From: Eubacteriales bacterium
GTDB taxonomy: Bacteria; Bacillota; Clostridia; Oscillospirales; CAG-272
Reading direction: 5' to 3'
DNA: 60,028 bases
Assembly: GCA_045123255.1 (NCBI GenBank)
Contig: JBGVIN010000069.1
Coordinates: 1 to 60,028 of the forward strand
This document shows positions 1-60,028 of this stretch, in pieces (the stretch's first letter is position 1; the number at the start of each line of letters is the position of its first letter). The notes beneath the pieces are model-generated. The model was not told the origin of the DNA and ran no database searches. It was given only the letters and a program-made list of their open reading frames with translations. Made by a program: the position numbers and the translations under genes.

Positions 1-6
1 ATAACA

Positions 7-1614
7 ATGCTTTTTGCACTTACGCTTTGCTTTACTGTCGCACTTTGCGTTTGCGCGGCAGGGGCAAACGAGTTCGGCACGGTTGAAACGCTTGACGGGA
101 TTGACTTAACGGGTATGACCACGGATGCAAATGCGCGTATAGTAATAAAGGATGGCGACGAATATCATACGTATCCTGCACAGTATGTTGTTACGAACGC
201 GGACACCTTAACCTATGATTTTACACGTATTAAAAATGTAAACGGCAAATCGTACTCGAAGGACAACGTGGTAAGGATTGAAATCCCCGCACCTGTTCTT
301 ATTATGCCGGGGACAGGCGTGCTTTGCAGCTGCAAAGAGCTTGTTGAAATTAAATTTTCACAGGATTCTGAGTGTCACACGCTTTCATACGGTTGCTTTT
401 ACAATAACAAAAAGCTCGAAACGGTCTATATTCCGCCAAAGGTTCAGACAATGGGGACGCTGCTTATCAACAGCTCCACAATCAAGGAGCTTATTTTCAT
501 GGATGGATTTTCAGCTATCCCGCCACAGGATTCCTTCAAGGGTGCCAGCGGTCTTGAAAAATTAGTATTTTCAAATCAAATGACAACAATGCAGCATTCT
601 GCGTTCAATTCAACCATAGGCGAGGAGCTTAAAGAGGTATACTTAGGTAGCTCACTTTTGGATTTCGGTGACGTTGCGCCCGAAAACGGGGGCGGCACAA
701 GCGGACAGTTCCCTTGGGCTAAATTCCCGTTTATGATGTACGCCTCGGAAACGCTTTTCTCCGAAATTGATACTATCGAAAGAGGCAGACTGACGGGTTG
801 GGGCGGAACAAGCTTGCCGACGGGCGTTCTTTTCTATACAGGAAGTAAAGAACAGGCACAGGCACTTGTCGATAAGGCTCAAACAAACACGCCGATTTTT
901 TACGGTGCGACTCTTACGGAGTGGGATTCAAATGTAGCCGACGCTGATTATATGCCAACAAAGGGCTGGACTATCGTTTACGGCTACAATAAATGTAAGG
1001 CGTTTTACGGAAACGAGCATGAAGAACAGGTGCTTAACTCCTGTCAATTCGGTTGCACACGTGGATGCGGTGCTATCGAAATGCTTGAAAATCCTCAGCA
1101 CGAATACGTAACCTCCGTTAGCTACGGCGGTGCGACTGTGGTTGACTACTACAAATCAATCAACGTTATCGAAGCGTGCAAAAATTGCAAGCACGAAAAT
1201 GCAAACGTAGATATTGACCCACTTTTCTCGGACAAGGGATATTCCGTTGACCTTGTTAACGTAGGTGTTTCTCAAAGCTTCAAGGTGAACCGCGAGGCGA
1301 TAGAGCTTTACAAGCAATACGTAAACGCAGATTTTGAATACGGCGTGGTGGCTTCTATCGATAATGCAAATCCGCTTGAAATAGTTGACGGAAGCGTTAA
1401 AACCGTCGGCAAGGCAATAGCAAGCGGAATGACAAAAACGAATTTTAGTATTTTAGAGATTAAGGTTGTTGGCATTCCCGAAAATATGGCGAGCGCTTCT
1501 ATCGTTGGCTGCGCGTATGTATTTGACGGTGACAAGATTTACTACCTTAGCGAAAACCAAACAGGGGCAGCGGCAACGGGCGCTTCCTATGAAGCATTAA
1601 AATCAGATGAATAA
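7..1614 (+). CDS. Secreted BspA-type leucine-rich-repeat protein with conserved C-terminal domain (possibly 5'-truncated by window edge)
   Basis: Signal-peptide-like N-terminus; LRR_5-like repeats (CKELVEIKF, NKKLETVYIP, ASGLEKLVFS, LKEVYLG); frame is open to position 1, so the true start may lie upstream. Confidence 0.75.
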   Translation: MLFALTLCFTVALCVCAAGANEFGTVETLDGIDLTGMTTDANARIVIKDGDEYHTYPAQYVVTNADTLTYDFTRIKNVNGKSYSKDNVVRIEIPAPVLIMPGTGVLCSCKELVEIKFSQDSECHTLSYGCFYNNKKLETVYIPPKVQTMGTLLINSSTIKELIFMDGFSAIPPQDSFKGASGLEKLVFSNQMTTMQHSAFNSTIGEELKEVYLGSSLLDFGDVAPENGGGTSGQFPWAKFPFMMYASETLFSEIDTIERGRLTGWGGTSLPTGVLFYTGSKEQAQALVDKAQTNTPIFYGATLTEWDSNVADADYMPTKGWTIVYGYNKCKAFYGNEHEEQVLNSCQFGCTRGCGAIEMLENPQHEYVTSVSYGGATVVDYYKSINVIEACKNCKHENANVDIDPLFSDKGYSVDLVNVGVSQSFKVNREAIELYKQYVNADFEYGVVASIDNANPLEIVDGSVKTVGKAIASGMTKTNFSILEIKVVGIPENMASASIVGCAYVFDGDKIYYLSENQTGAAATGASYEALKSDE

Positions 1615-1624
1615 ATAAAATAAG

Positions 1625-1658
1625 AGAGGATGTCATGTTAAACTAACATCCTCTTTTT
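1625..1658 (+). terminator. Intrinsic terminator
   Basis: AGAGGATGT/ACATCCTCT stem followed by T-run just after the stop codon. Confidence 0.7.
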
Positions 1659-1691
1659 AATATAAAAATGAGAAAAACGCACAAAAAAATA

Positions 1692-1720
1692 TTGAAAAGC
1701 GAAAAATAGTGTGTTAAAAT
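1692..1720 (+). promoter_or_regulatory. sigma-A promoter for ddh
   Basis: TTGAAA-17 nt-TAAAAT with TG extension. Confidence 0.65.
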
Positions 1721-1783
1721 AGTGTAAAATATTCAGGCGAAGATGCGCGCCGAGAAATGAGCGCGCTTTTATGAGGTGATACA

Positions 1784-2767
1784 GTGATTAGAATTGGTAT
1801 ATATGGCTACGGCAATCTTGGCAGAGGTGTTGAGTGTGCAATTAAGCAAAACGACGATATGGAGTTAGTTGCGGTGTTTACGCGCCGTGACCCGAAAACG
1901 GTAAAATTTGTTGACGAAAACGTTAAGGTTTACCATGTTGACGATGCACTTAAAATGCAAAACGAAATTGACGTTATGATTTTGTGCGGCGGCAGTGCAA
2001 CCGACTTGCCCGTGCAAACGCCTTATCTTGCAAAATACTTTAACGTAATTGACAGCTTTGACACACACGCAAAAATTCCCGAGCATTTTGAAAACGTGGA
2101 CAAGGCATCAAAGAAAACTAACCACGTCGGTATGATTTCCGTTGGTTGGGACCCCGGTATGTTCTCACTCAACCGTATGCTTGCAGGTGCAATTTTGGTT
2201 GACGGCTGTGACTATACGTTTTGGGGCAGAGGAGTTAGCCAAGGGCACTCCGATGCTATCCGCCGTATCGAGGGCGTTAAAAACGCAAAGCAATATACCG
2301 TTCCCGTTGAGTCTGCACTCAATGCGGTAAGAAACGGAGAAAATCCAACCCTTACAACACGTGAAAAGCATACAAGAGAATGCTACGTTGTTGCACACGA
2401 GGGCGCGGACTTATCCCGTATTGAAAATGAAATTAAGACAATGCCAAACTATTTTGCCGACTACGATACAACGGTTAACTTTATTTCCGAGAAGGAATTT
2501 TTAGAAAACCACGCAGGTATTCCTCACGGCGGCGTTGTAATAAGAAGCGGAAAAACAGGCGAAAAGCTCGAAAACAACCATATAATCGAGTATAAAATTA
2601 CGCTTGACTCTAACCCTGAGTTCACCGCATCGGTTATAGTTGCATATGCGCGTGCAACCTACAAGCTCGCAAAGGAAGGAAATTACGGCTGCAAAACCGT
2701 TTTCGACGTTCCCCCTGCATATCTCAGCGCAAAAAGCGGAGAAGAGCTTCGCAAAAATCTACTTTGA
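1784..2767 (+). CDS. ddh: meso-diaminopimelate dehydrogenase
   Basis: GYGNLGRG Rossmann motif, DSFDTHA, GWDPGMFS, FWGRGVSQGHSDAIRR, PHGG, SNPEFT; GAGGTG RBS with GTG start. Confidence 0.95.
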   Translation: MIRIGIYGYGNLGRGVECAIKQNDDMELVAVFTRRDPKTVKFVDENVKVYHVDDALKMQNEIDVMILCGGSATDLPVQTPYLAKYFNVIDSFDTHAKIPEHFENVDKASKKTNHVGMISVGWDPGMFSLNRMLAGAILVDGCDYTFWGRGVSQGHSDAIRRIEGVKNAKQYTVPVESALNAVRNGENPTLTTREKHTRECYVVAHEGADLSRIENEIKTMPNYFADYDTTVNFISEKEFLENHAGIPHGGVVIRSGKTGEKLENNHIIEYKITLDSNPEFTASVIVAYARATYKLAKEGNYGCKTVFDVPPAYLSAKSGEELRKNLL

Positions 2768-2787
2768 TTATTAAATCCACTACCGAT

Positions 2788-2819
2788 AAAAAACGCACCG
2801 CTTCAAAACGGTGCGTTTT
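2788..2819. terminator. Bidirectional intrinsic terminator
   Basis: AAAAACGCACCG-loop-CGGTGCGTTTT between convergent genes. Confidence 0.8.
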
Positions 2820-2822
2820 CCT

Positions 2823-4154
2823 TTATTTAATTACTGTGCATCTTGTCTTGCCGTAATACTTTGATAATTCAATTGCGCTTTCGTTGTAAATTTCGCCTGC
2901 GGAAATTACGCTTACGCACGGTGGGCATGCTACGTTTAGCTCTGCACACACTCTGCCAAGTGCGTTTTCAATTGCGATTTCTTCCTTGGGTAAAAATGCA
3001 ACCTCGCGCGGGGTGAATTTTCTTTCGCAAAGCGAAAAATCGGGGGAAGTGTCAATTATTTCACTTTTTTTAGGAATTGAAGCAAGCACGTCTTCGAGCT
3101 TTTTTAGGTCGCCGTCATCGTTTTGGCACGAAGCCATCATAACGACGTAGTCCTTGTCGTAAAACTCGCAAACAATTCCGTTTTTATATAAAATATTGTA
3201 AATTTCATCTCCGTAGTATCCGTATTTTTTGGCATCTACGGTGATTTTTGTTTTTTCGTCACCCACTAATGTGTAGCCGACTTGCGTCAAACGCGCTTTC
3301 GTACCTTCAATTTTTGCACAAAGCTCCTTTAATTCGCATTTGAACCCATCGTCAAGATAAGTGTTTGCGTTGTCAAGAGAGCAAAGCGTTAGGTATGACG
3401 GACTGCTTGAACCGAAAATTGCAAGGGCATTCTTGGCGTTTTCAAAAAAATGTGCGGGCGCCTCCTTACTAATATGCATATACGCACCGCCTGTTAAAAC
3501 GGGCAACGTTTTGTGCGCTGAGTCAGAGGTCAGCCACGCACCTTGGTCAATTGGATGCTCGCTTTTTTCAAGAAATTTCAAGTAAGCGCCGTGTGCATTG
3601 TCAACAATGAGCGGCACGCCGTACCTTTTGCAAGCCGCGCTTATAGACTGAATATCTGAAATGCTTCCGAGATAATCAGGGCTCGTCACAAAGACTGCAA
3701 ACGGCAATTTATCGACACAGGTAAGGGCTTTTTCTATTTCCTCGCCGTCAACCTTGCCGCTTAAATAGCTTGATTTATTCGGTGTGAGCCACTTGATATC
3801 AAAGCCAAGAAGGGCAGATGCAGAAATAAATGACTGATGTGCGTTTCTTGTTGCAAGCACGTAGCCGTTTTCCTCGTTTTTATATGATTTTGCAAGATAC
3901 ATCATCGCGCGGATAACGTGAGATGACCCCTCGGTTGAGTAAACCGTTTTTCCGCTTCCAAAAAGTTTGGCTGCGTTTTCTTCGCTTTCATTTATTATTC
4001 CGCGCGCGTGATAGAGTGCATCGGCACCGTCGATTTCCGTTATGTCAATTTTTTCACATCCGAGAAACGAAGCGCCCTTGTGCCCGGGCATATGAAAGCG
4101 CGAAGCGTCACTCTGTGCGTATTTTTTTACAAATTCACAAATGGGCGCTTTCAT
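2823..4154 (-). CDS. Orn/Lys/Arg decarboxylase, PLP-dependent (YaaO-like)
   Basis: RFHMPGHKG, DITEI, TSPDYLG, DNAHGA, SAHKTLP (PLP lysine), SSSPSY; start reassigned to ATG at 4154 (MKAPICEF), overlapping the upstream stop as TAATG. Confidence 0.88.
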   Translation of the reverse strand: MKAPICEFVKKYAQSDASRFHMPGHKGASFLGCEKIDITEIDGADALYHARGIINESEENAAKLFGSGKTVYSTEGSSHVIRAMMYLAKSYKNEENGYVLATRNAHQSFISASALLGFDIKWLTPNKSSYLSGKVDGEEIEKALTCVDKLPFAVFVTSPDYLGSISDIQSISAACKRYGVPLIVDNAHGAYLKFLEKSEHPIDQGAWLTSDSAHKTLPVLTGGAYMHISKEAPAHFFENAKNALAIFGSSSPSYLTLCSLDNANTYLDDGFKCELKELCAKIEGTKARLTQVGYTLVGDEKTKITVDAKKYGYYGDEIYNILYKNGIVCEFYDKDYVVMMASCQNDDGDLKKLEDVLASIPKKSEIIDTSPDFSLCERKFTPREVAFLPKEEIAIENALGRVCAELNVACPPCVSVISAGEIYNESAIELSKYYGKTRCTVIK

Positions 4155-5530
4155 TATTCCTCTATTGCTTTGCTGATTGCAACAGCTAAGGCGCACTCCA
4201 TTCTCTTTCTGAAAAGACGGCAACCGTATTCGTAAATTCCGCGCACGGAGCCTGTTGCGTGATATGCGTTTGCCGCGCAACCGCCCGAGCAATATAGCTT
4301 TGCCCAGCAATCCTTACAGTCGGGACGCGCGTACACGTTGCAGGATGCAAATTCGTTTTGCGCCTCCTTGTTTGTTACGCCCTGCCAAATATCGCCGAGC
4401 TTGTATTTTTCCTCGCCGACAAACTGATGGCACGGATATAAATCACCCCAAGGTGTAACCGCCATATATTCCGTTCCCGAGCCACAGCCTGAAATGCGTT
4501 TGTAGATACAGGGTCCACCGTTTATATCAATCATATAGTGATAGAAGGTGAAGTCCTTACCCTCCTTGTGCTTCTTAATCATAAGATTTGCAAGCTCCTC
4601 ATATTGCTCGCAAACAACAGGGAAGTCCTCCTCGGTTAACTCCTCCTTATCGCCTTTTTGGCAAACAACAGGCTCCATTGAAAGCTCGTTAAAGCCAAGG
4701 TCAAGCATAACCTTAATATCGTTTAGGAAGTCGGGGTTTGCGTGAGTAAACGTGCCGCGCATATAGTAGTTTTTACCGCCGCGCGCCTCAACAAGCTCCT
4801 TAAACTTTGGAACAATCTTGCCCCAACTTCCGTTTCCTGCGTAGTCAACGCGATACCTGTCGTGAATTTCGCGTCGTCCGTCGAGGCTAAGCACCACGTT
4901 TGACATTTCACGGTTTGCAAAATCAATAACGTCTTGGTCAATCAAAACGCCGTTTGTCGTCAAGGTGAAGCGGAAGTTCTTGTTATGTATTTTCTCCTGC
5001 TCGCGCGCATAGGCTACCAAATCCTTAATCATTTGGAAGTTCATAAGCGGCTCGCCACCGAAGAAGTCAACCTCTAGGTTGTGTCTTGTGCCCGAATTTT
5101 CAATTAAGAAATCAAGCGCGCGCTTTCCAACCTCAAGGGACATAATTGCACGCTCGCCGTGGTATTTTCCCTGGGACGCAAAGCAGTACGAGCAGTTTAA
5201 GTTACAGGTGTGTGCAACGTGGAGGCAAAGCGCCTTTATAACGCCGCTCGTCTTTTGCTTTAATTTGTCAGCCATAGGCTCAAAGGTGTCGGGAGTGAAA
5301 AGCGTGCCGTTTTTCTTTAATTCCTCAACCTGCAGGTAGCAAGCGGTGATTTCCTCGTCCTTTATTTCAAGGTGTGAATATTTTTCCTTGATTTTAGAAA
5401 AAACCTCACCCTGTGTATGATTTTCGTATAGCTCAATGATGTCGTAGGCAATATCGTCAACAACGTGAAGTGAGCCTGAGCAAACGTCCAAAACAACGTT
5501 TAGCTCGTTAAATTTGAATTGATGTACCAT
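4154..5530 (-). CDS. scfB: SCIFF/ranthipeptide radical SAM-SPASM maturase (CteB-like)
   Basis: CNLNCSYC radical-SAM motif, FFGGEPL, SPASM cysteines (CIYKRISGC...YPC...CKDCWAKLYCSGGC); AGAGG RBS before MVHQF; adjacent to SCIFF peptide. Confidence 0.95.
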   Translation of the reverse strand: MVHQFKFNELNVVLDVCSGSLHVVDDIAYDIIELYENHTQGEVFSKIKEKYSHLEIKDEEITACYLQVEELKKNGTLFTPDTFEPMADKLKQKTSGVIKALCLHVAHTCNLNCSYCFASQGKYHGERAIMSLEVGKRALDFLIENSGTRHNLEVDFFGGEPLMNFQMIKDLVAYAREQEKIHNKNFRFTLTTNGVLIDQDVIDFANREMSNVVLSLDGRREIHDRYRVDYAGNGSWGKIVPKFKELVEARGGKNYYMRGTFTHANPDFLNDIKVMLDLGFNELSMEPVVCQKGDKEELTEEDFPVVCEQYEELANLMIKKHKEGKDFTFYHYMIDINGGPCIYKRISGCGSGTEYMAVTPWGDLYPCHQFVGEEKYKLGDIWQGVTNKEAQNEFASCNVYARPDCKDCWAKLYCSGGCAANAYHATGSVRGIYEYGCRLFRKRMECALAVAISKAIEE

Positions 5531-5596
5531 AATTTCCTCTTTTATACAAAATTGGACTGCCAAATAAGCTCGGCAGTCCTAATTCAGGCATTGTAA

Positions 5597-5746
5597 TTAT
5601 TTTCTCTCGTTGTTTTCGCAAGCTTGGTTAGCAATGCCGCAGCTTGTTTTGCAAGCGGATTGGCATGAAGTTTGGCACTCGCCGCAGCCACCGTTTTTCG
5701 CGCTTTCGCAAAGGTTGCCTGTTTTGATTGTCTTAATGTGTTCCAT
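5597..5746 (-). CDS. scfA: SCIFF (six-cysteines-in-forty-five) precursor peptide, 49 aa
   Basis: Manual translation MEHIKTIKTGNLCESAKNGGCGECQTSCQSACKTSCGIANQACENNERK; GGAGG RBS; below ORF-track size cut-off. Confidence 0.97.
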   Translation of the reverse strand: MEHIKTIKTGNLCESAKNGGCGECQTSCQSACKTSCGIANQACENNERK

Positions 5747-5779
5747 GATAAAACCTCCGAATATTCTGTTTATGAAAAA

Positions 5780-5808
5780 ATTATATCACATAAAATTTCC
5801 AAAGTCAA
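5780..5808 (-). promoter_or_regulatory. sigma-A promoter for scfA operon
   Basis: TTGACT-17 nt-TATAAT with TG extension on minus strand. Confidence 0.8.
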
Positions 5809-5842
5809 CACAAATTTTCAAAAAGAAATAATTAAAAATAGA

Positions 5843-5871
5843 TTGATTTATTGAAAAAAGTATGCTACAAT
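5843..5871 (+). promoter_or_regulatory. sigma-A promoter for cyclophilin-like gene
   Basis: TTGATT-17 nt-TACAAT with TG extension. Confidence 0.65.
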
Positions 5872-5914
5872 AGGTGAGTAAATGCTTTTTAGAAATATTT
5901 GAAAGGATAATTTT

Positions 5915-8185
5915 ATGGCAAAAATGAATAAAAATGCTAACTATGTCACAGAAAAAAGACAAGTAGCAAGTCAAGCAAGCGCAAAAGCAAAAAGCAGCAA
6001 AAAAATTAAGGAAGGAACAAAGCAAGGCTTCTTAATCGCGGCTATCGTTGTTGCAATCGCAGTTGTTATCGCTGCATTTGTTGGAATGATGTCGTTCCCA
6101 CTTTTGAGAGCTAAGAACAACCAAAGAGAATTCCTTAACCCATACGAGGGACACTTCGAGGTTACCGACGTTGTTGAACTTGAATTCGAGGGATACGGCA
6201 AGGTTACAATTGAGCTTTACGGTAAGGAAGCACCAAAGACAGTTGAAAACTTCCTTCACTTGGTAGAGGAGGGCGCAATCACAGCAGAAAAGATTGCAGT
6301 TTCTTCATCAACAACAGACAAGCATATTACAATCCAAGCTGACCACGACCACAGCGACCCTGACCACAAGCACGTTGATATCAAGGGCGAGTTCTACGAC
6401 AACGGCTTTGCAAACAGAATTGCACACGTTTCAGGCGTTTTGACAATGGCAAACGGCTCTACAAAGTACAACTCAAGCTCAACTGATTTCAAGATTATCA
6501 CTGAGGGCGAAAAGTACAACGTTGAAAGAACAGACGGCTCATATAAGGGTCACAACGGTAACTACGCTGCATTCGGTAAGGTTGACAGCGAGGGTCTTAA
6601 GGTAATTAAGCAAATTATCACAGACTACCGTGCAAAGGCAGACTCTGCTACAACAGACAAGAACGCACTCGTGTTCGGTAGCAACAAAATCAGCGTTACA
6701 ACGTCTGATATTACAAAGAAAACAATCGAAAAGACATTTACACCTGCAAGCTCAGGTACATACGTATTCAAGAGCACAAAGTACACAAGCATTCTTGTTG
6801 ACCTCGTAAAGGAGGGCGCAGCATCAGGCGCTAAGGCAGCAGGCTTTGGTGAAACAATCACAACCTTGAAGGATGGCGTAAGCTATGACCTCGTTGCAGG
6901 ACAAACCTACACCGTTACACTCGGTCTTGGTGATGACCTCAAGGCAGGCACACATATTCTTACAATCGAGGGCGATCTTCTTTTCGCAGGCTCAAACGAT
7001 ATTGAAATTACAGAAGAAGATATCAAGGCAGAAAGCGTTTCATACGCATTCACACCTAACTACACAGGTATTTATTTCTTTGATTGCCAAACAACCGTAA
7101 AGGATAAGACCTTCAAGGGTACGTTTGAAATCTTTGACGGCGAAACAAGCGTAGGCAAGAAGTCAGCATACCTCGAAAAGGGCAAAACCTATACATTTAT
7201 TATTAACGTAAAGGAAAACGTTGAAGCAGACGACTACAAGGTTGTAGTAACAGATCCAACTCTTGTAACAGGCGACAACAAGCTTTCAGTTCCTGAATAT
7301 ACAATCAGAGACGGTAAGGCTTACTACTACTTCAAGCCAAGCGCAGATGCAAAATACCTCTTCAACAACAAGGACCTCACAGTTAAGGTTTACGACGCTG
7401 AGGGTAATGAGGTTGCAGGCGGCAACTACGTTGAGCTTAAGAAGGACGTAACATACAAGATCGAAATTTCAGCAGAGCTTGATCCTTTGATGGGTCTTGG
7501 CGATACAAACGTTGTTATCACAGCCGACCACAAGAAGGGCGATAACAGCTACGAGGAGGAATTCTCATTCACAGCTGAAGCAACAGGCAAGTACACATTC
7601 ACAGAGGATAACGTTACAATTGACGTTTGGGATGGCACGAAGAAGCTTGAAAAGGGCGAGGACGGCACATATTCACTTAAGGTTGGCACAACCTACGACG
7701 TTATCGTTAAGGCGATTGCCGAGGGTAACTATACGGTTAACGTAAAGGTTGACGACGCTAAGGATGAGGACGACGTTATCGTTTATGCAAGCTACACGTT
7801 GACAGTTCAAGCTCCATCACTCGTTGTTGGTGCAAACAAGCTCACAGTTACCGAAGCTGACATTAAGGCAGAAAAGGTTGAATATACCTTCACAGCTACA
7901 ACAAGCGGTATGTTCTCATTCAAGGGTATTTACCAAAAGCTTGACGAAAACGGCAAGCAAGCTACCGATAAGGATGGCAAGCTCATCAACGTAAACGCAA
8001 AGCTTACCTTCAAGGATAAGGACGGTAAGGAAGTTGAGGTTGACATGGAAAACGTTAAGCTCGTTAAGGGCGAAACGTACACGATAGTTCTTAAGTCCGT
8101 CAACATCAAGAAGGACGCCGTTGCTACAATCACCGTTGCAAAGGTTTCTCCAAAGATTATCGGCGCAACAATCGTTGAAAAATAA
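5915..8185 (+). CDS. Membrane-anchored cyclophilin-like (PPIase-fold) protein with five inserted beta-rich repeats
   Basis: N-terminal TM helix; GKVTIELYGKEAPKTVENF, IKGEF, GVLTMA, YAAFGKV cyclophilin motifs; five repeats of LxxGxNxI...FTxxxxGxYxF. Confidence 0.8.
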   Translation: MAKMNKNANYVTEKRQVASQASAKAKSSKKIKEGTKQGFLIAAIVVAIAVVIAAFVGMMSFPLLRAKNNQREFLNPYEGHFEVTDVVELEFEGYGKVTIELYGKEAPKTVENFLHLVEEGAITAEKIAVSSSTTDKHITIQADHDHSDPDHKHVDIKGEFYDNGFANRIAHVSGVLTMANGSTKYNSSSTDFKIITEGEKYNVERTDGSYKGHNGNYAAFGKVDSEGLKVIKQIITDYRAKADSATTDKNALVFGSNKISVTTSDITKKTIEKTFTPASSGTYVFKSTKYTSILVDLVKEGAASGAKAAGFGETITTLKDGVSYDLVAGQTYTVTLGLGDDLKAGTHILTIEGDLLFAGSNDIEITEEDIKAESVSYAFTPNYTGIYFFDCQTTVKDKTFKGTFEIFDGETSVGKKSAYLEKGKTYTFIINVKENVEADDYKVVVTDPTLVTGDNKLSVPEYTIRDGKAYYYFKPSADAKYLFNNKDLTVKVYDAEGNEVAGGNYVELKKDVTYKIEISAELDPLMGLGDTNVVITADHKKGDNSYEEEFSFTAEATGKYTFTEDNVTIDVWDGTKKLEKGEDGTYSLKVGTTYDVIVKAIAEGNYTVNVKVDDAKDEDDVIVYASYTLTVQAPSLVVGANKLTVTEADIKAEKVEYTFTATTSGMFSFKGIYQKLDENGKQATDKDGKLINVNAKLTFKDKDGKEVEVDMENVKLVKGETYTIVLKSVNIKKDAVATITVAKVSPKIIGATIVEK

Positions 8186-8321
8186 TCAAGCTTAAAAAGT
8201 GGGCGAACTCAAAAACAATGAGCAACCTTGAAAGCAAAAGGCAAGCTCAAAAAGAGGAAAAACCTCAAAACGCCCGACCCTGTGTGCGAAATTCAATGCT
8301 TTCACACAAAAAATAGCAACC

Positions 8322-8349
8322 AAAAGCCACCGATTTCGGTGGCTTTTTT
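8322..8349 (+). terminator. Intrinsic terminator
   Basis: AAAAGCCACCGA-TT-TCGGTGGCTTTTTT. Confidence 0.85.
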
Positions 8350-8418
8350 GCACCTCACCGGTTGCCCACAAACCATTTGCCCACCTCTCAACCACAACCT
8401 ACCCCACAAGCGCCTGCA

Positions 8419-8488
8419 CTCACCCCAACCTCGACACCACTCACCCTAACCTCAAAACCGCTCACCCTAACCTCAAAACCGCTCACCC
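8419..8488. repeat. 21 bp tandem repeat in a C-rich tract
   Basis: CTCACCCTAACCTCAAAACCG exact twice (8440, 8461), one degenerate copy (8419) and one partial copy. Confidence 0.85.
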
Positions 8489-8563
8489 CCTCGCCTTAGC
8501 CCCATCCCCACCCAAAACCAACGAGACGAACCGATAGACGAACCGATAGGTCGAAAATTGTTG

Positions 8564-8592
8564 TTGACAAATATTACTTTATATTATATAAT
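8564..8592 (+). promoter_or_regulatory. Consensus sigma-A promoter of the polysaccharide locus
   Basis: TTGACA-17 nt-TATAAT exact; preceded by AGACGAACCGAT x2 (8524-8547) and followed by palindrome GTGTGC-CT-GCACAC (8605-8618). Confidence 0.9.
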
Positions 8593-8646
8593 AAATATGT
8601 ATGCGTGTGCCTGCACACAAATTTTTAATATATTTAAGAGGAAAAT

Positions 8647-9288
8647 ATGTATAAGCATTTTTTGAAACGAGTTTTTGATTTTTTGGCTGCCACCGCAGGA
8701 ATCGTGGTGTTGTCTCTCCCTATGATAGTTATTGCAATTGCTATCAAAATTGATAGCCGCGGTCCTGTGTTCTTTAAGCAGAAGCGTGTCGGCAAAAACA
8801 AAAAGCATTTTAATATTATTAAGTTTCGCACTATGCGCGTTGATACTCCACATGATGCCCCAACGCACGAGCTTTCCGATCCTAAAAAGTGGATTACCAA
8901 GGTTGGCGGCTTCCTTCGCAAAACCTCACTTGACGAGCTTCCACAGCTTTTTAATATTTGGCTTGGTCAAATGGCTGTTATCGGACCTCGTCCTGCGCTT
9001 TGGAATCAATATGACCTTATTGAGGAGCGCGACAAATACGGTGCAAACGACGTGCGCCCGGGACTTACAGGATGGGCACAAATCAACGGCCGTGACGAGC
9101 TTGAAATCGACGTTAAGGCAAAGCTCGATGGCGAGTACATAGAAAAAATGGGACTTTTCTTCGACATTAAATGCTTCTTTGGCACAATTTTCAGCGTCCT
9201 TAAGCGCGACGGCGTTGTCGAGGGCGGCACCGGCGAAATGAAAAAGCAAGAAGCCGAAAAAGAACAAGAGGAGACTATACTGAAATGA
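8647..9288 (+). CDS. Priming sugar transferase (Bac_transf family phosphoglycosyltransferase)
   Basis: KRVFD, GPVFFKQKRVG, KFRTM, LRKTSLDELPQL, GPRP, RPGLTGWAQINGR. Confidence 0.95.
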   Translation: MYKHFLKRVFDFLAATAGIVVLSLPMIVIAIAIKIDSRGPVFFKQKRVGKNKKHFNIIKFRTMRVDTPHDAPTHELSDPKKWITKVGGFLRKTSLDELPQLFNIWLGQMAVIGPRPALWNQYDLIEERDKYGANDVRPGLTGWAQINGRDELEIDVKAKLDGEYIEKMGLFFDIKCFFGTIFSVLKRDGVVEGGTGEMKKQEAEKEQEETILK

Positions 9289-10199
9289 ATTGTAATCGTA
9301 TAGAAACCAGAAGTGATGATAAAAATTTTGGTTTGGTTTCAATAATAATGCCTACTTATAAGCAAGGTGAACTTATGCACAAGGCGGTTCAGTCTTTGAT
9401 TAATCAAACCTATACAAATTTTGAACTATTGGTAATTGACGATAATAAAGAAGAATCGTATCGAACAGCAAATAGTGAGTATTTTGCTTCGATAAATGAC
9501 AATCGTATTACATATATTCAAAATGAGCAAAATATGGGTTCTGCACGTACGAGAAATAGAGGAATCTCTTTGGCCAAGGGTGAGTATATTTCTTTTTTGG
9601 ACGATGATGATTATTATGATGCATTCAAATTGGAAAATCAGATTACACAGATGCATAGGCAAAACGCAGATGCTTCGGTTTGTAATTTAATTTTGTTTAA
9701 CGAAGATGGCAAGGTTGTCGATAAAAGACGCAGAAAATATCTAAAAAGAAACGAATCCATCTTAATTGCACACTTAAAATATCACATAACCGGAACGGAT
9801 ACGATGATGTTCAAGGCAGATCTCATAAGAGAGGTTGGCGGTTTTGACGAGGAAGATCTCGGCGATGAGTTCTATCTTATGTACAAGATAATTCAAAAAG
9901 CACAACGATTTATTCATGTTGATTATGACGGCGCGTTTGCTATTGTACACAATCAGGCAGGACTTTCCAGCGGTGACAACAAAATCAAAGCAGAAGAAAA
10001 GCTTATCAAATTTAAGCAGGAGCAATTTGGACTTTTAAGAAAAAGAGATATTCGATATATAAGAATGCGTCATAATGTTGTTTTAGCAATGGCTCATAAG
10101 AAAAATAAAACTTATTTGAAGTGCTTGCTCTCTCTCGTATGGGCAGGGTTACAAAGTCCGTTTGGTATGCTTAACATACTGATTGGCAATGATAGGTAG
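9285..10199 (+). CDS. Glycosyltransferase family 2
   Basis: VSIIMPTY, ELLVIDD, RNRGI, FLDDDD. Confidence 0.9.
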   Translation: MNCNRIETRSDDKNFGLVSIIMPTYKQGELMHKAVQSLINQTYTNFELLVIDDNKEESYRTANSEYFASINDNRITYIQNEQNMGSARTRNRGISLAKGEYISFLDDDDYYDAFKLENQITQMHRQNADASVCNLILFNEDGKVVDKRRRKYLKRNESILIAHLKYHITGTDTMMFKADLIREVGGFDEEDLGDEFYLMYKIIQKAQRFIHVDYDGAFAIVHNQAGLSSGDNKIKAEEKLIKFKQEQFGLLRKRDIRYIRMRHNVVLAMAHKKNKTYLKCLLSLVWAGLQSPFGMLNILIGNDR

Positions 10200-10217
10200 T
10201 AAGAAGTCGGAGAAAAA

Positions 10218-11291
10218 ATGATAATTTTACATATTTTTAATTCGTTAAACCGAAAATACGCGGGAACGGATGTGGTAATTCCAGAACATATTAAAACGCA
10301 CCAAAACTTTGAAACTATTGGAGCGATAAACTTGTCAAATCTGTTAGTGAATGGGGTAGACAACCAGCTTGCTTATATCGATGATTTCAATTTTGAAAGC
10401 CTACCTGCACCATTTGACAAGCCGGATATAATAATTTTTCACGAAATATATTATCCTAAATTTTTGTCTATCGCAAAAAAGGCAAGGAGAAAAAATATAC
10501 CATATATCATAATCCCTCATGGCAGTATGGCAAAGCAAGCGCAGAAAAACAAGCGTTTGAAAAAGGTATTAGGGAATATTTTATTCTTCAACAAATTTAT
10601 GAACGGGGCGGCCGCTATACAGTATCTTTCAGAGGATGAAAAAAATCGTTCGTTTAGAAATTTTCCTTGCTTCGTTTCTACAAATGGCCTCAATATGCCT
10701 ACCCAGCAAAAGGAAAAATTCAACGAGGACAAGCTAGTTTTTTCCTACATCGGTAGATATGATACACATATAAAGGGACTTGATTTACTTATAGATGCTA
10801 TAAAGCAAAAGGAACAGCTTGTAAGAAATAACGATTGCGTTTTCAATCTTTACGGTCCACAGAATGATTATTATATTGACAATATAAATTCTCTGAAAGC
10901 TATCATTGAAGAAAAAGGTCTTTCAGATATTGTGATTATAAATGGCCCTGTTTTGGGAGAAGAAAAGAAAAACATTCTTTTAAGTACGGATGTTTTTATA
11001 CAATGCTCTCGCACTGAAGGCATGCCAATGGGTATTTTGGAGGCGATGAGCTACGGAATTCCTTGTCTTATTACAAAGGGAACGTCATTAACAAAGGTGC
11101 TTGAAAAATATGATGCCGGATACGGTTGTGAAACAAGTGTGGATGGCATTGCAAGCGCAATAGAAAAAGCAATTTTGGAAAAGCACCTTTTAGAAGAAAA
11201 ATCAAAAAATGCAATTAATCTTATAAAAAGCGAATTTTTGTGGGAAAACGTTGCAAAGGACGCTTTAAAAAATTATAGAAAATTTATTTAA
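10218..11291 (+). CDS. Glycosyltransferase family 4 (GT-B fold)
   Basis: YIGRYD..KGLDLL, SRTEGMPMGILEAMSYGIP. Confidence 0.9.
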   Translation: MIILHIFNSLNRKYAGTDVVIPEHIKTHQNFETIGAINLSNLLVNGVDNQLAYIDDFNFESLPAPFDKPDIIIFHEIYYPKFLSIAKKARRKNIPYIIIPHGSMAKQAQKNKRLKKVLGNILFFNKFMNGAAAIQYLSEDEKNRSFRNFPCFVSTNGLNMPTQQKEKFNEDKLVFSYIGRYDTHIKGLDLLIDAIKQKEQLVRNNDCVFNLYGPQNDYYIDNINSLKAIIEEKGLSDIVIINGPVLGEEKKNILLSTDVFIQCSRTEGMPMGILEAMSYGIPCLITKGTSLTKVLEKYDAGYGCETSVDGIASAIEKAILEKHLLEEKSKNAINLIKSEFLWENVAKDALKNYRKFI

Positions 11292-11308
11292 TCATTTAGA
11301 GGTAAAAA

Positions 11309-12418
11309 ATGTTTTTATTTGAACGCCTTGTCGGTGTTGGTACGTATTCCGCTATTCTTCTTATAGTCTGTTATTTAATTTCGCGACTAAAAAGTGAAAA
11401 AAGTGTAAGAATAGTGTTGTTTATATATACTATAGCTCTTACTATTATGGGCTTTTTTTATGTGCCGCATGTTACCGCCGATCTTTATCGAACATACGGA
11501 TTTCTTGACTATTTTAGAACATTTGAATTCAAGGACTTTTTGGAAACTTATCGGAATTCAAGTACGATTATTGCAAATATATACTATTGGTTCATTTCAA
11601 AAACGGGAGAGAATAGGCTATTGCCCGCTATTACGGCATTCGTTTCTTATTTCTGCATTTTTTACGTTTTTAGAAAAACAGCAGAAAAATATAGTATAAG
11701 CAAAAAAAATCTAGCCGTAGCATTGTTTTTCTATATGTCAATAGGAAGTTATATATACGTTATTTCGAATATTAGAACTATGCTTGCAATTTCTCTTATC
11801 GTTTTTTGCTTTTTTAGAGAAGCGGTTGAAAAGAAATTTAGACTGTACCACATTTTGTTATATGTAATAGCGGCATTTATGCATAATCTTGCGGTTGTTG
11901 TAATTCTTATTCGTCTCGTTATACCATTGGTTTCCAGATCAACAAGTATCTTTAGAAGAATTGCATATATAATCTTTTTTGTTGCGATTTCTGTTTTTAT
12001 TACATTCAATCTACGAGAATTATTGGATGCTGTGATTAAAAGAGCGGAGAATTATTTAGGCGGAAATATATATTCATATTTTTGGGATTACTTGATTGGA
12101 GTGTTAGTTGCTGTAGTATCAGTGATTGTGCTTTTGAATGTAAAATGTAAGCAACATGGCAATGGTGAACTTTCTCAAATAAAAGCTTTTTCGCTTTCAT
12201 GCATCGCAATAGCGCTTGTGTTTAGTTTCGAATTTTCCACATTCCATAGACTTGTCACATATGTAAATGCTATCACTGTAACACCGCTAGTTATGATATG
12301 TTCGGATAAACAAGAAACTAAGAATGTGCAGAAATTCATACTCTTTATATCATTTATTCTATTGTTCCTTTCTTGTTCGCGCGGCTCGCTTTGCTCGCTA
12401 AAATTCTTTGTTTGGTAA
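11309..12418 (+). CDS. Polysaccharide polymerase, EpsG/Wzy-like
   Basis: About 10 hydrophobic segments; ADLYRTY, NIRTMLAISL, AAFMH motifs; locus context. Confidence 0.75.
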   Translation: MFLFERLVGVGTYSAILLIVCYLISRLKSEKSVRIVLFIYTIALTIMGFFYVPHVTADLYRTYGFLDYFRTFEFKDFLETYRNSSTIIANIYYWFISKTGENRLLPAITAFVSYFCIFYVFRKTAEKYSISKKNLAVALFFYMSIGSYIYVISNIRTMLAISLIVFCFFREAVEKKFRLYHILLYVIAAFMHNLAVVVILIRLVIPLVSRSTSIFRRIAYIIFFVAISVFITFNLRELLDAVIKRAENYLGGNIYSYFWDYLIGVLVAVVSVIVLLNVKCKQHGNGELSQIKAFSLSCIAIALVFSFEFSTFHRLVTYVNAITVTPLVMICSDKQETKNVQKFILFISFILLFLSCSRGSLCSLKFFVW

Positions 12419-12427
12419 GGAGTGCTT

Positions 12428-13549
12428 ATGAAAAAAGAGCGCAATTACGGCGTTGATTTATTAAGAATATTTCTAATGCTGATGATAGTGGCAGGACATT
12501 TGTTTGTACATACGGGGGCAAGGGATGCGCTGCCGAATTATTCTCTTGAGTGGGGATATACGTGGATTTGTCAGACAATAATTTTATGTGCCGTTAATTG
12601 CTTTGTTTTGATAACCGGGTATTTTGCTAATGTAAATTCATATGCTATTCGTATAAGGAAAATTATGCTTTTGTATGGACAAGTATTTTTTTATTCCGTT
12701 AGCATATATATCGTTTTGTTAGTGATAGGGAAAATAGATTTTTCGATAACGGGAGCTATACGCGCTGTTTTTCCGTTTTTGAGCGGACAATATTGGTTTT
12801 TCTCGTCATATATTCTTCTTATGATTTTGATGCCGTTTCTTAATTACATGTTAAGCAATCTTAGTGATTTTGCATTAAAAATATTGACCGCTATAATTGT
12901 TTTGTTGTTCTACTTTTTGCCAATATTCAAAATTGTGTTTATTCAATTCGACAAAAGTGAAGGAATGGGTATTATAGGTTTTGTAACCTTATATATAATA
13001 GGACATGCATTAAGCCGTTTCAAACTTAAAATATCTAAATTTAAGTGCGTGATAGGTATTGTTCTTAATTGCGCAATAATGTTTGCTTCTAAAATTGTAC
13101 TTGCTTACATTGTAGAAAAAGCGCAAATGAATGCCGGTAGTAGCTTGTTGTACAACTATAATATGATAACACAACTAATAAACGCGACACTTCTTTTGTT
13201 CTTCTTCAAGGGAATAAAAATCAAACGCAGAGGAATTAAGTTGATAAGCTTCGTGTCGGCATCTACATTTGGAATATATTTGTTGCATGAGCATCCTAAT
13301 ATGAGAAGAATTATATGGAATGAACAGTTGAAAAATCTATTGCTTGAATCTAATGCGGTGGCTTTTATAATTTTATCTCTCGCCATGCCGCTCGCACTAT
13401 TTTTGATTTGCTTGCTTGTGGATATAATAAGACGGCTTTTGGCCAAGGCGTTTGCGAAGCTCAAGCCATTGCAAAAAATCAATAAAGGACTGATTGAGCT
13501 TGAAAATAAGATAAATGAAAAAATGATAACTAAAAAGGAAGAAAAATGA
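12428..13549 (+). CDS. Membrane O-acyltransferase (acyltransferase family 3)
   Basis: RNYGVDLLR, AVNCFVLITGYF, YWF, FGIYLLHEHP; start may be GTG at 12422. Confidence 0.88.
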   Translation: MKKERNYGVDLLRIFLMLMIVAGHLFVHTGARDALPNYSLEWGYTWICQTIILCAVNCFVLITGYFANVNSYAIRIRKIMLLYGQVFFYSVSIYIVLLVIGKIDFSITGAIRAVFPFLSGQYWFFSSYILLMILMPFLNYMLSNLSDFALKILTAIIVLLFYFLPIFKIVFIQFDKSEGMGIIGFVTLYIIGHALSRFKLKISKFKCVIGIVLNCAIMFASKIVLAYIVEKAQMNAGSSLLYNYNMITQLINATLLLFFFKGIKIKRRGIKLISFVSASTFGIYLLHEHPNMRRIIWNEQLKNLLLESNAVAFIILSLAMPLALFLICLLVDIIRRLLAKAFAKLKPLQKINKGLIELENKINEKMITKKEEK

Positions 13550-14529
13550 AATTGATAAGTGTCATAGTTCCTGTTTACAAGGCTGAAAGGTATCTTGGCG
13601 AATGCGTTGACTCTATTTTAAACCAAACGTATGAAAGCTTTGAACTTATCTTAGTTGATGATGGCTCTCCCGATAACAGCGGCAAAATTTGCGATGAATA
13701 TGCAAAAAAAGATGAAAGAGTAAAGGTTATTCACAAAGAAAACGGTGGGGTTTCTTCAGCGCGCAACACGGGAATTGATAATGCAAAAGGCGAGTACATA
13801 ACATTTGTTGATTCCGATGATGTAGTGGACAGGCAGTATCTCGAGCTTATGTACAAAAGAATCAAAGAAACAAAGTCCGATATGTGCTTTTGCCATTTTG
13901 ATAGATTTGATGAAGAAGTATATGTAGAGTATAAAGAAACAATCCCTGAATTTCTGACTATAGATTTTGATGATGAGAAATTCATAAATTTTGCAAATTC
14001 GTTTTTTAATTTGAAAAAGAACGTTTTTGGAAGCGCGTGTCGAATACTTTTTAAAAAACCTATTGTGAATATGCTAAGATTTAACACGAAAATTAAAATT
14101 AGCGAGGATTTGGTTTTTACTTTGAATGCGATTTTCAATTCTAGGTCCATTTGTTCAATACAAAATGTTCTTTATCATTATAGAACGAACTTTGCTTCAG
14201 TTGGACAAACATACAAAAAGAATTTTTTAACGAGTCAGCTTGAGTTGCAAAAAGAATTAGAATTGATATTTGCTCGTTTTAATGGGAGAACCGCTAAAAA
14301 AATTTCAGAGTTATATTTTTGCTTGATTTGTTACTATCTTTTTTCTAACGAACTGAAATTCCGAAAAATAAACTCCGACTATAAGAAAAATTTGAATCAC
14401 ATAAGAAAAAGTGAGCTTTATTCTTATTTCAAATTTAAAAATATATTAAAACTAGGCGATGGTACGATAAAACAGAAAATGAAACACTCAATTATTTGGT
14501 TTCTTGCAAAGACCAGAATATGGGGATAA
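13546..14529 (+). CDS. Glycosyltransferase family 2
   Basis: ISVIVPVY, LVDDGSPD, NGGVSSARN, FVDSDD, SED. Confidence 0.92.
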   Translation: MKLISVIVPVYKAERYLGECVDSILNQTYESFELILVDDGSPDNSGKICDEYAKKDERVKVIHKENGGVSSARNTGIDNAKGEYITFVDSDDVVDRQYLELMYKRIKETKSDMCFCHFDRFDEEVYVEYKETIPEFLTIDFDDEKFINFANSFFNLKKNVFGSACRILFKKPIVNMLRFNTKIKISEDLVFTLNAIFNSRSICSIQNVLYHYRTNFASVGQTYKKNFLTSQLELQKELELIFARFNGRTAKKISELYFCLICYYLFSNELKFRKINSDYKKNLNHIRKSELYSYFKFKNILKLGDGTIKQKMKHSIIWFLAKTRIWG

Positions 14530-14593
14530 AAAGCAAATAGAATGCTTTTTGAGTTTTGTGTTAAAGAGACCATAATAAAAGTAGGAAAATAAA

Positions 14594-15745
14594 ATGATAT
14601 TTAAGTTATTAAAATGTGCGCTGAGTGGCGAGGTGCTGGGTGACGAGGCGCTTGTTGATGTTGCGGCGTTGGATGTGGACGGATGGAAGGAAATATACAG
14701 CACATCTAAAAAGCACGATTTGGCTCATATGGTGGGCTATGCATTGAGTTTGTCTAACGCTCAAATTGAAGGCGATGTTAAAAAGGCGTTTGACAGAATT
14801 GTCAACATGGCATCGTTTCGCTACGTTAAAAAAAGCTACGAGTTAGACGCTATAAAGGGTGCGTTATCACAGGCTCAAATTTGCTTTTTGCCGCTCAAGG
14901 GCTCGGTGATTTGTGATTACTATAAGGAGCCTTGGCTCAGAACAAGCTGCGATATCGATCTTCTTGTAAAAAAAGAGGATTTGGAAAAGGCAAAATGCGC
15001 TATTATCGACACTCTCGGTTACGAATTGCAACCATCGTCAACCATGCACGACGTTTCGTTAATGTCACCAAGCGGTGTGCATCTTGAGCTTCATTTTGAA
15101 TTGAAAGAAGAGCTTTTTAAGGAGTCACAGCTGCTAAGTGATATTTGGGTTGGCGGCGAGCTTGTGCCTGCTTCCGAATATGAATATCAAATAACAAACG
15201 AGATGTTCTTGTTCTACCATATTTACCATATGGCAAAGCATTTTCAAAATGGAGGCTGCGGTATTAAGCCTCTTCTTGACTTGTGGATTATTAAAAATAA
15301 AATGGGCTATGACGAGGAGAAGGCAAGGGCACTTCTTGAAAAAGAGGGTTATTTTGTTTTTTACGAGAGGGCGCTTGATTTGATGAACGTGTGGCTCGAA
15401 AGCGGTGAGCATACCAACATTACTAAGAACCTCGAAAACTATATACTTAATGGTGGAGTATATGGCTCGCTTGAACAAAACATTATAATGTCACAAAGCA
15501 AAAAGGGCGGAGCCTTCAAAAATCTATGGCGTAGAATCTTTTTGCCCTATAGACTACTAATTATAAGATATCCGTCTCTGAAAAAATTCCCGCCCTTGTA
15601 TCCTCTTTATTTGGTCATTAGGTGGCTTAGAATTATATTTAGCAGGGACAGAGGTCACGCATTTGATGAATTGAAGGTAAATCAAAAAATCTCGCAAACC
15701 GAAAGAGATGCCGCGAAAGCGCTAAATGAAGAGTTGGGCTTATAA
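14594..15745 (+). CDS. Uncharacterised nucleotidyltransferase-family protein (NTP_transf_5-like)
   Basis: LPLKGS, RTSCDIDLLV, LELHFEL, HMAKHF..GGCGIK..LDL. Confidence 0.8.
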   Translation: MIFKLLKCALSGEVLGDEALVDVAALDVDGWKEIYSTSKKHDLAHMVGYALSLSNAQIEGDVKKAFDRIVNMASFRYVKKSYELDAIKGALSQAQICFLPLKGSVICDYYKEPWLRTSCDIDLLVKKEDLEKAKCAIIDTLGYELQPSSTMHDVSLMSPSGVHLELHFELKEELFKESQLLSDIWVGGELVPASEYEYQITNEMFLFYHIYHMAKHFQNGGCGIKPLLDLWIIKNKMGYDEEKARALLEKEGYFVFYERALDLMNVWLESGEHTNITKNLENYILNGGVYGSLEQNIIMSQSKKGGAFKNLWRRIFLPYRLLIIRYPSLKKFPPLYPLYLVIRWLRIIFSRDRGHAFDELKVNQKISQTERDAAKALNEELGL

Positions 15746-15767
15746 ACATAAAATAAAGGAAGATGAA

Positions 15768-16727
15768 ATGAGTAAAAATATTAAGGTTTCAATTATTTGT
15801 TTGGTTTATAACCACGAGCCATATTTGAGAAAATGTCTTGATGGCTTTGTAAATCAAAAATGTAATTTTGAATATGAGGTTTTAATACACGATGACGCCT
15901 CTACTGATAATTCTGCAAGAATAATACGAGAATATGAGGAAAAATATCCAAATATAATTAAACCTATATATCAGAAAGAAAACCAACATTCAAAAGGTGT
16001 GAAAATATCAGCCACGTTTTTATATCCCAACGCTCGAGGTGAGTACATCGCATGGTGCGAGGGCGATGACTATTGGACAAACGAAAACAAATTACAAAAA
16101 CAGGTTGATTTCTTGGACTCGCACTCTGAATATATTGCGTGCGCACACAAATACGATGTGATAAATAAAGAAGGAGACAAGGTTGATAAGATAACGTTTG
16201 GATATTACGAGAATGAGGGAGTTTATACCCTTGATGATTTTCAAAAATATGAAATGCCAAGTCAGCTTGCGACCTTTGTTTACAGAAATATATTCACAAA
16301 AAACATTGAAAAGTATAGATTTTTTGATGATGTGACACTCCCCGGAGATATGAAAGCGGTTTTGTTTATGCTGCTTCACGGAAATATATATAGACTAAAT
16401 GAGAAGTATTCTGTCTATAGGCATGTCTCTGAAATTGGAGGGGATTCTTGGTCTTCTCGAATATTGAGAGAAAAAAATCGCGCGCGTAAAACATGGTTGG
16501 GATTAAGAAAATTAGAAAAAATAGTAAAAGAAAAATATGGAATAAAATTAGATTTCAAAACGAGAAAAATGCAAGTTGCGTTTGCTGATATTCATTCTGA
16601 AAAAAATTTGTTCAAAGTGATTAAGAAAACAGTATATTATTTGTTTAGACAACCGGGATTAATTGTTATATGCTTTGATAAGATTATCAGAGGAAAAAAA
16701 GGGGATTATCTAAAGAAAAAATTATAG
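15768..16727 (+). CDS. Glycosyltransferase family 2
   Basis: VSIICLVYNHE, HDDASTD, CEGDDYW; start reassigned to ATG at 15768 after AAGGAAG. Confidence 0.9.
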   Translation: MSKNIKVSIICLVYNHEPYLRKCLDGFVNQKCNFEYEVLIHDDASTDNSARIIREYEEKYPNIIKPIYQKENQHSKGVKISATFLYPNARGEYIAWCEGDDYWTNENKLQKQVDFLDSHSEYIACAHKYDVINKEGDKVDKITFGYYENEGVYTLDDFQKYEMPSQLATFVYRNIFTKNIEKYRFFDDVTLPGDMKAVLFMLLHGNIYRLNEKYSVYRHVSEIGGDSWSSRILREKNRARKTWLGLRKLEKIVKEKYGIKLDFKTRKMQVAFADIHSEKNLFKVIKKTVYYLFRQPGLIVICFDKIIRGKKGDYLKKKL

Positions 16728-16756
16728 CCATATTCAATTTTGCTGAAAGGATAAAA

Positions 16757-18214
16757 ATGGGAAACAATATTTCAAAAGCGCTTGGCTGGAAGCTTTTTGA
16801 ACGCTTTGGAGTCCAAGGCGTGCAATTCGTTTTGCAAATAATACTTGCAAGATTACTTTCTCCAGAGCACTATGGAGTTCTTTCCATAATGATTATATTT
16901 ACAACTCTTGCTAATGTATTTATACAAAATGGCTTCAATACCGCTTTGATACAAAAAAAGAATGTAAAAGAGGATGATTTTTCTTCCGCGTTCTGGGTGT
17001 CACTGGCAATAGCTGCGGTTGCGTACATAGTGTTGTTTTTCTCCGCACCTTTAATCGGTAAATTTTATAATATGCCTGAAATTGTAAAACCGTTTAGATA
17101 TCTTGGAATAATGCTTTTTCCGGGGGCTCTAAATTCAATTCAGCTTGCTAAGGTTGGCAGAGAAATGAACTTCAAAAAGGTTTTTATAAGTAACCTTGGA
17201 GCAATTTTAATATCAGGTCTTGTAGGTGTAGCAATTGCATATATGGGCGGTGGAATTTGGGCTCTTGTTGCACAGAGTCTGCTTAATACCTTTATTGCGG
17301 CTATTGTTATGATGCTGACGGTAAATTGGGCACCTAGGTTTGTTTGTGATTTGAAAAGAGTTTCCGAGCTTTTTAGCTTTGGTTGGAAGTTGCTTGTTTC
17401 CGGACTAATTGATACTCTTTATCAAGATTTGAGAAGCTTGGTGATAGGTAAAAAATACGACAGTGGCACGCTTGGGTACTACAACCGAGGAAGGCAATTC
17501 CCACAATTTTTGATGAACTCTATAAATAGTTCTGTTCAAAGCGTAATGCTTCCTGCGATGTCCAAAGAACAAGATAATAAAGCTAAGGTTAAGGCTATGA
17601 TGCGCACATCTATGTCTGTTAGCGCATATATAGTGTTTCCGATGATGGCGGGCCTTGCCGCAGTTGCAGTTCCACTTATATCAGTTTTGTTAACCGACAA
17701 ATGGCTTCCTGCCGTTCCATATATGATGATATATTGCTTTACTATGGCGTTTTATCCGGTACATAGTTGTAATTTGCAGGCGATAAATGCAATGGGCAGG
17801 AGTGATATATTTTTAAAGCTGGAAATCATAAAGAAAGTAATAGGTGTTACATCGCTTGTTGTAGCGGTATTTTGCTTTAATAGTCCTATTGCAATAGCAA
17901 TGACCGGTATATTTACAACGCTAATTAGCTCATTCGTAAACGCGTTCCCAAATAAAAAATTGATAGGCTATTCTTATTTCGAGCAAATAAGAGATTTATT
18001 GCCATCGCTTTTAGTATCGGGCATAATGTTTGGCGCGGTTTATGCAATGTCATTTATAAAATTACCTAATATTGTTATTTTAATTATGCAAGTTTTTGCA
18101 GGTGTTGTGATTTATATTGCGCTGTCTGCAATATTTAGATTAAAAGGATTTAGGTTCGTTAAAATTAAGTTTGTTTCTATCATAAAAAAAGTCTTAAAAA
18201 GAAAGCATGGTTAA
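16757..18214 (+). CDS. wzx: Wzx flippase (polysaccharide biosynthesis protein)
   Basis: LARLLSPEHYG, ALIQKK, LGYYNRG, ~12 TM segments. Confidence 0.9.
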   Translation: MGNNISKALGWKLFERFGVQGVQFVLQIILARLLSPEHYGVLSIMIIFTTLANVFIQNGFNTALIQKKNVKEDDFSSAFWVSLAIAAVAYIVLFFSAPLIGKFYNMPEIVKPFRYLGIMLFPGALNSIQLAKVGREMNFKKVFISNLGAILISGLVGVAIAYMGGGIWALVAQSLLNTFIAAIVMMLTVNWAPRFVCDLKRVSELFSFGWKLLVSGLIDTLYQDLRSLVIGKKYDSGTLGYYNRGRQFPQFLMNSINSSVQSVMLPAMSKEQDNKAKVKAMMRTSMSVSAYIVFPMMAGLAAVAVPLISVLLTDKWLPAVPYMMIYCFTMAFYPVHSCNLQAINAMGRSDIFLKLEIIKKVIGVTSLVVAVFCFNSPIAIAMTGIFTTLISSFVNAFPNKKLIGYSYFEQIRDLLPSLLVSGIMFGAVYAMSFIKLPNIVILIMQVFAGVVIYIALSAIFRLKGFRFVKIKFVSIIKKVLKRKHG

Positions 18215-18507
18215 ATATGCAATTATTCTATGAAATCAATCATGAGTTGCTTTGGAATAGGTAGGTTCATCTTTTCCGGTGATGCTTTTTATGAGATAGA
18301 TCAGGTTTTTATTGACGAAAAGCACTTGGAAAAGGCGATACTCATTTCTTCTTTTTGGAAGAAGAATAATGCAGTCATACGAGCGAACATAATTGGTAAC
18401 GGAGCTTGTGAAATGGTTGAATAGTAAAATGGTTGAAAATATACACGTATTTGAATTGGAAATCAAGGAGTTTTAAGAACTATTGAAAAAGAGAGAAGGG
18501 TTTGTTT

Positions 18508-19770
18508 ATGGATTTTAATGGAAAAAAACTTTTAATTTTAGGCGGAGCTAATTTGCATTGCAAGTTGGTTAAAGCTGCAAAGGAAATGGGAATTTATACT
18601 ATAGTTACAGACTACTTAACAGAGTCGCCTGCAAAGAAAATAGCTGATAAAAGCTATATAATTGATATAAATGATATTGACGGAATGGTTAAGATGTGTA
18701 AGGAAGAAAATGTCGATGCTGTGCTCAGTACCCATCTTGATCCATGCCAAAGACCGTATTATGAGATTTGCCATAGGTTAGGTCTGCCTTGTTACATAGA
18801 TACGTGGGAACAGGTTTATACGTTGACCGACAAGGATGCTTTCAAAGAGCTCTGCGTTAAAAATGGAGTGGATATCATTCCTACCTACTGCATGGAAAAT
18901 TTAAGCGAGGCAGAATTTCCCGTTTTAATTAAGCCTGCGCACAGCCGAGGATCGCGAGGACAAACTGTGTGTTATAGTTTGAATGAGACAGAAAAAGCAA
19001 TTACTTTGGCAGAAGCGGAATCTGATAATAAAAAAGCCATTATTGAAAAATATATGGGTAATAATAATGATTTTACTATGACATATATTTTCAAGGATGG
19101 GGTTGCCTATATGACGAAAACTTCAGATAGATACTTAGGAGACTTAGAGTTAGGACTTGAAAAGGTAGGAATAGGAACAATTTCTCCTTCTTATTATACT
19201 GATATGTATACGGAAAAGGTTGAATCTAAGGTTCTGAAGATGCTTTGTGACCTGAAAATCAAGAATGGTCCGGTGTTTATGCAGGGATTTGTCGATGGGG
19301 AAACAGTTCGATTCTATGACCCCGGTTTTAGATTTCCAGGAAGTGAATACGATACGATGTTTGAAAAGATTTGGAACATCGACATAATGAAAATGATGGT
19401 TTGCTTTGCATTTACCGGAAAAATGAAAGACGATTATGGTGAATTGAATCATCAACTTGCACTTTTGAAAGGGAAAAACGTAATTACTTTGTTCCCGCCT
19501 ATGAAAAGTGGATATATATCAAAAATAGAAGGATTAGAGGAAATAGCTAATATGCCGCAGGTGACAGGGTATACTTTGCGCCACAATGTGGGGGAAACGG
19601 TCGGATTTACGAGAGATGTTAATCAAAGATTTGGCGAATTTGATATCATCGGTGAGAATTTGGACGAACTGAAGAAAATAATTGAAAAGGTTCAAAATGT
19701 TTTAAACGTCCTTGATGAAAATGGCAATAATTTGTTGTACGGAGAATTAAAAGTCGAACAAATTCATTAA
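18508..19770 (+). CDS. ATP-grasp fold ligase
   Basis: KKLLILGGA, TDKDAFK, FPVLIKPAHSRGSRG, IIEKYM, FYDPGFRFPG. Confidence 0.85.
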   Translation: MDFNGKKLLILGGANLHCKLVKAAKEMGIYTIVTDYLTESPAKKIADKSYIIDINDIDGMVKMCKEENVDAVLSTHLDPCQRPYYEICHRLGLPCYIDTWEQVYTLTDKDAFKELCVKNGVDIIPTYCMENLSEAEFPVLIKPAHSRGSRGQTVCYSLNETEKAITLAEAESDNKKAIIEKYMGNNNDFTMTYIFKDGVAYMTKTSDRYLGDLELGLEKVGIGTISPSYYTDMYTEKVESKVLKMLCDLKIKNGPVFMQGFVDGETVRFYDPGFRFPGSEYDTMFEKIWNIDIMKMMVCFAFTGKMKDDYGELNHQLALLKGKNVITLFPPMKSGYISKIEGLEEIANMPQVTGYTLRHNVGETVGFTRDVNQRFGEFDIIGENLDELKKIIEKVQNVLNVLDENGNNLLYGELKVEQIH

Positions 19771-19783
19771 CTGGGAGGAAAAT

Positions 19784-21058
19784 ATGCCACTTGATATATT
19801 AAGTTTAATAATTTTTATAGTTTGCATTGGAATTTTTATATGGGACAGACTTCCAATGGCAACAACTGCTATACTTGGATGCGTGGCGATGGTTTTGTTC
19901 GGCGTTTGTGATTTCAAAACAGCGTTTGGACAATTTGCTTCAAGTACGGTGATCTTGACAATAGGAGTAATGGTGATCGGTGCAGCTATTTCGGAGACTG
20001 GCTTGGCCGCAACGATAGGTGCTTGGATTGTAAAGATATCCAAGGGATCGGAGACAAAGCTAATTATAGGCACATATTTGGTTTCTTCAGCTATGTCTGC
20101 ATTCTTAACCAACTCTGCGGTTCTTGCCATATTCATTCCTATAATTATGGGATTGTCTGCCTCCAATCAAAACATTCGCGCCAAAAATTTAATTATGCCG
20201 ATAGCATTTGGTTGTGTAATCGGTGGTGCATCTACGCTTGTCGGCTCCACACAGCAAATGACCGCACAAGGACTTTTAGAGGAGGCAGGTCTTAGAACCT
20301 TTAAAACATTTGATTTCACATTGGTAGGCGGCGTGCTTATTCTTTTAGGACTTGTATATTGCCTCACAATAGGCAGAAAGCTTGCAAAAAGGATTTGGGA
20401 AAAGGAAGATGAAAGTAGCGACGTTGAATATTCGATTCCGCAAGATCACCCCCAAAAAGGAAAGGCTAAAAAAATAATAATTGCCGTTATTTTCTCTTTG
20501 ACAGTATTGTTTTACATTACCGAGTGGGTTCCGCTTGCCGTTACAAGCACAACAGCGGCATTACTTTGCATAATTACAGGATGCATAACTCAAAAAAAGG
20601 CGATAACCGCGGTCAACTGGAACATAGTTGGTAGACTTGGCGGATGCCTTGGTCTTGCTAAAGCATTGGAAGCTGCTGGGGGTACGGATCTTATAGCTAA
20701 AGGATTTAGCTATTTGATTGGCGATAAACTCAGTCCGTTTATTCTTTTCTGCATATTGGTTTTATTAATTCAAGTGAGTAGCGAATTCATGTCGAATTCG
20801 ACAGCTATATTGGTAGTTTTGCCAATAGTTATTGCAATAGCTCCGGGCTTGGGCTTAAACACATACGCGTTCGCGCTTGGAATAACGCTTGCATCAGGAG
20901 TAGCATTGAGCTGTCCACTTGCGAGCTCTACACTTGGAATGTCGATGTGCGTTGGATATAAGTTTAAGGACTATGCAAAATATTCATTAATATTCGATGC
21001 GATTTCATACATAACAATAATTGCACTTGTTCCGTTAATTTACGGATTGAAGGCATAA
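19784..21058 (+). CDS. SLC13/DASS-family anion (di/tricarboxylate or sulfate) permease
   Basis: SAFLTNS, GGASTLVGS, SEFMSNS motifs in two inverted halves; many TM segments. Confidence 0.85.
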   Translation: MPLDILSLIIFIVCIGIFIWDRLPMATTAILGCVAMVLFGVCDFKTAFGQFASSTVILTIGVMVIGAAISETGLAATIGAWIVKISKGSETKLIIGTYLVSSAMSAFLTNSAVLAIFIPIIMGLSASNQNIRAKNLIMPIAFGCVIGGASTLVGSTQQMTAQGLLEEAGLRTFKTFDFTLVGGVLILLGLVYCLTIGRKLAKRIWEKEDESSDVEYSIPQDHPQKGKAKKIIIAVIFSLTVLFYITEWVPLAVTSTTAALLCIITGCITQKKAITAVNWNIVGRLGGCLGLAKALEAAGGTDLIAKGFSYLIGDKLSPFILFCILVLLIQVSSEFMSNSTAILVVLPIVIAIAPGLGLNTYAFALGITLASGVALSCPLASSTLGMSMCVGYKFKDYAKYSLIFDAISYITIIALVPLIYGLKA

Positions 21059-21071
21059 TAAAGAGGATAAT

Positions 21072-22169
21072 ATGATAAACGTAACACGCTCGTCGATGCC
21101 TTCTTACGAGGAGTATTGCGAGGAAATTAAAGAACTTTGGGAAACGCGTTGGCTCACAAACAACGGCGCAAAGCATAAGCAACTTGAGCTTGAACTGAAG
21201 GAGTATTTAGGTGTGCCTAATATAAGCCTTTTCACAAACGGACATTTAGCACTTGAAATTGCTATTTCCGCTATGGGTTTTCCATTTGGCGGTGAGGTTA
21301 TTACAACTCCGTTCACGTTTGCTTCAACCACGCATGCAATTGCAAGAAATGGACTAATTCCTGTTTTTTGCGACATAAACTCCGTTGACTATACGATAGA
21401 TGTGTCGAAAATAGAATCACTTATAACCGACAAAACAGTTGCAATTGTGCCTGTGCACGTATATGGAAATATGTGCGATGTTGAAGAAATCGAAAAAATT
21501 GCCCGAAAACATAATTTGAAGGTGATTTACGATGCTGCGCATGCGTTTGGTGTAAAATACAAAGGAGTGTCATCCGCTAGTTTTGGCGACGCTTCCATGT
21601 TTAGTTTTCATGCTACAAAGGTATTTAATACCATTGAGGGGGGAGCGGTTACATATAATGACGGATTACTTTGCGATAAGCTAAACGATATGAAAAATTT
21701 CGGTTTGCACACTCCGGAACAAGGAATTTATGTGGCGGGCAATGCTAAGATGAATGAATTTCAGGCCGCCATGGGTATTTGCAATCTTCGCCATATTGAT
21801 GGGGAAATTGAAAAGCGCGGACAAGCTGTAAAGAGATACCGTGAAAGACTTTCGAGCATTGACGGAATTGTTCTTTGTCCAAAACAGGAAAACATTGACG
21901 AAAACTATGCGTATTTCCCTGTTTTATTCAACGGATACAAATATACGCGCGATGAAATATTTGAAAAGCTAAAGGAAAATGATATTATAGCAAGAAAATA
22001 TTTCTATCCGCTTATAAACGGCTTTGATTGCTATAAGGAGCTTGAAACGGCCGGCGAAGAAAAAACGCCAATTGCAAAGCATATAGCAGAGAACATATTA
22101 ACCTTGCCGCTTTTTGCTGAATTAACAGAGGAAACGGTTGATAAAATTTGTGATATTATTCTTAATTAA
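21072..22169 (+). CDS. DegT/DnrJ/EryC1/StrS sugar aminotransferase (VioA-like)
   Basis: WLTNNG, TPFTFAST, YDAAHAFG, SFHATKVFNTIEGG, NAKMNEFQAA. Confidence 0.92.
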   Translation: MINVTRSSMPSYEEYCEEIKELWETRWLTNNGAKHKQLELELKEYLGVPNISLFTNGHLALEIAISAMGFPFGGEVITTPFTFASTTHAIARNGLIPVFCDINSVDYTIDVSKIESLITDKTVAIVPVHVYGNMCDVEEIEKIARKHNLKVIYDAAHAFGVKYKGVSSASFGDASMFSFHATKVFNTIEGGAVTYNDGLLCDKLNDMKNFGLHTPEQGIYVAGNAKMNEFQAAMGICNLRHIDGEIEKRGQAVKRYRERLSSIDGIVLCPKQENIDENYAYFPVLFNGYKYTRDEIFEKLKENDIIARKYFYPLINGFDCYKELETAGEEKTPIAKHIAENILTLPLFAELTEETVDKICDIILN

Positions 22170-22181
22170 TAAGGAGCATAT

Positions 22182-23054
22182 ATGAAAGGTATTATTTTAG
22201 CAGGCGGAAAGGGAACGCGACTTTACCCTATGACAAAAGCGGTATCTAAGCAGCTTTTACCGATTTACGATAAGCCGCTTATTCACTATCCGTTGTCAAT
22301 ACTTTTACTTGCGGGAATTAATGATATTTTAGTGATTTCAACTCCTGAGGATACTCCTGTTTATGAAAAGCTACTTGGCACGGGCGAGGAGATAGGAATC
22401 AAGCTCTCCTATAAGGTTCAAGAAACACCGCGCGGTCTCGCGGATGCGTTTATCCTTGGAGAAGAGCATATAGGAAACGATAGCGTTTGTCTTATTCTCG
22501 GAGATAACGTTTTCTATGGTCCAAACCTAACAAGGATTTTGAATGAAGCAATGAAAAACGACACAGGGGCGACCATTTTTGGTTATCCGGTGAAAGATCC
22601 ACGCGCGTTTGGTGTTGTAGAATTTGACAAGAATCATAAGGTTATTTCAATTGAGGAAAAACCGCAAAATCCTAAATCAAACTATGCGGTGCCTGGTCTT
22701 TATTTCTATGACAATAGAGTAGTTGAGATTGCAAAAAACGTAAAGCCGTCAGCTCGTGGTGAAATAGAAATAACTGCGGTAAATAATGCATACCTTGAAA
22801 TGGGCGAATTAAACGTTGCGCTTCTTGGTAGAGGTATGGCTTGGCTTGATACGGGTACACCTGAGGGCATGCTCAAGGCATCGGAGTTTGTAAAAACTGT
22901 TCAAGACCGTCAGGGCTTCTATGTGTCCTGTATTGAGGAGATTGCGTGGCGTCGCGGATTTATTTCAACTGAGCAGCTTCTCGCTTTGGGCGAAAAGCTA
23001 AAAATGACCGAGTATGGACAGTACTTGATTTCACTTGCGAAGGAAGGTAAATAG
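22182..23054 (+). CDS. rfbA: Glucose-1-phosphate thymidylyltransferase
   Basis: [45 protein letters not shown]. Confidence 0.97.
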
Positions 23055-23055
23055 T

Positions 23056-24075
23056 ATGACAATTATCGTAACAGGCGGTGCGGGATTTATTGGCTCGAAC
23101 TTTATATATCACATGCTGGAAAAGCACGGGGATTACAGAATAGTGTGCGTTGACTGCTTGACGTATGCGGGCAATCTTTCGACGCTTGAGGATGCGCTTG
23201 ACTATCCCAATTTCAAGTTTTACAAGACTGACATTTGCGACAGAGAGGCGATATATAAAATATTTGAGGATGAAAAGCCGAATATCGTTGTAAACTTTGC
23301 GGCGGAGAGCCACGTTGACCGTTCGATTGACAATCCCGAGGTGTTTCTTAAAACAAATATTCTCGGAACACAGGTTTTGATGGACGCGTGCCGTAAATAC
23401 GGCATAGACCGATATCACCAGGTATCAACAGATGAGGTTTACGGAGATTTGCCTCTTGACAGACCCGACTTGTTCTTCACCGAGGAAACTCCGATACATA
23501 CGAGCAGTCCGTATAGCGCGTCGAAGGCGGCGGCAGACCTTTTGGTGCTTGCTTACCACAGAACCTACGGCTTGCCTGTGACCATTTCAAGATGCTCAAA
23601 CAACTATGGTCCATATCACTTTCCCGAGAAGCTCATTCCGCTTATGATTGCTAATGCGTTTAACGAAAAGCCTTTACCTGTGTACGGAAAAGGCGAAAAT
23701 GTACGCGACTGGTTATACGTTGAGGATCATTGCAAGGCGATTGATTTGATTATTCACAATGGCAGAGTCGGCGAGGTTTACAACGTGGGCGGCCACAACG
23801 AAATGGCTAACATTGATATCGTTAAGCTAATTTGTAAAAAGCTTGGAAAAAGCGAGGATTTAATAACCTACGTTGCGGACAGAAAGGGTCACGATATGCG
23901 TTATGCTATTGACCCAACGAAAATCCACAGAGAGCTTGGTTGGCTTCCTGAAACTAAATTTGCTGACGGCATTGACAAAACGATAAAGTGGTATCTTGAT
24001 AACAGAGAGTGGTGGGAAACTATAATCTCCGGTGAGTACCAAAATTACTACGAAAAAATGTATAAAAACAGATAA
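23056..24075 (+). CDS. rfbB: dTDP-glucose 4,6-dehydratase
   Basis: TGGAGFIGSN, AAESHVDRSI, STDEVYG, YSASK, NNYGP; start ATG at 23056. Confidence 0.97.
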   Translation: MTIIVTGGAGFIGSNFIYHMLEKHGDYRIVCVDCLTYAGNLSTLEDALDYPNFKFYKTDICDREAIYKIFEDEKPNIVVNFAAESHVDRSIDNPEVFLKTNILGTQVLMDACRKYGIDRYHQVSTDEVYGDLPLDRPDLFFTEETPIHTSSPYSASKAAADLLVLAYHRTYGLPVTISRCSNNYGPYHFPEKLIPLMIANAFNEKPLPVYGKGENVRDWLYVEDHCKAIDLIIHNGRVGEVYNVGGHNEMANIDIVKLICKKLGKSEDLITYVADRKGHDMRYAIDPTKIHRELGWLPETKFADGIDKTIKWYLDNREWWETIISGEYQNYYEKMYKNR

Positions 24076-24115
24076 AAACAGACACAGGGTCGATAAAAAC
24101 CCTGTGTTTTTGTTT
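24076..24115. terminator. Bidirectional intrinsic terminator
   Basis: ACACAGGGT/ACCCTGTGT stem flanked by A- and T-runs between convergent genes. Confidence 0.75.
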
Positions 24116-24240
24116 GGTGTGTGGTTGAATTTGAGCTGGCGGGGCAATAAAGGCGGAGCGGTTGAGTTGCTTGGCGCGGACGGTGCGGTTGGTATCTTTG
24201 GTGTGGGGTGCGGTTGTTGTTTTAAGGTGACGGTTTGGTT

Positions 24241-25530
24241 TTAGCTATCGCTTAAAAAGTGAAGGGCGAGGGCGGTCAAGGTGGCGGCGCCGAAGGGGAG
24301 CGCGCGCTCGTCGAATATAGCTTTTGGATTGTGCAGTGGGTATGAAAAGCCCTCGCTTGGCTTTCCCGTGCAAAGACCTATTAGAAGTGAGGGCGCGTGC
24401 TTGGCAAAAACCGCAAAATCCTCGCTTGGAGTGCTTGATTTTATTTTTGATTTCGGTGCAAGTATAACGCTTGCTTTGTGTGTGATTTTTGAGTTTGAAT
24501 ATAGTGATTTCAGACACTCCTCGGCACTTTTTGCTAATTCTTCGTCGCAAAACAATGCTTCTGTGGAGCTTGTTATTTCCAAATTTGTGTTGCATCCGTG
24601 CATTTGTGATGTTTGGTTGCAAATTGCGTTCAATTCTTTGAACGCGGTTCGCCTTGCATCCTTTGAAATTGCCCTCGTCGTGCCGAAGATTTCGCATCTT
24701 TCGGGGATAACGTTCGGTGCGCTTCCGCTTGATATTTGACAAATGCTAACCGTGAAGCCTTCGGGGTTGGCTTTTGACAGGCTCTCGCTTTTCAACGCAA
24801 TAGACGCTCCGCAAATTGCGGCGTTTTTGCTTTCCGACGGAGTTGCACCGTGCCCACCCTTGCCGTTAACCTCAATTTTGAAAAAATCCGCATACGGTGC
24901 GCTCATTTCGCTGCTTGGCAATATCAGCGTCCCTGTTTCGTACTCTGTTCCCAACACAATGTGTAAAGCAAAGCAAGCGTCCACCGTGGGATTTTCAAGC
25001 ACGCCCGCATCTACCATTTTCTGCGCTCCGCACAGTATCTCCTCCGCGCTTTGGAAGGCGAGCTTTACAGTGCCGCAAAATCTATCTCGGCTTTGGCTTA
25101 AAATGTGCGCCGCACCCAAAAGCGAAGCTGTGTGCATATCATGACCGCACGCGTGCATATTGCCATTTTTCGAACGGTAGCTTAATTCCGTTTCCTCACG
25201 AATCGGTAGTGCGTCAATGTCCGCGCGGAGTAGCACGCACCTGCGATTTTTTGGTGAAGTCTTTCCCTCGTCCGTAACCTCCGGGCTTTCTTTTTCGTCT
25301 ATATAGTTGAAGGAAGAAAATTTCTTTTCGTCGCCTCCGTGTATTTCGCAAACGACACCGCCGCCAGATAGCCGAGGGCTTAACCCCATCTTTTTCAGCT
25401 CGCGTGCGATAAATTCTTTTGTTTTTTCCGTTTCAAAGCGCACTTCAGGCATGGCGTGGAGCTTGCGCCGCCAGCTTATTAGCTTGTCTTCAATTTCAAA
25501 GCATTCTTCTAAAATTCGATAGTATTTCAT
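24241..25530 (-). CDS. M20 family amidohydrolase
   Basis: RRKLHAMPE, LRADIDALP, MHACGHD, FQSAEE, SEDF, LHNP. Confidence 0.92.
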   Translation of the reverse strand: MKYYRILEECFEIEDKLISWRRKLHAMPEVRFETEKTKEFIARELKKMGLSPRLSGGGVVCEIHGGDEKKFSSFNYIDEKESPEVTDEGKTSPKNRRCVLLRADIDALPIREETELSYRSKNGNMHACGHDMHTASLLGAAHILSQSRDRFCGTVKLAFQSAEEILCGAQKMVDAGVLENPTVDACFALHIVLGTEYETGTLILPSSEMSAPYADFFKIEVNGKGGHGATPSESKNAAICGASIALKSESLSKANPEGFTVSICQISSGSAPNVIPERCEIFGTTRAISKDARRTAFKELNAICNQTSQMHGCNTNLEITSSTEALFCDEELAKSAEECLKSLYSNSKITHKASVILAPKSKIKSSTPSEDFAVFAKHAPSLLIGLCTGKPSEGFSYPLHNPKAIFDERALPFGAATLTALALHFLSDS

Positions 25531-25794
25531 AAGCACCTCACTTGGTTAAATTCTTGCCCGAAAAATGAAAAAATATTCCTAATTAAACTAAATAAGCAAC
25601 CGAAAAGGTGGCATTTTGAAGCATTTTTGGACTGTGAAAAAACGCGTTGCTTGCGAAAAAAATCAGATTCGTAAAGTGGAAAATATCTGAACGAAAACGC
25701 CTTGTGTGAAAGTTATGTGAAATGTCTACGAAAAGTTTATGAGACGAAACTGAAACTTTGGAATTTGGCAACATTTTTTATTTATAATGTGATA

Positions 25795-26143
25795 GACTGT
25801 CAGTGGCAAAATATGCCACATCGCAAGACCCCATCTTGCCGATTAAAATGCTTTTATCGCACTCTTCGGGGATGCGCTAAATAGTTCTAATCCGTAAACT
25901 AAATTTGATGAAAAGGAGTGGTTTTAAGAGCCGAACGGCTAAAATGCGAGCTTGCCCGTCTGCTTTGGGTGAGGCTCAAATCGTTGTCCGACGTGCATAA
26001 GAAAAATGCATATCATTCGACGAGGGAGTAACCGTGGTATGCCCAAGTGAATTAACCAATGAAAACGGGTTCACAGGGGCATATTACGGTTGCAAAACCC
26101 GAAAAAGAATGCCAAAATTTCAAAAACGCACGTGAAATTTGGC
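25795..26143 (+). ncRNA. Candidate structured non-coding RNA (family not recognised)
   Basis: Run of 8-9 adjacent hairpins, cUUCGg tetraloop, G-U pairs favouring the + strand, TATAAT at 25783-25788, no credible ORF. Confidence 0.5.
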
Positions 26144-26243
26144 AAAAAGTGATAAAAAATCAAGTTTTGAAACTTGTCGCGGAAATCAAATTTTGTGCAT
26201 AACGCCGAAAAAACGCGAAAAGTTGCTTTTGGATTTATTTTTA

Positions 26244-26272
26244 TTGCAAAAAACAGATGTGCGTGATATAAT
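26244..26272 (+). promoter_or_regulatory. sigma-A promoter of MoxR/vWA operon
   Basis: TTGCAA-17 nt-TATAAT with TG extension; AGGAGG RBS downstream. Confidence 0.8.
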
Positions 26273-26301
26273 TATATAGTAAAATACTATAGGAGGTATT
26301 T

Positions 26302-29300
26302 ATGAATCTTCAAAATTTATTAAAGCCCTATAAGAAAAAGATAGTGCTTGAGGCTGTTATCAGAGCAATAGCTGTTGGCTTGCTCGCAGGTCTCGTGGCA
26401 ACACTCATCTGTGCTTTGGCACTCGGAGGCACGGGCGTTGGCGTTAAGGCTGCGTTCACCTTCTGGATGTACCAAGACATCCCTGGATGGGTTGATATCG
26501 TAATAGGCGCAGTTAACGTGGCGGCTTCTTTAGCAGCCGGACTTATCGTAGGAATTATCTCAGGTGTGGCTATGTACCTCGTATCCTACAAAAAGGGAAA
26601 TAAGCAAATTGCAAGAAAGGTTGACTCACTCGGCCTTGAAGAGCGTGTTGTTACCATGATGGAGTACCAAGAGGACACATCACTCATCGCTCAAATGCAA
26701 AGACAGGACGCACAAAAGAAATTGAACGAGTTCAATCTCGAAGCGGTTACCGTTAAATTCCCCGTTGAAAAAATACTTTCAGCAGTTGCACTTTTGCTTG
26801 CTGTATTGATCGTATTTACAACAATTCCACTCGTTTCACATGCTATTGATATTAAGAGAGAAGAAATCGAAGAAAATAACGATTCAAGCAGCAGTGAACA
26901 AACAAAGGAAGAAATTCTTGAGGAAATTGACAAGATTATTCAAGAGGCTCCTATCACAGAGGATAAGAGAGAAGAGCTTGAAGAGGTAAAGGATGAGCTT
27001 GACCAAAAGCTTGAGCAAGAGGACCTTTCCACAGAACAGGAAAACGAAGCTATCCAAGATGCAATCAAAGACTTTGAGCAGGTTGTAGAAGAGGAAGAGC
27101 AAAAGATTATCAGCCTTATCGAGGCACTCAAGGAAAATTCAATCACAAACGAGCTTGGCTGTGCTATCGAGGAGCTTTTCAACGCTGTAAGATCAGCTGA
27201 AAAGAACACCTTGGAAATCCAAAAGGGCAAGGACGCAGTTACTGCCGCTATGGAAAACTTAAAGTCAAAGCTTAACAGATCCAGAATCACATATGCACAG
27301 TTAAAGACAGCTATCAACACAGCAATTGAGGTTGCATCAGTACCTCAAGATATGCACGCACTTAAGGTTGCGCTTCTCGGCTTCTGCGACAACTTGACAG
27401 AGATGGAGCAAGCAGAGAACAGCCCAACAATGTCAGAATCCACAATTCTTAAGGTTATCGAGGACGGCTTTGCTGAATCCACAAAGAATATTATCGAGGC
27501 AGTTGAGGACATTAAGGACTTGCAGGAAACCGTAGACCAAATCAAGGAAAAGCTTGAAGACTATCAGGATGAGGTTATCGGTGAGCTTGAAAACAAGGTT
27601 GAGGATAAATTTGAGGAAATGGAAGAAGAAATCAAAGAATCCGATATGACCGAGGAAGACAAGAACGAAATGCAAGAGGAGCTTGATAAGGTTAAGGAAG
27701 AAATCGACGAAATCCTCAAGGACGAAAACATGACCGAAGAGGAAAAGAAGGACGCGGTTGAGGACGAATTAAGAGATTTCGAAAATGACCTTAAGGAAGA
27801 AATCGAGCAAGAAAAGGAATCAAACGAGCAAATCGCTGAAAACTTGAAGAACAATGAGCTCAAGGAAAGCGAAGACGAAACCGAAAAGGAAATGGGCGAG
27901 GCTCTTGAAAAAATCGGCGAAGCAATCGAGGATATGAACAAGGCTGAAACCGAGCAGGAAAAGCAAGACGCTCAGGACAAGATCGACGAAGCACTCAAGG
28001 ACCTCGAGGACCTTATCAACGGTAAGGATCCTGAAACAAACGAGGACAAAAACTTAACAGACGAAGAAAAGCAAGAAAACGCTGACAAGGTTGCAGACGC
28101 AATCCATAACGCAGTTACAACAACTCCCGACTCCGAAATGAAGGATTCAATGGAAGAGTTTGTAGACGACCTCAAGAACGCAACGGACAATGCTGAAAAG
28201 AACGAAACAAGCACCGAAGAGGAAATCAAGGATGCTTTCGATAAGGTTCAGGAAAATATGTCCAACTCAAGCGAAAAGCTTGATACAAAGGAAGAAATTA
28301 AGGAAGACGTTGGCGAATTAAGAGAGGAAATCATCGGTAGCGCGGAGAAGGAATTCAAGGACGCAATCGACGATATCAAGGATAAGGTTGACAACTCCGA
28401 TATCAGCAAGGACACACAAAACAACATTGACAAGGTTCTTGAAAACCTTGAAAACAAGGTTGAGGATATGCTTGATAACAACGCTGACAAGTCAGATATC
28501 AACTCCGAAATCAACGATGCCAAGGAGCAAATCGACCAAATGATTAAGGACGATATGAACAACAAGGCAGACGAGTTCAAGCCAAGTGATAAAAACGAGG
28601 GCGGCGAGCAAGAGGACAGCGAAAATCAAGACGGCGAGCAGCAAGAGGGCGAAAATAGCGACATTCAGGACGCTATGAACGACATCAATCAATCAATCCA
28701 AGACGCAAACAACGCAGCTCAAAAGAATGACCAAAGCGCTATGGAGGATGCAAAGGATTCACTTCAAGAAGCATTCGACAAGCTTGAAAATCAGCTCAAA
28801 AACGAAAACGGCGAATGGCTTAAGGGCGAAGCTCTTGACAAGGTTCTCGGCGAAATGACTGAGGACTTCAAGGACATGGCAGACAGCATGCCTGACGGCG
28901 AAGCGAAGGACATTTGGAACGACCTTGCAAACTCATTTGAGCAAGCAAAGGATCAAGCAGGCGAAAACAAGGACGAGGAGGCAGTAGGTACTGCTAAGGA
29001 CGCTCTTGATAACGCAGAGCAAAAGTTTGAAAACGCAATGGGCAAGCTTGAAAACATGGGTCAAACAAACCAAGACATTCAAGATAAGCTCGACGATGCA
29101 CAAAACGCAATCTCGGGTCAAAAGCCAAACCAAGACCAACAACAGGGTCCAAGTGAGAATGAAAAGCCAGAAGAGGGCGAAAATAGCGACCAACCGACTG
29201 ATGACCAACAACAGGGTCAACAGGGTGAGGGCGAGCAAAAGCCTGACGAGGAAAATCCTGATGGCGACGGCGACTCCGAGGAGCAAACTCCACCAAAGGA

Positions 29301-29505
29301 TGAAAACACATCTACAGGCGGTAGCGGCGAAGAGAAAAAGGATACAGATGCGTTTATCCCGGGTATGGGAAGCACAACTCTTGAGGAGCTTATCCAAAGC
29401 GGCGCATTTGATGGCGAGTACGACAAGCAGTTCGGCAGAGATTTAACTGACGAAGAGCGTCAAGCTATCGAAAACTACTTCCAGTCATTGAAGGGCAACG
29501 GCTAA
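26302..29505 (+). CDS. Large membrane-anchored acidic helical-repeat protein (MoxR-operon associated, DUF4175-like architecture)
   Basis: Three N-terminal TM helices with ARKVDSLGLEERVVT loop; E/D/K-rich helical body; Q/E/G low-complexity tail; C-terminal LTDEERQAIENYFQSL. Confidence 0.75.
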   Translation: MNLQNLLKPYKKKIVLEAVIRAIAVGLLAGLVATLICALALGGTGVGVKAAFTFWMYQDIPGWVDIVIGAVNVAASLAAGLIVGIISGVAMYLVSYKKGNKQIARKVDSLGLEERVVTMMEYQEDTSLIAQMQRQDAQKKLNEFNLEAVTVKFPVEKILSAVALLLAVLIVFTTIPLVSHAIDIKREEIEENNDSSSSEQTKEEILEEIDKIIQEAPITEDKREELEEVKDELDQKLEQEDLSTEQENEAIQDAIKDFEQVVEEEEQKIISLIEALKENSITNELGCAIEELFNAVRSAEKNTLEIQKGKDAVTAAMENLKSKLNRSRITYAQLKTAINTAIEVASVPQDMHALKVALLGFCDNLTEMEQAENSPTMSESTILKVIEDGFAESTKNIIEAVEDIKDLQETVDQIKEKLEDYQDEVIGELENKVEDKFEEMEEEIKESDMTEEDKNEMQEELDKVKEEIDEILKDENMTEEEKKDAVEDELRDFENDLKEEIEQEKESNEQIAENLKNNELKESEDETEKEMGEALEKIGEAIEDMNKAETEQEKQDAQDKIDEALKDLEDLINGKDPETNEDKNLTDEEKQENADKVADAIHNAVTTTPDSEMKDSMEEFVDDLKNATDNAEKNETSTEEEIKDAFDKVQENMSNSSEKLDTKEEIKEDVGELREEIIGSAEKEFKDAIDDIKDKVDNSDISKDTQNNIDKVLENLENKVEDMLDNNADKSDINSEINDAKEQIDQMIKDDMNNKADEFKPSDKNEGGEQEDSENQDGEQQEGENSDIQDAMNDINQSIQDANNAAQKNDQSAMEDAKDSLQEAFDKLENQLKNENGEWLKGEALDKVLGEMTEDFKDMADSMPDGEAKDIWNDLANSFEQAKDQAGENKDEEAVGTAKDALDNAEQKFENAMGKLENMGQTNQDIQDKLDDAQNAISGQKPNQDQQQGPSENEKPEEGENSDQPTDDQQQGQQGEGEQKPDEENPDGDGDSEEQTPPKDENTSTGGSGEEKKDTDAFIPGMGSTTLEELIQSGAFDGEYDKQFGRDLTDEERQAIENYFQSLKGNG

Positions 29506-29579
29506 TAATAAAAATTAGCCAATCGCTCTTTACAATAAAAAACACAACGAAATCAAATTAAAGTTTACGGAGAAGAATT

Positions 29580-30752
29580 ATGGGAACTATTGAAACAAAA
29601 GATACAAAAACAACACAAGCAGCTGAATCAGCTGCACCTGTAGCGGCAGCTCCTGCAGCAGTACCTGCACCAAAGGCAGCACCTGCAATTGATCCTAAGG
29701 CGGCTGAGGAATTAAAGCTTTTCGCTGAAAAGTGCGAAAGAATTTTCCGCGAGGTTAAGAAGGATATCATCGGTCAAACAGAGGTTGTTCAATATACAAT
29801 TATTGCAATTATCGCAGGCGGTAACGTGCTTCTCGAGGGTGCGCCGGGTCTTGGTAAGACACGTCTTGTTAGATCACTCGGTCAAGTATTCGACCTTCCA
29901 TTCTCAAGAATTCAGTTTACACCTGACTTGATGCCTGCCGACGTAACAGGTACAAACATCATCACAAGAGACGAAAACGGCAACTCAAAGTTTGAATTCC
30001 AAAAGGGTCCAATCTTTAGTAACATCGTGCTTGCCGACGAAATTAACCGTGCTACTCCTAAGACACAGGCGGCTCTTCTTGAGGCGATGCAGGAGCACAA
30101 GGTTACAGTAATGGGCGAAAGCCGCAAGCTTAACGAGCCATTCTTCGTTCTTGCTACACAGAACCCAATTGAACAAGACGGTACATACCCACTTCCTGAG
30201 GCTCAGATGGACCGTTTCATGTTCAAGATTATAGTTCCCAACCCTTCTGCTGAAGAGCTTGGACAAATCGTAACAATGACACAAAAGACTATGGATGAAA
30301 CAGCACAGGCTGCTTGTAACGGCGAAGAGCTTCTCCGTATGAGATCTGTTGCTAAGACAATTCCTGTAGCTAAAGAGGTTCTTGATTACGCAATGGTATT
30401 GGTTGCTTCAACTCATCCCGACAGTGAGGTTGCAACCGCAACAACAAAGAGATACATCCGTCTCGGCGCATCTCCTCGTGCTGCTCAGGCTCTTATCACA
30501 GCAGCTAAGGTTCGCGCTCTTATCAGAGGCAGATATAACGTTTCATACGACGACATCAACGCACTTGCAGTTCCTGTTCTCCGTCACAGAATTAAGCTCG
30601 GCTTCGAGGCAGTTACATCTAAGATGAACGCTGACGACGTAGTTCTTTCACTTATCAGAGACTTGAACAGTGCAGGTAAGGGTGCAGAGGTTAACACTCT
30701 CGCAACAAAGAAGCCTGCTGCAGCTCCTGCGGCTAAGCCAGCAAAAAAATAA
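29580..30752 (+). CDS. moxR: MoxR-family AAA+ ATPase
   Basis: LLEGAPGLGKT, RIQFTPDLMPAD, LADEINRATPKTQ, ATQNPIEQDGTYPLPEAQMDRF, GASPR. Confidence 0.95.
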   Translation: MGTIETKDTKTTQAAESAAPVAAAPAAVPAPKAAPAIDPKAAEELKLFAEKCERIFREVKKDIIGQTEVVQYTIIAIIAGGNVLLEGAPGLGKTRLVRSLGQVFDLPFSRIQFTPDLMPADVTGTNIITRDENGNSKFEFQKGPIFSNIVLADEINRATPKTQAALLEAMQEHKVTVMGESRKLNEPFFVLATQNPIEQDGTYPLPEAQMDRFMFKIIVPNPSAEELGQIVTMTQKTMDETAQAACNGEELLRMRSVAKTIPVAKEVLDYAMVLVASTHPDSEVATATTKRYIRLGASPRAAQALITAAKVRALIRGRYNVSYDDINALAVPVLRHRIKLGFEAVTSKMNADDVVLSLIRDLNSAGKGAEVNTLATKKPAAAPAAKPAKK

Positions 30753-30770
30753 TATAATTAGGCGGTAAAA

Positions 30771-31670
30771 ATGAAACGTAGAATATTAGACGGTGACTTT
30801 CTCGACCGTCTCGATGCCGCCGCACTTGTCTTAAAAACTGCTATGACGGGCTTCTTTGGAGGCTCCAGAAAAGCCCGCTCATACGGTAATACTGTAGAGT
30901 TTGCGGATTTCCGTGAATACACCGCAGGCGATGATATCAGAAGAATCGACTGGAACGTATTTGCAAGAACCGAAAAATACTTCATTAAATTATTTACAGA
31001 TGAAAGACAAATGCACAATCATATTATGATTGACTGCTCAGCTTCAATGGCTTGCGGAAACCCTGAAAAGGCGGAAGCGGCACTTAAAATAGCGGCAGCA
31101 TTCGGGTACCTTTCAGTAGCGGCGATGGACAGAGTTTCCTTCGAGCTTCTTAAGGGTGATAAGGCTGAGAATATCGGCTTTACAGTTGGTAACAAGGATT
31201 CCTTCTATCGTGCGGCTCAAAAGCTTGAAACGACTGATTTTGACGGTGAAACAGACCTCGAAAAATCAATAGTAAATATGGAATCCCCCGGATACGACGA
31301 TGGTCTTACAATAATTATTTCAGACTTTTTGACAGACTCAAACTGGAAAAAAGCCATAGATTTTCTTATGTACCAGCGTAGGGAAATCTTAATGATACAG
31401 GTTCTCTCTCCCGACGAGCTTTATCCCGACCTTGACGGCAGAATTCAAATGCTTGACTCTGAGGCGGTTGATATCGGCGACGGCAGAAATATGAGAATGA
31501 TCATGACAAAGAAAATGGTAAAAGCTTATCAAAAGGCGCTTGACGAGTTTGAACAAGAGCTTATCAACTTCTGTGCTTCAAGAGACGTAACGTTCTTCAC
31601 AGTATCAAGCGACGAGCCTATTGAGAAGGTTATTTTTGGAAAAGGATACGAAACGGAGATTATCAAATGA
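30771..31670 (+). CDS. DUF58 / vWA-domain protein
   Basis: EFADFREYTAGDDIRRIDW, IDCSASM, ISDF. Confidence 0.92.
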   Translation: MKRRILDGDFLDRLDAAALVLKTAMTGFFGGSRKARSYGNTVEFADFREYTAGDDIRRIDWNVFARTEKYFIKLFTDERQMHNHIMIDCSASMACGNPEKAEAALKIAAAFGYLSVAAMDRVSFELLKGDKAENIGFTVGNKDSFYRAAQKLETTDFDGETDLEKSIVNMESPGYDDGLTIIISDFLTDSNWKKAIDFLMYQRREILMIQVLSPDELYPDLDGRIQMLDSEAVDIGDGRNMRMIMTKKMVKAYQKALDEFEQELINFCASRDVTFFTVSSDEPIEKVIFGKGYETEIIK

Positions 31671-33856
31671 GCGTAGGTACATGGTTAGGTCTGCTGGGAT
31701 TAGTTGCAGTGCCGATTATTGTTTTGATATATATTATCAAATCAAAATATGTGCCTAAGACAGTCTCCAGTACATATATTTGGCAACGAAGCTTAAAGTA
31801 CGTTAAGCGTCGTATTCCAATCAATTTCCTTATGTCACTCTTGCTTATTATGCAAATCCTTGTAGTAGTAGCGGCTACTCTTGCTCTTATGGATATCAAG
31901 ACCGAGCCTAATAAGTCTCAGGCATCGATAGTGGTTGTCGATGCATCCGCGAGCATGAAGGCGCAAAACGGAGACAAAACACGTTACGAAATTGCGCTTG
32001 AAAAGCTTAAGGCAGAGGCGAAGAACGTTGGTCCTAACTCCGGTATGGTAATTATTCTTGCATCAGACGTGCCTGAGGTAATTACAGAGGGTAAGAAGTG
32101 GAACGAGGAGCTTCAAATCGAGGAAACAACTCCTTATCTTTACGACAAGGACGAGGTTATTTTAGCAATTGATAAAAAGCTGACTGACAGATGCACAAAC
32201 ACAAACACCGATATTAACGCGGCGCTTGATATGGCACAAAATGCAGTTAACTTAAATAAGGAAGCAAAAATTTATTTATACACAGACCGTCTTTATGACG
32301 ACAACGACACAGTTCAGGTAATTAACTGTGCTGACCCTGAAAACGACTGGAACGCAGGTATTATTTCCTTCACGGATACAAACCTTGCGGCAGGTTATGA
32401 GTATAGGGTAACGCTTATCAACGAGGGCAAGGAGGCAGAATTTGCTATTTCCTTAAACGTTGACGGCGGTATTGTTGCAACAAAGAAGGTTACAATGGGT
32501 AAGAGCGAAACTAAGGAGTTTGTGTTCAGCCCAAGATCAACAGACAACTCTGATGCTATTAAGATTAAGAGCATCAAGTCATATTCAAAAGCAGAGGTTG
32601 AAATTAACACGTCAACTGACGTTATCAGCGATGATAACAAGGCGTACCTAAACGCAGTTGAAGGCATCGATATCAGAATTCTTTATGTAAGTAACGCTGT
32701 AAAGATGTCAAACGGCGGAATAGATTACGTTTACCAAACCACACTTCAAAGAAGTATGGGTTCAAGCGGCTTCGTTATCAACACCTCTGACATTTTCCAC
32801 GCTTCACAAATCAAAGATGCACCGATGCACGGCTACGACTTATATATATATGAAGGAGTTATGCCTGTTTCGATGCCTAAGGACGGTGCGGTTTGGTTCA
32901 TAAATGCGCCAAGCAGTCCTGTTGGAACGAATATTGCAATTACTGACGTTGTTAAGGATGCGGCTGAGGCAGGAAAGGCGGACGGCTTTATGTTCGCAAA
33001 ATCCTCAATTGCACTCAAGCCAAATGCACAGCTTATCACAAAGAACGTAAACTTCGACGAGCCGATCAGATTTACAATTGACGGCGTTGAAAAGGCTATC
33101 CCCGCTGCGCTTAGCAAGTACACCATCATCGGTGAGGTTAACGATAAGACGGGTGAGGTTAAGTACACAATTCCTGAGTATTTTGAAGAGGTTTACAGCT
33201 GCTCGTACGATATAAAAATCGCTGATAAATACGTTACGGTTAAAACACCTGTAATGCTTGTCGGTACTGTTGGTACAACGAGAACCATCGTTACAACGTT
33301 TGACTTTACAAACTCCTCGCTTCCTGCATTTATTGCGGACTTCCCGGTTCTTCTTAAGAACATGGTGGAATACTCAATGCCTGAAACGTTGCCGGAGCGC
33401 ACACCTACAATAGGTGATAAGCTTCAGTTTAACGCTCCTGCAGGCGCAGAAAGCATTACATATTACTACAAGTCCTTCGAGGAGGAGGCAGAGGATCCAA
33501 CCTCACTCGGCAAAGAGGTAAACAGATGGGACGGCACAACCTTGCTTCTCCCTGACGTTATCCTTGACAAGCTCGGCATTTACAGCATTGTTGTAAACTA
33601 TACGCCTGAGATTGTATTTGACGAGGATGGAGAGCCCGTTGAAATCAAGGAAGAGCCTGATACGTTTGCTGTCAGCACGTACGTTCCGCTTTCCGAGAGT
33701 GATATTTCGGCAAGAGGTCCGCGTCTTTCTGCACCAACACCTGGTGAAGAGGCTCAAATAGACAGAAACGGACGTCCAATTCTTTGGATTGTAGTTTTGG
33801 TTCTTATCGCATTATTGATAGTTGAATGGGGGGTATATTACAGAGATGAGTATTAA
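31667..33856 (+). CDS. BatA-like N-terminal double-TM, vWA-domain membrane protein
   Basis: VPIIVLIYI...VSSTYIW BatA motif, VDASASM MIDAS, C-terminal TM ending LLIVEW. Confidence 0.85.
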   Translation: MSVGTWLGLLGLVAVPIIVLIYIIKSKYVPKTVSSTYIWQRSLKYVKRRIPINFLMSLLLIMQILVVVAATLALMDIKTEPNKSQASIVVVDASASMKAQNGDKTRYEIALEKLKAEAKNVGPNSGMVIILASDVPEVITEGKKWNEELQIEETTPYLYDKDEVILAIDKKLTDRCTNTNTDINAALDMAQNAVNLNKEAKIYLYTDRLYDDNDTVQVINCADPENDWNAGIISFTDTNLAAGYEYRVTLINEGKEAEFAISLNVDGGIVATKKVTMGKSETKEFVFSPRSTDNSDAIKIKSIKSYSKAEVEINTSTDVISDDNKAYLNAVEGIDIRILYVSNAVKMSNGGIDYVYQTTLQRSMGSSGFVINTSDIFHASQIKDAPMHGYDLYIYEGVMPVSMPKDGAVWFINAPSSPVGTNIAITDVVKDAAEAGKADGFMFAKSSIALKPNAQLITKNVNFDEPIRFTIDGVEKAIPAALSKYTIIGEVNDKTGEVKYTIPEYFEEVYSCSYDIKIADKYVTVKTPVMLVGTVGTTRTIVTTFDFTNSSLPAFIADFPVLLKNMVEYSMPETLPERTPTIGDKLQFNAPAGAESITYYYKSFEEEAEDPTSLGKEVNRWDGTTLLLPDVILDKLGIYSIVVNYTPEIVFDEDGEPVEIKEEPDTFAVSTYVPLSESDISARGPRLSAPTPGEEAQIDRNGRPILWIVVLVLIALLIVEWGVYYRDEY

Positions 33857-36800
33857 TTTATCCCTTTTATTCGCGGGCACGCTTAACTGGCCACTTCGTC
33901 CATGGGTGCTTTTAATCACAATTCCCGCACTTATTATCGGTATTATTCCATTTTTGCGTCTTAACAAAAAGCGTAGAGCGTCATCAAGACACTTAATTCC
34001 TTTTGTTATTCACATGGCACTTATTTTAATCCTTTCCTTAGTTGTTGCAGGTGTTTCCTATACGGAAAGCTACACTGAATCACAGGGTAAGGTTGTTATG
34101 TTCCTCGTTGATATGTCAGACAGTAGCGCACCTACCAAGGACGAAATGAACGACTATATGCACGAGGTTATGTCAGCGGCAAAAGCATCTGACAAAAAGT
34201 ACAAAACAGAAACAACGTTCGGTCTTGTTGTTTTCGGCGGTGCTGAAGGAAACGGCGTTATCAAAAATAGCGAGGGCAAGGACGTGTTGCTCCCGGGCGC
34301 ACTTGACTACGAAACGGAAAACTTCCTAAACGATTACGTTAAGGGCGAGGACGAAGCACCAAGAAAAGACACAAACATCAAGCTTGCTATTGAAAAGGCG
34401 CAAAACGCACTTTCTGCCGAAATGTATAAGGAATACACCAAAAAGGTAATTCTTCTTTCCGACGGTAGAGAAACAAACGGTAACTCATATTCCGCAGCTG
34501 CTGCGCTCGCAGGCGATAGCATTACGCTTGACTGTGCATATTTCGATTTCGTAAATAGCGAAAACGAGGATGCCGCTTACAAGGAAATTCAAGTAATTTC
34601 TCTTGATACAAACGGTGTTGTTAAGCTCGGCGAAGAGGTTGAGGCACAGGTTGTAGTAAACAGCATCTACCACGTTACCGACGCAACAATTATCTTAAAG
34701 GACGTTGCAGGCGTTCCGCTTACCGAGGTTAGCGGCGTTGTAATTCCTAAGGGACAAAGCACACACATCGTTAAGTTTACTCCAAGAAGATATACGGTAA
34801 GCGACGATGATTATGAAACAAACAATGAGCTTAAGGGTCAAGAGGCGGTATCAAAAACGGGCGTTCAAGCTATCTCCGTTGATATTACCACTAAAAACGA
34901 TACACTTCCGCTCAACAACATCTTCTCATCCTGGTACACATTTGAAACACAGGGACAAATCCTTGTTGTTTACGGTGACAGCACACAGCTTGAGCAGATT
35001 GAAGCTAACAACATTTTAGAGGATATGCGTTCAAAGTACACAGTTGATACCTGTGCACCAAGCGCATTCCCCGATACACTTGAAAAGATGCTCGTTTACG
35101 ATGAAATAGTTCTTATGAACGTTGATTTCACGCGCTTGGGTACAGGCTCGGAAATGGGAGTTTCTCCTATGACCATTGCAAGCAACATTAAGCGTTACGT
35201 TCAAGAAAACGGCCGTGGCTTGCTCTTTACAAGCGGTAATAACATTTATGACTACGATAACGAGGGCTTCATTGACTCACCAATCAACGACATTTTACCT
35301 GTTGAGCTTAAGGTTGATGAGGAAAAGGAAACCGTTGCTATGGTTCTTGTTATTGACCTTTCATCCTCAATGAAGGAAAAAATGGGCGAAAAGACAAGAT
35401 ATCAAATAGTTCTTGAGAGCGCAAAGAAGGTTATTATGGAATCCAACTTTGCACCCGAGGACTACATCGGTGTAGTTGTATTTGACCAGGACTATCACGT
35501 TGCGCTTGAAATTCAGCCGATAGGTGACGAAACCAACCGTGAAACCATTTGTGAAAAAATGGGCTACGAGATGGAGCATTACTACTATGCACACTATATC
35601 GACACAAAGACAGGCAAGGATAGTGATTACAGAATCAATCCAAAGGATAAGCACGTTCAAAAGGACGGAAAAACCTACCTCTATATTGAGGGTGAAGAGC
35701 CAAGATACCAGCTTCCTACCGGCGAATATAAGCGCGGCGGTGAGGACAAGGCAACGAGCGATTACATCAAGAGCTACGGTACGTCCTATAAATGGGCTGT
35801 TCAGGAGGCGAGCGCGATGCTCGGTAGAGCCTCCAACATTACAAGCATTGAAATTAAGCAAGTAGTATTTATGTCAGACGGTGCGCCAAACGATAAGGGC
35901 TCAGGCTATGAGGGTATCGTTGAGCGTATGGCAAAGGGCGGTACGGTAACGTCAACAATTGCTATCGGTATCAACAAGAGTGAGGCAACAGCTATTGCCG
36001 AGCTTGAAAAGATTTCCGCAGCAGGTAAGGGTAAAATCTTCCTTGTTAACAACGCCACCGACCTTGAAGAGGACCTCACTGAGATTGCAGAAAGCATTCA
36101 AGGTAAGCTCCTTAACACGGATATTACTGTTTTACCAATGCGTGACTCACTTAACTCCATCGTTCACGAGGGCGTAAGAGAGTACGATGAAATTCACGGC
36201 TACTACGGAACAACTATTAAGGATGGCGCAGAAAGAGTTATCTACGTTGACAACCTCCGTCCGCTTTATGCAGAATGGGAGTACGGTCTTGGTAAGGTAT
36301 GTGCTTTGATGACCGACCTTGGTAACGTTGACTGGACGGGTGAAATGTTCGACGATACTGACGGAATTGAAAACGTTCGTCTTGTTTCCAACATTTTGCT
36401 CTCGCCAATTTACAAGCGTGTTGACTCAACGGGTCTTGACTACACCGTTACAAGAGATGACAAGCGCATCGATATGACGGTTATGACTCCTGTTGATTTG
36501 GGAACGAGAAACCAAGCGGTTGACGGCATTTCCTACGAAGAGGTTATCCGCGCATCGGTTTACAAGTTTGACCAAACTAAGAAAATTTGGGTTGCTTACG
36601 GCACGTTCCACGCAACACCACTTGCAAACTGCAAGTATCAAGTGACAATCCCTACAGGCTCAATTGAAGAAACCTACGTTATAGTTCTTGACCTTTACAA
36701 GGCTCAGGTTGGCTACAACAGTGCAGGAAATAAGGCGTATTCACCGATTGAGTATGCAGTACACGGTGATGACCCGCTTCGCGATACGACTGCCTTGGCG

Positions 36801-37127
36801 GTTGTAGGTAAAACCCTTGAGGAATACGATATTCTAAGAGGTGGCTCAGATGCAGGCCGTGACCTTATGGAGGGCCTTGTAACAAGTAAGCTTGACGGAC
36901 TCGTTAACGGCAATGACTACAACCTTGACGAAATGTTCAGAAAGGAAGAGGGCGAGGACAAGACGGTAACTGAGGATTATAATATTGATATTCCGCTTAT
37001 CGCGATTGCGCTCATTCTCTTCGTGCTAGACATCATCTTCAGAAACTTCGTAATTAAGAAGAAGTCAAAGAAGAAGGGCGGCTATAAGACTGACGAAGAG
37101 GTTTACGAGTCAATGAGAGGTAGATAA
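33846..37127 (+). CDS. Double-vWA plus class I glutamine-amidotransferase-like domain membrane protein
   Basis: LVDMSDS...LSDG and VIDLSSSM...MSDG MIDAS pairs; YDEIVLMNV...YVQENGRGLL and WEYGLGKV segments; N- and C-terminal TMs; start reassigned to 33846. Confidence 0.85.
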   Translation: MSINLSLLFAGTLNWPLRPWVLLITIPALIIGIIPFLRLNKKRRASSRHLIPFVIHMALILILSLVVAGVSYTESYTESQGKVVMFLVDMSDSSAPTKDEMNDYMHEVMSAAKASDKKYKTETTFGLVVFGGAEGNGVIKNSEGKDVLLPGALDYETENFLNDYVKGEDEAPRKDTNIKLAIEKAQNALSAEMYKEYTKKVILLSDGRETNGNSYSAAAALAGDSITLDCAYFDFVNSENEDAAYKEIQVISLDTNGVVKLGEEVEAQVVVNSIYHVTDATIILKDVAGVPLTEVSGVVIPKGQSTHIVKFTPRRYTVSDDDYETNNELKGQEAVSKTGVQAISVDITTKNDTLPLNNIFSSWYTFETQGQILVVYGDSTQLEQIEANNILEDMRSKYTVDTCAPSAFPDTLEKMLVYDEIVLMNVDFTRLGTGSEMGVSPMTIASNIKRYVQENGRGLLFTSGNNIYDYDNEGFIDSPINDILPVELKVDEEKETVAMVLVIDLSSSMKEKMGEKTRYQIVLESAKKVIMESNFAPEDYIGVVVFDQDYHVALEIQPIGDETNRETICEKMGYEMEHYYYAHYIDTKTGKDSDYRINPKDKHVQKDGKTYLYIEGEEPRYQLPTGEYKRGGEDKATSDYIKSYGTSYKWAVQEASAMLGRASNITSIEIKQVVFMSDGAPNDKGSGYEGIVERMAKGGTVTSTIAIGINKSEATAIAELEKISAAGKGKIFLVNNATDLEEDLTEIAESIQGKLLNTDITVLPMRDSLNSIVHEGVREYDEIHGYYGTTIKDGAERVIYVDNLRPLYAEWEYGLGKVCALMTDLGNVDWTGEMFDDTDGIENVRLVSNILLSPIYKRVDSTGLDYTVTRDDKRIDMTVMTPVDLGTRNQAVDGISYEEVIRASVYKFDQTKKIWVAYGTFHATPLANCKYQVTIPTGSIEETYVIVLDLYKAQVGYNSAGNKAYSPIEYAVHGDDPLRDTTALAVVGKTLEEYDILRGGSDAGRDLMEGLVTSKLDGLVNGNDYNLDEMFRKEEGEDKTVTEDYNIDIPLIAIALILFVLDIIFRNFVIKKKSKKKGGYKTDEEVYESMRGR

Positions 37128-37154
37128 TTTGCCTAACGATTCACATATAAAATA

Positions 37155-37186
37155 AAAAATCCCTGTGCTTCGGCACAGGGATTTTT
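37155..37186 (+). terminator. Intrinsic terminator of MoxR/vWA operon
   Basis: AAAAATCCCTGTGC-TTCG-GCACAGGGATTTTT. Confidence 0.9.
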
Positions 37187-37302
37187 GCAATAAAATCTTG
37201 GAAATGAGTGTGGCAGAAAATATATGAAAATGCAAAAAACAGACACGTGGTCGGCTGTTTTGCCTGAAACGTGTCTGAAACAGTTATCTAATTTGTGTTA
37301 AA

Positions 37303-37845
37303 TCAGAGTAAATTTTCGTTGTAAACCGCACGAACGCCACCGATGAATTTTGGACGTGTGCGCGCACAGGTGATGTTAGCCTCGCCGATTTTTGAAACTG
37401 AAAGACGCACGGGCACGGCAACCTTTTTTAGGTGCATACCGATTAGCGTTGAGCCGATATCAATTCCTGCATCCGCCTTGATTTCCTCAACGACAACAGG
37501 GTCGCTAAAGCAGGAGTAAGCAAACGTGGCAAGTGAGCCGCCCGCCTTTCTTTGCGGAACTACGTTAACCTCCTCGCAGTACGAGGGCATACATTCTCTT
37601 TCTATAACTATGGCGCGATTAAGATGCTCGCAGCATTGAAACGCAGGGTAAATTTTCTTTGGTACAAGCACGTAGGTTATAGCGTCGTAAATCTCCTCCG
37701 CTACGTTTTCACTTCCGCTCGTGCCTATTTTCTCTCCGACAACCTCGCTCGTTGAGCAGCCGATAACCAAAATATCTCCCGCCTTTAATTTTGCTACCTC
37801 GCAAAGCTCGCGTATTGCGTTTACCGCATCCTCTCTTATGCTCAT
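37303..37845 (-). CDS. TIGR01440 / UPF0340 family protein (YwlG-like)
   Basis: GCSTSEV, QCCEHLNRA, KAGGS, GIDIG.TLIGMHL, TRPKFIGG.RA. Confidence 0.92.
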   Translation of the reverse strand: MSIREDAVNAIRELCEVAKLKAGDILVIGCSTSEVVGEKIGTSGSENVAEEIYDAITYVLVPKKIYPAFQCCEHLNRAIVIERECMPSYCEEVNVVPQRKAGGSLATFAYSCFSDPVVVEEIKADAGIDIGSTLIGMHLKKVAVPVRLSVSKIGEANITCARTRPKFIGGVRAVYNENLL

Positions 37846-37890
37846 AAACCCTCCTGTTAGTAATTATAAATTGTAGTCACATCAAGAAAT

Positions 37891-37919
37891 ATTTTACCAT
37901 TACTTTATAAAAATGTCAA
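37891..37919 (-). promoter_or_regulatory. sigma-A promoter for TIGR01440 gene
   Basis: TTGACA-17 nt-TAAAAT with TG extension on minus strand. Confidence 0.75.
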
Positions 37920-38007
37920 CTATTTTACATCTGTTCAAGATTTATTCACAATTATAGTATATACTATATAGGATAAAATATTTAATAAAGAAAAGTGAGG
38001 AATTATT

Positions 38008-39657
38008 ATGGCAAAGATTCTTAATAAGCTCCAAAATCCAATAGGTGTTGAGGGTCCTGTTCTTACAATAGTAATGGACGGCGTTGGTATCGCTCCCGAT
38101 ACCGTTGGTAACGCAGTTAAGCAGGCGTACACACCTACACTTGATATGATTATGGAAAAATATAAAACCGTAGCGCTCAAGGCACACGGTACAGCAGTTG
38201 GCTTGCCTACTGACGACGATATGGGTAACTCCGAGGTTGGACATAACGCACTCGGCTCAGGTCAGGTTTTTGCACAGGGTGCTAAGCTCGTTTCCGAGTC
38301 AATTGAAAACGGTAAAATGTTTGCATCCGCAACTTGGCAGAATATTGTTAAGAACGTTAAGGATAATAGCGGCACACTTCACTTTATCGGTCTTTTCTCA
38401 GACGGTAACGTTCACTCACATATCGACCACTTGAAGGCTATGATTGTACGCGCTAAGGAAGAAAACGTTTCTCGCGTTCGCCTTCACATTCTTATCGACG
38501 GACGTGACGTTGGAGAAACAAGCGCACTTGACTATATTTTACCGTTCGAGGATTTCCTTTCAGAGCTTCGCACAAACGAGTTCGACGTTATGATCGCATC
38601 AGGCGGCGGACGTATGGTTATCACAATGGACAGATACGAGGCTAACTGGAAAATGGTTGAGCTCGGCTGGAAAACTCACGTGCTTGGCGAGGGCAGACAG
38701 TTCTGCTGTGCTAAGAAGGCGGTTGAAACCTACCGCGAGGAATACAAGGTTATCGACCAAGACCTCCCACCGTTCGTTATTGCGAAGGACGGCGTGCCTG
38801 TTGGTACTATTGAGGATGGCGATAGCGTAATTTTCTATAACTTCCGTGGCGATCGTGCTATTGAAATTTCAAAATCGTTCGACGATAAGGAATTTGATAA
38901 GTTTGACCGCGTTCGTTACCCAAGCGTAGTTTACGCAGGTATGCTCGAATACGACGGCGACCTTCACATTCCGTCAAATTACCTCGTTAACCCACCGGAA
39001 ATCACCAACACAATGGGTGAATATCTTGCAAATACAGGCGTTAGCCAGCTTGCAATCTCCGAAACACAGAAGTACGGTCACGTAACTTATTTCTGGAACG
39101 GAAACAAGAGCGGCAAGTTTGATAACGACCTTGAAACCTACATTGAAATTCCATCTGACGTTGTTCCATTCGAGCAAAGACCTTGGATGAAGTGCGCTGA
39201 AATTACCGACGAGCTTATCTCTTGCCTCGAAAGCGGAAAGTATAAGTCACTTCGCGTTAACTTCCCGAACGGCGATATGGTAGGCCACACAGGTAACATT
39301 TTGGCAACACGTTGCTCAATGGAAGCACTTGACCTTCAATTGAAGAGACTTCTTGACGTTGTAGATAAGCTTGGGGGCGTTGCTCTTATCACTGCTGACC
39401 ACGGTAACGCAGACGAAATGTACGAGGTTGACAAGAAGGGTCAGCCAAAGGCAGGCAAGGACGGCTCATATAAGGCAAAGACAAGCCACACCTTAAATCC
39501 TGTTCCGTTCATCGTTTACGATAACTTCTATAGCGATAAGTACACAGTAAAGCAAGACGGCTCGTATGGTCTTTCCAATGTTGCCGCAACAGTTGTTAAC
39601 TTCCTTGGCTACGAAGCACCTAATATGTGGGATGCTTCTATAATCGAAGTGAAATAA
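38008..39657 (+). CDS. gpmI: 2,3-bisphosphoglycerate-independent phosphoglycerate mutase
   Basis: MGNSEVGH, SDGNVHSH, DGRD, NFRGDR, NGDMVGHTG, TADHGN. Confidence 0.97.
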   Translation: MAKILNKLQNPIGVEGPVLTIVMDGVGIAPDTVGNAVKQAYTPTLDMIMEKYKTVALKAHGTAVGLPTDDDMGNSEVGHNALGSGQVFAQGAKLVSESIENGKMFASATWQNIVKNVKDNSGTLHFIGLFSDGNVHSHIDHLKAMIVRAKEENVSRVRLHILIDGRDVGETSALDYILPFEDFLSELRTNEFDVMIASGGGRMVITMDRYEANWKMVELGWKTHVLGEGRQFCCAKKAVETYREEYKVIDQDLPPFVIAKDGVPVGTIEDGDSVIFYNFRGDRAIEISKSFDDKEFDKFDRVRYPSVVYAGMLEYDGDLHIPSNYLVNPPEITNTMGEYLANTGVSQLAISETQKYGHVTYFWNGNKSGKFDNDLETYIEIPSDVVPFEQRPWMKCAEITDELISCLESGKYKSLRVNFPNGDMVGHTGNILATRCSMEALDLQLKRLLDVVDKLGGVALITADHGNADEMYEVDKKGQPKAGKDGSYKAKTSHTLNPVPFIVYDNFYSDKYTVKQDGSYGLSNVAATVVNFLGYEAPNMWDASIIEVK

Positions 39658-39720
39658 AACGGATGATGACGCATTAAGGCATAAACACATTCTCAAAAGA
39701 AGCGTCAAATTATAATAGTA

Positions 39721-39746
39721 AAAAGGGTTGAGAAATCAACCCTTTT
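39721..39746 (+). terminator. Intrinsic terminator
   Basis: AAAAGGGTTGA-GAAA-TCAACCCTTTT. Confidence 0.8.
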
Positions 39747-39792
39747 GTGTTAGAATATACTTGTTGGAAAAATCTGAATGGAGGCATGAAGC

Positions 39793-40446
39793 GTGAAAAT
39801 TTACTACGAAGACAATGAAATAGTAGTTGTGGAAAAAATCTACGGCGTGTCCTCTCAGGAGTCAAACGGCGAGAATATGATTTCGCTCATTGAAAAGGAA
39901 ACGGGGAGTAAGGCTTTTTGCGTGCATCGCCTTGATACTCAAACAACGGGCTTGATGGTTTACGCAAAAACGAAGGAAAGTGCCGCGTTTTTATCAAGCG
40001 AAATATCAAACGGAAAAATGCACAAGGAGTATTTAGCCGTCTGCCACGGAAAAACGCCAAACAACGTAGAGCTAATTGACAATTTATACCACGACAAAAT
40101 GAAAAACAAGTCCTTTGCGGTAGATAAAAAGAGAAGCGGCACAAAGGAAGCAAGGCTTCATATTTGGACACAGGGTGAGGAAAAATACAAGGAAAAGGAG
40201 CTTTCACTTGCAAAAATTCTTCTCCACACGGGCAGAACCCACCAAATAAGAGTACAGCTTTCCTCGCGCGGTAACGCTTTGTACGGTGACGGCAAATACG
40301 GGGCGAAGGACAACGATAAAATCGCACTTCATTGCTTCAAGCTATCATTCACACATCCAAACGGCAGAGAGCTAACGTTCATTTCGCTTCCGAGCGGCGG
40401 AGTGTGGGATGCGTTTTTGGCAAATCTTTCAGCTCTTGAAAATTGA
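39793..40446 (+). CDS. RluA-family pseudouridine synthase
   Basis: VHRLD..TTGL, TGRTHQIRVQ, GDGKYG, LH. Confidence 0.92.
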   Translation: MKIYYEDNEIVVVEKIYGVSSQESNGENMISLIEKETGSKAFCVHRLDTQTTGLMVYAKTKESAAFLSSEISNGKMHKEYLAVCHGKTPNNVELIDNLYHDKMKNKSFAVDKKRSGTKEARLHIWTQGEEKYKEKELSLAKILLHTGRTHQIRVQLSSRGNALYGDGKYGAKDNDKIALHCFKLSFTHPNGRELTFISLPSGGVWDAFLANLSALEN

Positions 40447-40449
40447 GCG

Positions 40450-41430
40450 TTAGGTGAGTAGGATTAAGAGCTTGCAAATTATAAAGCCAAGCACAAATGA
40501 AATAGGCAGGGTGATAATAGAGGTTAGAAAAATCTTTATTATCGCCCTTTTGCTTTTTATTTTCGGAGATTGCTCGGTTGCGTAAACCGAGGCACTTTTT
40601 ATGTTTGACGTGCTGACGGGAAAACCAAAGACAGAAGAGACGGCAAGAGAAGAGAAAACGGCAAAATCGGCAAAAAACACGCTTGATGTGTCTGTGTTTT
40701 CACTTAATTCGTCCATTGATGAAAGAATTCTTTTTCCGCTTAGTAAGGTTGAAATGCACATAACTGCACCGATAAGAATGATTAAAATCAGCGGTGGCTT
40801 TGTCTTCCCACTCGCCCCGACACCTAAAACGACTAACAAAATTGCCAAAAGCTTTTGTCCGTCCTGTGCGCCGTGCATAAACGACAGCACAGAGCAGCTA
40901 AGAGTGAGTAAGATGCGCTTGATTTTTAAGTGCGGTGAGATTTTTTTGACGAAAAAACGTGATAAAAGATAGGAAAGAAATGATGAAGCACATATAGAAA
41001 ATACGATATAAAATAAGCTCAGTAGGTATTTTTCCTTTGCTTCACCCAAGCAAAGCCTTGCACCCATTAGTGAAAAAAGGAGCGCGTGGCTCTCACTTGA
41101 CGGCATTTTGAATACCCATGCAAGCGCCCCCACGAGAGTTACTGTAATTAGGCAGGCACAAACCATAAGGCTGCCGCTGCCACCGTTTGCGCTTGCAAGC
41201 TCACAAACGCTTTTTCCAACGGAGAAAAAGAGCAGGGATGAAACAAAAACGCCAAGAAAATTAAAAAATCCGCTAATCAGCGACGCGCCGAAAACCGACA
41301 AGCCGCCAACCCTTACCGACGAATGTATGGAGTTTGGCGCGTCGGTAAATCCGTTTACAAAGGTTACGCACAAAACGAGTAAAAATGCAAAAAAGTCAAG
41401 GGGAGTGTCTAATTTTGACCAAAAATTCAC
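40450..41430 (-). CDS. Inorganic phosphate transporter (PiT family), divergent
   Basis: NGFTDAPNS, PSSESHA, HGAQDGQK, PVSTS. Confidence 0.85.
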   Translation of the reverse strand: MNFWSKLDTPLDFFAFLLVLCVTFVNGFTDAPNSIHSSVRVGGLSVFGASLISGFFNFLGVFVSSLLFFSVGKSVCELASANGGSGSLMVCACLITVTLVGALAWVFKMPSSESHALLFSLMGARLCLGEAKEKYLLSLFYIVFSICASSFLSYLLSRFFVKKISPHLKIKRILLTLSCSVLSFMHGAQDGQKLLAILLVVLGVGASGKTKPPLILIILIGAVMCISTLLSGKRILSSMDELSENTDTSSVFFADFAVFSSLAVSSVFGFPVSTSNIKSASVYATEQSPKIKSKRAIIKIFLTSIITLPISFVLGFIICKLLILLT

Positions 41431-41558
41431 AATTTCCCCTCCTTTTTTCTTTAAGACCAGTTTTTGCGGCGTATCTGAAAAATTCTTCCTTGCCGCGCCC
41501 TGCCTTAGTCAACTTTTCTCTGCTTCTACATAAAATGTATTTTAAGGGAGGGATTTAT

Positions 41559-42311
41559 ATGATACTTGAAAAGGAATATTTAAGGGAAAATGCGGTTTTG
41601 TACGCCCGCCGCTTCGCTCTTGTCAGAAATCCGCTTTATTATACCTTTGAGGGAATAGGCGGAAACTGTACGAATTTTGCATCTCAATGTGTCTTGGCGG
41701 GCAGCTGCGTGATGAACTTTAACGACGTTTACGGCTGGTACTATCTTTCACTTGCAAGACGGAGTGCATCGTGGACGGGTGTCGATTTTTTCTACAATTT
41801 CATGGTAACCAACGAGGGCGTGGGACCGTTTGGCAGAGAGGTTATGCTCAAAGAAGCGCAAATAGGTGATTTAATTCAGCTTCAAAATGATGAGGGGCGG
41901 TTTTATCACACTCTCGTTATTACGAAAATCGAGGAAAATGAAATTTATATTTGCGCCAACTCAAACGACGCCTTGGACAGACCCCTGTCGAGCTACGAAT
42001 ATGCTTCCTTGCGCGTTATTCACATCGACGGGGTTAGATACGACACGAGATACCAAATAGATTGCTTCGACTCGCTTTATTCGCCGCCCGGCTTCGTTTT
42101 GCCAAGTGAAGGAGAAGCACCGCCGAACGGAGAAGCACCGCCAAACGGAGAAGCACCGCCAAACGGAGAAGCACCGCCAAGCGGAGAAGCACCGCCGAAC
42201 GGAGAAGCACCGCCGAACGGAGAAGCACCGCCGAACGGAGAAGCACCGCCGAACGGAGAAGCACCGCCAAACGGAGAAGCACCGCCAAACGGAGAAGCAC
42301 CGCCAAGCTGA
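41559..42311 (+). CDS. Amidase_6-like domain protein with (GEAPPN)n tail
   Basis: GGNCTNFASQC, GDLIQL, FYHTLVI; GGAGG RBS before MILEKEY at 41559. Confidence 0.8.
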   Translation: MILEKEYLRENAVLYARRFALVRNPLYYTFEGIGGNCTNFASQCVLAGSCVMNFNDVYGWYYLSLARRSASWTGVDFFYNFMVTNEGVGPFGREVMLKEAQIGDLIQLQNDEGRFYHTLVITKIEENEIYICANSNDALDRPLSSYEYASLRVIHIDGVRYDTRYQIDCFDSLYSPPGFVLPSEGEAPPNGEAPPNGEAPPNGEAPPSGEAPPNGEAPPNGEAPPNGEAPPNGEAPPNGEAPPNGEAPPS

Positions 42312-42344
42312 GAAGCACCGCCGAATGGAGAAGCACCGCCAAGC
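42111..42344 (+). repeat. 18 bp VNTR, 13 copies
   Basis: GGAGAAGCACCGCC(G/A)A(A/G)C x13 head to tail; copy 12 begins TGA instead of GGA. Confidence 0.97.
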
Positions 42345-42549
42345 GAATGACAAAAAACGCGCCGAAACATCAAATTTTATCTAAAAAATGAACGCGGAAT
42401 AAATGCATAAAAATTGCAAATGTAACAAAATGCACAAAAAACAAACGCTTAGTCGGGTGAAAGAAAAGGCGTTTTTGTCGCTTTTGTATAAAATTGCACA
42501 GAAAGGTGAGCCATCTTAAAAAATTTTTGTTAAATAAGTATAAACTTGC

Positions 42550-42578
42550 TTGACAAAGACTTCATTTTATAGTATTAT
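42550..42578 (+). promoter_or_regulatory. sigma-A promoter for glycoside hydrolase gene
   Basis: TTGACA-17 nt-TATTAT. Confidence 0.75.
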
Positions 42579-42642
42579 TAATATGTATAAAATTCTATAT
42601 AAATAGATTTGTTTACAGTACATATTTTTCGGAGGAAGAAAA

Positions 42643-45435
42643 ATGAAGAAAAAATGGCTTTCGGTAATGCTTATTATTCTTGCAATATGCTTAGTATTAC
42701 CAATAGTTGCTGCTTGTGCAATCAACGGAAACGATACAAGTGGCTCAACCGACTCAGGAAACACCGATACAAGCGGTGGCAACAATGAGAATGACGGAGA
42801 TGATTTGCAAAAACCGACAGGCGGTGCGTCTGTTCTTGAATCAAATTCAGCTCCAGTTGTAAATTACCTCAGAATAGCAGAGATTGGCGAAAACAGCGTT
42901 ACTGTTAAATTCAATCTTGTTGGCGAAGCAAACAAATACGAGGTAAGATACTCAAACAAGGAAATCACAGACAAAAACTATGAAAACGCTACTATTGCAG
43001 ACGTTACCGTTACAGGTGACTGTGCGATAAAGACCTTTACTATTGAAAATCTTTCAGTAGGTAAGGAAAACAAGGCGCACATCACAGTTAAGGCTGAAAA
43101 CGATCAATACGTTAGCGATTATGCACAGGTTCGTGCAGGCGGTATTGAAATCGTCGTGCTCGACCCAAGCAAGCCGCAAACACTTTCAAACGGTGAAACT
43201 AACCGTTACTTGAACCAGCTTATTGACGAGCAGATTGGCGTTGGTGACCCATTAAACGGTGACTACGGCGACATCACTCCTGTGTCAAGAGTTGAGCAGT
43301 TCTGGTTTGAAAAGGGTCACGTTTTCCCGAACTGGGTTAAGGATAAGACAGACGAGCGCTTCGGCACTCACCTTACTCCTATCATCGACCTTGAATACGT
43401 TCACTACGTTGATACCGTTATGCTTTTCTACGGCGGAACAACATATGACGTAACCGTTCGTGCTTCAAAGAAGGCAGCTAACTTCAATACCCCTGAGGAT
43501 TGGGATTTTGAAAAGACATACAAGGCTGAGGAGCTTACAAAGTACGCATATCAAGCAGTTGAGATTGGCATTGAAGCAAGATACGTTCAAATTGATTTTA
43601 TAGACGGTCAAGCTCCGACTGAGGTTCTTGTTTACGGCTATGCTGTGGGCGAGGATGAGGATATGATGATCAAGGAGCCGACTCACAAGCTTCCTACAAT
43701 TAAGGAAATTATGGGTCAATGCGGCTTCGTTGCAGGCGGTGGCGGTAACTGTACAATTGAACAGCTTTCCTGCTCATACGTAGTTCGTGAGTACCACAAC
43801 GTTGGTTGGTCATACTCACTCGGCTCATTCCCCGGCAAGGCTGCTAAGTTCGGTAACACCGTTGTTGGTAACTTTGACGAGGCGTATAAGGTATATTCAG
43901 AGGCTGGTCTTTTGGTTATCCCTTGCTTACAGTGGAACGAGCAATCTGCTCCATCACGTCTTTACGACGAATTTGAAAACAAGCTTTCAACCCAAATTGC
44001 TTCTTGGGAAGAAAAATATCTCCCATCAACATGGGCTGCATACGCAGACCTTATATACCAATACGCTGCACGTTACGGAAGCAGTAAGATGGGATACTTG
44101 GTAGAAAACATTCTTGTTCACTCCGACGCAACACCCGACAACTGCGAGGTTGGCCGTGGCTACATTCAGTGGGTAGAGCTTGGTAACGAGCCTAACGGTG
44201 AGGACGCAGCAGGTGCTACACCTTACCAGCTTGCAGCTCTTACATCCGCTGCATACGACGGACACCAAAGAACAATTCTTTCAAACGTGTTTAATCCAAA
44301 CAGCTTTACCTACCCATTCGGCGGTAAGACAGCTGACCCCGATATCAAGCTTGCAATGGCAGGTCTTGCAGGTATCGGTGACAGATATATCACATCAATG
44401 GTATATTGGATGAGAGCTAACAGAACAGACGGCTCTATCGCTATGGACGCATTCAACGTTCACAACTATTTCGTAAAGCAATTCTTTATGAACGACCAAT
44501 CAATCCTCGTTGGCGTTAGCCCTGAGGAATTCGGACTCGTTGACGCTATGTCAGAGCTTATTCGCTTCAGAGATAAGTATTATCCTGACGTTGAGGTATG
44601 GCTCACAGAGTTCGGTTGGGATACAAACCAATCATATGAAACTAAGACATCCTCACACGCATATAACACTGAGGACTTAAACGGCGACGGTGAAATCTCC
44701 GAGTACGAGCTTGTAATGCGCGGCCGTGAGGTTCAAGGTATGTGGCTCATCCGTGCTTATCTCTTGCTCGCATCCTGCGGCGTTGATAAGGCAACGATGT
44801 ACATGTGCGAGGACGCAGCAAGTGACGACGTTGGTGCTATCGGTCACTACGGTACTTGCGGTATTTGGAACTATGCAAGAACACCTGAAACACGTCACAG
44901 AATTTACTATGCTACACTTAAGGGCGCAGTAGATGATGAAGGAAAGAGACCTGTTTTAGATGAGTTCGAGGTTTACGAGGTTGAAACGGTTACTGTTAAC
45001 GACAGCGGCGCAGAGGAAGTTACAAAGGAATACTTCCGTCTTGACAATGACGTTAAGGTAGAGGTTCCGGAGGGCGGAGATCTTAGCTTAGAGAGCAAGA
45101 ACGAGGCTAAAGCCGGATACTACTATATGTACACACTTCTTAACACACTCACAGATATGACGTTCGTTAAGGAAATCGACTCAGGCAACGAGGACGTATG
45201 GATTTACGAGTTTGCTGACGGTCGCGGTCAGGTTGGCTATGCACTCTGGTGCCCAACCTCAAACGGTACAGTAGTTGAGGACTACGTTCTTACAATTAAC
45301 GGTAGCAAGGCAACACTCACAGAATGTGACTATAAGAATGCCGACATCGACGGTGTTCAAACTAACCTTGAAATCACAAACAACACAGTTAAGGTTACAG
45401 TTAGCGAGAACCCTGTTTACGTTGTAGTAGAATAA
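42643..45435 (+). CDS. Lipoprotein clan GH-A glycoside hydrolase with FN3-like and discoidin-like accessory domains
   Basis: Lipobox VAAC and S/G/T linker; ELGNEPN (acid/base) and VWLTEFGW (nucleophile); C-terminal VSENPVYV strand. Confidence 0.75.
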   Translation: MKKKWLSVMLIILAICLVLPIVAACAINGNDTSGSTDSGNTDTSGGNNENDGDDLQKPTGGASVLESNSAPVVNYLRIAEIGENSVTVKFNLVGEANKYEVRYSNKEITDKNYENATIADVTVTGDCAIKTFTIENLSVGKENKAHITVKAENDQYVSDYAQVRAGGIEIVVLDPSKPQTLSNGETNRYLNQLIDEQIGVGDPLNGDYGDITPVSRVEQFWFEKGHVFPNWVKDKTDERFGTHLTPIIDLEYVHYVDTVMLFYGGTTYDVTVRASKKAANFNTPEDWDFEKTYKAEELTKYAYQAVEIGIEARYVQIDFIDGQAPTEVLVYGYAVGEDEDMMIKEPTHKLPTIKEIMGQCGFVAGGGGNCTIEQLSCSYVVREYHNVGWSYSLGSFPGKAAKFGNTVVGNFDEAYKVYSEAGLLVIPCLQWNEQSAPSRLYDEFENKLSTQIASWEEKYLPSTWAAYADLIYQYAARYGSSKMGYLVENILVHSDATPDNCEVGRGYIQWVELGNEPNGEDAAGATPYQLAALTSAAYDGHQRTILSNVFNPNSFTYPFGGKTADPDIKLAMAGLAGIGDRYITSMVYWMRANRTDGSIAMDAFNVHNYFVKQFFMNDQSILVGVSPEEFGLVDAMSELIRFRDKYYPDVEVWLTEFGWDTNQSYETKTSSHAYNTEDLNGDGEISEYELVMRGREVQGMWLIRAYLLLASCGVDKATMYMCEDAASDDVGAIGHYGTCGIWNYARTPETRHRIYYATLKGAVDDEGKRPVLDEFEVYEVETVTVNDSGAEEVTKEYFRLDNDVKVEVPEGGDLSLESKNEAKAGYYYMYTLLNTLTDMTFVKEIDSGNEDVWIYEFADGRGQVGYALWCPTSNGTVVEDYVLTINGSKATLTECDYKNADIDGVQTNLEITNNTVKVTVSENPVYVVVE

Positions 45436-45448
45436 TAAAATTATCATA

Positions 45449-45480
45449 AAAAGCACTCTCCAAGCGAGAGTGCTTTTTTT
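45449..45480 (+). terminator. Intrinsic terminator that also matches CIRCE geometry
   Basis: AAAGCACTC-N9-GAGTGCTTT followed by T-run. Confidence 0.8.
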
Positions 45481-45559
45481 ACACGCAAAGACAAGAATGC
45501 CCGTAAATAGGAGCTTCTAATATATATATAGGAAGAAAAAATGTCGAAAAAACACGTTT

Positions 45560-45586
45560 TAAGCACTTTGGGCAAGTGATTGCTAA
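45560..45586. promoter_or_regulatory. CIRCE element (upstream copy)
   Basis: TAAGCACTT-N9-GATTGCTAA versus consensus TTAGCACTC-N9-GAGTGCTAA. Confidence 0.75.
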
Positions 45587-45624
45587 AAAACTTTTGAAAA
45601 TTTCAAAAAAATTATAAAAAATGC

Positions 45625-45653
45625 TTGACAAATGGAATAATAGATGATATATT
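45625..45653 (+). promoter_or_regulatory. sigma-A promoter of hrcA-dnaK operon
   Basis: TTGACA-17 nt-TATATT with TG extension. Confidence 0.85.
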
Positions 45654-45664
45654 ATTCATAGAGT

Positions 45665-45691
45665 TTAGCACTTAGGCTAAAAGAGTGCTAA
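45665..45691. promoter_or_regulatory. CIRCE element (HrcA operator)
   Basis: TTAGCACTT-N9-GAGTGCTAA between promoter and hrcA. Confidence 0.95.
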
Positions 45692-45719
45692 ATGTCAAAA
45701 ACAGGGAGGGAAAGGAAAA

Positions 45720-46829
45720 ATGAGCTTTGAAAATCAAGCGTTAAGCGACAGAAAAAAGCTAATTCTTCGCGCAATTGTTGAGGCACACATCAAGCTTGGT
45801 GAGCCTGTCGGCTCTAAATACCTTATGCAAGAGGGCAGAATTCCTTATTCCTCTGCAACAATTCGTAACGAAATGGCGGAGCTTGAGGAGCTTGGCTATC
45901 TTGATAAGCCACATACCTCAGCAGGCAGAATTCCGTCGGAGCTTGGATACAGATTTTATGTTGACACGCTCGTTTCGCAATACGATGCCAAAACAAGTGA
46001 GGCAAGGGAGCTTAAAAAGATGCTCTCTGTTAAAATGTCGGAGATTGACAAAATTCTCGACAACGCAACCAAGGTTGCATCCGCTATGACTAACTACACA
46101 GCGCTTTCGCTTCGCCCACGTCCGTCAAGTATAGCAATTAAAAAATACGAGGCGGTTTACCTTGACACAAGGTCCTACCTCATTGTTATGATAGCACAGG
46201 GCACAGAGGCGGTTAAGACGAAAAGAGTAAACGTTAATTTCAGTGTCAGTCCAGATGAAATTTCCGCACTTTCAAGGGTGCTTAACGAAAATCTTTCGGG
46301 CGTTTACGTTGACGGAATTAACATCCATCTTATGATGTCGATGACAACGCAGCTTAGCGAGCTTATAGGACTTAACGCCGAGCTTGCAGAGGAGCTTGTT
46401 TCGGTTACTGTAAAGAGCATTTACGAAACGATGAATGAGCTTGGAAGCGAAATTAAGTTCGAGGGCGTTAACCGCCTGCTCGAATACCCCGAGTACAAAA
46501 ATATTGAAAAGCTTCAAAAAATGATATCTACTATTGAAAATAAGGAAGATATTATAAGAGCCGTTAGCACCATTGACCAAAGCGATGACGACACAAAAAT
46601 TTTTATCGGCTCGGAAAATATGGTTAAAATAATGGATGATTCAACTCTTATTTATAAGAATTTGAAGTTGAACGGCAAAACGATAGGCGCCATAGGCATA
46701 ATAGGACCTTGCCGTATGGACTACTCAAAGGTGCTTGCAACCATCGACCAGCTGTCGGAGGAAATTAACCACCTTTCCGACATTGGCTCATTGCCGAGTG
46801 CAAAAAACGAAGAGGATGAAGAATTATAA
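45720..46829 (+). CDS. hrcA: Heat-inducible transcription repressor
   Basis: EPVGSK, SSATIRNEMAELEELG, PHTSAGRIPS, IIGPCRMDY. Confidence 0.97.
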   Translation: MSFENQALSDRKKLILRAIVEAHIKLGEPVGSKYLMQEGRIPYSSATIRNEMAELEELGYLDKPHTSAGRIPSELGYRFYVDTLVSQYDAKTSEARELKKMLSVKMSEIDKILDNATKVASAMTNYTALSLRPRPSSIAIKKYEAVYLDTRSYLIVMIAQGTEAVKTKRVNVNFSVSPDEISALSRVLNENLSGVYVDGINIHLMMSMTTQLSELIGLNAELAEELVSVTVKSIYETMNELGSEIKFEGVNRLLEYPEYKNIEKLQKMISTIENKEDIIRAVSTIDQSDDDTKIFIGSENMVKIMDDSTLIYKNLKLNGKTIGAIGIIGPCRMDYSKVLATIDQLSEEINHLSDIGSLPSAKNEEDEEL

Positions 46830-47359
46830 TGAAGAAAACCGAAAAAAACGAACAAAATGCAGAAATCGAAAGCCAAGAGGCTGAGGCAGTCGAGCTTGAC
46901 CCGAAGGATGCGGAGATTGCAAGCTTGAATGAAATAATCAAGGGGCTTGAAAGTGAAAAGGCAGAGGCAAGCGACAGATATTTAAGAGCCCTTGCAGAGT
47001 ACGACAATTTCAGAAAGCGCACCGCAAAGGAACGCGAAATTGTATATCAAGAGGCTTACGTAGATGCGGTAAAGGGAATTATCCCCGTTGTTGACAACAT
47101 TGAAAGAGCGCTTGAATTTGCGGCAGATGAAAACGACAAAAAGGGACTTGAGCTTATCGTTCAATCAGTTCACACTGCACTTGAAAAAATGGGCGTTTGT
47201 GAAATTGAGGCAAAGGTCTTTGACCCGAATTTGCACAATGCGGTAATGCATATTGATGACGAAAATCTTGGCGAGGGCGAAATTGTCGAGGTGTTCCAAA
47301 AGGGCTACACCTATGGCGAAAGAGTTATAAGATACGCCATGGTTAAGGTTGCAAACTGA
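46829..47359 (+). CDS. grpE: Nucleotide exchange factor GrpE
   Basis: AEYDNFRKR, FDPNLHNAV, QKGY, RYAMVKV. Confidence 0.97.
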   Translation: MKKTEKNEQNAEIESQEAEAVELDPKDAEIASLNEIIKGLESEKAEASDRYLRALAEYDNFRKRTAKEREIVYQEAYVDAVKGIIPVVDNIERALEFAADENDKKGLELIVQSVHTALEKMGVCEIEAKVFDPNLHNAVMHIDDENLGEGEIVEVFQKGYTYGERVIRYAMVKVAN

Positions 47360-47367
47360 CAGAGAGC

Positions 47368-47435
47368 GTCATCCTGAGCGAGCCGAAGGATCCCAAAGGG
47401 TACGGAATAATGTAGGGGAGGGGTTCTCCCTTTCG
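47368..47435 (+). repeat. Two REP-like palindromic elements
   Basis: GTCATCCTGAGCGAGCCGAAGGATC (47368-47392) and GTAGGGGAGGGGTTCTCCCTTTCG (47412-47435). Confidence 0.5.
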
Positions 47436-47532
47436 CAAATAAAGACAAGGAAACACAATTAAACAAGTTAAAAACGCACATTGCAAAAAGCAATACGCGA
47501 AAAAATATTAACTCATATGGAGGAAAAAGAAA

Positions 47533-49362
47533 ATGGGAAAGATTATAGGAATAGACTTAGGTACAACAAACTCCTGCGTTGCAGTATTTGAAGGTGGCGA
47601 GGCAGTAGTAATACCAAATCCGGAGGGAGCAAGAACAACACCGTCAGTCGTTGCATTCACAAAGACGGGTGAACGTCTTGTTGGTCAGGTTGCAAAGCGT
47701 CAAGCAATTACAAACCCTGACAAAACAGTAAGCTCAATTAAGAGAGAAATGGGCTCAAACCACAAGGTAACAATTGATTCAAAATCATACACTCCTCAAG
47801 AGATTTCCGCAATGATTCTTCAAAAATTGAAGGCAGATGCAGAGGCATATCTCGGCACAACTGTAACTGAAGCGGTTATCACAGTTCCTGCTTATTTCAG
47901 CGACGCGCAAAGACAGGCAACGAAGGACGCAGGTAAGATTGCAGGCCTTGAGGTAAAGAGAATTATCAACGAGCCAACAGCAGCTGCCCTTGCATTCGGT
48001 ATGGATAAGGAAGAAAACCAAAAGATTATGGTATTCGACCTTGGCGGCGGTACGTTCGACGTTTCAATCCTTGAAATCTCCGACGGAGTATTCGAGGTTC
48101 TTGCCACAGCAGGTAACAACCGTCTTGGCGGTGATGACTTCGACAAGAAAATTATTGACTGGATTGCAGACCAATTCAAGGCAGAGTACGGCATTGACCT
48201 TCGCCTTGACAATATGGCTCACCAAAGACTTAAGGAGGCGGCTGAAAAGGCAAAGATTGAGCTTTCAGGCGTTACAACCTCAAACATCAACCTTCCATTC
48301 ATCACAGCAGACGCAACAGGTCCTAAGCACTTTGATGCTAACCTTACACGCGCTAAGTTTGACGAGCTTACAGCTTCACTCGTTGAGGCAACAATGCTCC
48401 CAACAAAGCAAGCGCTTAACGATGCAGGACTTAAAGCAAGCGAAATTGACAAGGTGCTCCTCGTTGGTGGTTCTACAAGAATTCCTGCCGTTCAAGAGGC
48501 TCTTAAAAAGTTCATCGGCAAGGAACCATTCAAGGGCATCAACCCTGACGAGTGCGTAGCTATGGGTGCGGCAATTCAAGGCGGCGTTCTCGGCGGCGAC
48601 GTTAAGGACCTTCTCTTGCTCGACGTAACACCGCTTTCACTCGGTATCGAGACACTCGGCGGCGTTTGCACAAAGATTATCGAAAGAAATACAACAATTC
48701 CTGTAAAGAAGAGCCAAATCTTCTCAACAGCGGCAGATAGCCAAACGTCCGTTCAAATTCACGTTTTACAAGGTGAGCGTGAAATGGCATCGGGTAACAA
48801 AACACTCGGTCTTTTCTCACTTGACGGCATAGCTCCCGCACCACGCGGAATTCCGCAAATTGAGGTTACCTTCGATATTGACGCAAACGGTATTGTAAAC
48901 GTTAGCGCAAAGGATAAGGGCACAGGCAAGGAGCAGCACATCACAATTACCTCATCAACGAATATGAGCAACGAGGATATTGACCGTGCGGTTAAGGAAG
49001 CAGAGAAATTTGCTGAGGAGGACAAAAAGGCAAAAGAGGCGGTTGAGGTTAAGAACCGCGCTGAGCATATGATTTTCCAAAGCGAAAAGACACTGAGCGA
49101 CCTTGGCGACAAGGTAACAGATAGCGAAAAGGCAGAGGTTAACGCCGCTATTGATAAGCTTAAGGAAACCGTAAAGGGTAACAACACAGAGGCTATCAAG
49201 GCAGACACCGAAGCACTTGAAAAGTCCTTCTATGCAATAAGCGAAAAGCTTTATAAGCAGGCACAGGAAGCACAAGGCGCACAGGGCGCACAGGGCGCAC
49301 AGGGTGCTGACGAAAATGGCAACTTCTACGGTGCTGATTTCGAGGACAAAACAGACAAATAA
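47533..49362 (+). CDS. dnaK: Chaperone DnaK
   Basis: [44 protein letters not shown]. Confidence 0.99.
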
Positions 49363-49474
49363 TGGCCTACGGGCTGGCAATTTTGCCAGCCCTGTACGGC
49401 TTTATAATGAAATCATCGTGAGAATCACGATTTATTCCGCTATGCGGATATAATTGTTTACTGGAGGTAAACTA

Positions 49475-50599
49475 ATGGCAGACAAGCAGGATTATTACGA
49501 AATCCTGGGTGTATCGAAGGGTGCAAGCCAGGACGAAATTAAAAAAGCATACCGCTCAATGGCGAAAAAATATCACCCCGATATGAACCCGGGAAACGCC
49601 GAGGCGGAGGTAAAATTCAAGGAGGTTAACGAGGCGTACGCCGTTCTTTCCGACGAGGAAAAGAAGGCAAAGTATGACCAGTTCGGTCACGCGGCGTTCG
49701 AGCAGGGCGGCGGTGGCTCATACGGTGGCGGCTTCGGTGACTTCGGTGGATTTGATATGAACGATATTTTCTCCTCAATCTTCGGTGGCGGAGCAAGAGC
49801 GGCAAACCGTGCAAACGCACCGCAGGACGGCGACGATATCGTAGTCAGAGTGTCTATTTCCTTTGAGGAGGCGGCATTTGGCTGTAAGGAGGAAATTTCC
49901 TTCCCTAAAATTCAAAAATGTGACGAATGCTCAGGCACAGGCGCACAAAAGGGTACGTCAGCGGAAAAATGCTCGCGTTGCGGCGGACGCGGAACGGTTA
50001 CCGTTCAGCAAAGAACAATATTCGGTATGACACAGTCAACACGCGCATGCCCTGACTGTGGCGGCACGGGCAAAATTATAAAGGAGCCCTGCAAAAACTG
50101 CCGCGGCAAGGGTCTTGTCAGAATTACAAAGAAGCTTTCCGTTTCAATTCCTGCGGGTATTGACGACGGACAAAGAGTTGTTTTGCGCGGTCAGGGACAC
50201 GAGGGCAAAAACGGCGGATATCCGGGCGACCTTATAATTCAGGTTACCGTTCGTCCTCACTCCGTGTTCGAGCGTGACGGCTACGACCTTTACTGTGACG
50301 TTCCTATCACCTTCTACGAGGCAGCACTCGGTGCAACTATTAAAATTCCAACGCTTGATGGCGAATGTGAAGTTGAAATTCCCGAGGGCACACAAACAGG
50401 CACTGTGTTTACAGTTAAGGGCAAGGGAATTCAAATGGTAAATTCCAAGGGCAAGGGCAACCTTTACGTTAAGGTGACCGTTGAAACACCAAAGAACCTT
50501 AACAGCGAGCAAAAGAAGATAATGGAGCAATTTGCAAAGAGCTGCGGTGAGAAAAACTTTGCCAAGAAAAACGGCTTTTTCAAAAAATTTAAGAAGTAA
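49475..50599 (+). CDS. dnaJ: Chaperone DnaJ
   Basis: J domain HPD, G/F region, four CxxCxGxG repeats; GGAGG RBS before ATG at 49475. Confidence 0.98.
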
Positions 50600-50616
50600 T
50601 TTTTAAGGATACAAAT

Positions 50617-51543
50617 ATGGAAAATACAAGCTGGATACAAATTAAGGTTAGCTCCGCTGTTGAAAACAAGGACTCAATTATTGCCGTTATGAGTATGATT
50701 TCAAACGGCTTGCAAATCGAGGACTATTCCGACCTTGAGGACAGAATTTTAGACGGTGTATACGGCGACCTCATCGACGAAAGCGTATTAAACGCAGATA
50801 AAACGGTTGTTGCCGTTTCTGCATACGTCAGCGCGGACAAGCCTGTAACCGACCACGTTGCATACATAAAGGAGCGCTTAGGTGCGCTTGGAATTAATCA
50901 CGAAATCGAGCTTATCTCTCTTTGCGAGGAGGATTGGGCAGACTCGTGGAAGCAATACTATAAGCCTATTAAAATCGGAGAAAAATTAGTCGTTGTTCCT
51001 ATGTGGGAAAAATACGACGCACTTGATAATGAAATTATCGTAAAAATGGACCCCGGTATGGCATTTGGCACGGGCACGCACGAAACGACACGCCTTTGCG
51101 CAACACTCCTTGAAAAGTACGTAACCGACACTACCGTTATGCTTGACGTCGGCACGGGAAGCGGCATTTTGGCAATCTGCGCCTCAAAATTAGGTGCGAA
51201 AAAATGCTACGCCTACGATATTGACCCCGTTGCGGTTAGAGTGGCACGCGAAAACGTAAAGGACAACGACGTTACCAATATCGAGTGCGAGGTTTCCGAC
51301 CTCTTAAAGGGCGTAAAGGAGCAAAAGTACGACGTAATAGCTGCAAATATCGTTGCAGATATTATTATAAGAATGCTCCCCGATATCGGTAAGTATATGC
51401 ACAAGGACACAACACTTGTAATTTCGGGTATTATTGACGAAAGATGCGACGACGTATATAAATCTATCAACGAAAACAGCTTTACAGTAGTCGAGGAAAT
51501 CCACGAAAACGGCTGGTGTGCAATATCATTGAAGCTTCAATGA
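50617..51543 (+). CDS. prmA: Ribosomal protein L11 methyltransferase
   Basis: DPGMAFGTGTHETT, LDVGTGSGIL, ANIVADII; operon position. Confidence 0.96.
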   Translation: MENTSWIQIKVSSAVENKDSIIAVMSMISNGLQIEDYSDLEDRILDGVYGDLIDESVLNADKTVVAVSAYVSADKPVTDHVAYIKERLGALGINHEIELISLCEEDWADSWKQYYKPIKIGEKLVVVPMWEKYDALDNEIIVKMDPGMAFGTGTHETTRLCATLLEKYVTDTTVMLDVGTGSGILAICASKLGAKKCYAYDIDPVAVRVARENVKDNDVTNIECEVSDLLKGVKEQKYDVIAANIVADIIIRMLPDIGKYMHKDTTLVISGIIDERCDDVYKSINENSFTVVEEIHENGWCAISLKLQ

Positions 51544-51645
51544 TATTGCATCAACGCGTAGCGTTGTATGGAATCACAACGAAGTTGTGTATGGAATTGT
51601 ACGCAGAGCGTACGCATGGAATCAATGCAAAGCATTGCATATACA
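51544..51645. repeat. Mini-array of four short hairpins joined by YATGGAAT linkers
   Basis: CAACGC-GTA-GCGTTG, CACAAC-GAA-GTTGTG, TGTACGC-AGA-GCGTACG, CAATGC-AAA-GCATTG; period 23-25 nt. Confidence 0.85.
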
Positions 51646-51667
51646 GTAACGCCAAAGGAAGGAAATT

Positions 51668-52411
51668 ATGCCACGATTTTTTATAGACGAAAGCAATATA
51701 AATATAAATGAAGGCAAAACGGTAATAACGCTTTACGGTGACGATGCACACCATATTTCACGCTCGCTCAGAATGGCGGTAGGTGAAACGATAGAGGCGT
51801 GCGACAAGGGCGGCACGGTTTACCTTTGCGAGCTTGTTGAATTTTTGGAAAAAGAGGTTGTTTGCCACGTTATAGAAAGCAAGCAGGCAGAGAGTGAGCC
51901 GAGCATTAAAATCACACTCTACCAAGCACTCCCAAAGGGCGACAAGATGGAAACCATTATTCAAAAATCGGTTGAATGCGGCGTTTACAGGGTGGTCCCC
52001 TTCCGCTCTGAGTTTTGCATTGTCAAGCTTGACCAAAGGGATGGCGAAAAGAAGCGTGAAAGATGGCAAAAAATTTCCGAGAGCGCAGCCAAGCAAAGCG
52101 GCAGAGGAATTATCCCTGAGGTAAGCGCACCGCTTGATTTCAAAATTGCCCTCGAAAAAGCGATGGAGGGCGATCTCGTCCTTTTTTGCAACGAGCGAGA
52201 GAGGGAAAGAAGCTTAAAGGACGCGCTAAGTGGGACAAGTGCAAAATCAATCTCCGTTATTATCGGCTCCGAGGGCGGATTTAGCCAAAGGGAAGCGGAC
52301 TATATAGTCGAGCTGGGCGCAAAAAGCGTTAGCCTCGGCAAAAGAATTTTGCGCTGCGAAACCGCACCGACCTTTATTTTGAGTGCTATTTCTTACGAAA
52401 CCGAAATGTAA
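51668..52411 (+). CDS. rsmE: 16S rRNA m3U1498 methyltransferase
   Basis: HHISRSLR, QKSVECGV, AAKQSGR, IGSEGGF, LGKRILRCETA. Confidence 0.96.
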   Translation: MPRFFIDESNININEGKTVITLYGDDAHHISRSLRMAVGETIEACDKGGTVYLCELVEFLEKEVVCHVIESKQAESEPSIKITLYQALPKGDKMETIIQKSVECGVYRVVPFRSEFCIVKLDQRDGEKKRERWQKISESAAKQSGRGIIPEVSAPLDFKIALEKAMEGDLVLFCNERERERSLKDALSGTSAKSISVIIGSEGGFSQREADYIVELGAKSVSLGKRILRCETAPTFILSAISYETEM

Positions 52412-52420
52412 ATATATTAG

Positions 52421-52613
52421 GGGCTGACACATTAAGGCACAAGCATAAACCACAAAAAAGCCAGACGTTAGTTTATCTTAACTGTTTGAAAAATAAGGTT
52501 GAAAAACTACGTTTTTCTCCGTGTGTGGTTTATTATCGCCGTTTTCGTCCTCGACGTACGCCAGTACGACTTCAGCCGAAAACGACGATTTCTGCACTTA
52601 ATCTGCCTAGCCC
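52421..52613. other. ~190 bp extensively self-complementary intergenic element (MITE-like repeat or sRNA)
   Basis: Terminal GGGCT...ATTAAG / CTTAAT...AGCCC; ATAAACCACA/TGTGGTTTAT; ATCGCCGTTTTCG/CGAAAACGACGAT; CGTAC/GTACG. Confidence 0.55.
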
Positions 52614-52642
52614 ACCCATAAAAAAGGACACTCATTAAAAAG

Positions 52643-52677
52643 AAAAATCAGAAATCCAAGCGGATTTCTGATTTTTT
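52643..52677 (+). terminator. Intrinsic terminator of dnaK operon
   Basis: AAAAATCAGAAATCC-AAGC-GGATTTCTGATTTTTT. Confidence 0.9.
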
Positions 52678-52747
52678 GTTATATTTTGCTTAAACTCACT
52701 TGATTTTTAAGGCTTTTTAATGAGACAGCCCTTTTATTATAATGCAC

Positions 52748-52776
52748 TTGATTTTAAGAACAGTTCGTGCTAAAAT
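52748..52776 (+). promoter_or_regulatory. sigma-A promoter
   Basis: TTGATT-17 nt-TAAAAT with TG extension. Confidence 0.65.
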
Positions 52777-52813
52777 TAGTTTGTATAGTTCTTTTTTTGA
52801 ATAGGAGGAGAAT

Positions 52814-54454
52814 ATGAAAAGAAAGATTTTGACAATTGCTTTGTTCGCAATAACACTTATTGGCCTTTTTGCAATTGGCGTTGGCGCGGCAGAAAAGACA
52901 CTCGACACTAATAGCTTAGATGAAATCAAAGCATCAATTAACGAATCAAGCGTGGGCGATGAAATCACCGTTAATTTAACAGGTGATATGATTATTCCGT
53001 CAACAAGCGCTGCAATCGTGCTTGACAAGGACATTACCGTAACAATAAATTTTTGCAACCATATTATCGTTTATAGCGGCAACGGAGGCGGAGCCGGTGC
53101 AGCTTACGGTATGGCGGTCAAATCAAGCGGCGCGCGCCTTATATTAAACGGAAACACCGACGTTGACTATCTTAATTATACCGAGCCGACCGACGAAGAA
53201 ATAACGGTGTCAAACGGTCAAATCGTTAACCCAAACCCCGAGGGCACAGTATATCCTGACTACGTTGGAAACGGCCCGTTGGTTGTTGTATTTAACGGCA
53301 CCGTCGAGCTTAACGATATCTATATGCGAAATTTCAACACAGGTGAATGGACAATATTCTTCTGTCCAAATATGTCCGGCATTAATATATCAAATAACAT
53401 CAAGGCAACAAGCTCTATCGTCAGAGCTCCAAAAAGCAGATATGCGGCGCTCGGTACAAGAAATTTCGGGCAAAATTTAACTGAAAGCCTTGTTGAAATA
53501 GACGGTTGCGTAATATATGGAACCTCAGACACTGAATGGCTCTCTATGAGTGCAGATTCTTATATCAGAAATTCAAGAATGACACTTAATTCCGTCAAAA
53601 TAGATAGCTACTTGCGTGATAACCACGCAAGAGAGGGTCACGAGGCGGTTTTGGAAAACGTTATTTTTGAGCATAATAAAATCAGCTCAAATACGGGAGC
53701 TATCTACGTTAAAATGATTGACTGTCAGTTCCCTAACGGAATGGAGCTTTACGTGACGGGTGACTCACAGGGCAAAACGGTATTTACAATCATTGAAACA
53801 TCAACCTGTGAATCCGCAGGCAGAAAGGCGTCAATCACCTGCTGGAAGGGTGGCGGCAAAACTATCACCTCGTTTGACGGCTTTACCGATGTTGACGAGG
53901 AATATACCGCATTAAATCCTGCTCTCGGACACGATAACCAATCGTTGGCAATCTATGAAAACGGCTTTACAAGCGAGGGCTACAAAAGAGTAGGCTGCAC
54001 AAGATGCGACGACTACGTAGCAGGCAAATTATCCCCACTCTTTAAGAATCTTGGATATTCCGTTGACGAGGAAGGAAACGGCGGAATGACAATAAGCTTC
54101 AGGGCAAATAGCGAAGCAATCTCGGAATACGAAGCGATTACCGGAAGCACCGTTAACTACGGTGTCTTTGCGACAACTAAAGCAAGCGTTGAAAATAACG
54201 ATGCTTTTGACGAAAACGGAGCGCCGCGCACAGGTGTTTTTGCCGCAGACGTTACAAAGAGCGGATTTAATATTTTCAGCTTGAAAATGTTTAACTTTAC
54301 AGACGAGCAGAAAAAAATCGAAATTGCAATGGGCGCATTTGTCATCACGACTAAAAGCAGTGTAACCGATTATGCTTATATGCAAATTGCAAAGCCGACA
54401 GACGGAGAAAAATATTTCTTTGCTTCATTTAACGACGTTTTGAAAATGAAATAA
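52814..54454 (+). CDS. Secreted beta-rich (possibly beta-helical) protein with C-terminal domain paralogous to that of 7..1614
   Basis: AGGAG RBS; signal peptide MKRKILT...VGA; short alternating beta-strand pattern; PLFKNLGYSVDE...AMGAFV C-terminal domain. Confidence 0.7.
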   Translation: MKRKILTIALFAITLIGLFAIGVGAAEKTLDTNSLDEIKASINESSVGDEITVNLTGDMIIPSTSAAIVLDKDITVTINFCNHIIVYSGNGGGAGAAYGMAVKSSGARLILNGNTDVDYLNYTEPTDEEITVSNGQIVNPNPEGTVYPDYVGNGPLVVVFNGTVELNDIYMRNFNTGEWTIFFCPNMSGINISNNIKATSSIVRAPKSRYAALGTRNFGQNLTESLVEIDGCVIYGTSDTEWLSMSADSYIRNSRMTLNSVKIDSYLRDNHAREGHEAVLENVIFEHNKISSNTGAIYVKMIDCQFPNGMELYVTGDSQGKTVFTIIETSTCESAGRKASITCWKGGGKTITSFDGFTDVDEEYTALNPALGHDNQSLAIYENGFTSEGYKRVGCTRCDDYVAGKLSPLFKNLGYSVDEEGNGGMTISFRANSEAISEYEAITGSTVNYGVFATTKASVENNDAFDENGAPRTGVFAADVTKSGFNIFSLKMFNFTDEQKKIEIAMGAFVITTKSSVTDYAYMQIAKPTDGEKYFFASFNDVLKMK

Positions 54455-54486
54455 GAGATATATGAAGCATACAATTAAATAGCTTT

Positions 54487-54542
54487 GGGAGCAGCAAGGA
54501 TGGAAATTTTCACTCTTTCTTGTTGCTCCCTTGTTGATTTTT
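54487..54542 (+). terminator. Probable terminator
   Basis: GGGAGCAGCAAG/CTTGTTGCTCCC stem followed by T-rich tract. Confidence 0.55.
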
Positions 54543-54565
54543 CCCAAACTCTTAAAAATGTCCTT

Positions 54566-54698
54566 TTGTTAACTTTGCCGAAAAAATGTGCAATTTCCAC
54601 AAAAAAATATTCAAAAAACTATTGAAAAGCACAATGAAATAGTGTAATATAAATAATGCAAGTGCACAAATTGCACAAAAAACTATAAATTTGCACAA
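54566..54698 (+). promoter_or_regulatory. Promoter flanked by paired ...GCACAA-type boxes (candidate autoregulatory sites)
   Basis: TTGAAA-17-TAATAT at 54622-54650; 17-nt boxes at 54566, 54586, 54662, 54682 (two pairs 20 nt apart). Confidence 0.55.
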
Positions 54699-54732
54699 AG
54701 AAAAAATCGACAAATTTATTCGGAGGTCTAAT

Positions 54733-55818
54733 ATGTCAAACAGATTGTTTCAAGGCATAATCCATCAAATGCACTCAGCAATTGACCGCGTAATAGGCGT
54801 TATCAACGATAACGGCACGGTTGTTGCTTGTAGCGAGCATTCACTTATTGGCGAAGGACGCGCAAGGGCAAAGGAAGAAATGGCATACACAACCGAAGCA
54901 GCAGTGGTTGACGGCTATACCTATCAGCATATAGGTAATGGCGCAAGCCCTGAGTTTATGGTGTTTGTTGAGGGAGAGGACAAGGCGGCAGAAAAGTATG
55001 CGGCTATTTTGGCAATTTCTCTTTCTAACATTAAGGATTTTTATGATGAAAAGAGCGACAAAAGCTCATTTATCAAAAACATCATTATGGACAACATCCT
55101 GCCAAGCGATATTTACGCAAAGAGCAAGGAGCTTCATTTTGACGGAAACGAGCCAAGAGCTGTTTTGCTTGCTCGCTTCTATACAAAGGGCGATATTTTA
55201 CCGTTCGACCTCATTCAAAATATGTTCCCTGATAAAACGAAGGACTTCGTTATATCAACGACAGACCAAGATATCGTTATTGTAAAGGGTCTTGACCCGG
55301 ACGCTACAAGCAAGGACGTTGAAAAGCTCGCACAGGACATCAGCGATACGGTAAGCTCCGAATTTTATTGCAAGGTTGGTATCGGAATCGGTACAATTGT
55401 AGAAAATATTAAGGACCTTGCACGTTCATACAAGGAATCGCAGATTGCAATTGAGGTTGGTAAGGTTTTTGAAAGCGAAAAGGAAATCATCAGTTACGAA
55501 AACCTCGGCATCGGCCGTCTTATCTATCAGCTTCCTACAACACTTTGCGATATGTTCTTAACCGAGGTATTCAAGCACGGCTCACTTGAAACGCTTGATA
55601 AGGAAACGCTTCAAACAATTCAAGTGTTCTTTGACAACAACTTAAACGTGTCGGAAACGTCAAGGAAGCTTTTCGTACACAGAAACACCTTGGTATATAG
55701 ACTTGAAAAAATAAAGAAGATTACAGGACTTGACCTTCGTGAGTTCGACCACGCGATAACCTTTAAGGTTGCACTTATGGTTAAGAGATACCTCACGTCT
55801 AAGCCTGTTAAGTTCTAA
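54733..55818 (+). CDS. CdaR/PucR-family transcriptional regulator
   Basis: GGDEF-like middle (VGIGIG...SYKE), C-terminal HTH NLNVSETSRKLFVHRNTLVYRLEKI; GGAGG RBS before ATG at 54733. Confidence 0.92.
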   Translation: MSNRLFQGIIHQMHSAIDRVIGVINDNGTVVACSEHSLIGEGRARAKEEMAYTTEAAVVDGYTYQHIGNGASPEFMVFVEGEDKAAEKYAAILAISLSNIKDFYDEKSDKSSFIKNIIMDNILPSDIYAKSKELHFDGNEPRAVLLARFYTKGDILPFDLIQNMFPDKTKDFVISTTDQDIVIVKGLDPDATSKDVEKLAQDISDTVSSEFYCKVGIGIGTIVENIKDLARSYKESQIAIEVGKVFESEKEIISYENLGIGRLIYQLPTTLCDMFLTEVFKHGSLETLDKETLQTIQVFFDNNLNVSETSRKLFVHRNTLVYRLEKIKKITGLDLREFDHAITFKVALMVKRYLTSKPVKF

Positions 55819-55865
55819 TTTCTTCCCCGTTTGTCATATATAGACATTAAGAAAAGAGGGAGTAT

Positions 55866-57140
55866 ATGCAACAAAAAAAGGTTAACTTATCAACCTTTGT
55901 TTTATCAATAATAGCAACGGTTTTGATTACGTTTTTAATTACGTTTTCGGGCACGCAAATTGCAAACTCGCTATCAGCGCTTATAAGCGCACATAGAAAT
56001 ATCGGCTCAATCAGCACTCAAATTGACGCCTTGCAAAGTCAATTGCCGAAGGAAAAACGAAACCCCGAGCTTTTCAAAACGCTTGCAATGGTTGATTATC
56101 TATATCAAAACGGATATATAGGCGACGTTGACAATGAGGACCTTACTTATTTCCTTGCAAATGCGTATATAGCATACGTTGGAGACAAGTACGGGGTTTA
56201 TTATTCCCCCGACCAGGTTGACGCGCTTTTTGGCGGCTTTGAGGGTGAGCTTTCGGGCATTGGCGTTTATATCAAAGCCACGCTTGAAGGTGACGGAATT
56301 AAAATTTTCGCGGTTATGGACGACTCCCCTGCAAGCGATGCAGGAATAAAAAACGGCGATATAATAGTTGAAATCGACGGCACAGTCGTTAAGGACGTTG
56401 GCTATGACCAAGCGGCGGATATGATCACGGGCGAAAGCGGCTCGGTTGTTCGCTTGAAGGTTTTAAGAAACGGTGAAGCGGTTGAAATTGACGTCACACG
56501 CCGCAGCTTCATTTCACAGTCGGTATTTTATCATAAGTACGCGCTTGATGATACGGTCGGCGTAGTACGCATTATGGATTTTAACCAAAACACACCCGCG
56601 CAGTTTGAAAACGCGGTAAATGGGCTTCTTGCGGACGGCTGTACGTCACTTGTGTTTGACGTGCGCTCAAACGGCGGCGGCACGCTTGACTCGTGCATTG
56701 AAATGCTTGATTTTCTGCTTCCGTACGGAGTTATAGCTTATATTACGGATAAGGATGATAACGTTGTCGAAACACATTATTCACAGGACGGCGGAATTGA
56801 CGTTCCTATGGCTGTTTTGGTTGACGGAGGCACAGCCTCAGCCGCTGAGCTTTTCACCTGTACCTTAATGGATAGAGTGGGCGCGACGGTGGTTGGCACA
56901 AAAACGTACGGCAAGGGCTGTATGCAAAATATACTTTCGCTCCCGACAGGCGGCGCGCTAAAATACACGACGAACCTGTTTAGATGTCCAACCTCGCCAA
57001 ACTTTGACGGCGTTGGAATTACTCCAAGCATTTACGTGGAGCTTTCAGAAAACAATATCGGCAAAAGCTATTTTGAAATTTCCGATGAGGATGACAATCA
57101 GTTAAAGAGTGCACACGACGCACTGAAAAATAATAATTAA
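55866..57140 (+). CDS. ctpA: S41 C-terminal processing protease with PDZ domain
   Basis: N-terminal TM; GIGV and SPA..AGI..GD PDZ; DVRSNGGG, TASAAE (Ser), TYGKG (Lys). Confidence 0.9.
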   Translation: MQQKKVNLSTFVLSIIATVLITFLITFSGTQIANSLSALISAHRNIGSISTQIDALQSQLPKEKRNPELFKTLAMVDYLYQNGYIGDVDNEDLTYFLANAYIAYVGDKYGVYYSPDQVDALFGGFEGELSGIGVYIKATLEGDGIKIFAVMDDSPASDAGIKNGDIIVEIDGTVVKDVGYDQAADMITGESGSVVRLKVLRNGEAVEIDVTRRSFISQSVFYHKYALDDTVGVVRIMDFNQNTPAQFENAVNGLLADGCTSLVFDVRSNGGGTLDSCIEMLDFLLPYGVIAYITDKDDNVVETHYSQDGGIDVPMAVLVDGGTASAAELFTCTLMDRVGATVVGTKTYGKGCMQNILSLPTGGALKYTTNLFRCPTSPNFDGVGITPSIYVELSENNIGKSYFEISDEDDNQLKSAHDALKNNN

Positions 57141-57161
57141 TCAAAAGGTAGGTATATAAAA

Positions 57162-57644
57162 ATGGCAGAACAAAAGACAAAATATACAAAAGAAGGCTTT
57201 CAAAAATTAATCGACGAGCTTGAATTTTTGAAGGTTACTCGCCGTCAAGAGGTAAAGGAGCTTTTGAAGGAAGCAAGAAGCTTTGGTGACCTTTCCGAAA
57301 ACAGTGAGTATGATGAAGCGAAGAACCAACAGGCACAGGTAGAGCATAGAATTGCCGAGCTTGAATTCCTTATCAAAAACGGTGAGGTTGTTTCTGAGGA
57401 AAATGTTGATAAAAACGTTGTTTCCATCGGCTCAACCGTTACAATTAAGTATGAGGACGGACGTGAGGTTACCTACCAAATTGTCAGCTCAAACGAGGTT
57501 GCTCCTCTTGAAAAGAAGATTTCAGACTTATCTCCTATCGGTATGGCTCTCGTTAGCCACAAAAAGGGCGAAAGCGTAACTATCGTAACACCCGCAGGCG
57601 AAAAGGAAGCAAAGATTATTAACGTTGACAGAACTAAGAAATAA
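57162..57644 (+). CDS. greA: Transcription elongation factor GreA
   Basis: ARSFGDLSENSEYDEAK, ISDLSPIGMAL. Confidence 0.97.
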   Translation: MAEQKTKYTKEGFQKLIDELEFLKVTRRQEVKELLKEARSFGDLSENSEYDEAKNQQAQVEHRIAELEFLIKNGEVVSEENVDKNVVSIGSTVTIKYEDGREVTYQIVSSNEVAPLEKKISDLSPIGMALVSHKKGESVTIVTPAGEKEAKIINVDRTKK

Positions 57645-57654
57645 GGAAAAGAAA

Positions 57655-59181
57655 ATGGCAGACGTAATTAACAATGAAAATGTAGCCACAGAGGAAGACC
57701 TCAGTGAGCAAATGATTATAAGAAGAGAAAAGCTAAAAGCTCTTCAAGACGAAAATAAGGACCCATTCACCATTACAAAGTACGACGTTACACACCTTAG
57801 CCTTGATGCAATTGCACTTTTCGAGGAAAAGGAAGCAACACTTAGTGAGGGCGAGGAAATAGTTGTTCGCGTTGCGGGCAGAATGATGTCAAGAAGAATT
57901 ATGGGTAAGGCGTCATTTGCACACCTTGCGGACGAAGCAGGAAAGGTTCAGCTTTACGTTTCAAAGAATGACCTTGGCGAGGATGACTACGCAGGCTTCA
58001 AGAAATGGGACATCGGCGATATTATCGGCGTAGAGGGCGTTCTTTTCAGAACGAGAACAGGCGAGGTTTCAATCCACGCAAAGAGTGCGGTGCTTCTTGC
58101 AAAATCACTCCGTCCACTTCCTGAAAAATACCACGGACTTACAAACCAAGAGCAAAGATACAGACAAAGATACGTTGACTTGATAGTTAATCCCGAGGTT
58201 AAGGATACCTTCTACAAGCGCTCACAAATTTTAAGAGAAATCAGAAATTACCTTGACTCCAAGGGATTTTTAGAGGTTGACACACCAATTCTTGTACCAA
58301 TGGAAATCGGCGCGTCAGCTCGTCCCTTCAAGACACACCATAACACACTCGACCTTGATATGACACTCCGTATCGAAACAGAGCTTTACTTGAAGCGCCT
58401 TATCGTTGGCGGTATGCACAAGGTTTACGAGGTTGGTAGAATTTTCAGAAACGAGGGTATGGACACAAAGCATAACCCCGAGTTTACCTCTATCGAGCTT
58501 TACCAAGCATTCACCGACTATTACGGTATGATGGACCTAGTTGAGGAAATGTACAAAATGTTAGCAAGTAAGGTTTGCGGCTCAACCGTAATTACATACC
58601 AAGGCACAGAAATCGACCTTGGTAAGTGGGAGCGCCTCACAATGGCAGAAAGCGTTAAGAAGTATGCAGGCGTTGACTATAACGACTGGGCAACAGACGC
58701 TGACGCTCGCGAGTGCGCAAAGAAGCTCCACGTTGAGGTGTCAGACGACGCAACAAAGGGCAGAGTTCTTATCGAAATCTTTGACGCATACGTTGAAGAA
58801 AAGCTCATTCAACCAACGTTTATCTACGATTACCCTGTTGAAAACAGCCCACTTGCAAAGAGAAAGCCCGAAAATCCCGCATTTACCGAAAGATTTGAGT
58901 ACTTTATCAATGCAACCGAGTACGGCAACGCGTTTAGCGAGCTAAACGACCCGATAGACCAAAAGGGCAGATTTGAATACCAGGTTGAGCTTAAACTCAA
59001 AGAAGAGCCCGACTCCAAGGCAGAGGTAGACTACGACTACGTAACCGCCCTCGAATACGGCATGCCCCCAACAGGCGGCCTCGGCTTCGGTATCGACCGC
59101 CTCGTTATGCTCCTCACCGACTCCGCATCCATCCGCGACGTACTCCTGTTCCCAACAATGAAACCTTTGGCGGATAACTAA
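57655..59181 (+). CDS. lysS: Lysine--tRNA ligase (class II)
   Basis: LPEKYHGL, YRQRYVDL, FRNEG..TKHNPEFT, ERFE, YGMPPTGGLGFGIDRL; start ATG at 57655. Confidence 0.98.
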   Translation: MADVINNENVATEEDLSEQMIIRREKLKALQDENKDPFTITKYDVTHLSLDAIALFEEKEATLSEGEEIVVRVAGRMMSRRIMGKASFAHLADEAGKVQLYVSKNDLGEDDYAGFKKWDIGDIIGVEGVLFRTRTGEVSIHAKSAVLLAKSLRPLPEKYHGLTNQEQRYRQRYVDLIVNPEVKDTFYKRSQILREIRNYLDSKGFLEVDTPILVPMEIGASARPFKTHHNTLDLDMTLRIETELYLKRLIVGGMHKVYEVGRIFRNEGMDTKHNPEFTSIELYQAFTDYYGMMDLVEEMYKMLASKVCGSTVITYQGTEIDLGKWERLTMAESVKKYAGVDYNDWATDADARECAKKLHVEVSDDATKGRVLIEIFDAYVEEKLIQPTFIYDYPVENSPLAKRKPENPAFTERFEYFINATEYGNAFSELNDPIDQKGRFEYQVELKLKEEPDSKAEVDYDYVTALEYGMPPTGGLGFGIDRLVMLLTDSASIRDVLLFPTMKPLADN

Positions 59182-59185
59182 GGCT

Positions 59186-59264
59186 GAAAACCCTTATACT
59201 ACAAGGCTTTTCGGACTTTTAGGTTCTTCAAAAATGGATACCGGATACCAATTGGATACCAATT
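59186..59264 (+). mobile_element. Putative att-site remnant of an element integrated at the lysS 3' end
   Basis: AAACCCTT-ATACTAC-AAGGCTTT imperfect inverted repeat right after the stop, then GGATACC x3 (GGATACCAATT x2). Confidence 0.45.
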
Positions 59265-59289
59265 CACCGGGAAAAATAATTAACAAAAT

Positions 59290-59324
59290 ACCCATACGAC
59301 CAAAATCGTATGGGTTATTTTTTT
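59290..59324 (+). terminator. Intrinsic terminator after lysS
   Basis: ACCCATACGA/TCGTATGGGT stem plus T-run. Confidence 0.8.
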
Positions 59325-59495
59325 GTATGCCAAACCCTCTCTCCCAGACACCTATATGGAGCTCCACAAAGCCCATTTTCAAACCTTGTTTAATAGCTTG
59401 ACAATTTATATTCAACTCCCTCTCAGAGCGATATTGGGCTCCTGTGAACTCCATCTTTCAACCTGCTAAATTAAACAAGAAAAGGTGTAAAATAT

Positions 59496-59810
59496 TTGTA
59501 TGCAACTACAGATATGAAGGACCTTGTTACCATTTCGTTTCCAAACGATGAGACTGTTGTGGATCTTTATGTGTATGAAGATTCTTTATATGCACTATGC
59601 ACGAGAATGAATGATGGCGGAGAATATGTGGTTTCTGTTTGGAAAAATAAAGCAAGTGAAGCTAAAGAATTTGTAGAGCTGTTTAATTTTACTTATGATG
59701 CAATTCCGATCAGTTTGGCAATCGACAAGAGTGGTGTGTACATTGGAATAGGAAACCGTCAGATTCCTTTTGAAAAGAACGGAATGGTTCTTTGGGTAGA
59801 GTATTCATAA
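59496..59810 (+). pseudogene. Probable 3' fragment of a beta-rich protein gene
   Basis: Protein-like composition but no clear RBS/ATG start; in-frame stop only 8 codons upstream of the TTG. Confidence 0.45.
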
Positions 59811-59834
59811 AAGCATATGCCAACAATAAAGAAG

Positions 59835-59856
59835 GCAGGCACCCTCGGGTGCCTGC
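59835..59856. terminator. Hairpin between convergent genes
   Basis: GCAGGCACC-CTCG-GGTGCCTGC. Confidence 0.7.
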
Positions 59857-59878
59857 AAATTTTTATGTGTGGTTTCAA

Positions 59879-60028
59879 TTAGCCGTCGAGGCATGCGTCG
59901 TTTACAAAAACGACTGCCGTGTAGGCGGGAACGGTGATGCTGCCAGTTACTGCCTCGGGAGCATCCATAACGTCAACACCGTTTACGATCATATGCCAGT
60001 TGCCGGAAACGTTGTAGGTCATCGCTTC
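59879..60028 (-). CDS. 3' end of a gene entering from beyond the window; resembles the C-terminal beta-domain of GH13 pullulanase/amylase
   Basis: Manual translation ...EAMTYNVSGNWHMIVNGVDVMDAPEAVTGSITVPAYTAVVFVNDACLDG*. Confidence 0.55.
   Translation of the reverse strand, partial: EAMTYNVSGNWHMIVNGVDVMDAPEAVTGSITVPAYTAVVFVNDACLDG

Follow-up and report, generated by a model that had tools for sequence, protein, structure and literature searches.

Bacterial VNTR or minisatellite arrays in intergenic DNA are made of tandem units that are gained or lost between strains. The pilE G-quadruplex of Neisseria gonorrhoeae and the immunoglobulin switch regions are of another kind: a strand-specific G-rich element lies by a variable surface-structure locus and is proposed to start recombination. 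The closest described system in terms of strand skew is GRINS. GRINS are duplicated coding sequences of more than 500 bp with more than 80% identity, and they show intense, correlated GC and TA skews linked to gene conversion (PMC8256042).

We analyzed a window of 60,028 nt, i.e., the whole stretch of DNA under study, in which two strand-skewed tracts border a polysaccharide operon. The original prediction knew of no named description of the pattern. One exists in GRINS (PMC8256042), though the tracts miss its definition because they are 198 and 128 nt long (not above 500 bp), single-copy, and dissimilar between left and right. In both, as in GRINS, the GC skew and the TA skew share one sign (G+T versus C+A), and the composition changes abruptly, over ~150 nt. 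Further points in common are the association with recombining DNA and a skew seen at synonymous positions too. Unlike GRINS, which are found in polyketide synthases, the tracts are intergenic, 128-198 nt long, single-copy, and placed at a glycan locus of a Firmicute. GRINS have so far been tied to long duplicated coding DNA, and this locus is a small non-coding case.

Two skewed spacers at the ends of one operon

The locus and its signals are organized as follows.

5915..8185, + strand: left flanking gene, pointing toward the locus, whose product of 756 aa has a cyclophilin-type PPIase domain (PF00160, E = 2.4e-16)
8322..8347, unstranded: intrinsic terminator hairpin of 11 pairs (6 G-C), with an A-run before and a T-run after, ending the left flanking gene
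8351..8548, + strand: left tract, 198 nt, non-coding; + strand with 59 A, 95 C, 19 G, 25 T
8564..8592, + strand: operon promoter, TTGACA, 17-nt spacer, TATAAT (12/12 matches)
8647..24075, + strand: Wzx/Wzy-type polysaccharide operon of 14 ORFs
24080..24109, unstranded: bidirectional intrinsic terminator, found on both strands, serving the operon as well as the amidohydrolase gene that converges on it
24113..24240, - strand: right tract, 128 nt, non-coding; + strand with 15 A, 13 C, 56 G, 44 T
24241..25536, - strand: right flanking gene, an M20-family amidohydrolase (PF01546; TIGR01891 at 260.8 bits, cut-off 153.75), pointing toward the locus

The first half of the operon encodes a priming transferase, a GT2, a GT4, an EpsG-like polymerase, an acyltransferase, a GT2, and an NTP_transf_5 protein. 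The second half encodes a GT2, a Wzx flippase, an ATP-grasp ligase, a CitMHS transporter, a DegT aminotransferase, RmlA, and RmlB. The GC content of the operon is 32-44%, versus ~44-47% in the flanks. Its gene content varies between strains: the contig of run X2 joins position 15718 to position 24072, and the tracts remain with the flanks. The left flanking gene is ~99% identical in the contigs of runs X2, X6, and X12. The tracts immediately flank this variable operon, beyond its conserved promoter on the left and its conserved terminator on the right; the left tract is A+C-rich on the + strand and the right one on the - strand.

To place these tracts in their genomic context, the values of G-C were computed in 120-nt windows over the 2.0-Mb genome (125 contigs, 1,996,126 nt, sd of G-C = 7.7). 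The two most extreme windows of the genome are at 8392 (-57) and 24114 (+41), and values of at least 30, in either direction, are found in only 14 windows. Among 698 intergenic spacers of at least 80 nt, delimited from crude ORF calls, the left tract ranks first (-40 per 80 nt) and the right tract second (+28), the 99th percentile being 22. These two top-ranked spacers lie 15.7 kb apart on either side of a single transcription unit and are opposite in polarity. The GC/TA skews are -0.67/-0.40 in the left tract and +0.62/+0.49 in the right one. The hand counts that had singled out these regions (64 C and 8 G at 8401-8520, 53 G and 13 C at 24121-24240) are exact. The tracts are not an assembly artefact, since both are present in contigs of independent studies (metagenome assemblies). 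The left tract has no second match in its own genome, nor in 49 other genomes of the genus. The possibility that the tracts are a replication origin was rejected: neither contains a DnaA box (TTATCCACA, at most one mismatch) and dnaA is on a different contig.

RNA read inward across the tracts, in the sense of the upstream gene, would be C-rich, G-poor, and essentially unstructured over at least ~80 nt (for 128-150 nt, the minimum free energy is -2.7 to -6.6 kcal/mol); the tracts matched no Rfam family, and no structure was found in them. In this they resemble rut regions and C>G 'bubbles', and they also lie downstream of genes and edge AT-rich acquired DNA. With both flanking genes pointing inward, they could be read as Rho-utilization sites that halt transcription from these genes into the foreign locus, an alternative already raised in the original prediction. 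However, Rho is absent from this host and its genus. None of the 23 genomes of the genus with a completeness of 90% or more reached the TIGR00767 (rho) cut-off, while it was exceeded in 8 of 14 known genomes used as controls. Rho_RNA_bind (PF07497) had no match in the genome under study and is present in 9 of the 14 controls. The best TIGR00767 matches in the genus have ~43 bits, below the cut-off, and are putative ATP-synthase subunits, judging by how they score and pair and by their length. Because the bacterium lacks Rho, the tracts cannot be its landing sites, and the left tract, unlike rut regions, is positioned behind an intrinsic terminator. We therefore give this alternative next to no credence. 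Rut-like composition should not be accepted as a Rho site unless the existence of Rho has been checked.

Variation of the tracts between strains and species

The left tract contains several repeated or G-rich motifs.

8417..8489, + strand: tandem repeat with a 21-nt unit in 3.5 copies (TRF, 90% matches, score 104)
8486..8513, - strand: possible G-quadruplex motif, with four runs of at least 3 G on the G-rich strand and loops up to 9 nt (regex scan)
8524..8549, + strand: direct repeat of 12 nt in 2.2 copies (TRF, 100% matches), 15-40 nt upstream of the -35 box

The right tract has a 19-nt unit in 1.9 copies (24207-24243). Both tracts differ between strains. In run X6 there is a 30-nt insertion after 8365 consisting of two additional 15-nt units. 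In run X2 the 93 nt at 8447-8539 of the left tract are swapped for 60 different letters, and the right tract has a 25-nt deletion at 24182. The tracts thus have what characterizes VNTR or minisatellite loci, i.e., tandem units (12-21 nt) and differences between strains in independent assemblies (indels of 25-93 nt). They differ from such arrays by the extreme strand skew, by the mirror pairing at the two ends of one operon, and by a skew that is retained across species without the sequence.

This last point emerged from the comparison of this genome (G000) with three other species (G014, G064, and G012). The left terminator (bidirectional in form) and the operon promoter are conserved in all three, the promoter being matched in more members of the genus, and the right terminator is conserved in G014 and G064. 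Between the same terminator and promoter, the left spacer has only 39 nt in G014 and ~45 nt in G012, and the right spacer of G014 has ~50 nt versus ~130 nt here. Since these species keep the signals with short spacers, the tracts are extra DNA rather than older sequence changed by substitution. G064, which is ~17% diverged, has a milder left tract (132 nt, 54 C, 23 G) that is nonetheless the first of 386 spacers in 1.17 Mb of its genome. Its right spacer (116 nt, 32 G, 21 C, 44 T, 19 A) is ordinary, with rank 162 of 386. Alignments between G000 and G064 score no better than many dinucleotide shuffles, of which 98/500 reach the real score for the left tracts and 207/500 for the right ones. Hence, the sequence of the tracts is not conserved between species while the skew is. 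The 12-nt direct repeat is not conserved in G014 or G064 either.

Extra DNA in mirror orientation, exactly outside a promoter-to-terminator unit, is also what one would expect if a mobile element had left its terminal inverted repeats there in decayed form, or if the tracts were the ends of an imported segment that formerly carried the operon. We consider this very unlikely. The left tract aligned to the reverse complement of the right one scores 27 (shuffle mean of 22.6), a value equalled or exceeded by 69/500 shuffles in G000, and the arms of G064 give the same 69/500. Furthermore, G014 and G012 share the promoter, the terminator, and the position without having the tracts, no transposase or integrase was found among the 21 ORFs scanned (7 to 29505), and the amidohydrolase tails of G000 and G064 have no derived protein sequence in common.

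Possible origins of the skew

The skew was predicted to continue into the last codons of the amidohydrolase, and this was borne out. In its last 40 codons (24244-24363) third-position G-C is -15, at the 0.9th percentile of 1197 genes. The value is -13 in G064 and ranges from -5 to +1 in six tract-less species, i.e., the synonymous C excess at this gene end is limited to the two tract-bearing species. Of the 14 changes polarized by parsimony in this segment, 4 are T>C and 2 are A>C, which is too few for a signature.

We tentatively favor, at a little under even confidence, the view that the tracts are lineage-restricted, minisatellite-like non-coding spacers whose skew is maintained by a strand-asymmetric process acting locally, as a short, single-copy analogue of the GRINS type. 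Slipped-strand duplication and loss of 12-25-nt units would lengthen and shorten them. A strand-asymmetric process acting at both operon borders would make the inward strand A+C-rich and the outward strand G+T-rich. This process could be the deamination of a strand that is often single, such as the 3' tail of recombining DNA or the strand displaced by putative outward transcription. Any function of the tracts would then depend on their composition, not on their sequence. We infer that local mutational asymmetry maintains the skew and that the tracts are linked to the locus; they may also play a role in recombination.

The asymmetric process may not be needed, since slippage alone preserves composition. 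Two unconstrained spacers may have been seeded with C-rich units and amplified by slippage, their border position and mirror polarity being coincidental. The tandem units, the indels between strains, the absence of sequence conservation between species, the lack of structure or Rfam family, the dispensability of the tracts in G014 and G012, and the unremarkable right spacer of G064 all fit this neutral history. Mirror polarity is seen at one locus and therefore had a 1 in 2 chance given two tracts. Yet it is unlikely by chance that spacers ranked 1 and 2 of 698 border one operon, the non-repeated parts of the tract are as poor in G as the repeats, the skew again ranks first in a species ~17% diverged, and the C excess of the neighboring codons is restricted to tract-bearing species. 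This leaves neutrality as a doubtful, if serious, possibility.

It is unlikely, in our view, that the tracts are instead cis elements acting through their composition. The outward G+T-rich strands would either aid recombination with donor DNA, through 3' tails that are RecA-preferred or Chi-like or through a G-quadruplex as at pilE, or the G-rich non-template strand would stop transcripts via R-loops when they leave the AT-rich locus. The inferred geometry is suitable, as a linear fragment spanning the locus would have 3'-ended strands of this polarity. Between strains, the locus has been exchanged or remodelled while the tracts were kept, and AddA, of the AddAB/RecBCD class, is present, as AddA-like matches divided between two contig ends (339, 212, and 132 bits). 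RecA prefers TGG-type repeats (PMC3763553) and GC skew at the ends of human genes promotes R-loop termination (PMC3787257). The left tract holds one of only 12 quadruplex motifs with loops of 1-12 in the genome, which has none with loops of 1-7, but the regex scan found none in the right tract. With pilE and the switch regions the tracts share a strand-specific G-rich element next to a variable surface-structure locus; they differ in having one weak motif, on one side only, and no silent donor copies. The single strain junction seen (24072) is placed in the terminator, outside the right tract; no outward promoter passed the promoter scan; and G014 and G012 have an identical operon frame without tracts. 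Across the genome, the words that the tracts have in common show neither over-representation nor strand skew (AGCGG 862/656, observed/expected 0.9; GCGGTT 453/295, 1.23; GAGCGGTT 10/12). A cluster of Chi-type hotspots was rejected on this basis, in a test that covered the tract-shared words alone, and the real Chi of the host may be another word.

The boldest form of this idea is that, in gut Clostridia without Rho, the spacers delimit the part of a surface-glycan operon that can be exchanged, and that their outward strands, either displaced in an R-loop or serving as the 3' tails of donor DNA on its way in, bias the place and frequency of cassette swaps. Such elements, improbable as they are, would be to bacteria what switch regions are to immunoglobulin loci, and would make a form of GRINS that is single-copy and non-coding. 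Cassette content and tract length both vary by strain, and there is one sister species with a tract and two relatives without. This natural with/without series could tell whether recombination intermediates, transcription, or slippage alone is the source of the skew.

Skew in other genes and low-GC islands

The original prediction extended the same polarity to genes bordering AT-rich cassettes and to the borders of variable DNA in general. This rule mostly fails, as three of its five in-gene examples show conserved codon usage or no bias. In the priming transferase (9193-9234), C does end 10 of 14 codons, but total C is 13 versus 17 G, and 6 of 7 species have values of -8 or below although the context of the segment differs among them. 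The 3' end of lysS is indeed extreme (-17 in the last 40 codons, 0.5th percentile), but it is rich in third-position C in 5 of 5 species compared. Being conserved across species of the genus, the C-ending codons of both genes are intrinsic to them. The G-ending codons claimed early in rfbB were not found, the first 40 third positions comprising 10 each of A, C, G, and T (60th percentile). Of the in-gene examples, only the amidohydrolase 3' end co-varies with a tract. No comparable tract borders any of the 13 other low-GC islands in the genome, their largest border value (-35) being in a window within a minus-strand gene. This gives no support to a process acting on variable DNA in general.

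The proposed footprint of strand-biased mutagenesis or gene conversion at recombination anchors may be real, and the evidence points both ways. In its favor, the locus is variable with flanks that keep the tracts, G064 has the skew without sequence likeness, and the synonymous C excess follows the tracts. Against it, the tracts are extra DNA made in part of tandem units and vary by indels, and are not older sequence altered by substitution; three of the five in-gene examples fail, other islands show nothing similar, and the polarized substitutions are too few to be informative.

One further skewed segment lies inside the operon.

14594..14690, + strand: G/T-rich 5' end of the NTP_transf_5 gene, with 39 G, 10 C, and a 15-nt repeat in 2.3 copies (14618-14652)

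The predicted count at 14621-14690 (34 G, 9 C) is exact, and the window at 14573 (+32) has the joint fourth-largest value of the genome, tied with three others. In the first 40 codons of this genome's gene alone, third-position G minus C is +9, at the 98.7th percentile.

Two skewed spacers outside the polysaccharide operon

Base counts in the window agree exactly with the original prediction: positions 8401-8520 contain 64 C and 8 G, positions 24121-24240 contain 53 G and 13 C, and positions 14621-14690 contain 34 G and 9 C. We scanned the whole source assembly (G000; 125 contigs, 1,996,126 nt) in 120-nt windows for the number of G minus the number of C, which has a standard deviation of 7.7. 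The two most extreme windows of the assembly are those at 8392 (-57) and 24114 (+41), and absolute values of at least 30 occur in just 14 windows. The window at 14573 (+32) ties with three others for the fourth-largest value, and the remaining outliers lie mostly within genes whose coding strand is G-rich. Among the 698 spacers of at least 80 nt delimited by our own crude ORF calls, the left tract ranks first (-40 per 80 nt) and the right tract second (+28), the 99th percentile being 22. On the + strand the left tract is A+C-rich (GC skew -0.67, TA skew -0.40) and the right tract G+T-rich (GC skew +0.62, TA skew +0.49), the A/T skew having in both the same sense as the G/C skew.

Features of the locus and its flanks
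5915-8185, + strand: gene encoding a 756-aa cyclophilin-domain protein (ORF call and domain match)
8322-8347: left intrinsic terminator
8351-8548: left tract, containing a 21-nt unit repeated 3.5 times and a 12-nt unit repeated 2.2 times
8564-8592: operon promoter, a perfect TTGACA-17-TATAAT
8647-24075: Wzx/Wzy-type polysaccharide operon of 14 ORFs, with the priming transferase first and RmlA and RmlB last
24080-24109: right bidirectional terminator
24113-24240: right tract, adjoining the stop codon of the converging amidohydrolase gene
24241-25536, - strand: M20 amidohydrolase gene

This order of elements on both sides places the two tracts immediately outside the promoter-to-terminator unit, and in both of them the strand running 5' to 3' into the locus is A+C-rich. 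Two other features were noted nearby. A 26-nt non-coding block (8274-8299), upstream of the left terminator, has the same sequence in G000 as in its congeneric relative G014, and has the word ACCCTGTGT in common with the right terminator (24100-24108). A 1067-aa ORF (26302-29505, + strand) has no Pfam family and at best a sub-threshold NCBIfam match, and sits in a region of extreme excess of A over T (skew of 0.31-0.45 over 27-30 kb).

The tracts in other strains and species

Contigs of independent studies were aligned to positions 5700-25650; being contigs and not reads, they inform on presence and form, not on expression. A contig of 6911 nt from sequencing run X2, whose left flank is ~99% identical (23 differences in 2747 nt), has the start of the left tract with five substitutions, after which positions 8447-8539 are replaced by 60 other letters. 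A contig from run X6 has 30 letters added after 8365, corresponding to two further copies of a 15-nt unit. An X2 contig of 7022 nt includes the right tract but lacks 25 nt of it at 24182. The presence of the tracts in independent studies means that they are not an assembly artefact: they are real and unstable. The 7022-nt contig also joins 15718 to 24072 with 55 other letters in between, so that the nucleotidyltransferase gene abuts the terminator. This strain lacks 8353 nt (15719-24071) encoding GT2, Wzx, an ATP-grasp ligase, a CitMHS transporter, DegT, RmlA, and RmlB. Hence, the locus is truly variable DNA and the tracts remain with the flanks. Divergence in X2 and X6 amounts to 5-9% in the amidohydrolase flank (24241-25650) and to ~1% in the left flank, as hitch-hiking of diversity with the variable locus would predict. 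Indels also distinguish strains in the 3' untranslated region (8208-8253) of the PPIase-domain gene, where contigs of X6 and of the RNA run X7 show a 46-nt back-step and inserted letters; the X7 contigs among the matches listed end at 8253. A search of a metagenome contig collection with conserved words adjoining the tract returned 0 records, and thus no additional conspecific loci.

Within the genus, G014 (~81% flank identity) keeps the terminator, the promoter, and the position of the locus, with 39 nt between terminator and promoter on the left and a spacer of ~50 nt on the right. The more distant G012 keeps the terminator and the promoter, with an AT-rich spacer of ~45 nt. Neither the rest of its own genome nor 49 further genomes of the genus contain a match to the left tract. 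In G064, another closely related species (~83% identity), the spacers measure 132 nt on the left (54 C, 23 G) and 116 nt on the right (32 G, 21 C, 44 T, 19 A). When ranked among the 386 spacers of a 1.17-Mb sample of this genome (up to 20 kb from the start of each of its 76 contigs), the left spacer comes first in skew (-27 per 80 nt) and the right one is ordinary (rank 162). The alignments between the tracts of G000 and G064 do not score above those of dinucleotide shuffles, since 98 (left) and 207 (right) of 500 shuffles score at least as high as the real sequences. These comparisons indicate that composition and polarity are kept between the two species, not sequence, and that the tracts are extra DNA confined to G000 and G064.

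Candidate causes of the skew

The predicted inward RNA of the tracts is C-rich and unstructured, as in the proposal that they are rut-like sites loading Rho, despite the absence of Rho itself. Searches of 23 near-complete genomes from the genus gave no rho match above the cut-off while detecting the controls, and no Rho RNA-binding domain was found in the source genome; the best matches to the rho profile (~43 bits) were read as ATP-synthase subunits. This alternative can thus be set aside. Neither strand of the tracts folds into more structure than its shuffles, and matches to known RNA families in Rfam are sub-threshold and restricted to the terminator hairpin (8283-8352), with none on the right side. 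A replication origin was rejected as no DnaA boxes were found in the tracts. Inverted repeats of a mobile element were also rejected, because 69 of 500 shuffles score at least as high as the real alignment of the left tract with the reverse complement of the right one, in G000 and again in G064. The open frames on the C-rich strand, which might suggest a coding remnant, follow from composition, and the left tract lies downstream of a terminator.

Some words common to the G-rich strands of the tracts contain the Bacillus Chi pentamer, and AddA is encoded in G000. These words show neither genome-wide excess nor strand bias, the strand being here given by gene orientation, a proxy for the replication strand that correlates with GC skew (r = 0.88, 65 contigs). 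The addA gene itself is split over the ends of contigs C5 (23989-25377) and C107 (35139-37166), which are therefore probably neighbours. Loose quadruplex motifs number 12 in the whole genome, with one in the left tract and none in the right.

The nearest named phenomenon is that of GRINS, an unexplained pattern in which intense GC skews and TA skews go together in DNA that recombines (PMC8256042). By the definition given there, the tracts resemble GRINS in their skews but differ from them in length, duplication, and coding context (PMC8256042). Literature searches, covering titles and abstract openings, gave no description of skewed tracts at the borders of polysaccharide loci.

We propose that two unconstrained spacers bordering one operon carry minisatellite-like DNA, which would turn over by slippage, and that a local strand-asymmetric process may hold the inward strand A+C-rich. 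The polarity of the tracts is that of the strands with 3' ends in a linear fragment that covers the whole locus, and it is also that of the non-template strands for transcripts exiting it. Were one of these strands often single-stranded, its deamination (C to T and A to G) could account for the observed excess of G+T.

Skew inside genes and at other variable regions

The same polarity had been proposed to extend into genes bordering variable DNA. We measured it as G minus C at third codon positions over 40 codons, relative to 1197 genes and to orthologues. The 3' end of lysS is indeed C-rich (-17), but four other species are likewise (-16, -10, -15, -10). In the priming transferase, 10 of the 14 codons at 9193-9234 end in C and codons 160-200 reach -13, yet 6 of 7 species have values of -8 or lower in differing contexts. 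Since this excess recurs across species, it corresponds to conserved properties of the two genes. The early codons of rfbB, described as G-ending, show nothing unusual, with each of the four bases at 10 third positions. At its 5' end, the nucleotidyltransferase gene (+ strand) is G-rich at third positions as described (+9, 98.7th percentile of the 1197 genes), a value that pertains to G000 only. The end of the amidohydrolase gene is the only in-gene example behaving as proposed: its last 40 codons score -15 in G000 and -13 in G064, versus -5, -1, +1, -5, -1, and -4 in six tract-less species. Polarisation of its third positions by parsimony gave 4 T to C and 2 A to C among 14 changes, too few for a spectrum.

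Nor is it supported that border tracts are general to variable DNA, as 13 other low-GC islands of G000 lack a comparable tract. The generalisation in the original prediction is mostly not upheld. What remains is a real feature, statistically striking and conserved locally, but confined to a single locus in two species. A milder spacer richer in C than in G (45 C and 22 G in 170 nt) was observed at 59326-59495, 3' of the lysS terminator; it precedes a small ORF of lower GC (59496-59810) and is overlapped by an 86-aa ORF on the - strand.

Follow-up and report, generated by a model that had tools for sequence, protein, structure and literature searches.

The STAB-SD of Bacillus thuringiensis cry3A, reportedly due to Agaisse and Lereclus in 1996 and to Mathy et al. 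in 2007, is among the described systems that come closest to the RNA considered here, and mRNA is also known to be protected by a hairpin at its 5' terminus. In cry3A a 30S subunit on a non-initiating Shine-Dalgarno (SD) sequence in a long leader blocks RNase J1 (PMC4113751), and in the hbs mRNA of Bacillus subtilis the leader is highly structured and a ribosome at a strong SD blocks the same enzyme (PMC5737220). Bat operons, for their part, are described as being under transcriptional stress regulation, with control by PhoP in Riemerella anatipestifer, where overproduction of MoxR lowers transcription of the bat operon (PMC11834572). Operons of this MoxR/vWA type occur widely, have been linked to stress tolerance and are little understood, and a literature search found no paper joining MoxR, vWA or aerotolerance operons with a noncoding RNA.

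Here we describe a structured RNA upstream of such an operon in a window of 60,028 nucleotides (the whole stretch of DNA that was analysed, to which all positions refer). The genome from which it comes is designated G000, and the other G numbers denote relatives in its genus, the close ones being Clostridia/Eubacteriales MAGs from animal guts. An earlier note had pointed to 25795-26143 as a densely structured candidate RNA. Our own reading, which is drawn by analogy and to which we give a probability of roughly 0.45, is that the region would be a long structured 5' leader of the Bat-like operon, read through and equipped with a stabiliser resembling a STAB-SD.

Genomic setting of the element

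The structured element lies in a 765-nt spacer (25537-26301), flanked by an M20 peptidase gene that runs divergently on the - strand (24241-25536) and by a five-gene, Bat-like MoxR/vWA operon on the + strand (26302-37127). The operon encodes, in this order and all on the + strand, a 1067-aa membrane protein (26302-29505), a MoxR AAA_3 ATPase (29580-30752), a DUF58 protein (30771-31670), a BatA-N/vWA protein (31667-33856) and a vWA/GATase1-like protein (33822-37127). The first of these, whose membrane segments are N-terminal, matches no Pfam family, and its NCBIfam match is sub-threshold only. Its gene evolves fast (29-57% identity in the genus once the closest species are set aside). Across relatives the open frame at the match measures ~320 to 2470 aa, some of these frames standing at contig ends.

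The 765-nt spacer occurs once in its own genome, so that the element is single-copy and the idea of a repeat or mobile element can be rejected. In all relatives examined the element precedes the first operon gene, usually with the M20 peptidase on the opposite side; in G004 and G018 its synteny with the operon is held even though the loci show no peptidase match. Moreover, in all loci that carry it the element is found between a distal promoter and the operon's own strong proximal promoter. The synteny with the MoxR operon that the earlier note had proposed to check is seen in every relative with the element, and a functional tie between the two is possible on the two grounds of synteny and co-transcription.

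A structured RNA kept by evolution

On the + strand, 25795-26143 reaches a minimum free energy (MFE) of -114.8 kcal/mol (ViennaRNA) versus -86.3 +/- 5.1 kcal/mol for 100 dinucleotide shuffles, none of which was as good (z -5.58); for the - strand z is -3.19. All eight hairpins that had been proposed by eye recur in the MFE or the centroid structure of the + strand of this stretch, the cUUCGg loop among them, and the region is, as stated before, GC-richer (0.42-0.48 over 25800-26100) than the DNA upstream (0.32-0.35) and downstream (0.28-0.32). At the 5' end of the + strand stand H1 (25803-25819), H2 (25820-25843, with the loop ACCCCAU) and H3 (25858-25876, with the UUCG loop). They are followed by three hairpins (25929-25940, 25948-25977 and 25981-26023) that make up a lineage-specific insert between the SD sequence described below and a conserved CGAC, then by hairpin D (26028-26093), a duplex of 22-24 bp that has three G-U pairs in G000 and is flanked by GGG (26024-26026) and CCC (26098-26100), and finally by hairpin E (26111-26143), with the conserved loop AAACGCAC.

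Is this structure under selection? With the hairpins taken as a fixed structure and G000 aligned to its two closest relatives, 93.8% of the cells of its 88 pairs were paired and 10 pairs had changed on both sides, figures that come from few sequences (three) and from a structure derived from G000, which favours the G000 structure. Sliding the partners by 1-3 columns left 32-41% paired, and the observed values were reached by at most 1 of 500 column shuffles. By helix, the same three species show 83-89% pairing with seven pairs changed on both sides in helices 1-3 (25803-25876), 93-100% pairing in helices 4-7 (25929-26023), and 93% pairing with two double changes in helix 10, that is, hairpin E. 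In G012, G010 and G001, other hairpins take the place of those at 25929-26023, and the stems of hairpin E differ in sequence while their pairing is retained. Hairpin D, which is present as such only in G000, G064, G014, G012, G010 and G001, is 99.2% paired over 22 pairs in these six species, with five pairs changed on both sides. Compensatory changes of the kind that the earlier note had asked for are seen in three species for the whole and in six for hairpin D.

The same comparison speaks to the strand. The G-U pairs of hairpin D in G000 are A-U in relatives, changes that fit the + strand only, and when a covariance model was built from 26018-26160, the six species gave 128-156 bits on their + strands versus 28-42 bits on their - strands; together they sustain the argument for the + strand that had been made from wobble pairs. 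Sequence identity is distributed unevenly along the RNA. The 5' hairpins (25803-25876) have an identity of just 0.51-0.60, less than that of third codon positions, and their folds are kept nonetheless. Towards the two closest species, third codon positions of the adjacent gene are at 0.69-0.74, the peptidase-proximal spacer is at 0.42 and hairpin D is at 0.84-0.94, a conservation well beyond the needs of pairing. The best conserved segment of the spacer is 25885-25925, with 0.90-0.93 to G064 and G014 and 0.77-0.90 to G012 and G010. Region 25795-26143 is a real structured + strand RNA kept by evolution, and our confidence that there is a genuine, transcribed and selected RNA structure at this locus is high.

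Known families and distribution

The failure of the earlier note to place the RNA in a known family is matched by the 4227 models of Rfam 15, none of which reached its gathering score anywhere in the window. In E-value mode, 25400-26400 returned three matches only, at E 6.1-8.1 and 9-22 bits versus thresholds of 72-90; these are noise, and they concern unrelated eukaryotic snoRNA models and a Streptococcus sRNA model.

BLAST found the element in the genus only, with 25780-26160 in 6 of 50 genomes and with the whole spacer in 9 of the 41 genomes of a mixed draw. An exact-pattern scan for hairpin D across 185,579 species genomes produced five records, all from the same genus, and none in a metagenome collection. 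The covariance model R1 matched none of 150 other genomes of the order, and none of the leader motifs was found upstream of weak or distant homologues of the first gene in nine other genera. Across these sequence searches, the element did not appear outside a single genus of uncultured gut Clostridia.

Leader or separate RNA

Two + strand promoters bracket the element. The distal one consists of a TRTG-type extended -10 (TGTG-A-TAGACT, 25788-25798) with no good -35. The TATAAT to which attention had been drawn is present (25783-25788) and is not the conserved element in relatives, in which TGnTAnAnT is kept at the alignment position of the distal -10; we infer a start near 25804-25806, at the foot of H1. 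The strong operon promoter that had also been claimed is present at 26244-26272, as a TG-extended TTGCAA-17-TATAAT with 10 of 12 consensus matches plus the TG and an AT-rich upstream block, 30 nt from the operon ribosome-binding site. A 21-nt pattern taken from this promoter recurs in metagenome contigs that fall into 14 sequence clusters with no relation to one another, each time ahead of unrelated genes, which marks it as a generic strong promoter type; the proximal promoter is in all likelihood real. The 81 metagenome loci retrieved by the pattern were rejected as relatives of the leader, all being unrelated, with no leader motifs and no R1 match. Separately, 56 of the 80 that were fetched (L058-L137) proved to be a single locus of another gut organism encountered in many samples, and the promoter type TTGCAAAAA-N7-TGCGTGWTATAAT recurs in gut Firmicutes.

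Does RNA made from the distal promoter end before the operon, or does it enter the first gene? No intrinsic terminator was found in 25400-26500 of G000, and a lenient scan of 29 relatives found none at a conserved place. Terminator-like matches occur within the leader in four of the 29 (G004, G018, G057 and G046), at differing places, and in six relatives the upstream gene ends in a clear terminator immediately ahead of the distal promoter. Public RNA libraries, whose contigs carry no strand and no transcript ends, whose depths are flat means and which may include DNA carry-over, contain, in three runs that belong to two studies, contigs that cross the proximal promoter and enter the first gene (X1, 26026 to beyond 27000; X2, 26094-26848; X5, 26103-26357). 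Other contigs from RNA libraries span 25849-26036 and 25821-26021. The 5' part is represented in X1 and X2 by separate contigs with about half the mean depth of the gene-carrying contig; no X1 or X2 contig lies on 25200-25809 and no X5 contig on 25444-26102, but contigs are incapable of showing absence, and these gaps were counted neither towards a start site nor against DNA carry-over. Taken together, the missing terminator and the bridging contigs favour a long 5' leader with read-through across the second promoter, which is weakly shown since contigs without strand or ends may derive from DNA. X6, a run with a small share, holds a 482-nt contig of mean depth 43.9 that matches 25885-25918 only and then passes into adapter; a CCCAUAAGG-type hairpin sequence stands just before the match, and the preceding sequence is unlike G000. 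This contig is probably the leader of a relative, deeper than the G000-like contigs of the other runs, and it was left out of account for habitat and abundance.

The earlier note had left the choice between an independent RNA and a long leader. Of the two the leader is now favoured, and a separate RNA has become less likely. Such an RNA, co-regulated with the operon and ~350 nt long (25804 to ~26160), would have a processed or factor-terminated end and an action of its own, either in trans or as the partner of a protein, transcription of the operon being leakage. It would have, as an sRNA gene should, its own promoter, for the conserved extended -10 is a consensus match and the element upstream of it resembles that of the operon promoter; the operon has a separate strong promoter, and conserved single-stranded motifs and loops combined with variable inserted helices are typical of the architecture of functional RNAs. 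The separate 5' contigs of X1 and X2, at about half the mean depth of the gene contig, point the same way. However, neither a terminator nor a discrete 3' end was found, though a factor-dependent or processed end is possible. With no intrinsic terminator in G000 and none conserved in the 29 relatives, with bridging contigs into the gene in three runs, and with an element that was not seen away from the operon (single copy; 0 of 150 other genomes of the order), an independent RNA falls on the unlikely side.

The orphan Shine-Dalgarno sequence and a stabiliser model

The feature of the leader that is easiest to interpret is an orphan SD, AAAGGAG (25912-25918, + strand), all 7 nt of which are complementary to the 16S rRNA 3' end of this genome; that its AAGGAG (25913-25918) has no start codon had been remarked on before, and rightly. 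Among 27 leaders of the genus, 22 have an SD-like match of at least 6 nt, and in none of the 22 does ATG, GTG or TTG follow 3-11 nt downstream. A clear SD is absent from G062 and from four species with short leaders (G007, G053, G056 and G061), so the orphan SD is not universal. Mononucleotide shuffles of the G000 leader contain a match as long as 7 nt in 21 of 200 cases; since shuffles equal the match this often, the case for the orphan SD has to be made from its conservation and from the avoidance of start codons. A gene for RNase J is present in the genome (636.7 bits; cut-off 400), and the two properties expected of a STAB-SD, complementarity to the 16S 3' end and failure to initiate, are both apparent at the level of sequence.

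By analogy with cry3A, the transcript from the distal promoter would start with a terminal hairpin, continue through the hairpin array and across the second promoter, and run into the first gene. Counted from the inferred start (~25804), the leader would measure ~440 nt as far as the proximal promoter and ~500 nt as far as the start codon. The orphan SD would bind the 3' end of 16S rRNA and open no reading frame. A 30S subunit parked there would act with the 5' hairpins to keep RNase J from degrading the message 5'-to-3', and long-leader messages would last longer under the condition that induces the distal promoter. We hold this stabiliser mechanism with moderate confidence. Because the near-consensus promoter of the operon is 30 nt from the ribosome-binding site, most message may lack the leader altogether. 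It is also conceivable that hairpin D, as a duplex of 22-24 bp, could be an RNase III site that severs the SD from the operon message.

Recurring motifs in a rapidly remodelled leader

The first operon gene was detected in 41 of the 50 genomes of the genus, and the layout common to the genus was taken from the upstream DNA of 30 of those 41 loci. The shared order begins with a TGTGAA-N5-TGTGAA repeat and accompanying blocks, followed by the TRTG-type extended -10, the transcribed region and a TTTGG-type motif, and closes with a TTGTGCA-N4-GMCRAAAA element, the strong proximal promoter and the ribosome-binding site. The transcribed region varies from ~100 to 340 nt, with a hairpin content that differs by clade, and three features recur in it: a CCCAUAA-type loop on a 5' hairpin, a CCGUAWAC motif, and an A-rich stretch with an SD-like end. 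The 5' hairpin with the loop was seen in eight further species, on stems unrelated in sequence, and the H2 loop ACCCCAU of G000 is a variant of the type. The second feature reads ATCCGTAAAC in G000 (25890-25899, + strand; genus consensus CCGUAWAC) and is predicted to be unpaired; it is present in 23 of the 30 loci, and in distant species BLAST finds the segment that holds it at 93-95% identity. A pattern of motif plus SD has two other genome matches, one inside a coding gene (C106) and one at 19184-19214 of the window, within ORF coordinates. Leaders of this genus thus evolve fast, hairpins being gained, lost and moved while three short motifs stay fixed, and such turnover around fixed short motifs is a reason why elements of this kind escape family-based searches.

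One relative, G052 (L040), departs from the rest in that the two strands of hairpin D recur before the CCGUAWAC motif, near the 5' end of the leader, enclosing ~190 nt. There the 5' strand of the hairpin-D sequence can pair instead with a nearby ACGGUG, followed by a run of six U, which is terminator-like; this possible alternative is the sole hint of a switch in the family.

What might the conserved motifs be for? A stabiliser role does not account for the conservation of the loop motif, of CCGUAWAC or of hairpin D, which look like binding sites and may be bound by proteins. The leader could accordingly be imagined as one that binds a protein or a ligand, with the loop, CCGUAWAC and the lower stem of hairpin D as sites that alter the fate of the leader or the translation of the first gene, the regulator possibly being an operon product or a global regulator. 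Two similar motifs, the CCCAUAA loop and CCGUAWAC, do occur genus-wide on unrelated stems and in unrelated contexts, hairpin D is kept in sequence (0.84-0.94) beyond what pairing needs, and G052 has it relocated before the CCGUAWAC motif; the effect of MoxR on bat transcription in Riemerella (PMC11834572) implies that feedback exists in such operons. Against this, the leader has no expression platform of the kind found in riboswitches or attenuators, there being neither a terminator nor a helix that sequesters the gene's ribosome-binding site, which is located behind the proximal promoter. Its conserved core is small and limited to one genus, unlike metabolite riboswitches, and no candidate binding protein was found, which leaves a binding leader improbable.

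Still less probable is a new class of structured ncRNA, made from the distal promoter, whose partner would be the Bat/MoxR-vWA machinery or the ribosome, co-transcription being secondary. One form that it could take, by loose analogy with Y RNA and the vWA-containing Ro, is a scaffold or cofactor of an operon protein; another is a 30S decoy that would act through the orphan SD and an anticodon-loop-like CCCAUAA hairpin. Two more specific ideas were tried and abandoned. Pairing of CCGUAWAC with the start-codon region of the first gene amounts to -3.4 kcal/mol in G000, and 173 of 200 shuffles are as good; strong pairing is limited to genes that open with AUGGA (G063, -11.3; G002, -10.4; G007, -9.9 kcal/mol), and the fit between the variable position of the motif and the -2 base, seen in five of five members of one clade and in 11 of 18 others, does not convince. 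The idea that the motif plus hairpin D mimics 16S helix 45 was dropped as well, the genome's own 16S reading GTAGCCGTATCGG and the shared words being at most 6 nt.

DNA-level elements of the two promoters

Upstream of the distal promoter is a direct repeat, TGTGAA-N5-TGTGAA (25705-25721, + strand), with an 11-bp period, after which come CGAAAA and a CTGAAAC/TTGAAT block. A strict regex places it at the same relative position in 14 of the 30 loci of the genus, and more have it in looser form. The repeat is a probable site for a DNA-level regulator, and its 11-bp phasing would suit a response regulator; given the extended -10, the lack of a -35 and the repeat upstream, the distal promoter is probably activator-dependent. 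As a marker of a specific regulon the repeat was rejected: the genome has four exact copies, and the other three lie in unrelated AT-rich spacers and precede unrelated genes. One exact copy, on C92 of G000 (L157, ~20300-20500, - strand), was seen by eye upstream of an apparent T-box-type leader and a pheS-like gene.

The other elements stand between the RNA and the proximal promoter. Motif f, the tail TTTGGC-AAAAAGTGATA (26138-26160, + strand), is conserved and overlaps the 3' end of the RNA. The TTGTGCA-N4-GCCGAAAA element (26193-26214, + strand), likewise conserved, begins some way ahead of the proximal promoter, ~50 nt from its -35, and is similar to the element that precedes the distal promoter. 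From start to start motif f and the TTGTGCA element are 54-56 nt apart in 25 of the 26 loci that hold both (e.g. L035, L044 and L048), the DNA between them is not conserved, and in two clades (G050/G046/G022/G059 and G063/G002/G007/G057) they form near-perfect inverted repeats of ~20 nt. An RNA helix between them was rejected, for the G000 clade lacks complementarity between them, as do loci whose element reads GACGAAAA; the geometry is that of DNA, and they look like paired operator sites. A TGTG(A/C)A...CGAAAA element is found ~72-75 nt before the -10 of both promoters (25705-25721 and 26193-26214). As a pair, the tandem promoters resemble a regulatory unit that has been duplicated.

Could the whole region, then, act mainly as DNA, its conserved blocks being operators of the two promoters and its RNA folds incidental? 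The fixed 54-56-bp spacing of TTTGG and TTGTGCA around variable sequence, which suits DNA geometry and not an RNA helix, their near-perfect inverted repeats in several clades and the TGTG-N-CGAAAA-type elements before both promoters would all agree with this. Yet such an account applies only to the 3' end (26138 onward) and the promoter regions, and DNA sites do not explain the compensatory and G-U-preserving changes and the strand asymmetry at 25803-26143, so that we leave it a very small chance. Next to no credence can be given to a translated leader peptide, in a frame from the SD region to the TAA within GAGTAACCG at the foot of hairpin D whose translation would remodel the leader, for although the frame is open back to the SD in four of six species (G000, G064, G010 and G001) and the net indels among the three closest species are multiples of three, it has no usable start (the only GTG overlaps the SD, and G001 is without any), in-frame stops in G014 and G012, local frameshifting indels that make the peptides unrelated, and no counterpart in most members of the genus, from which hairpin D is also missing; as a small gene, the ORF ending at this TAA was rejected on its broken or shifted frames and the lack of a proper start.

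Comparison with known systems

The long structured leader thus preferred belongs to a well-delimited, covariation-supported RNA that carries an orphan ribosome-binding site free of start codons in 22 related species, and the tandem-promoter layout could account for a conditional stabilisation of the message of a stress operon. raiA, OLE, ROOL and the T-box are large structured RNAs or leader motifs of Firmicutes in Rfam. The leader is like them in its length of hundreds of nucleotides, its many hairpins, its covariation, its narrow range and a function not assigned, and unlike them it has no match in Rfam 15. What is new is a structured leader that carries an orphan SD, is restricted to one genus and undergoes rapid remodelling there, situated between the tandem promoters of a Bat-like operon and belonging to no Rfam family.

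The bat operon of Riemerella is of the same kind (MoxR, DUF58, BatA/vWA), and its transcriptional stress control is a likeness; the regulators treated in that work are proteins and not an RNA leader, and the organism is unrelated. In hbs the protecting SD is the gene's own, whereas the SD of the present leader is an orphan far upstream, and the two have no similarity in sequence or structure. On the sequence features tested, the leader appears to resemble a STAB-SD or another 5' stabiliser and not a riboswitch, an sRNA gene or a gene for a small protein. The cry3A STAB-SD is near the 5' end of the stable transcript, while the SD of the leader is ~108 nt in, among conserved hairpins, and unlike in cry3A a second strong promoter stands between this SD and the gene. 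Shared by both are a long 5' UTR from a distal promoter, a non-initiating SD complementary to 16S rRNA, and a Firmicute host with RNase J.
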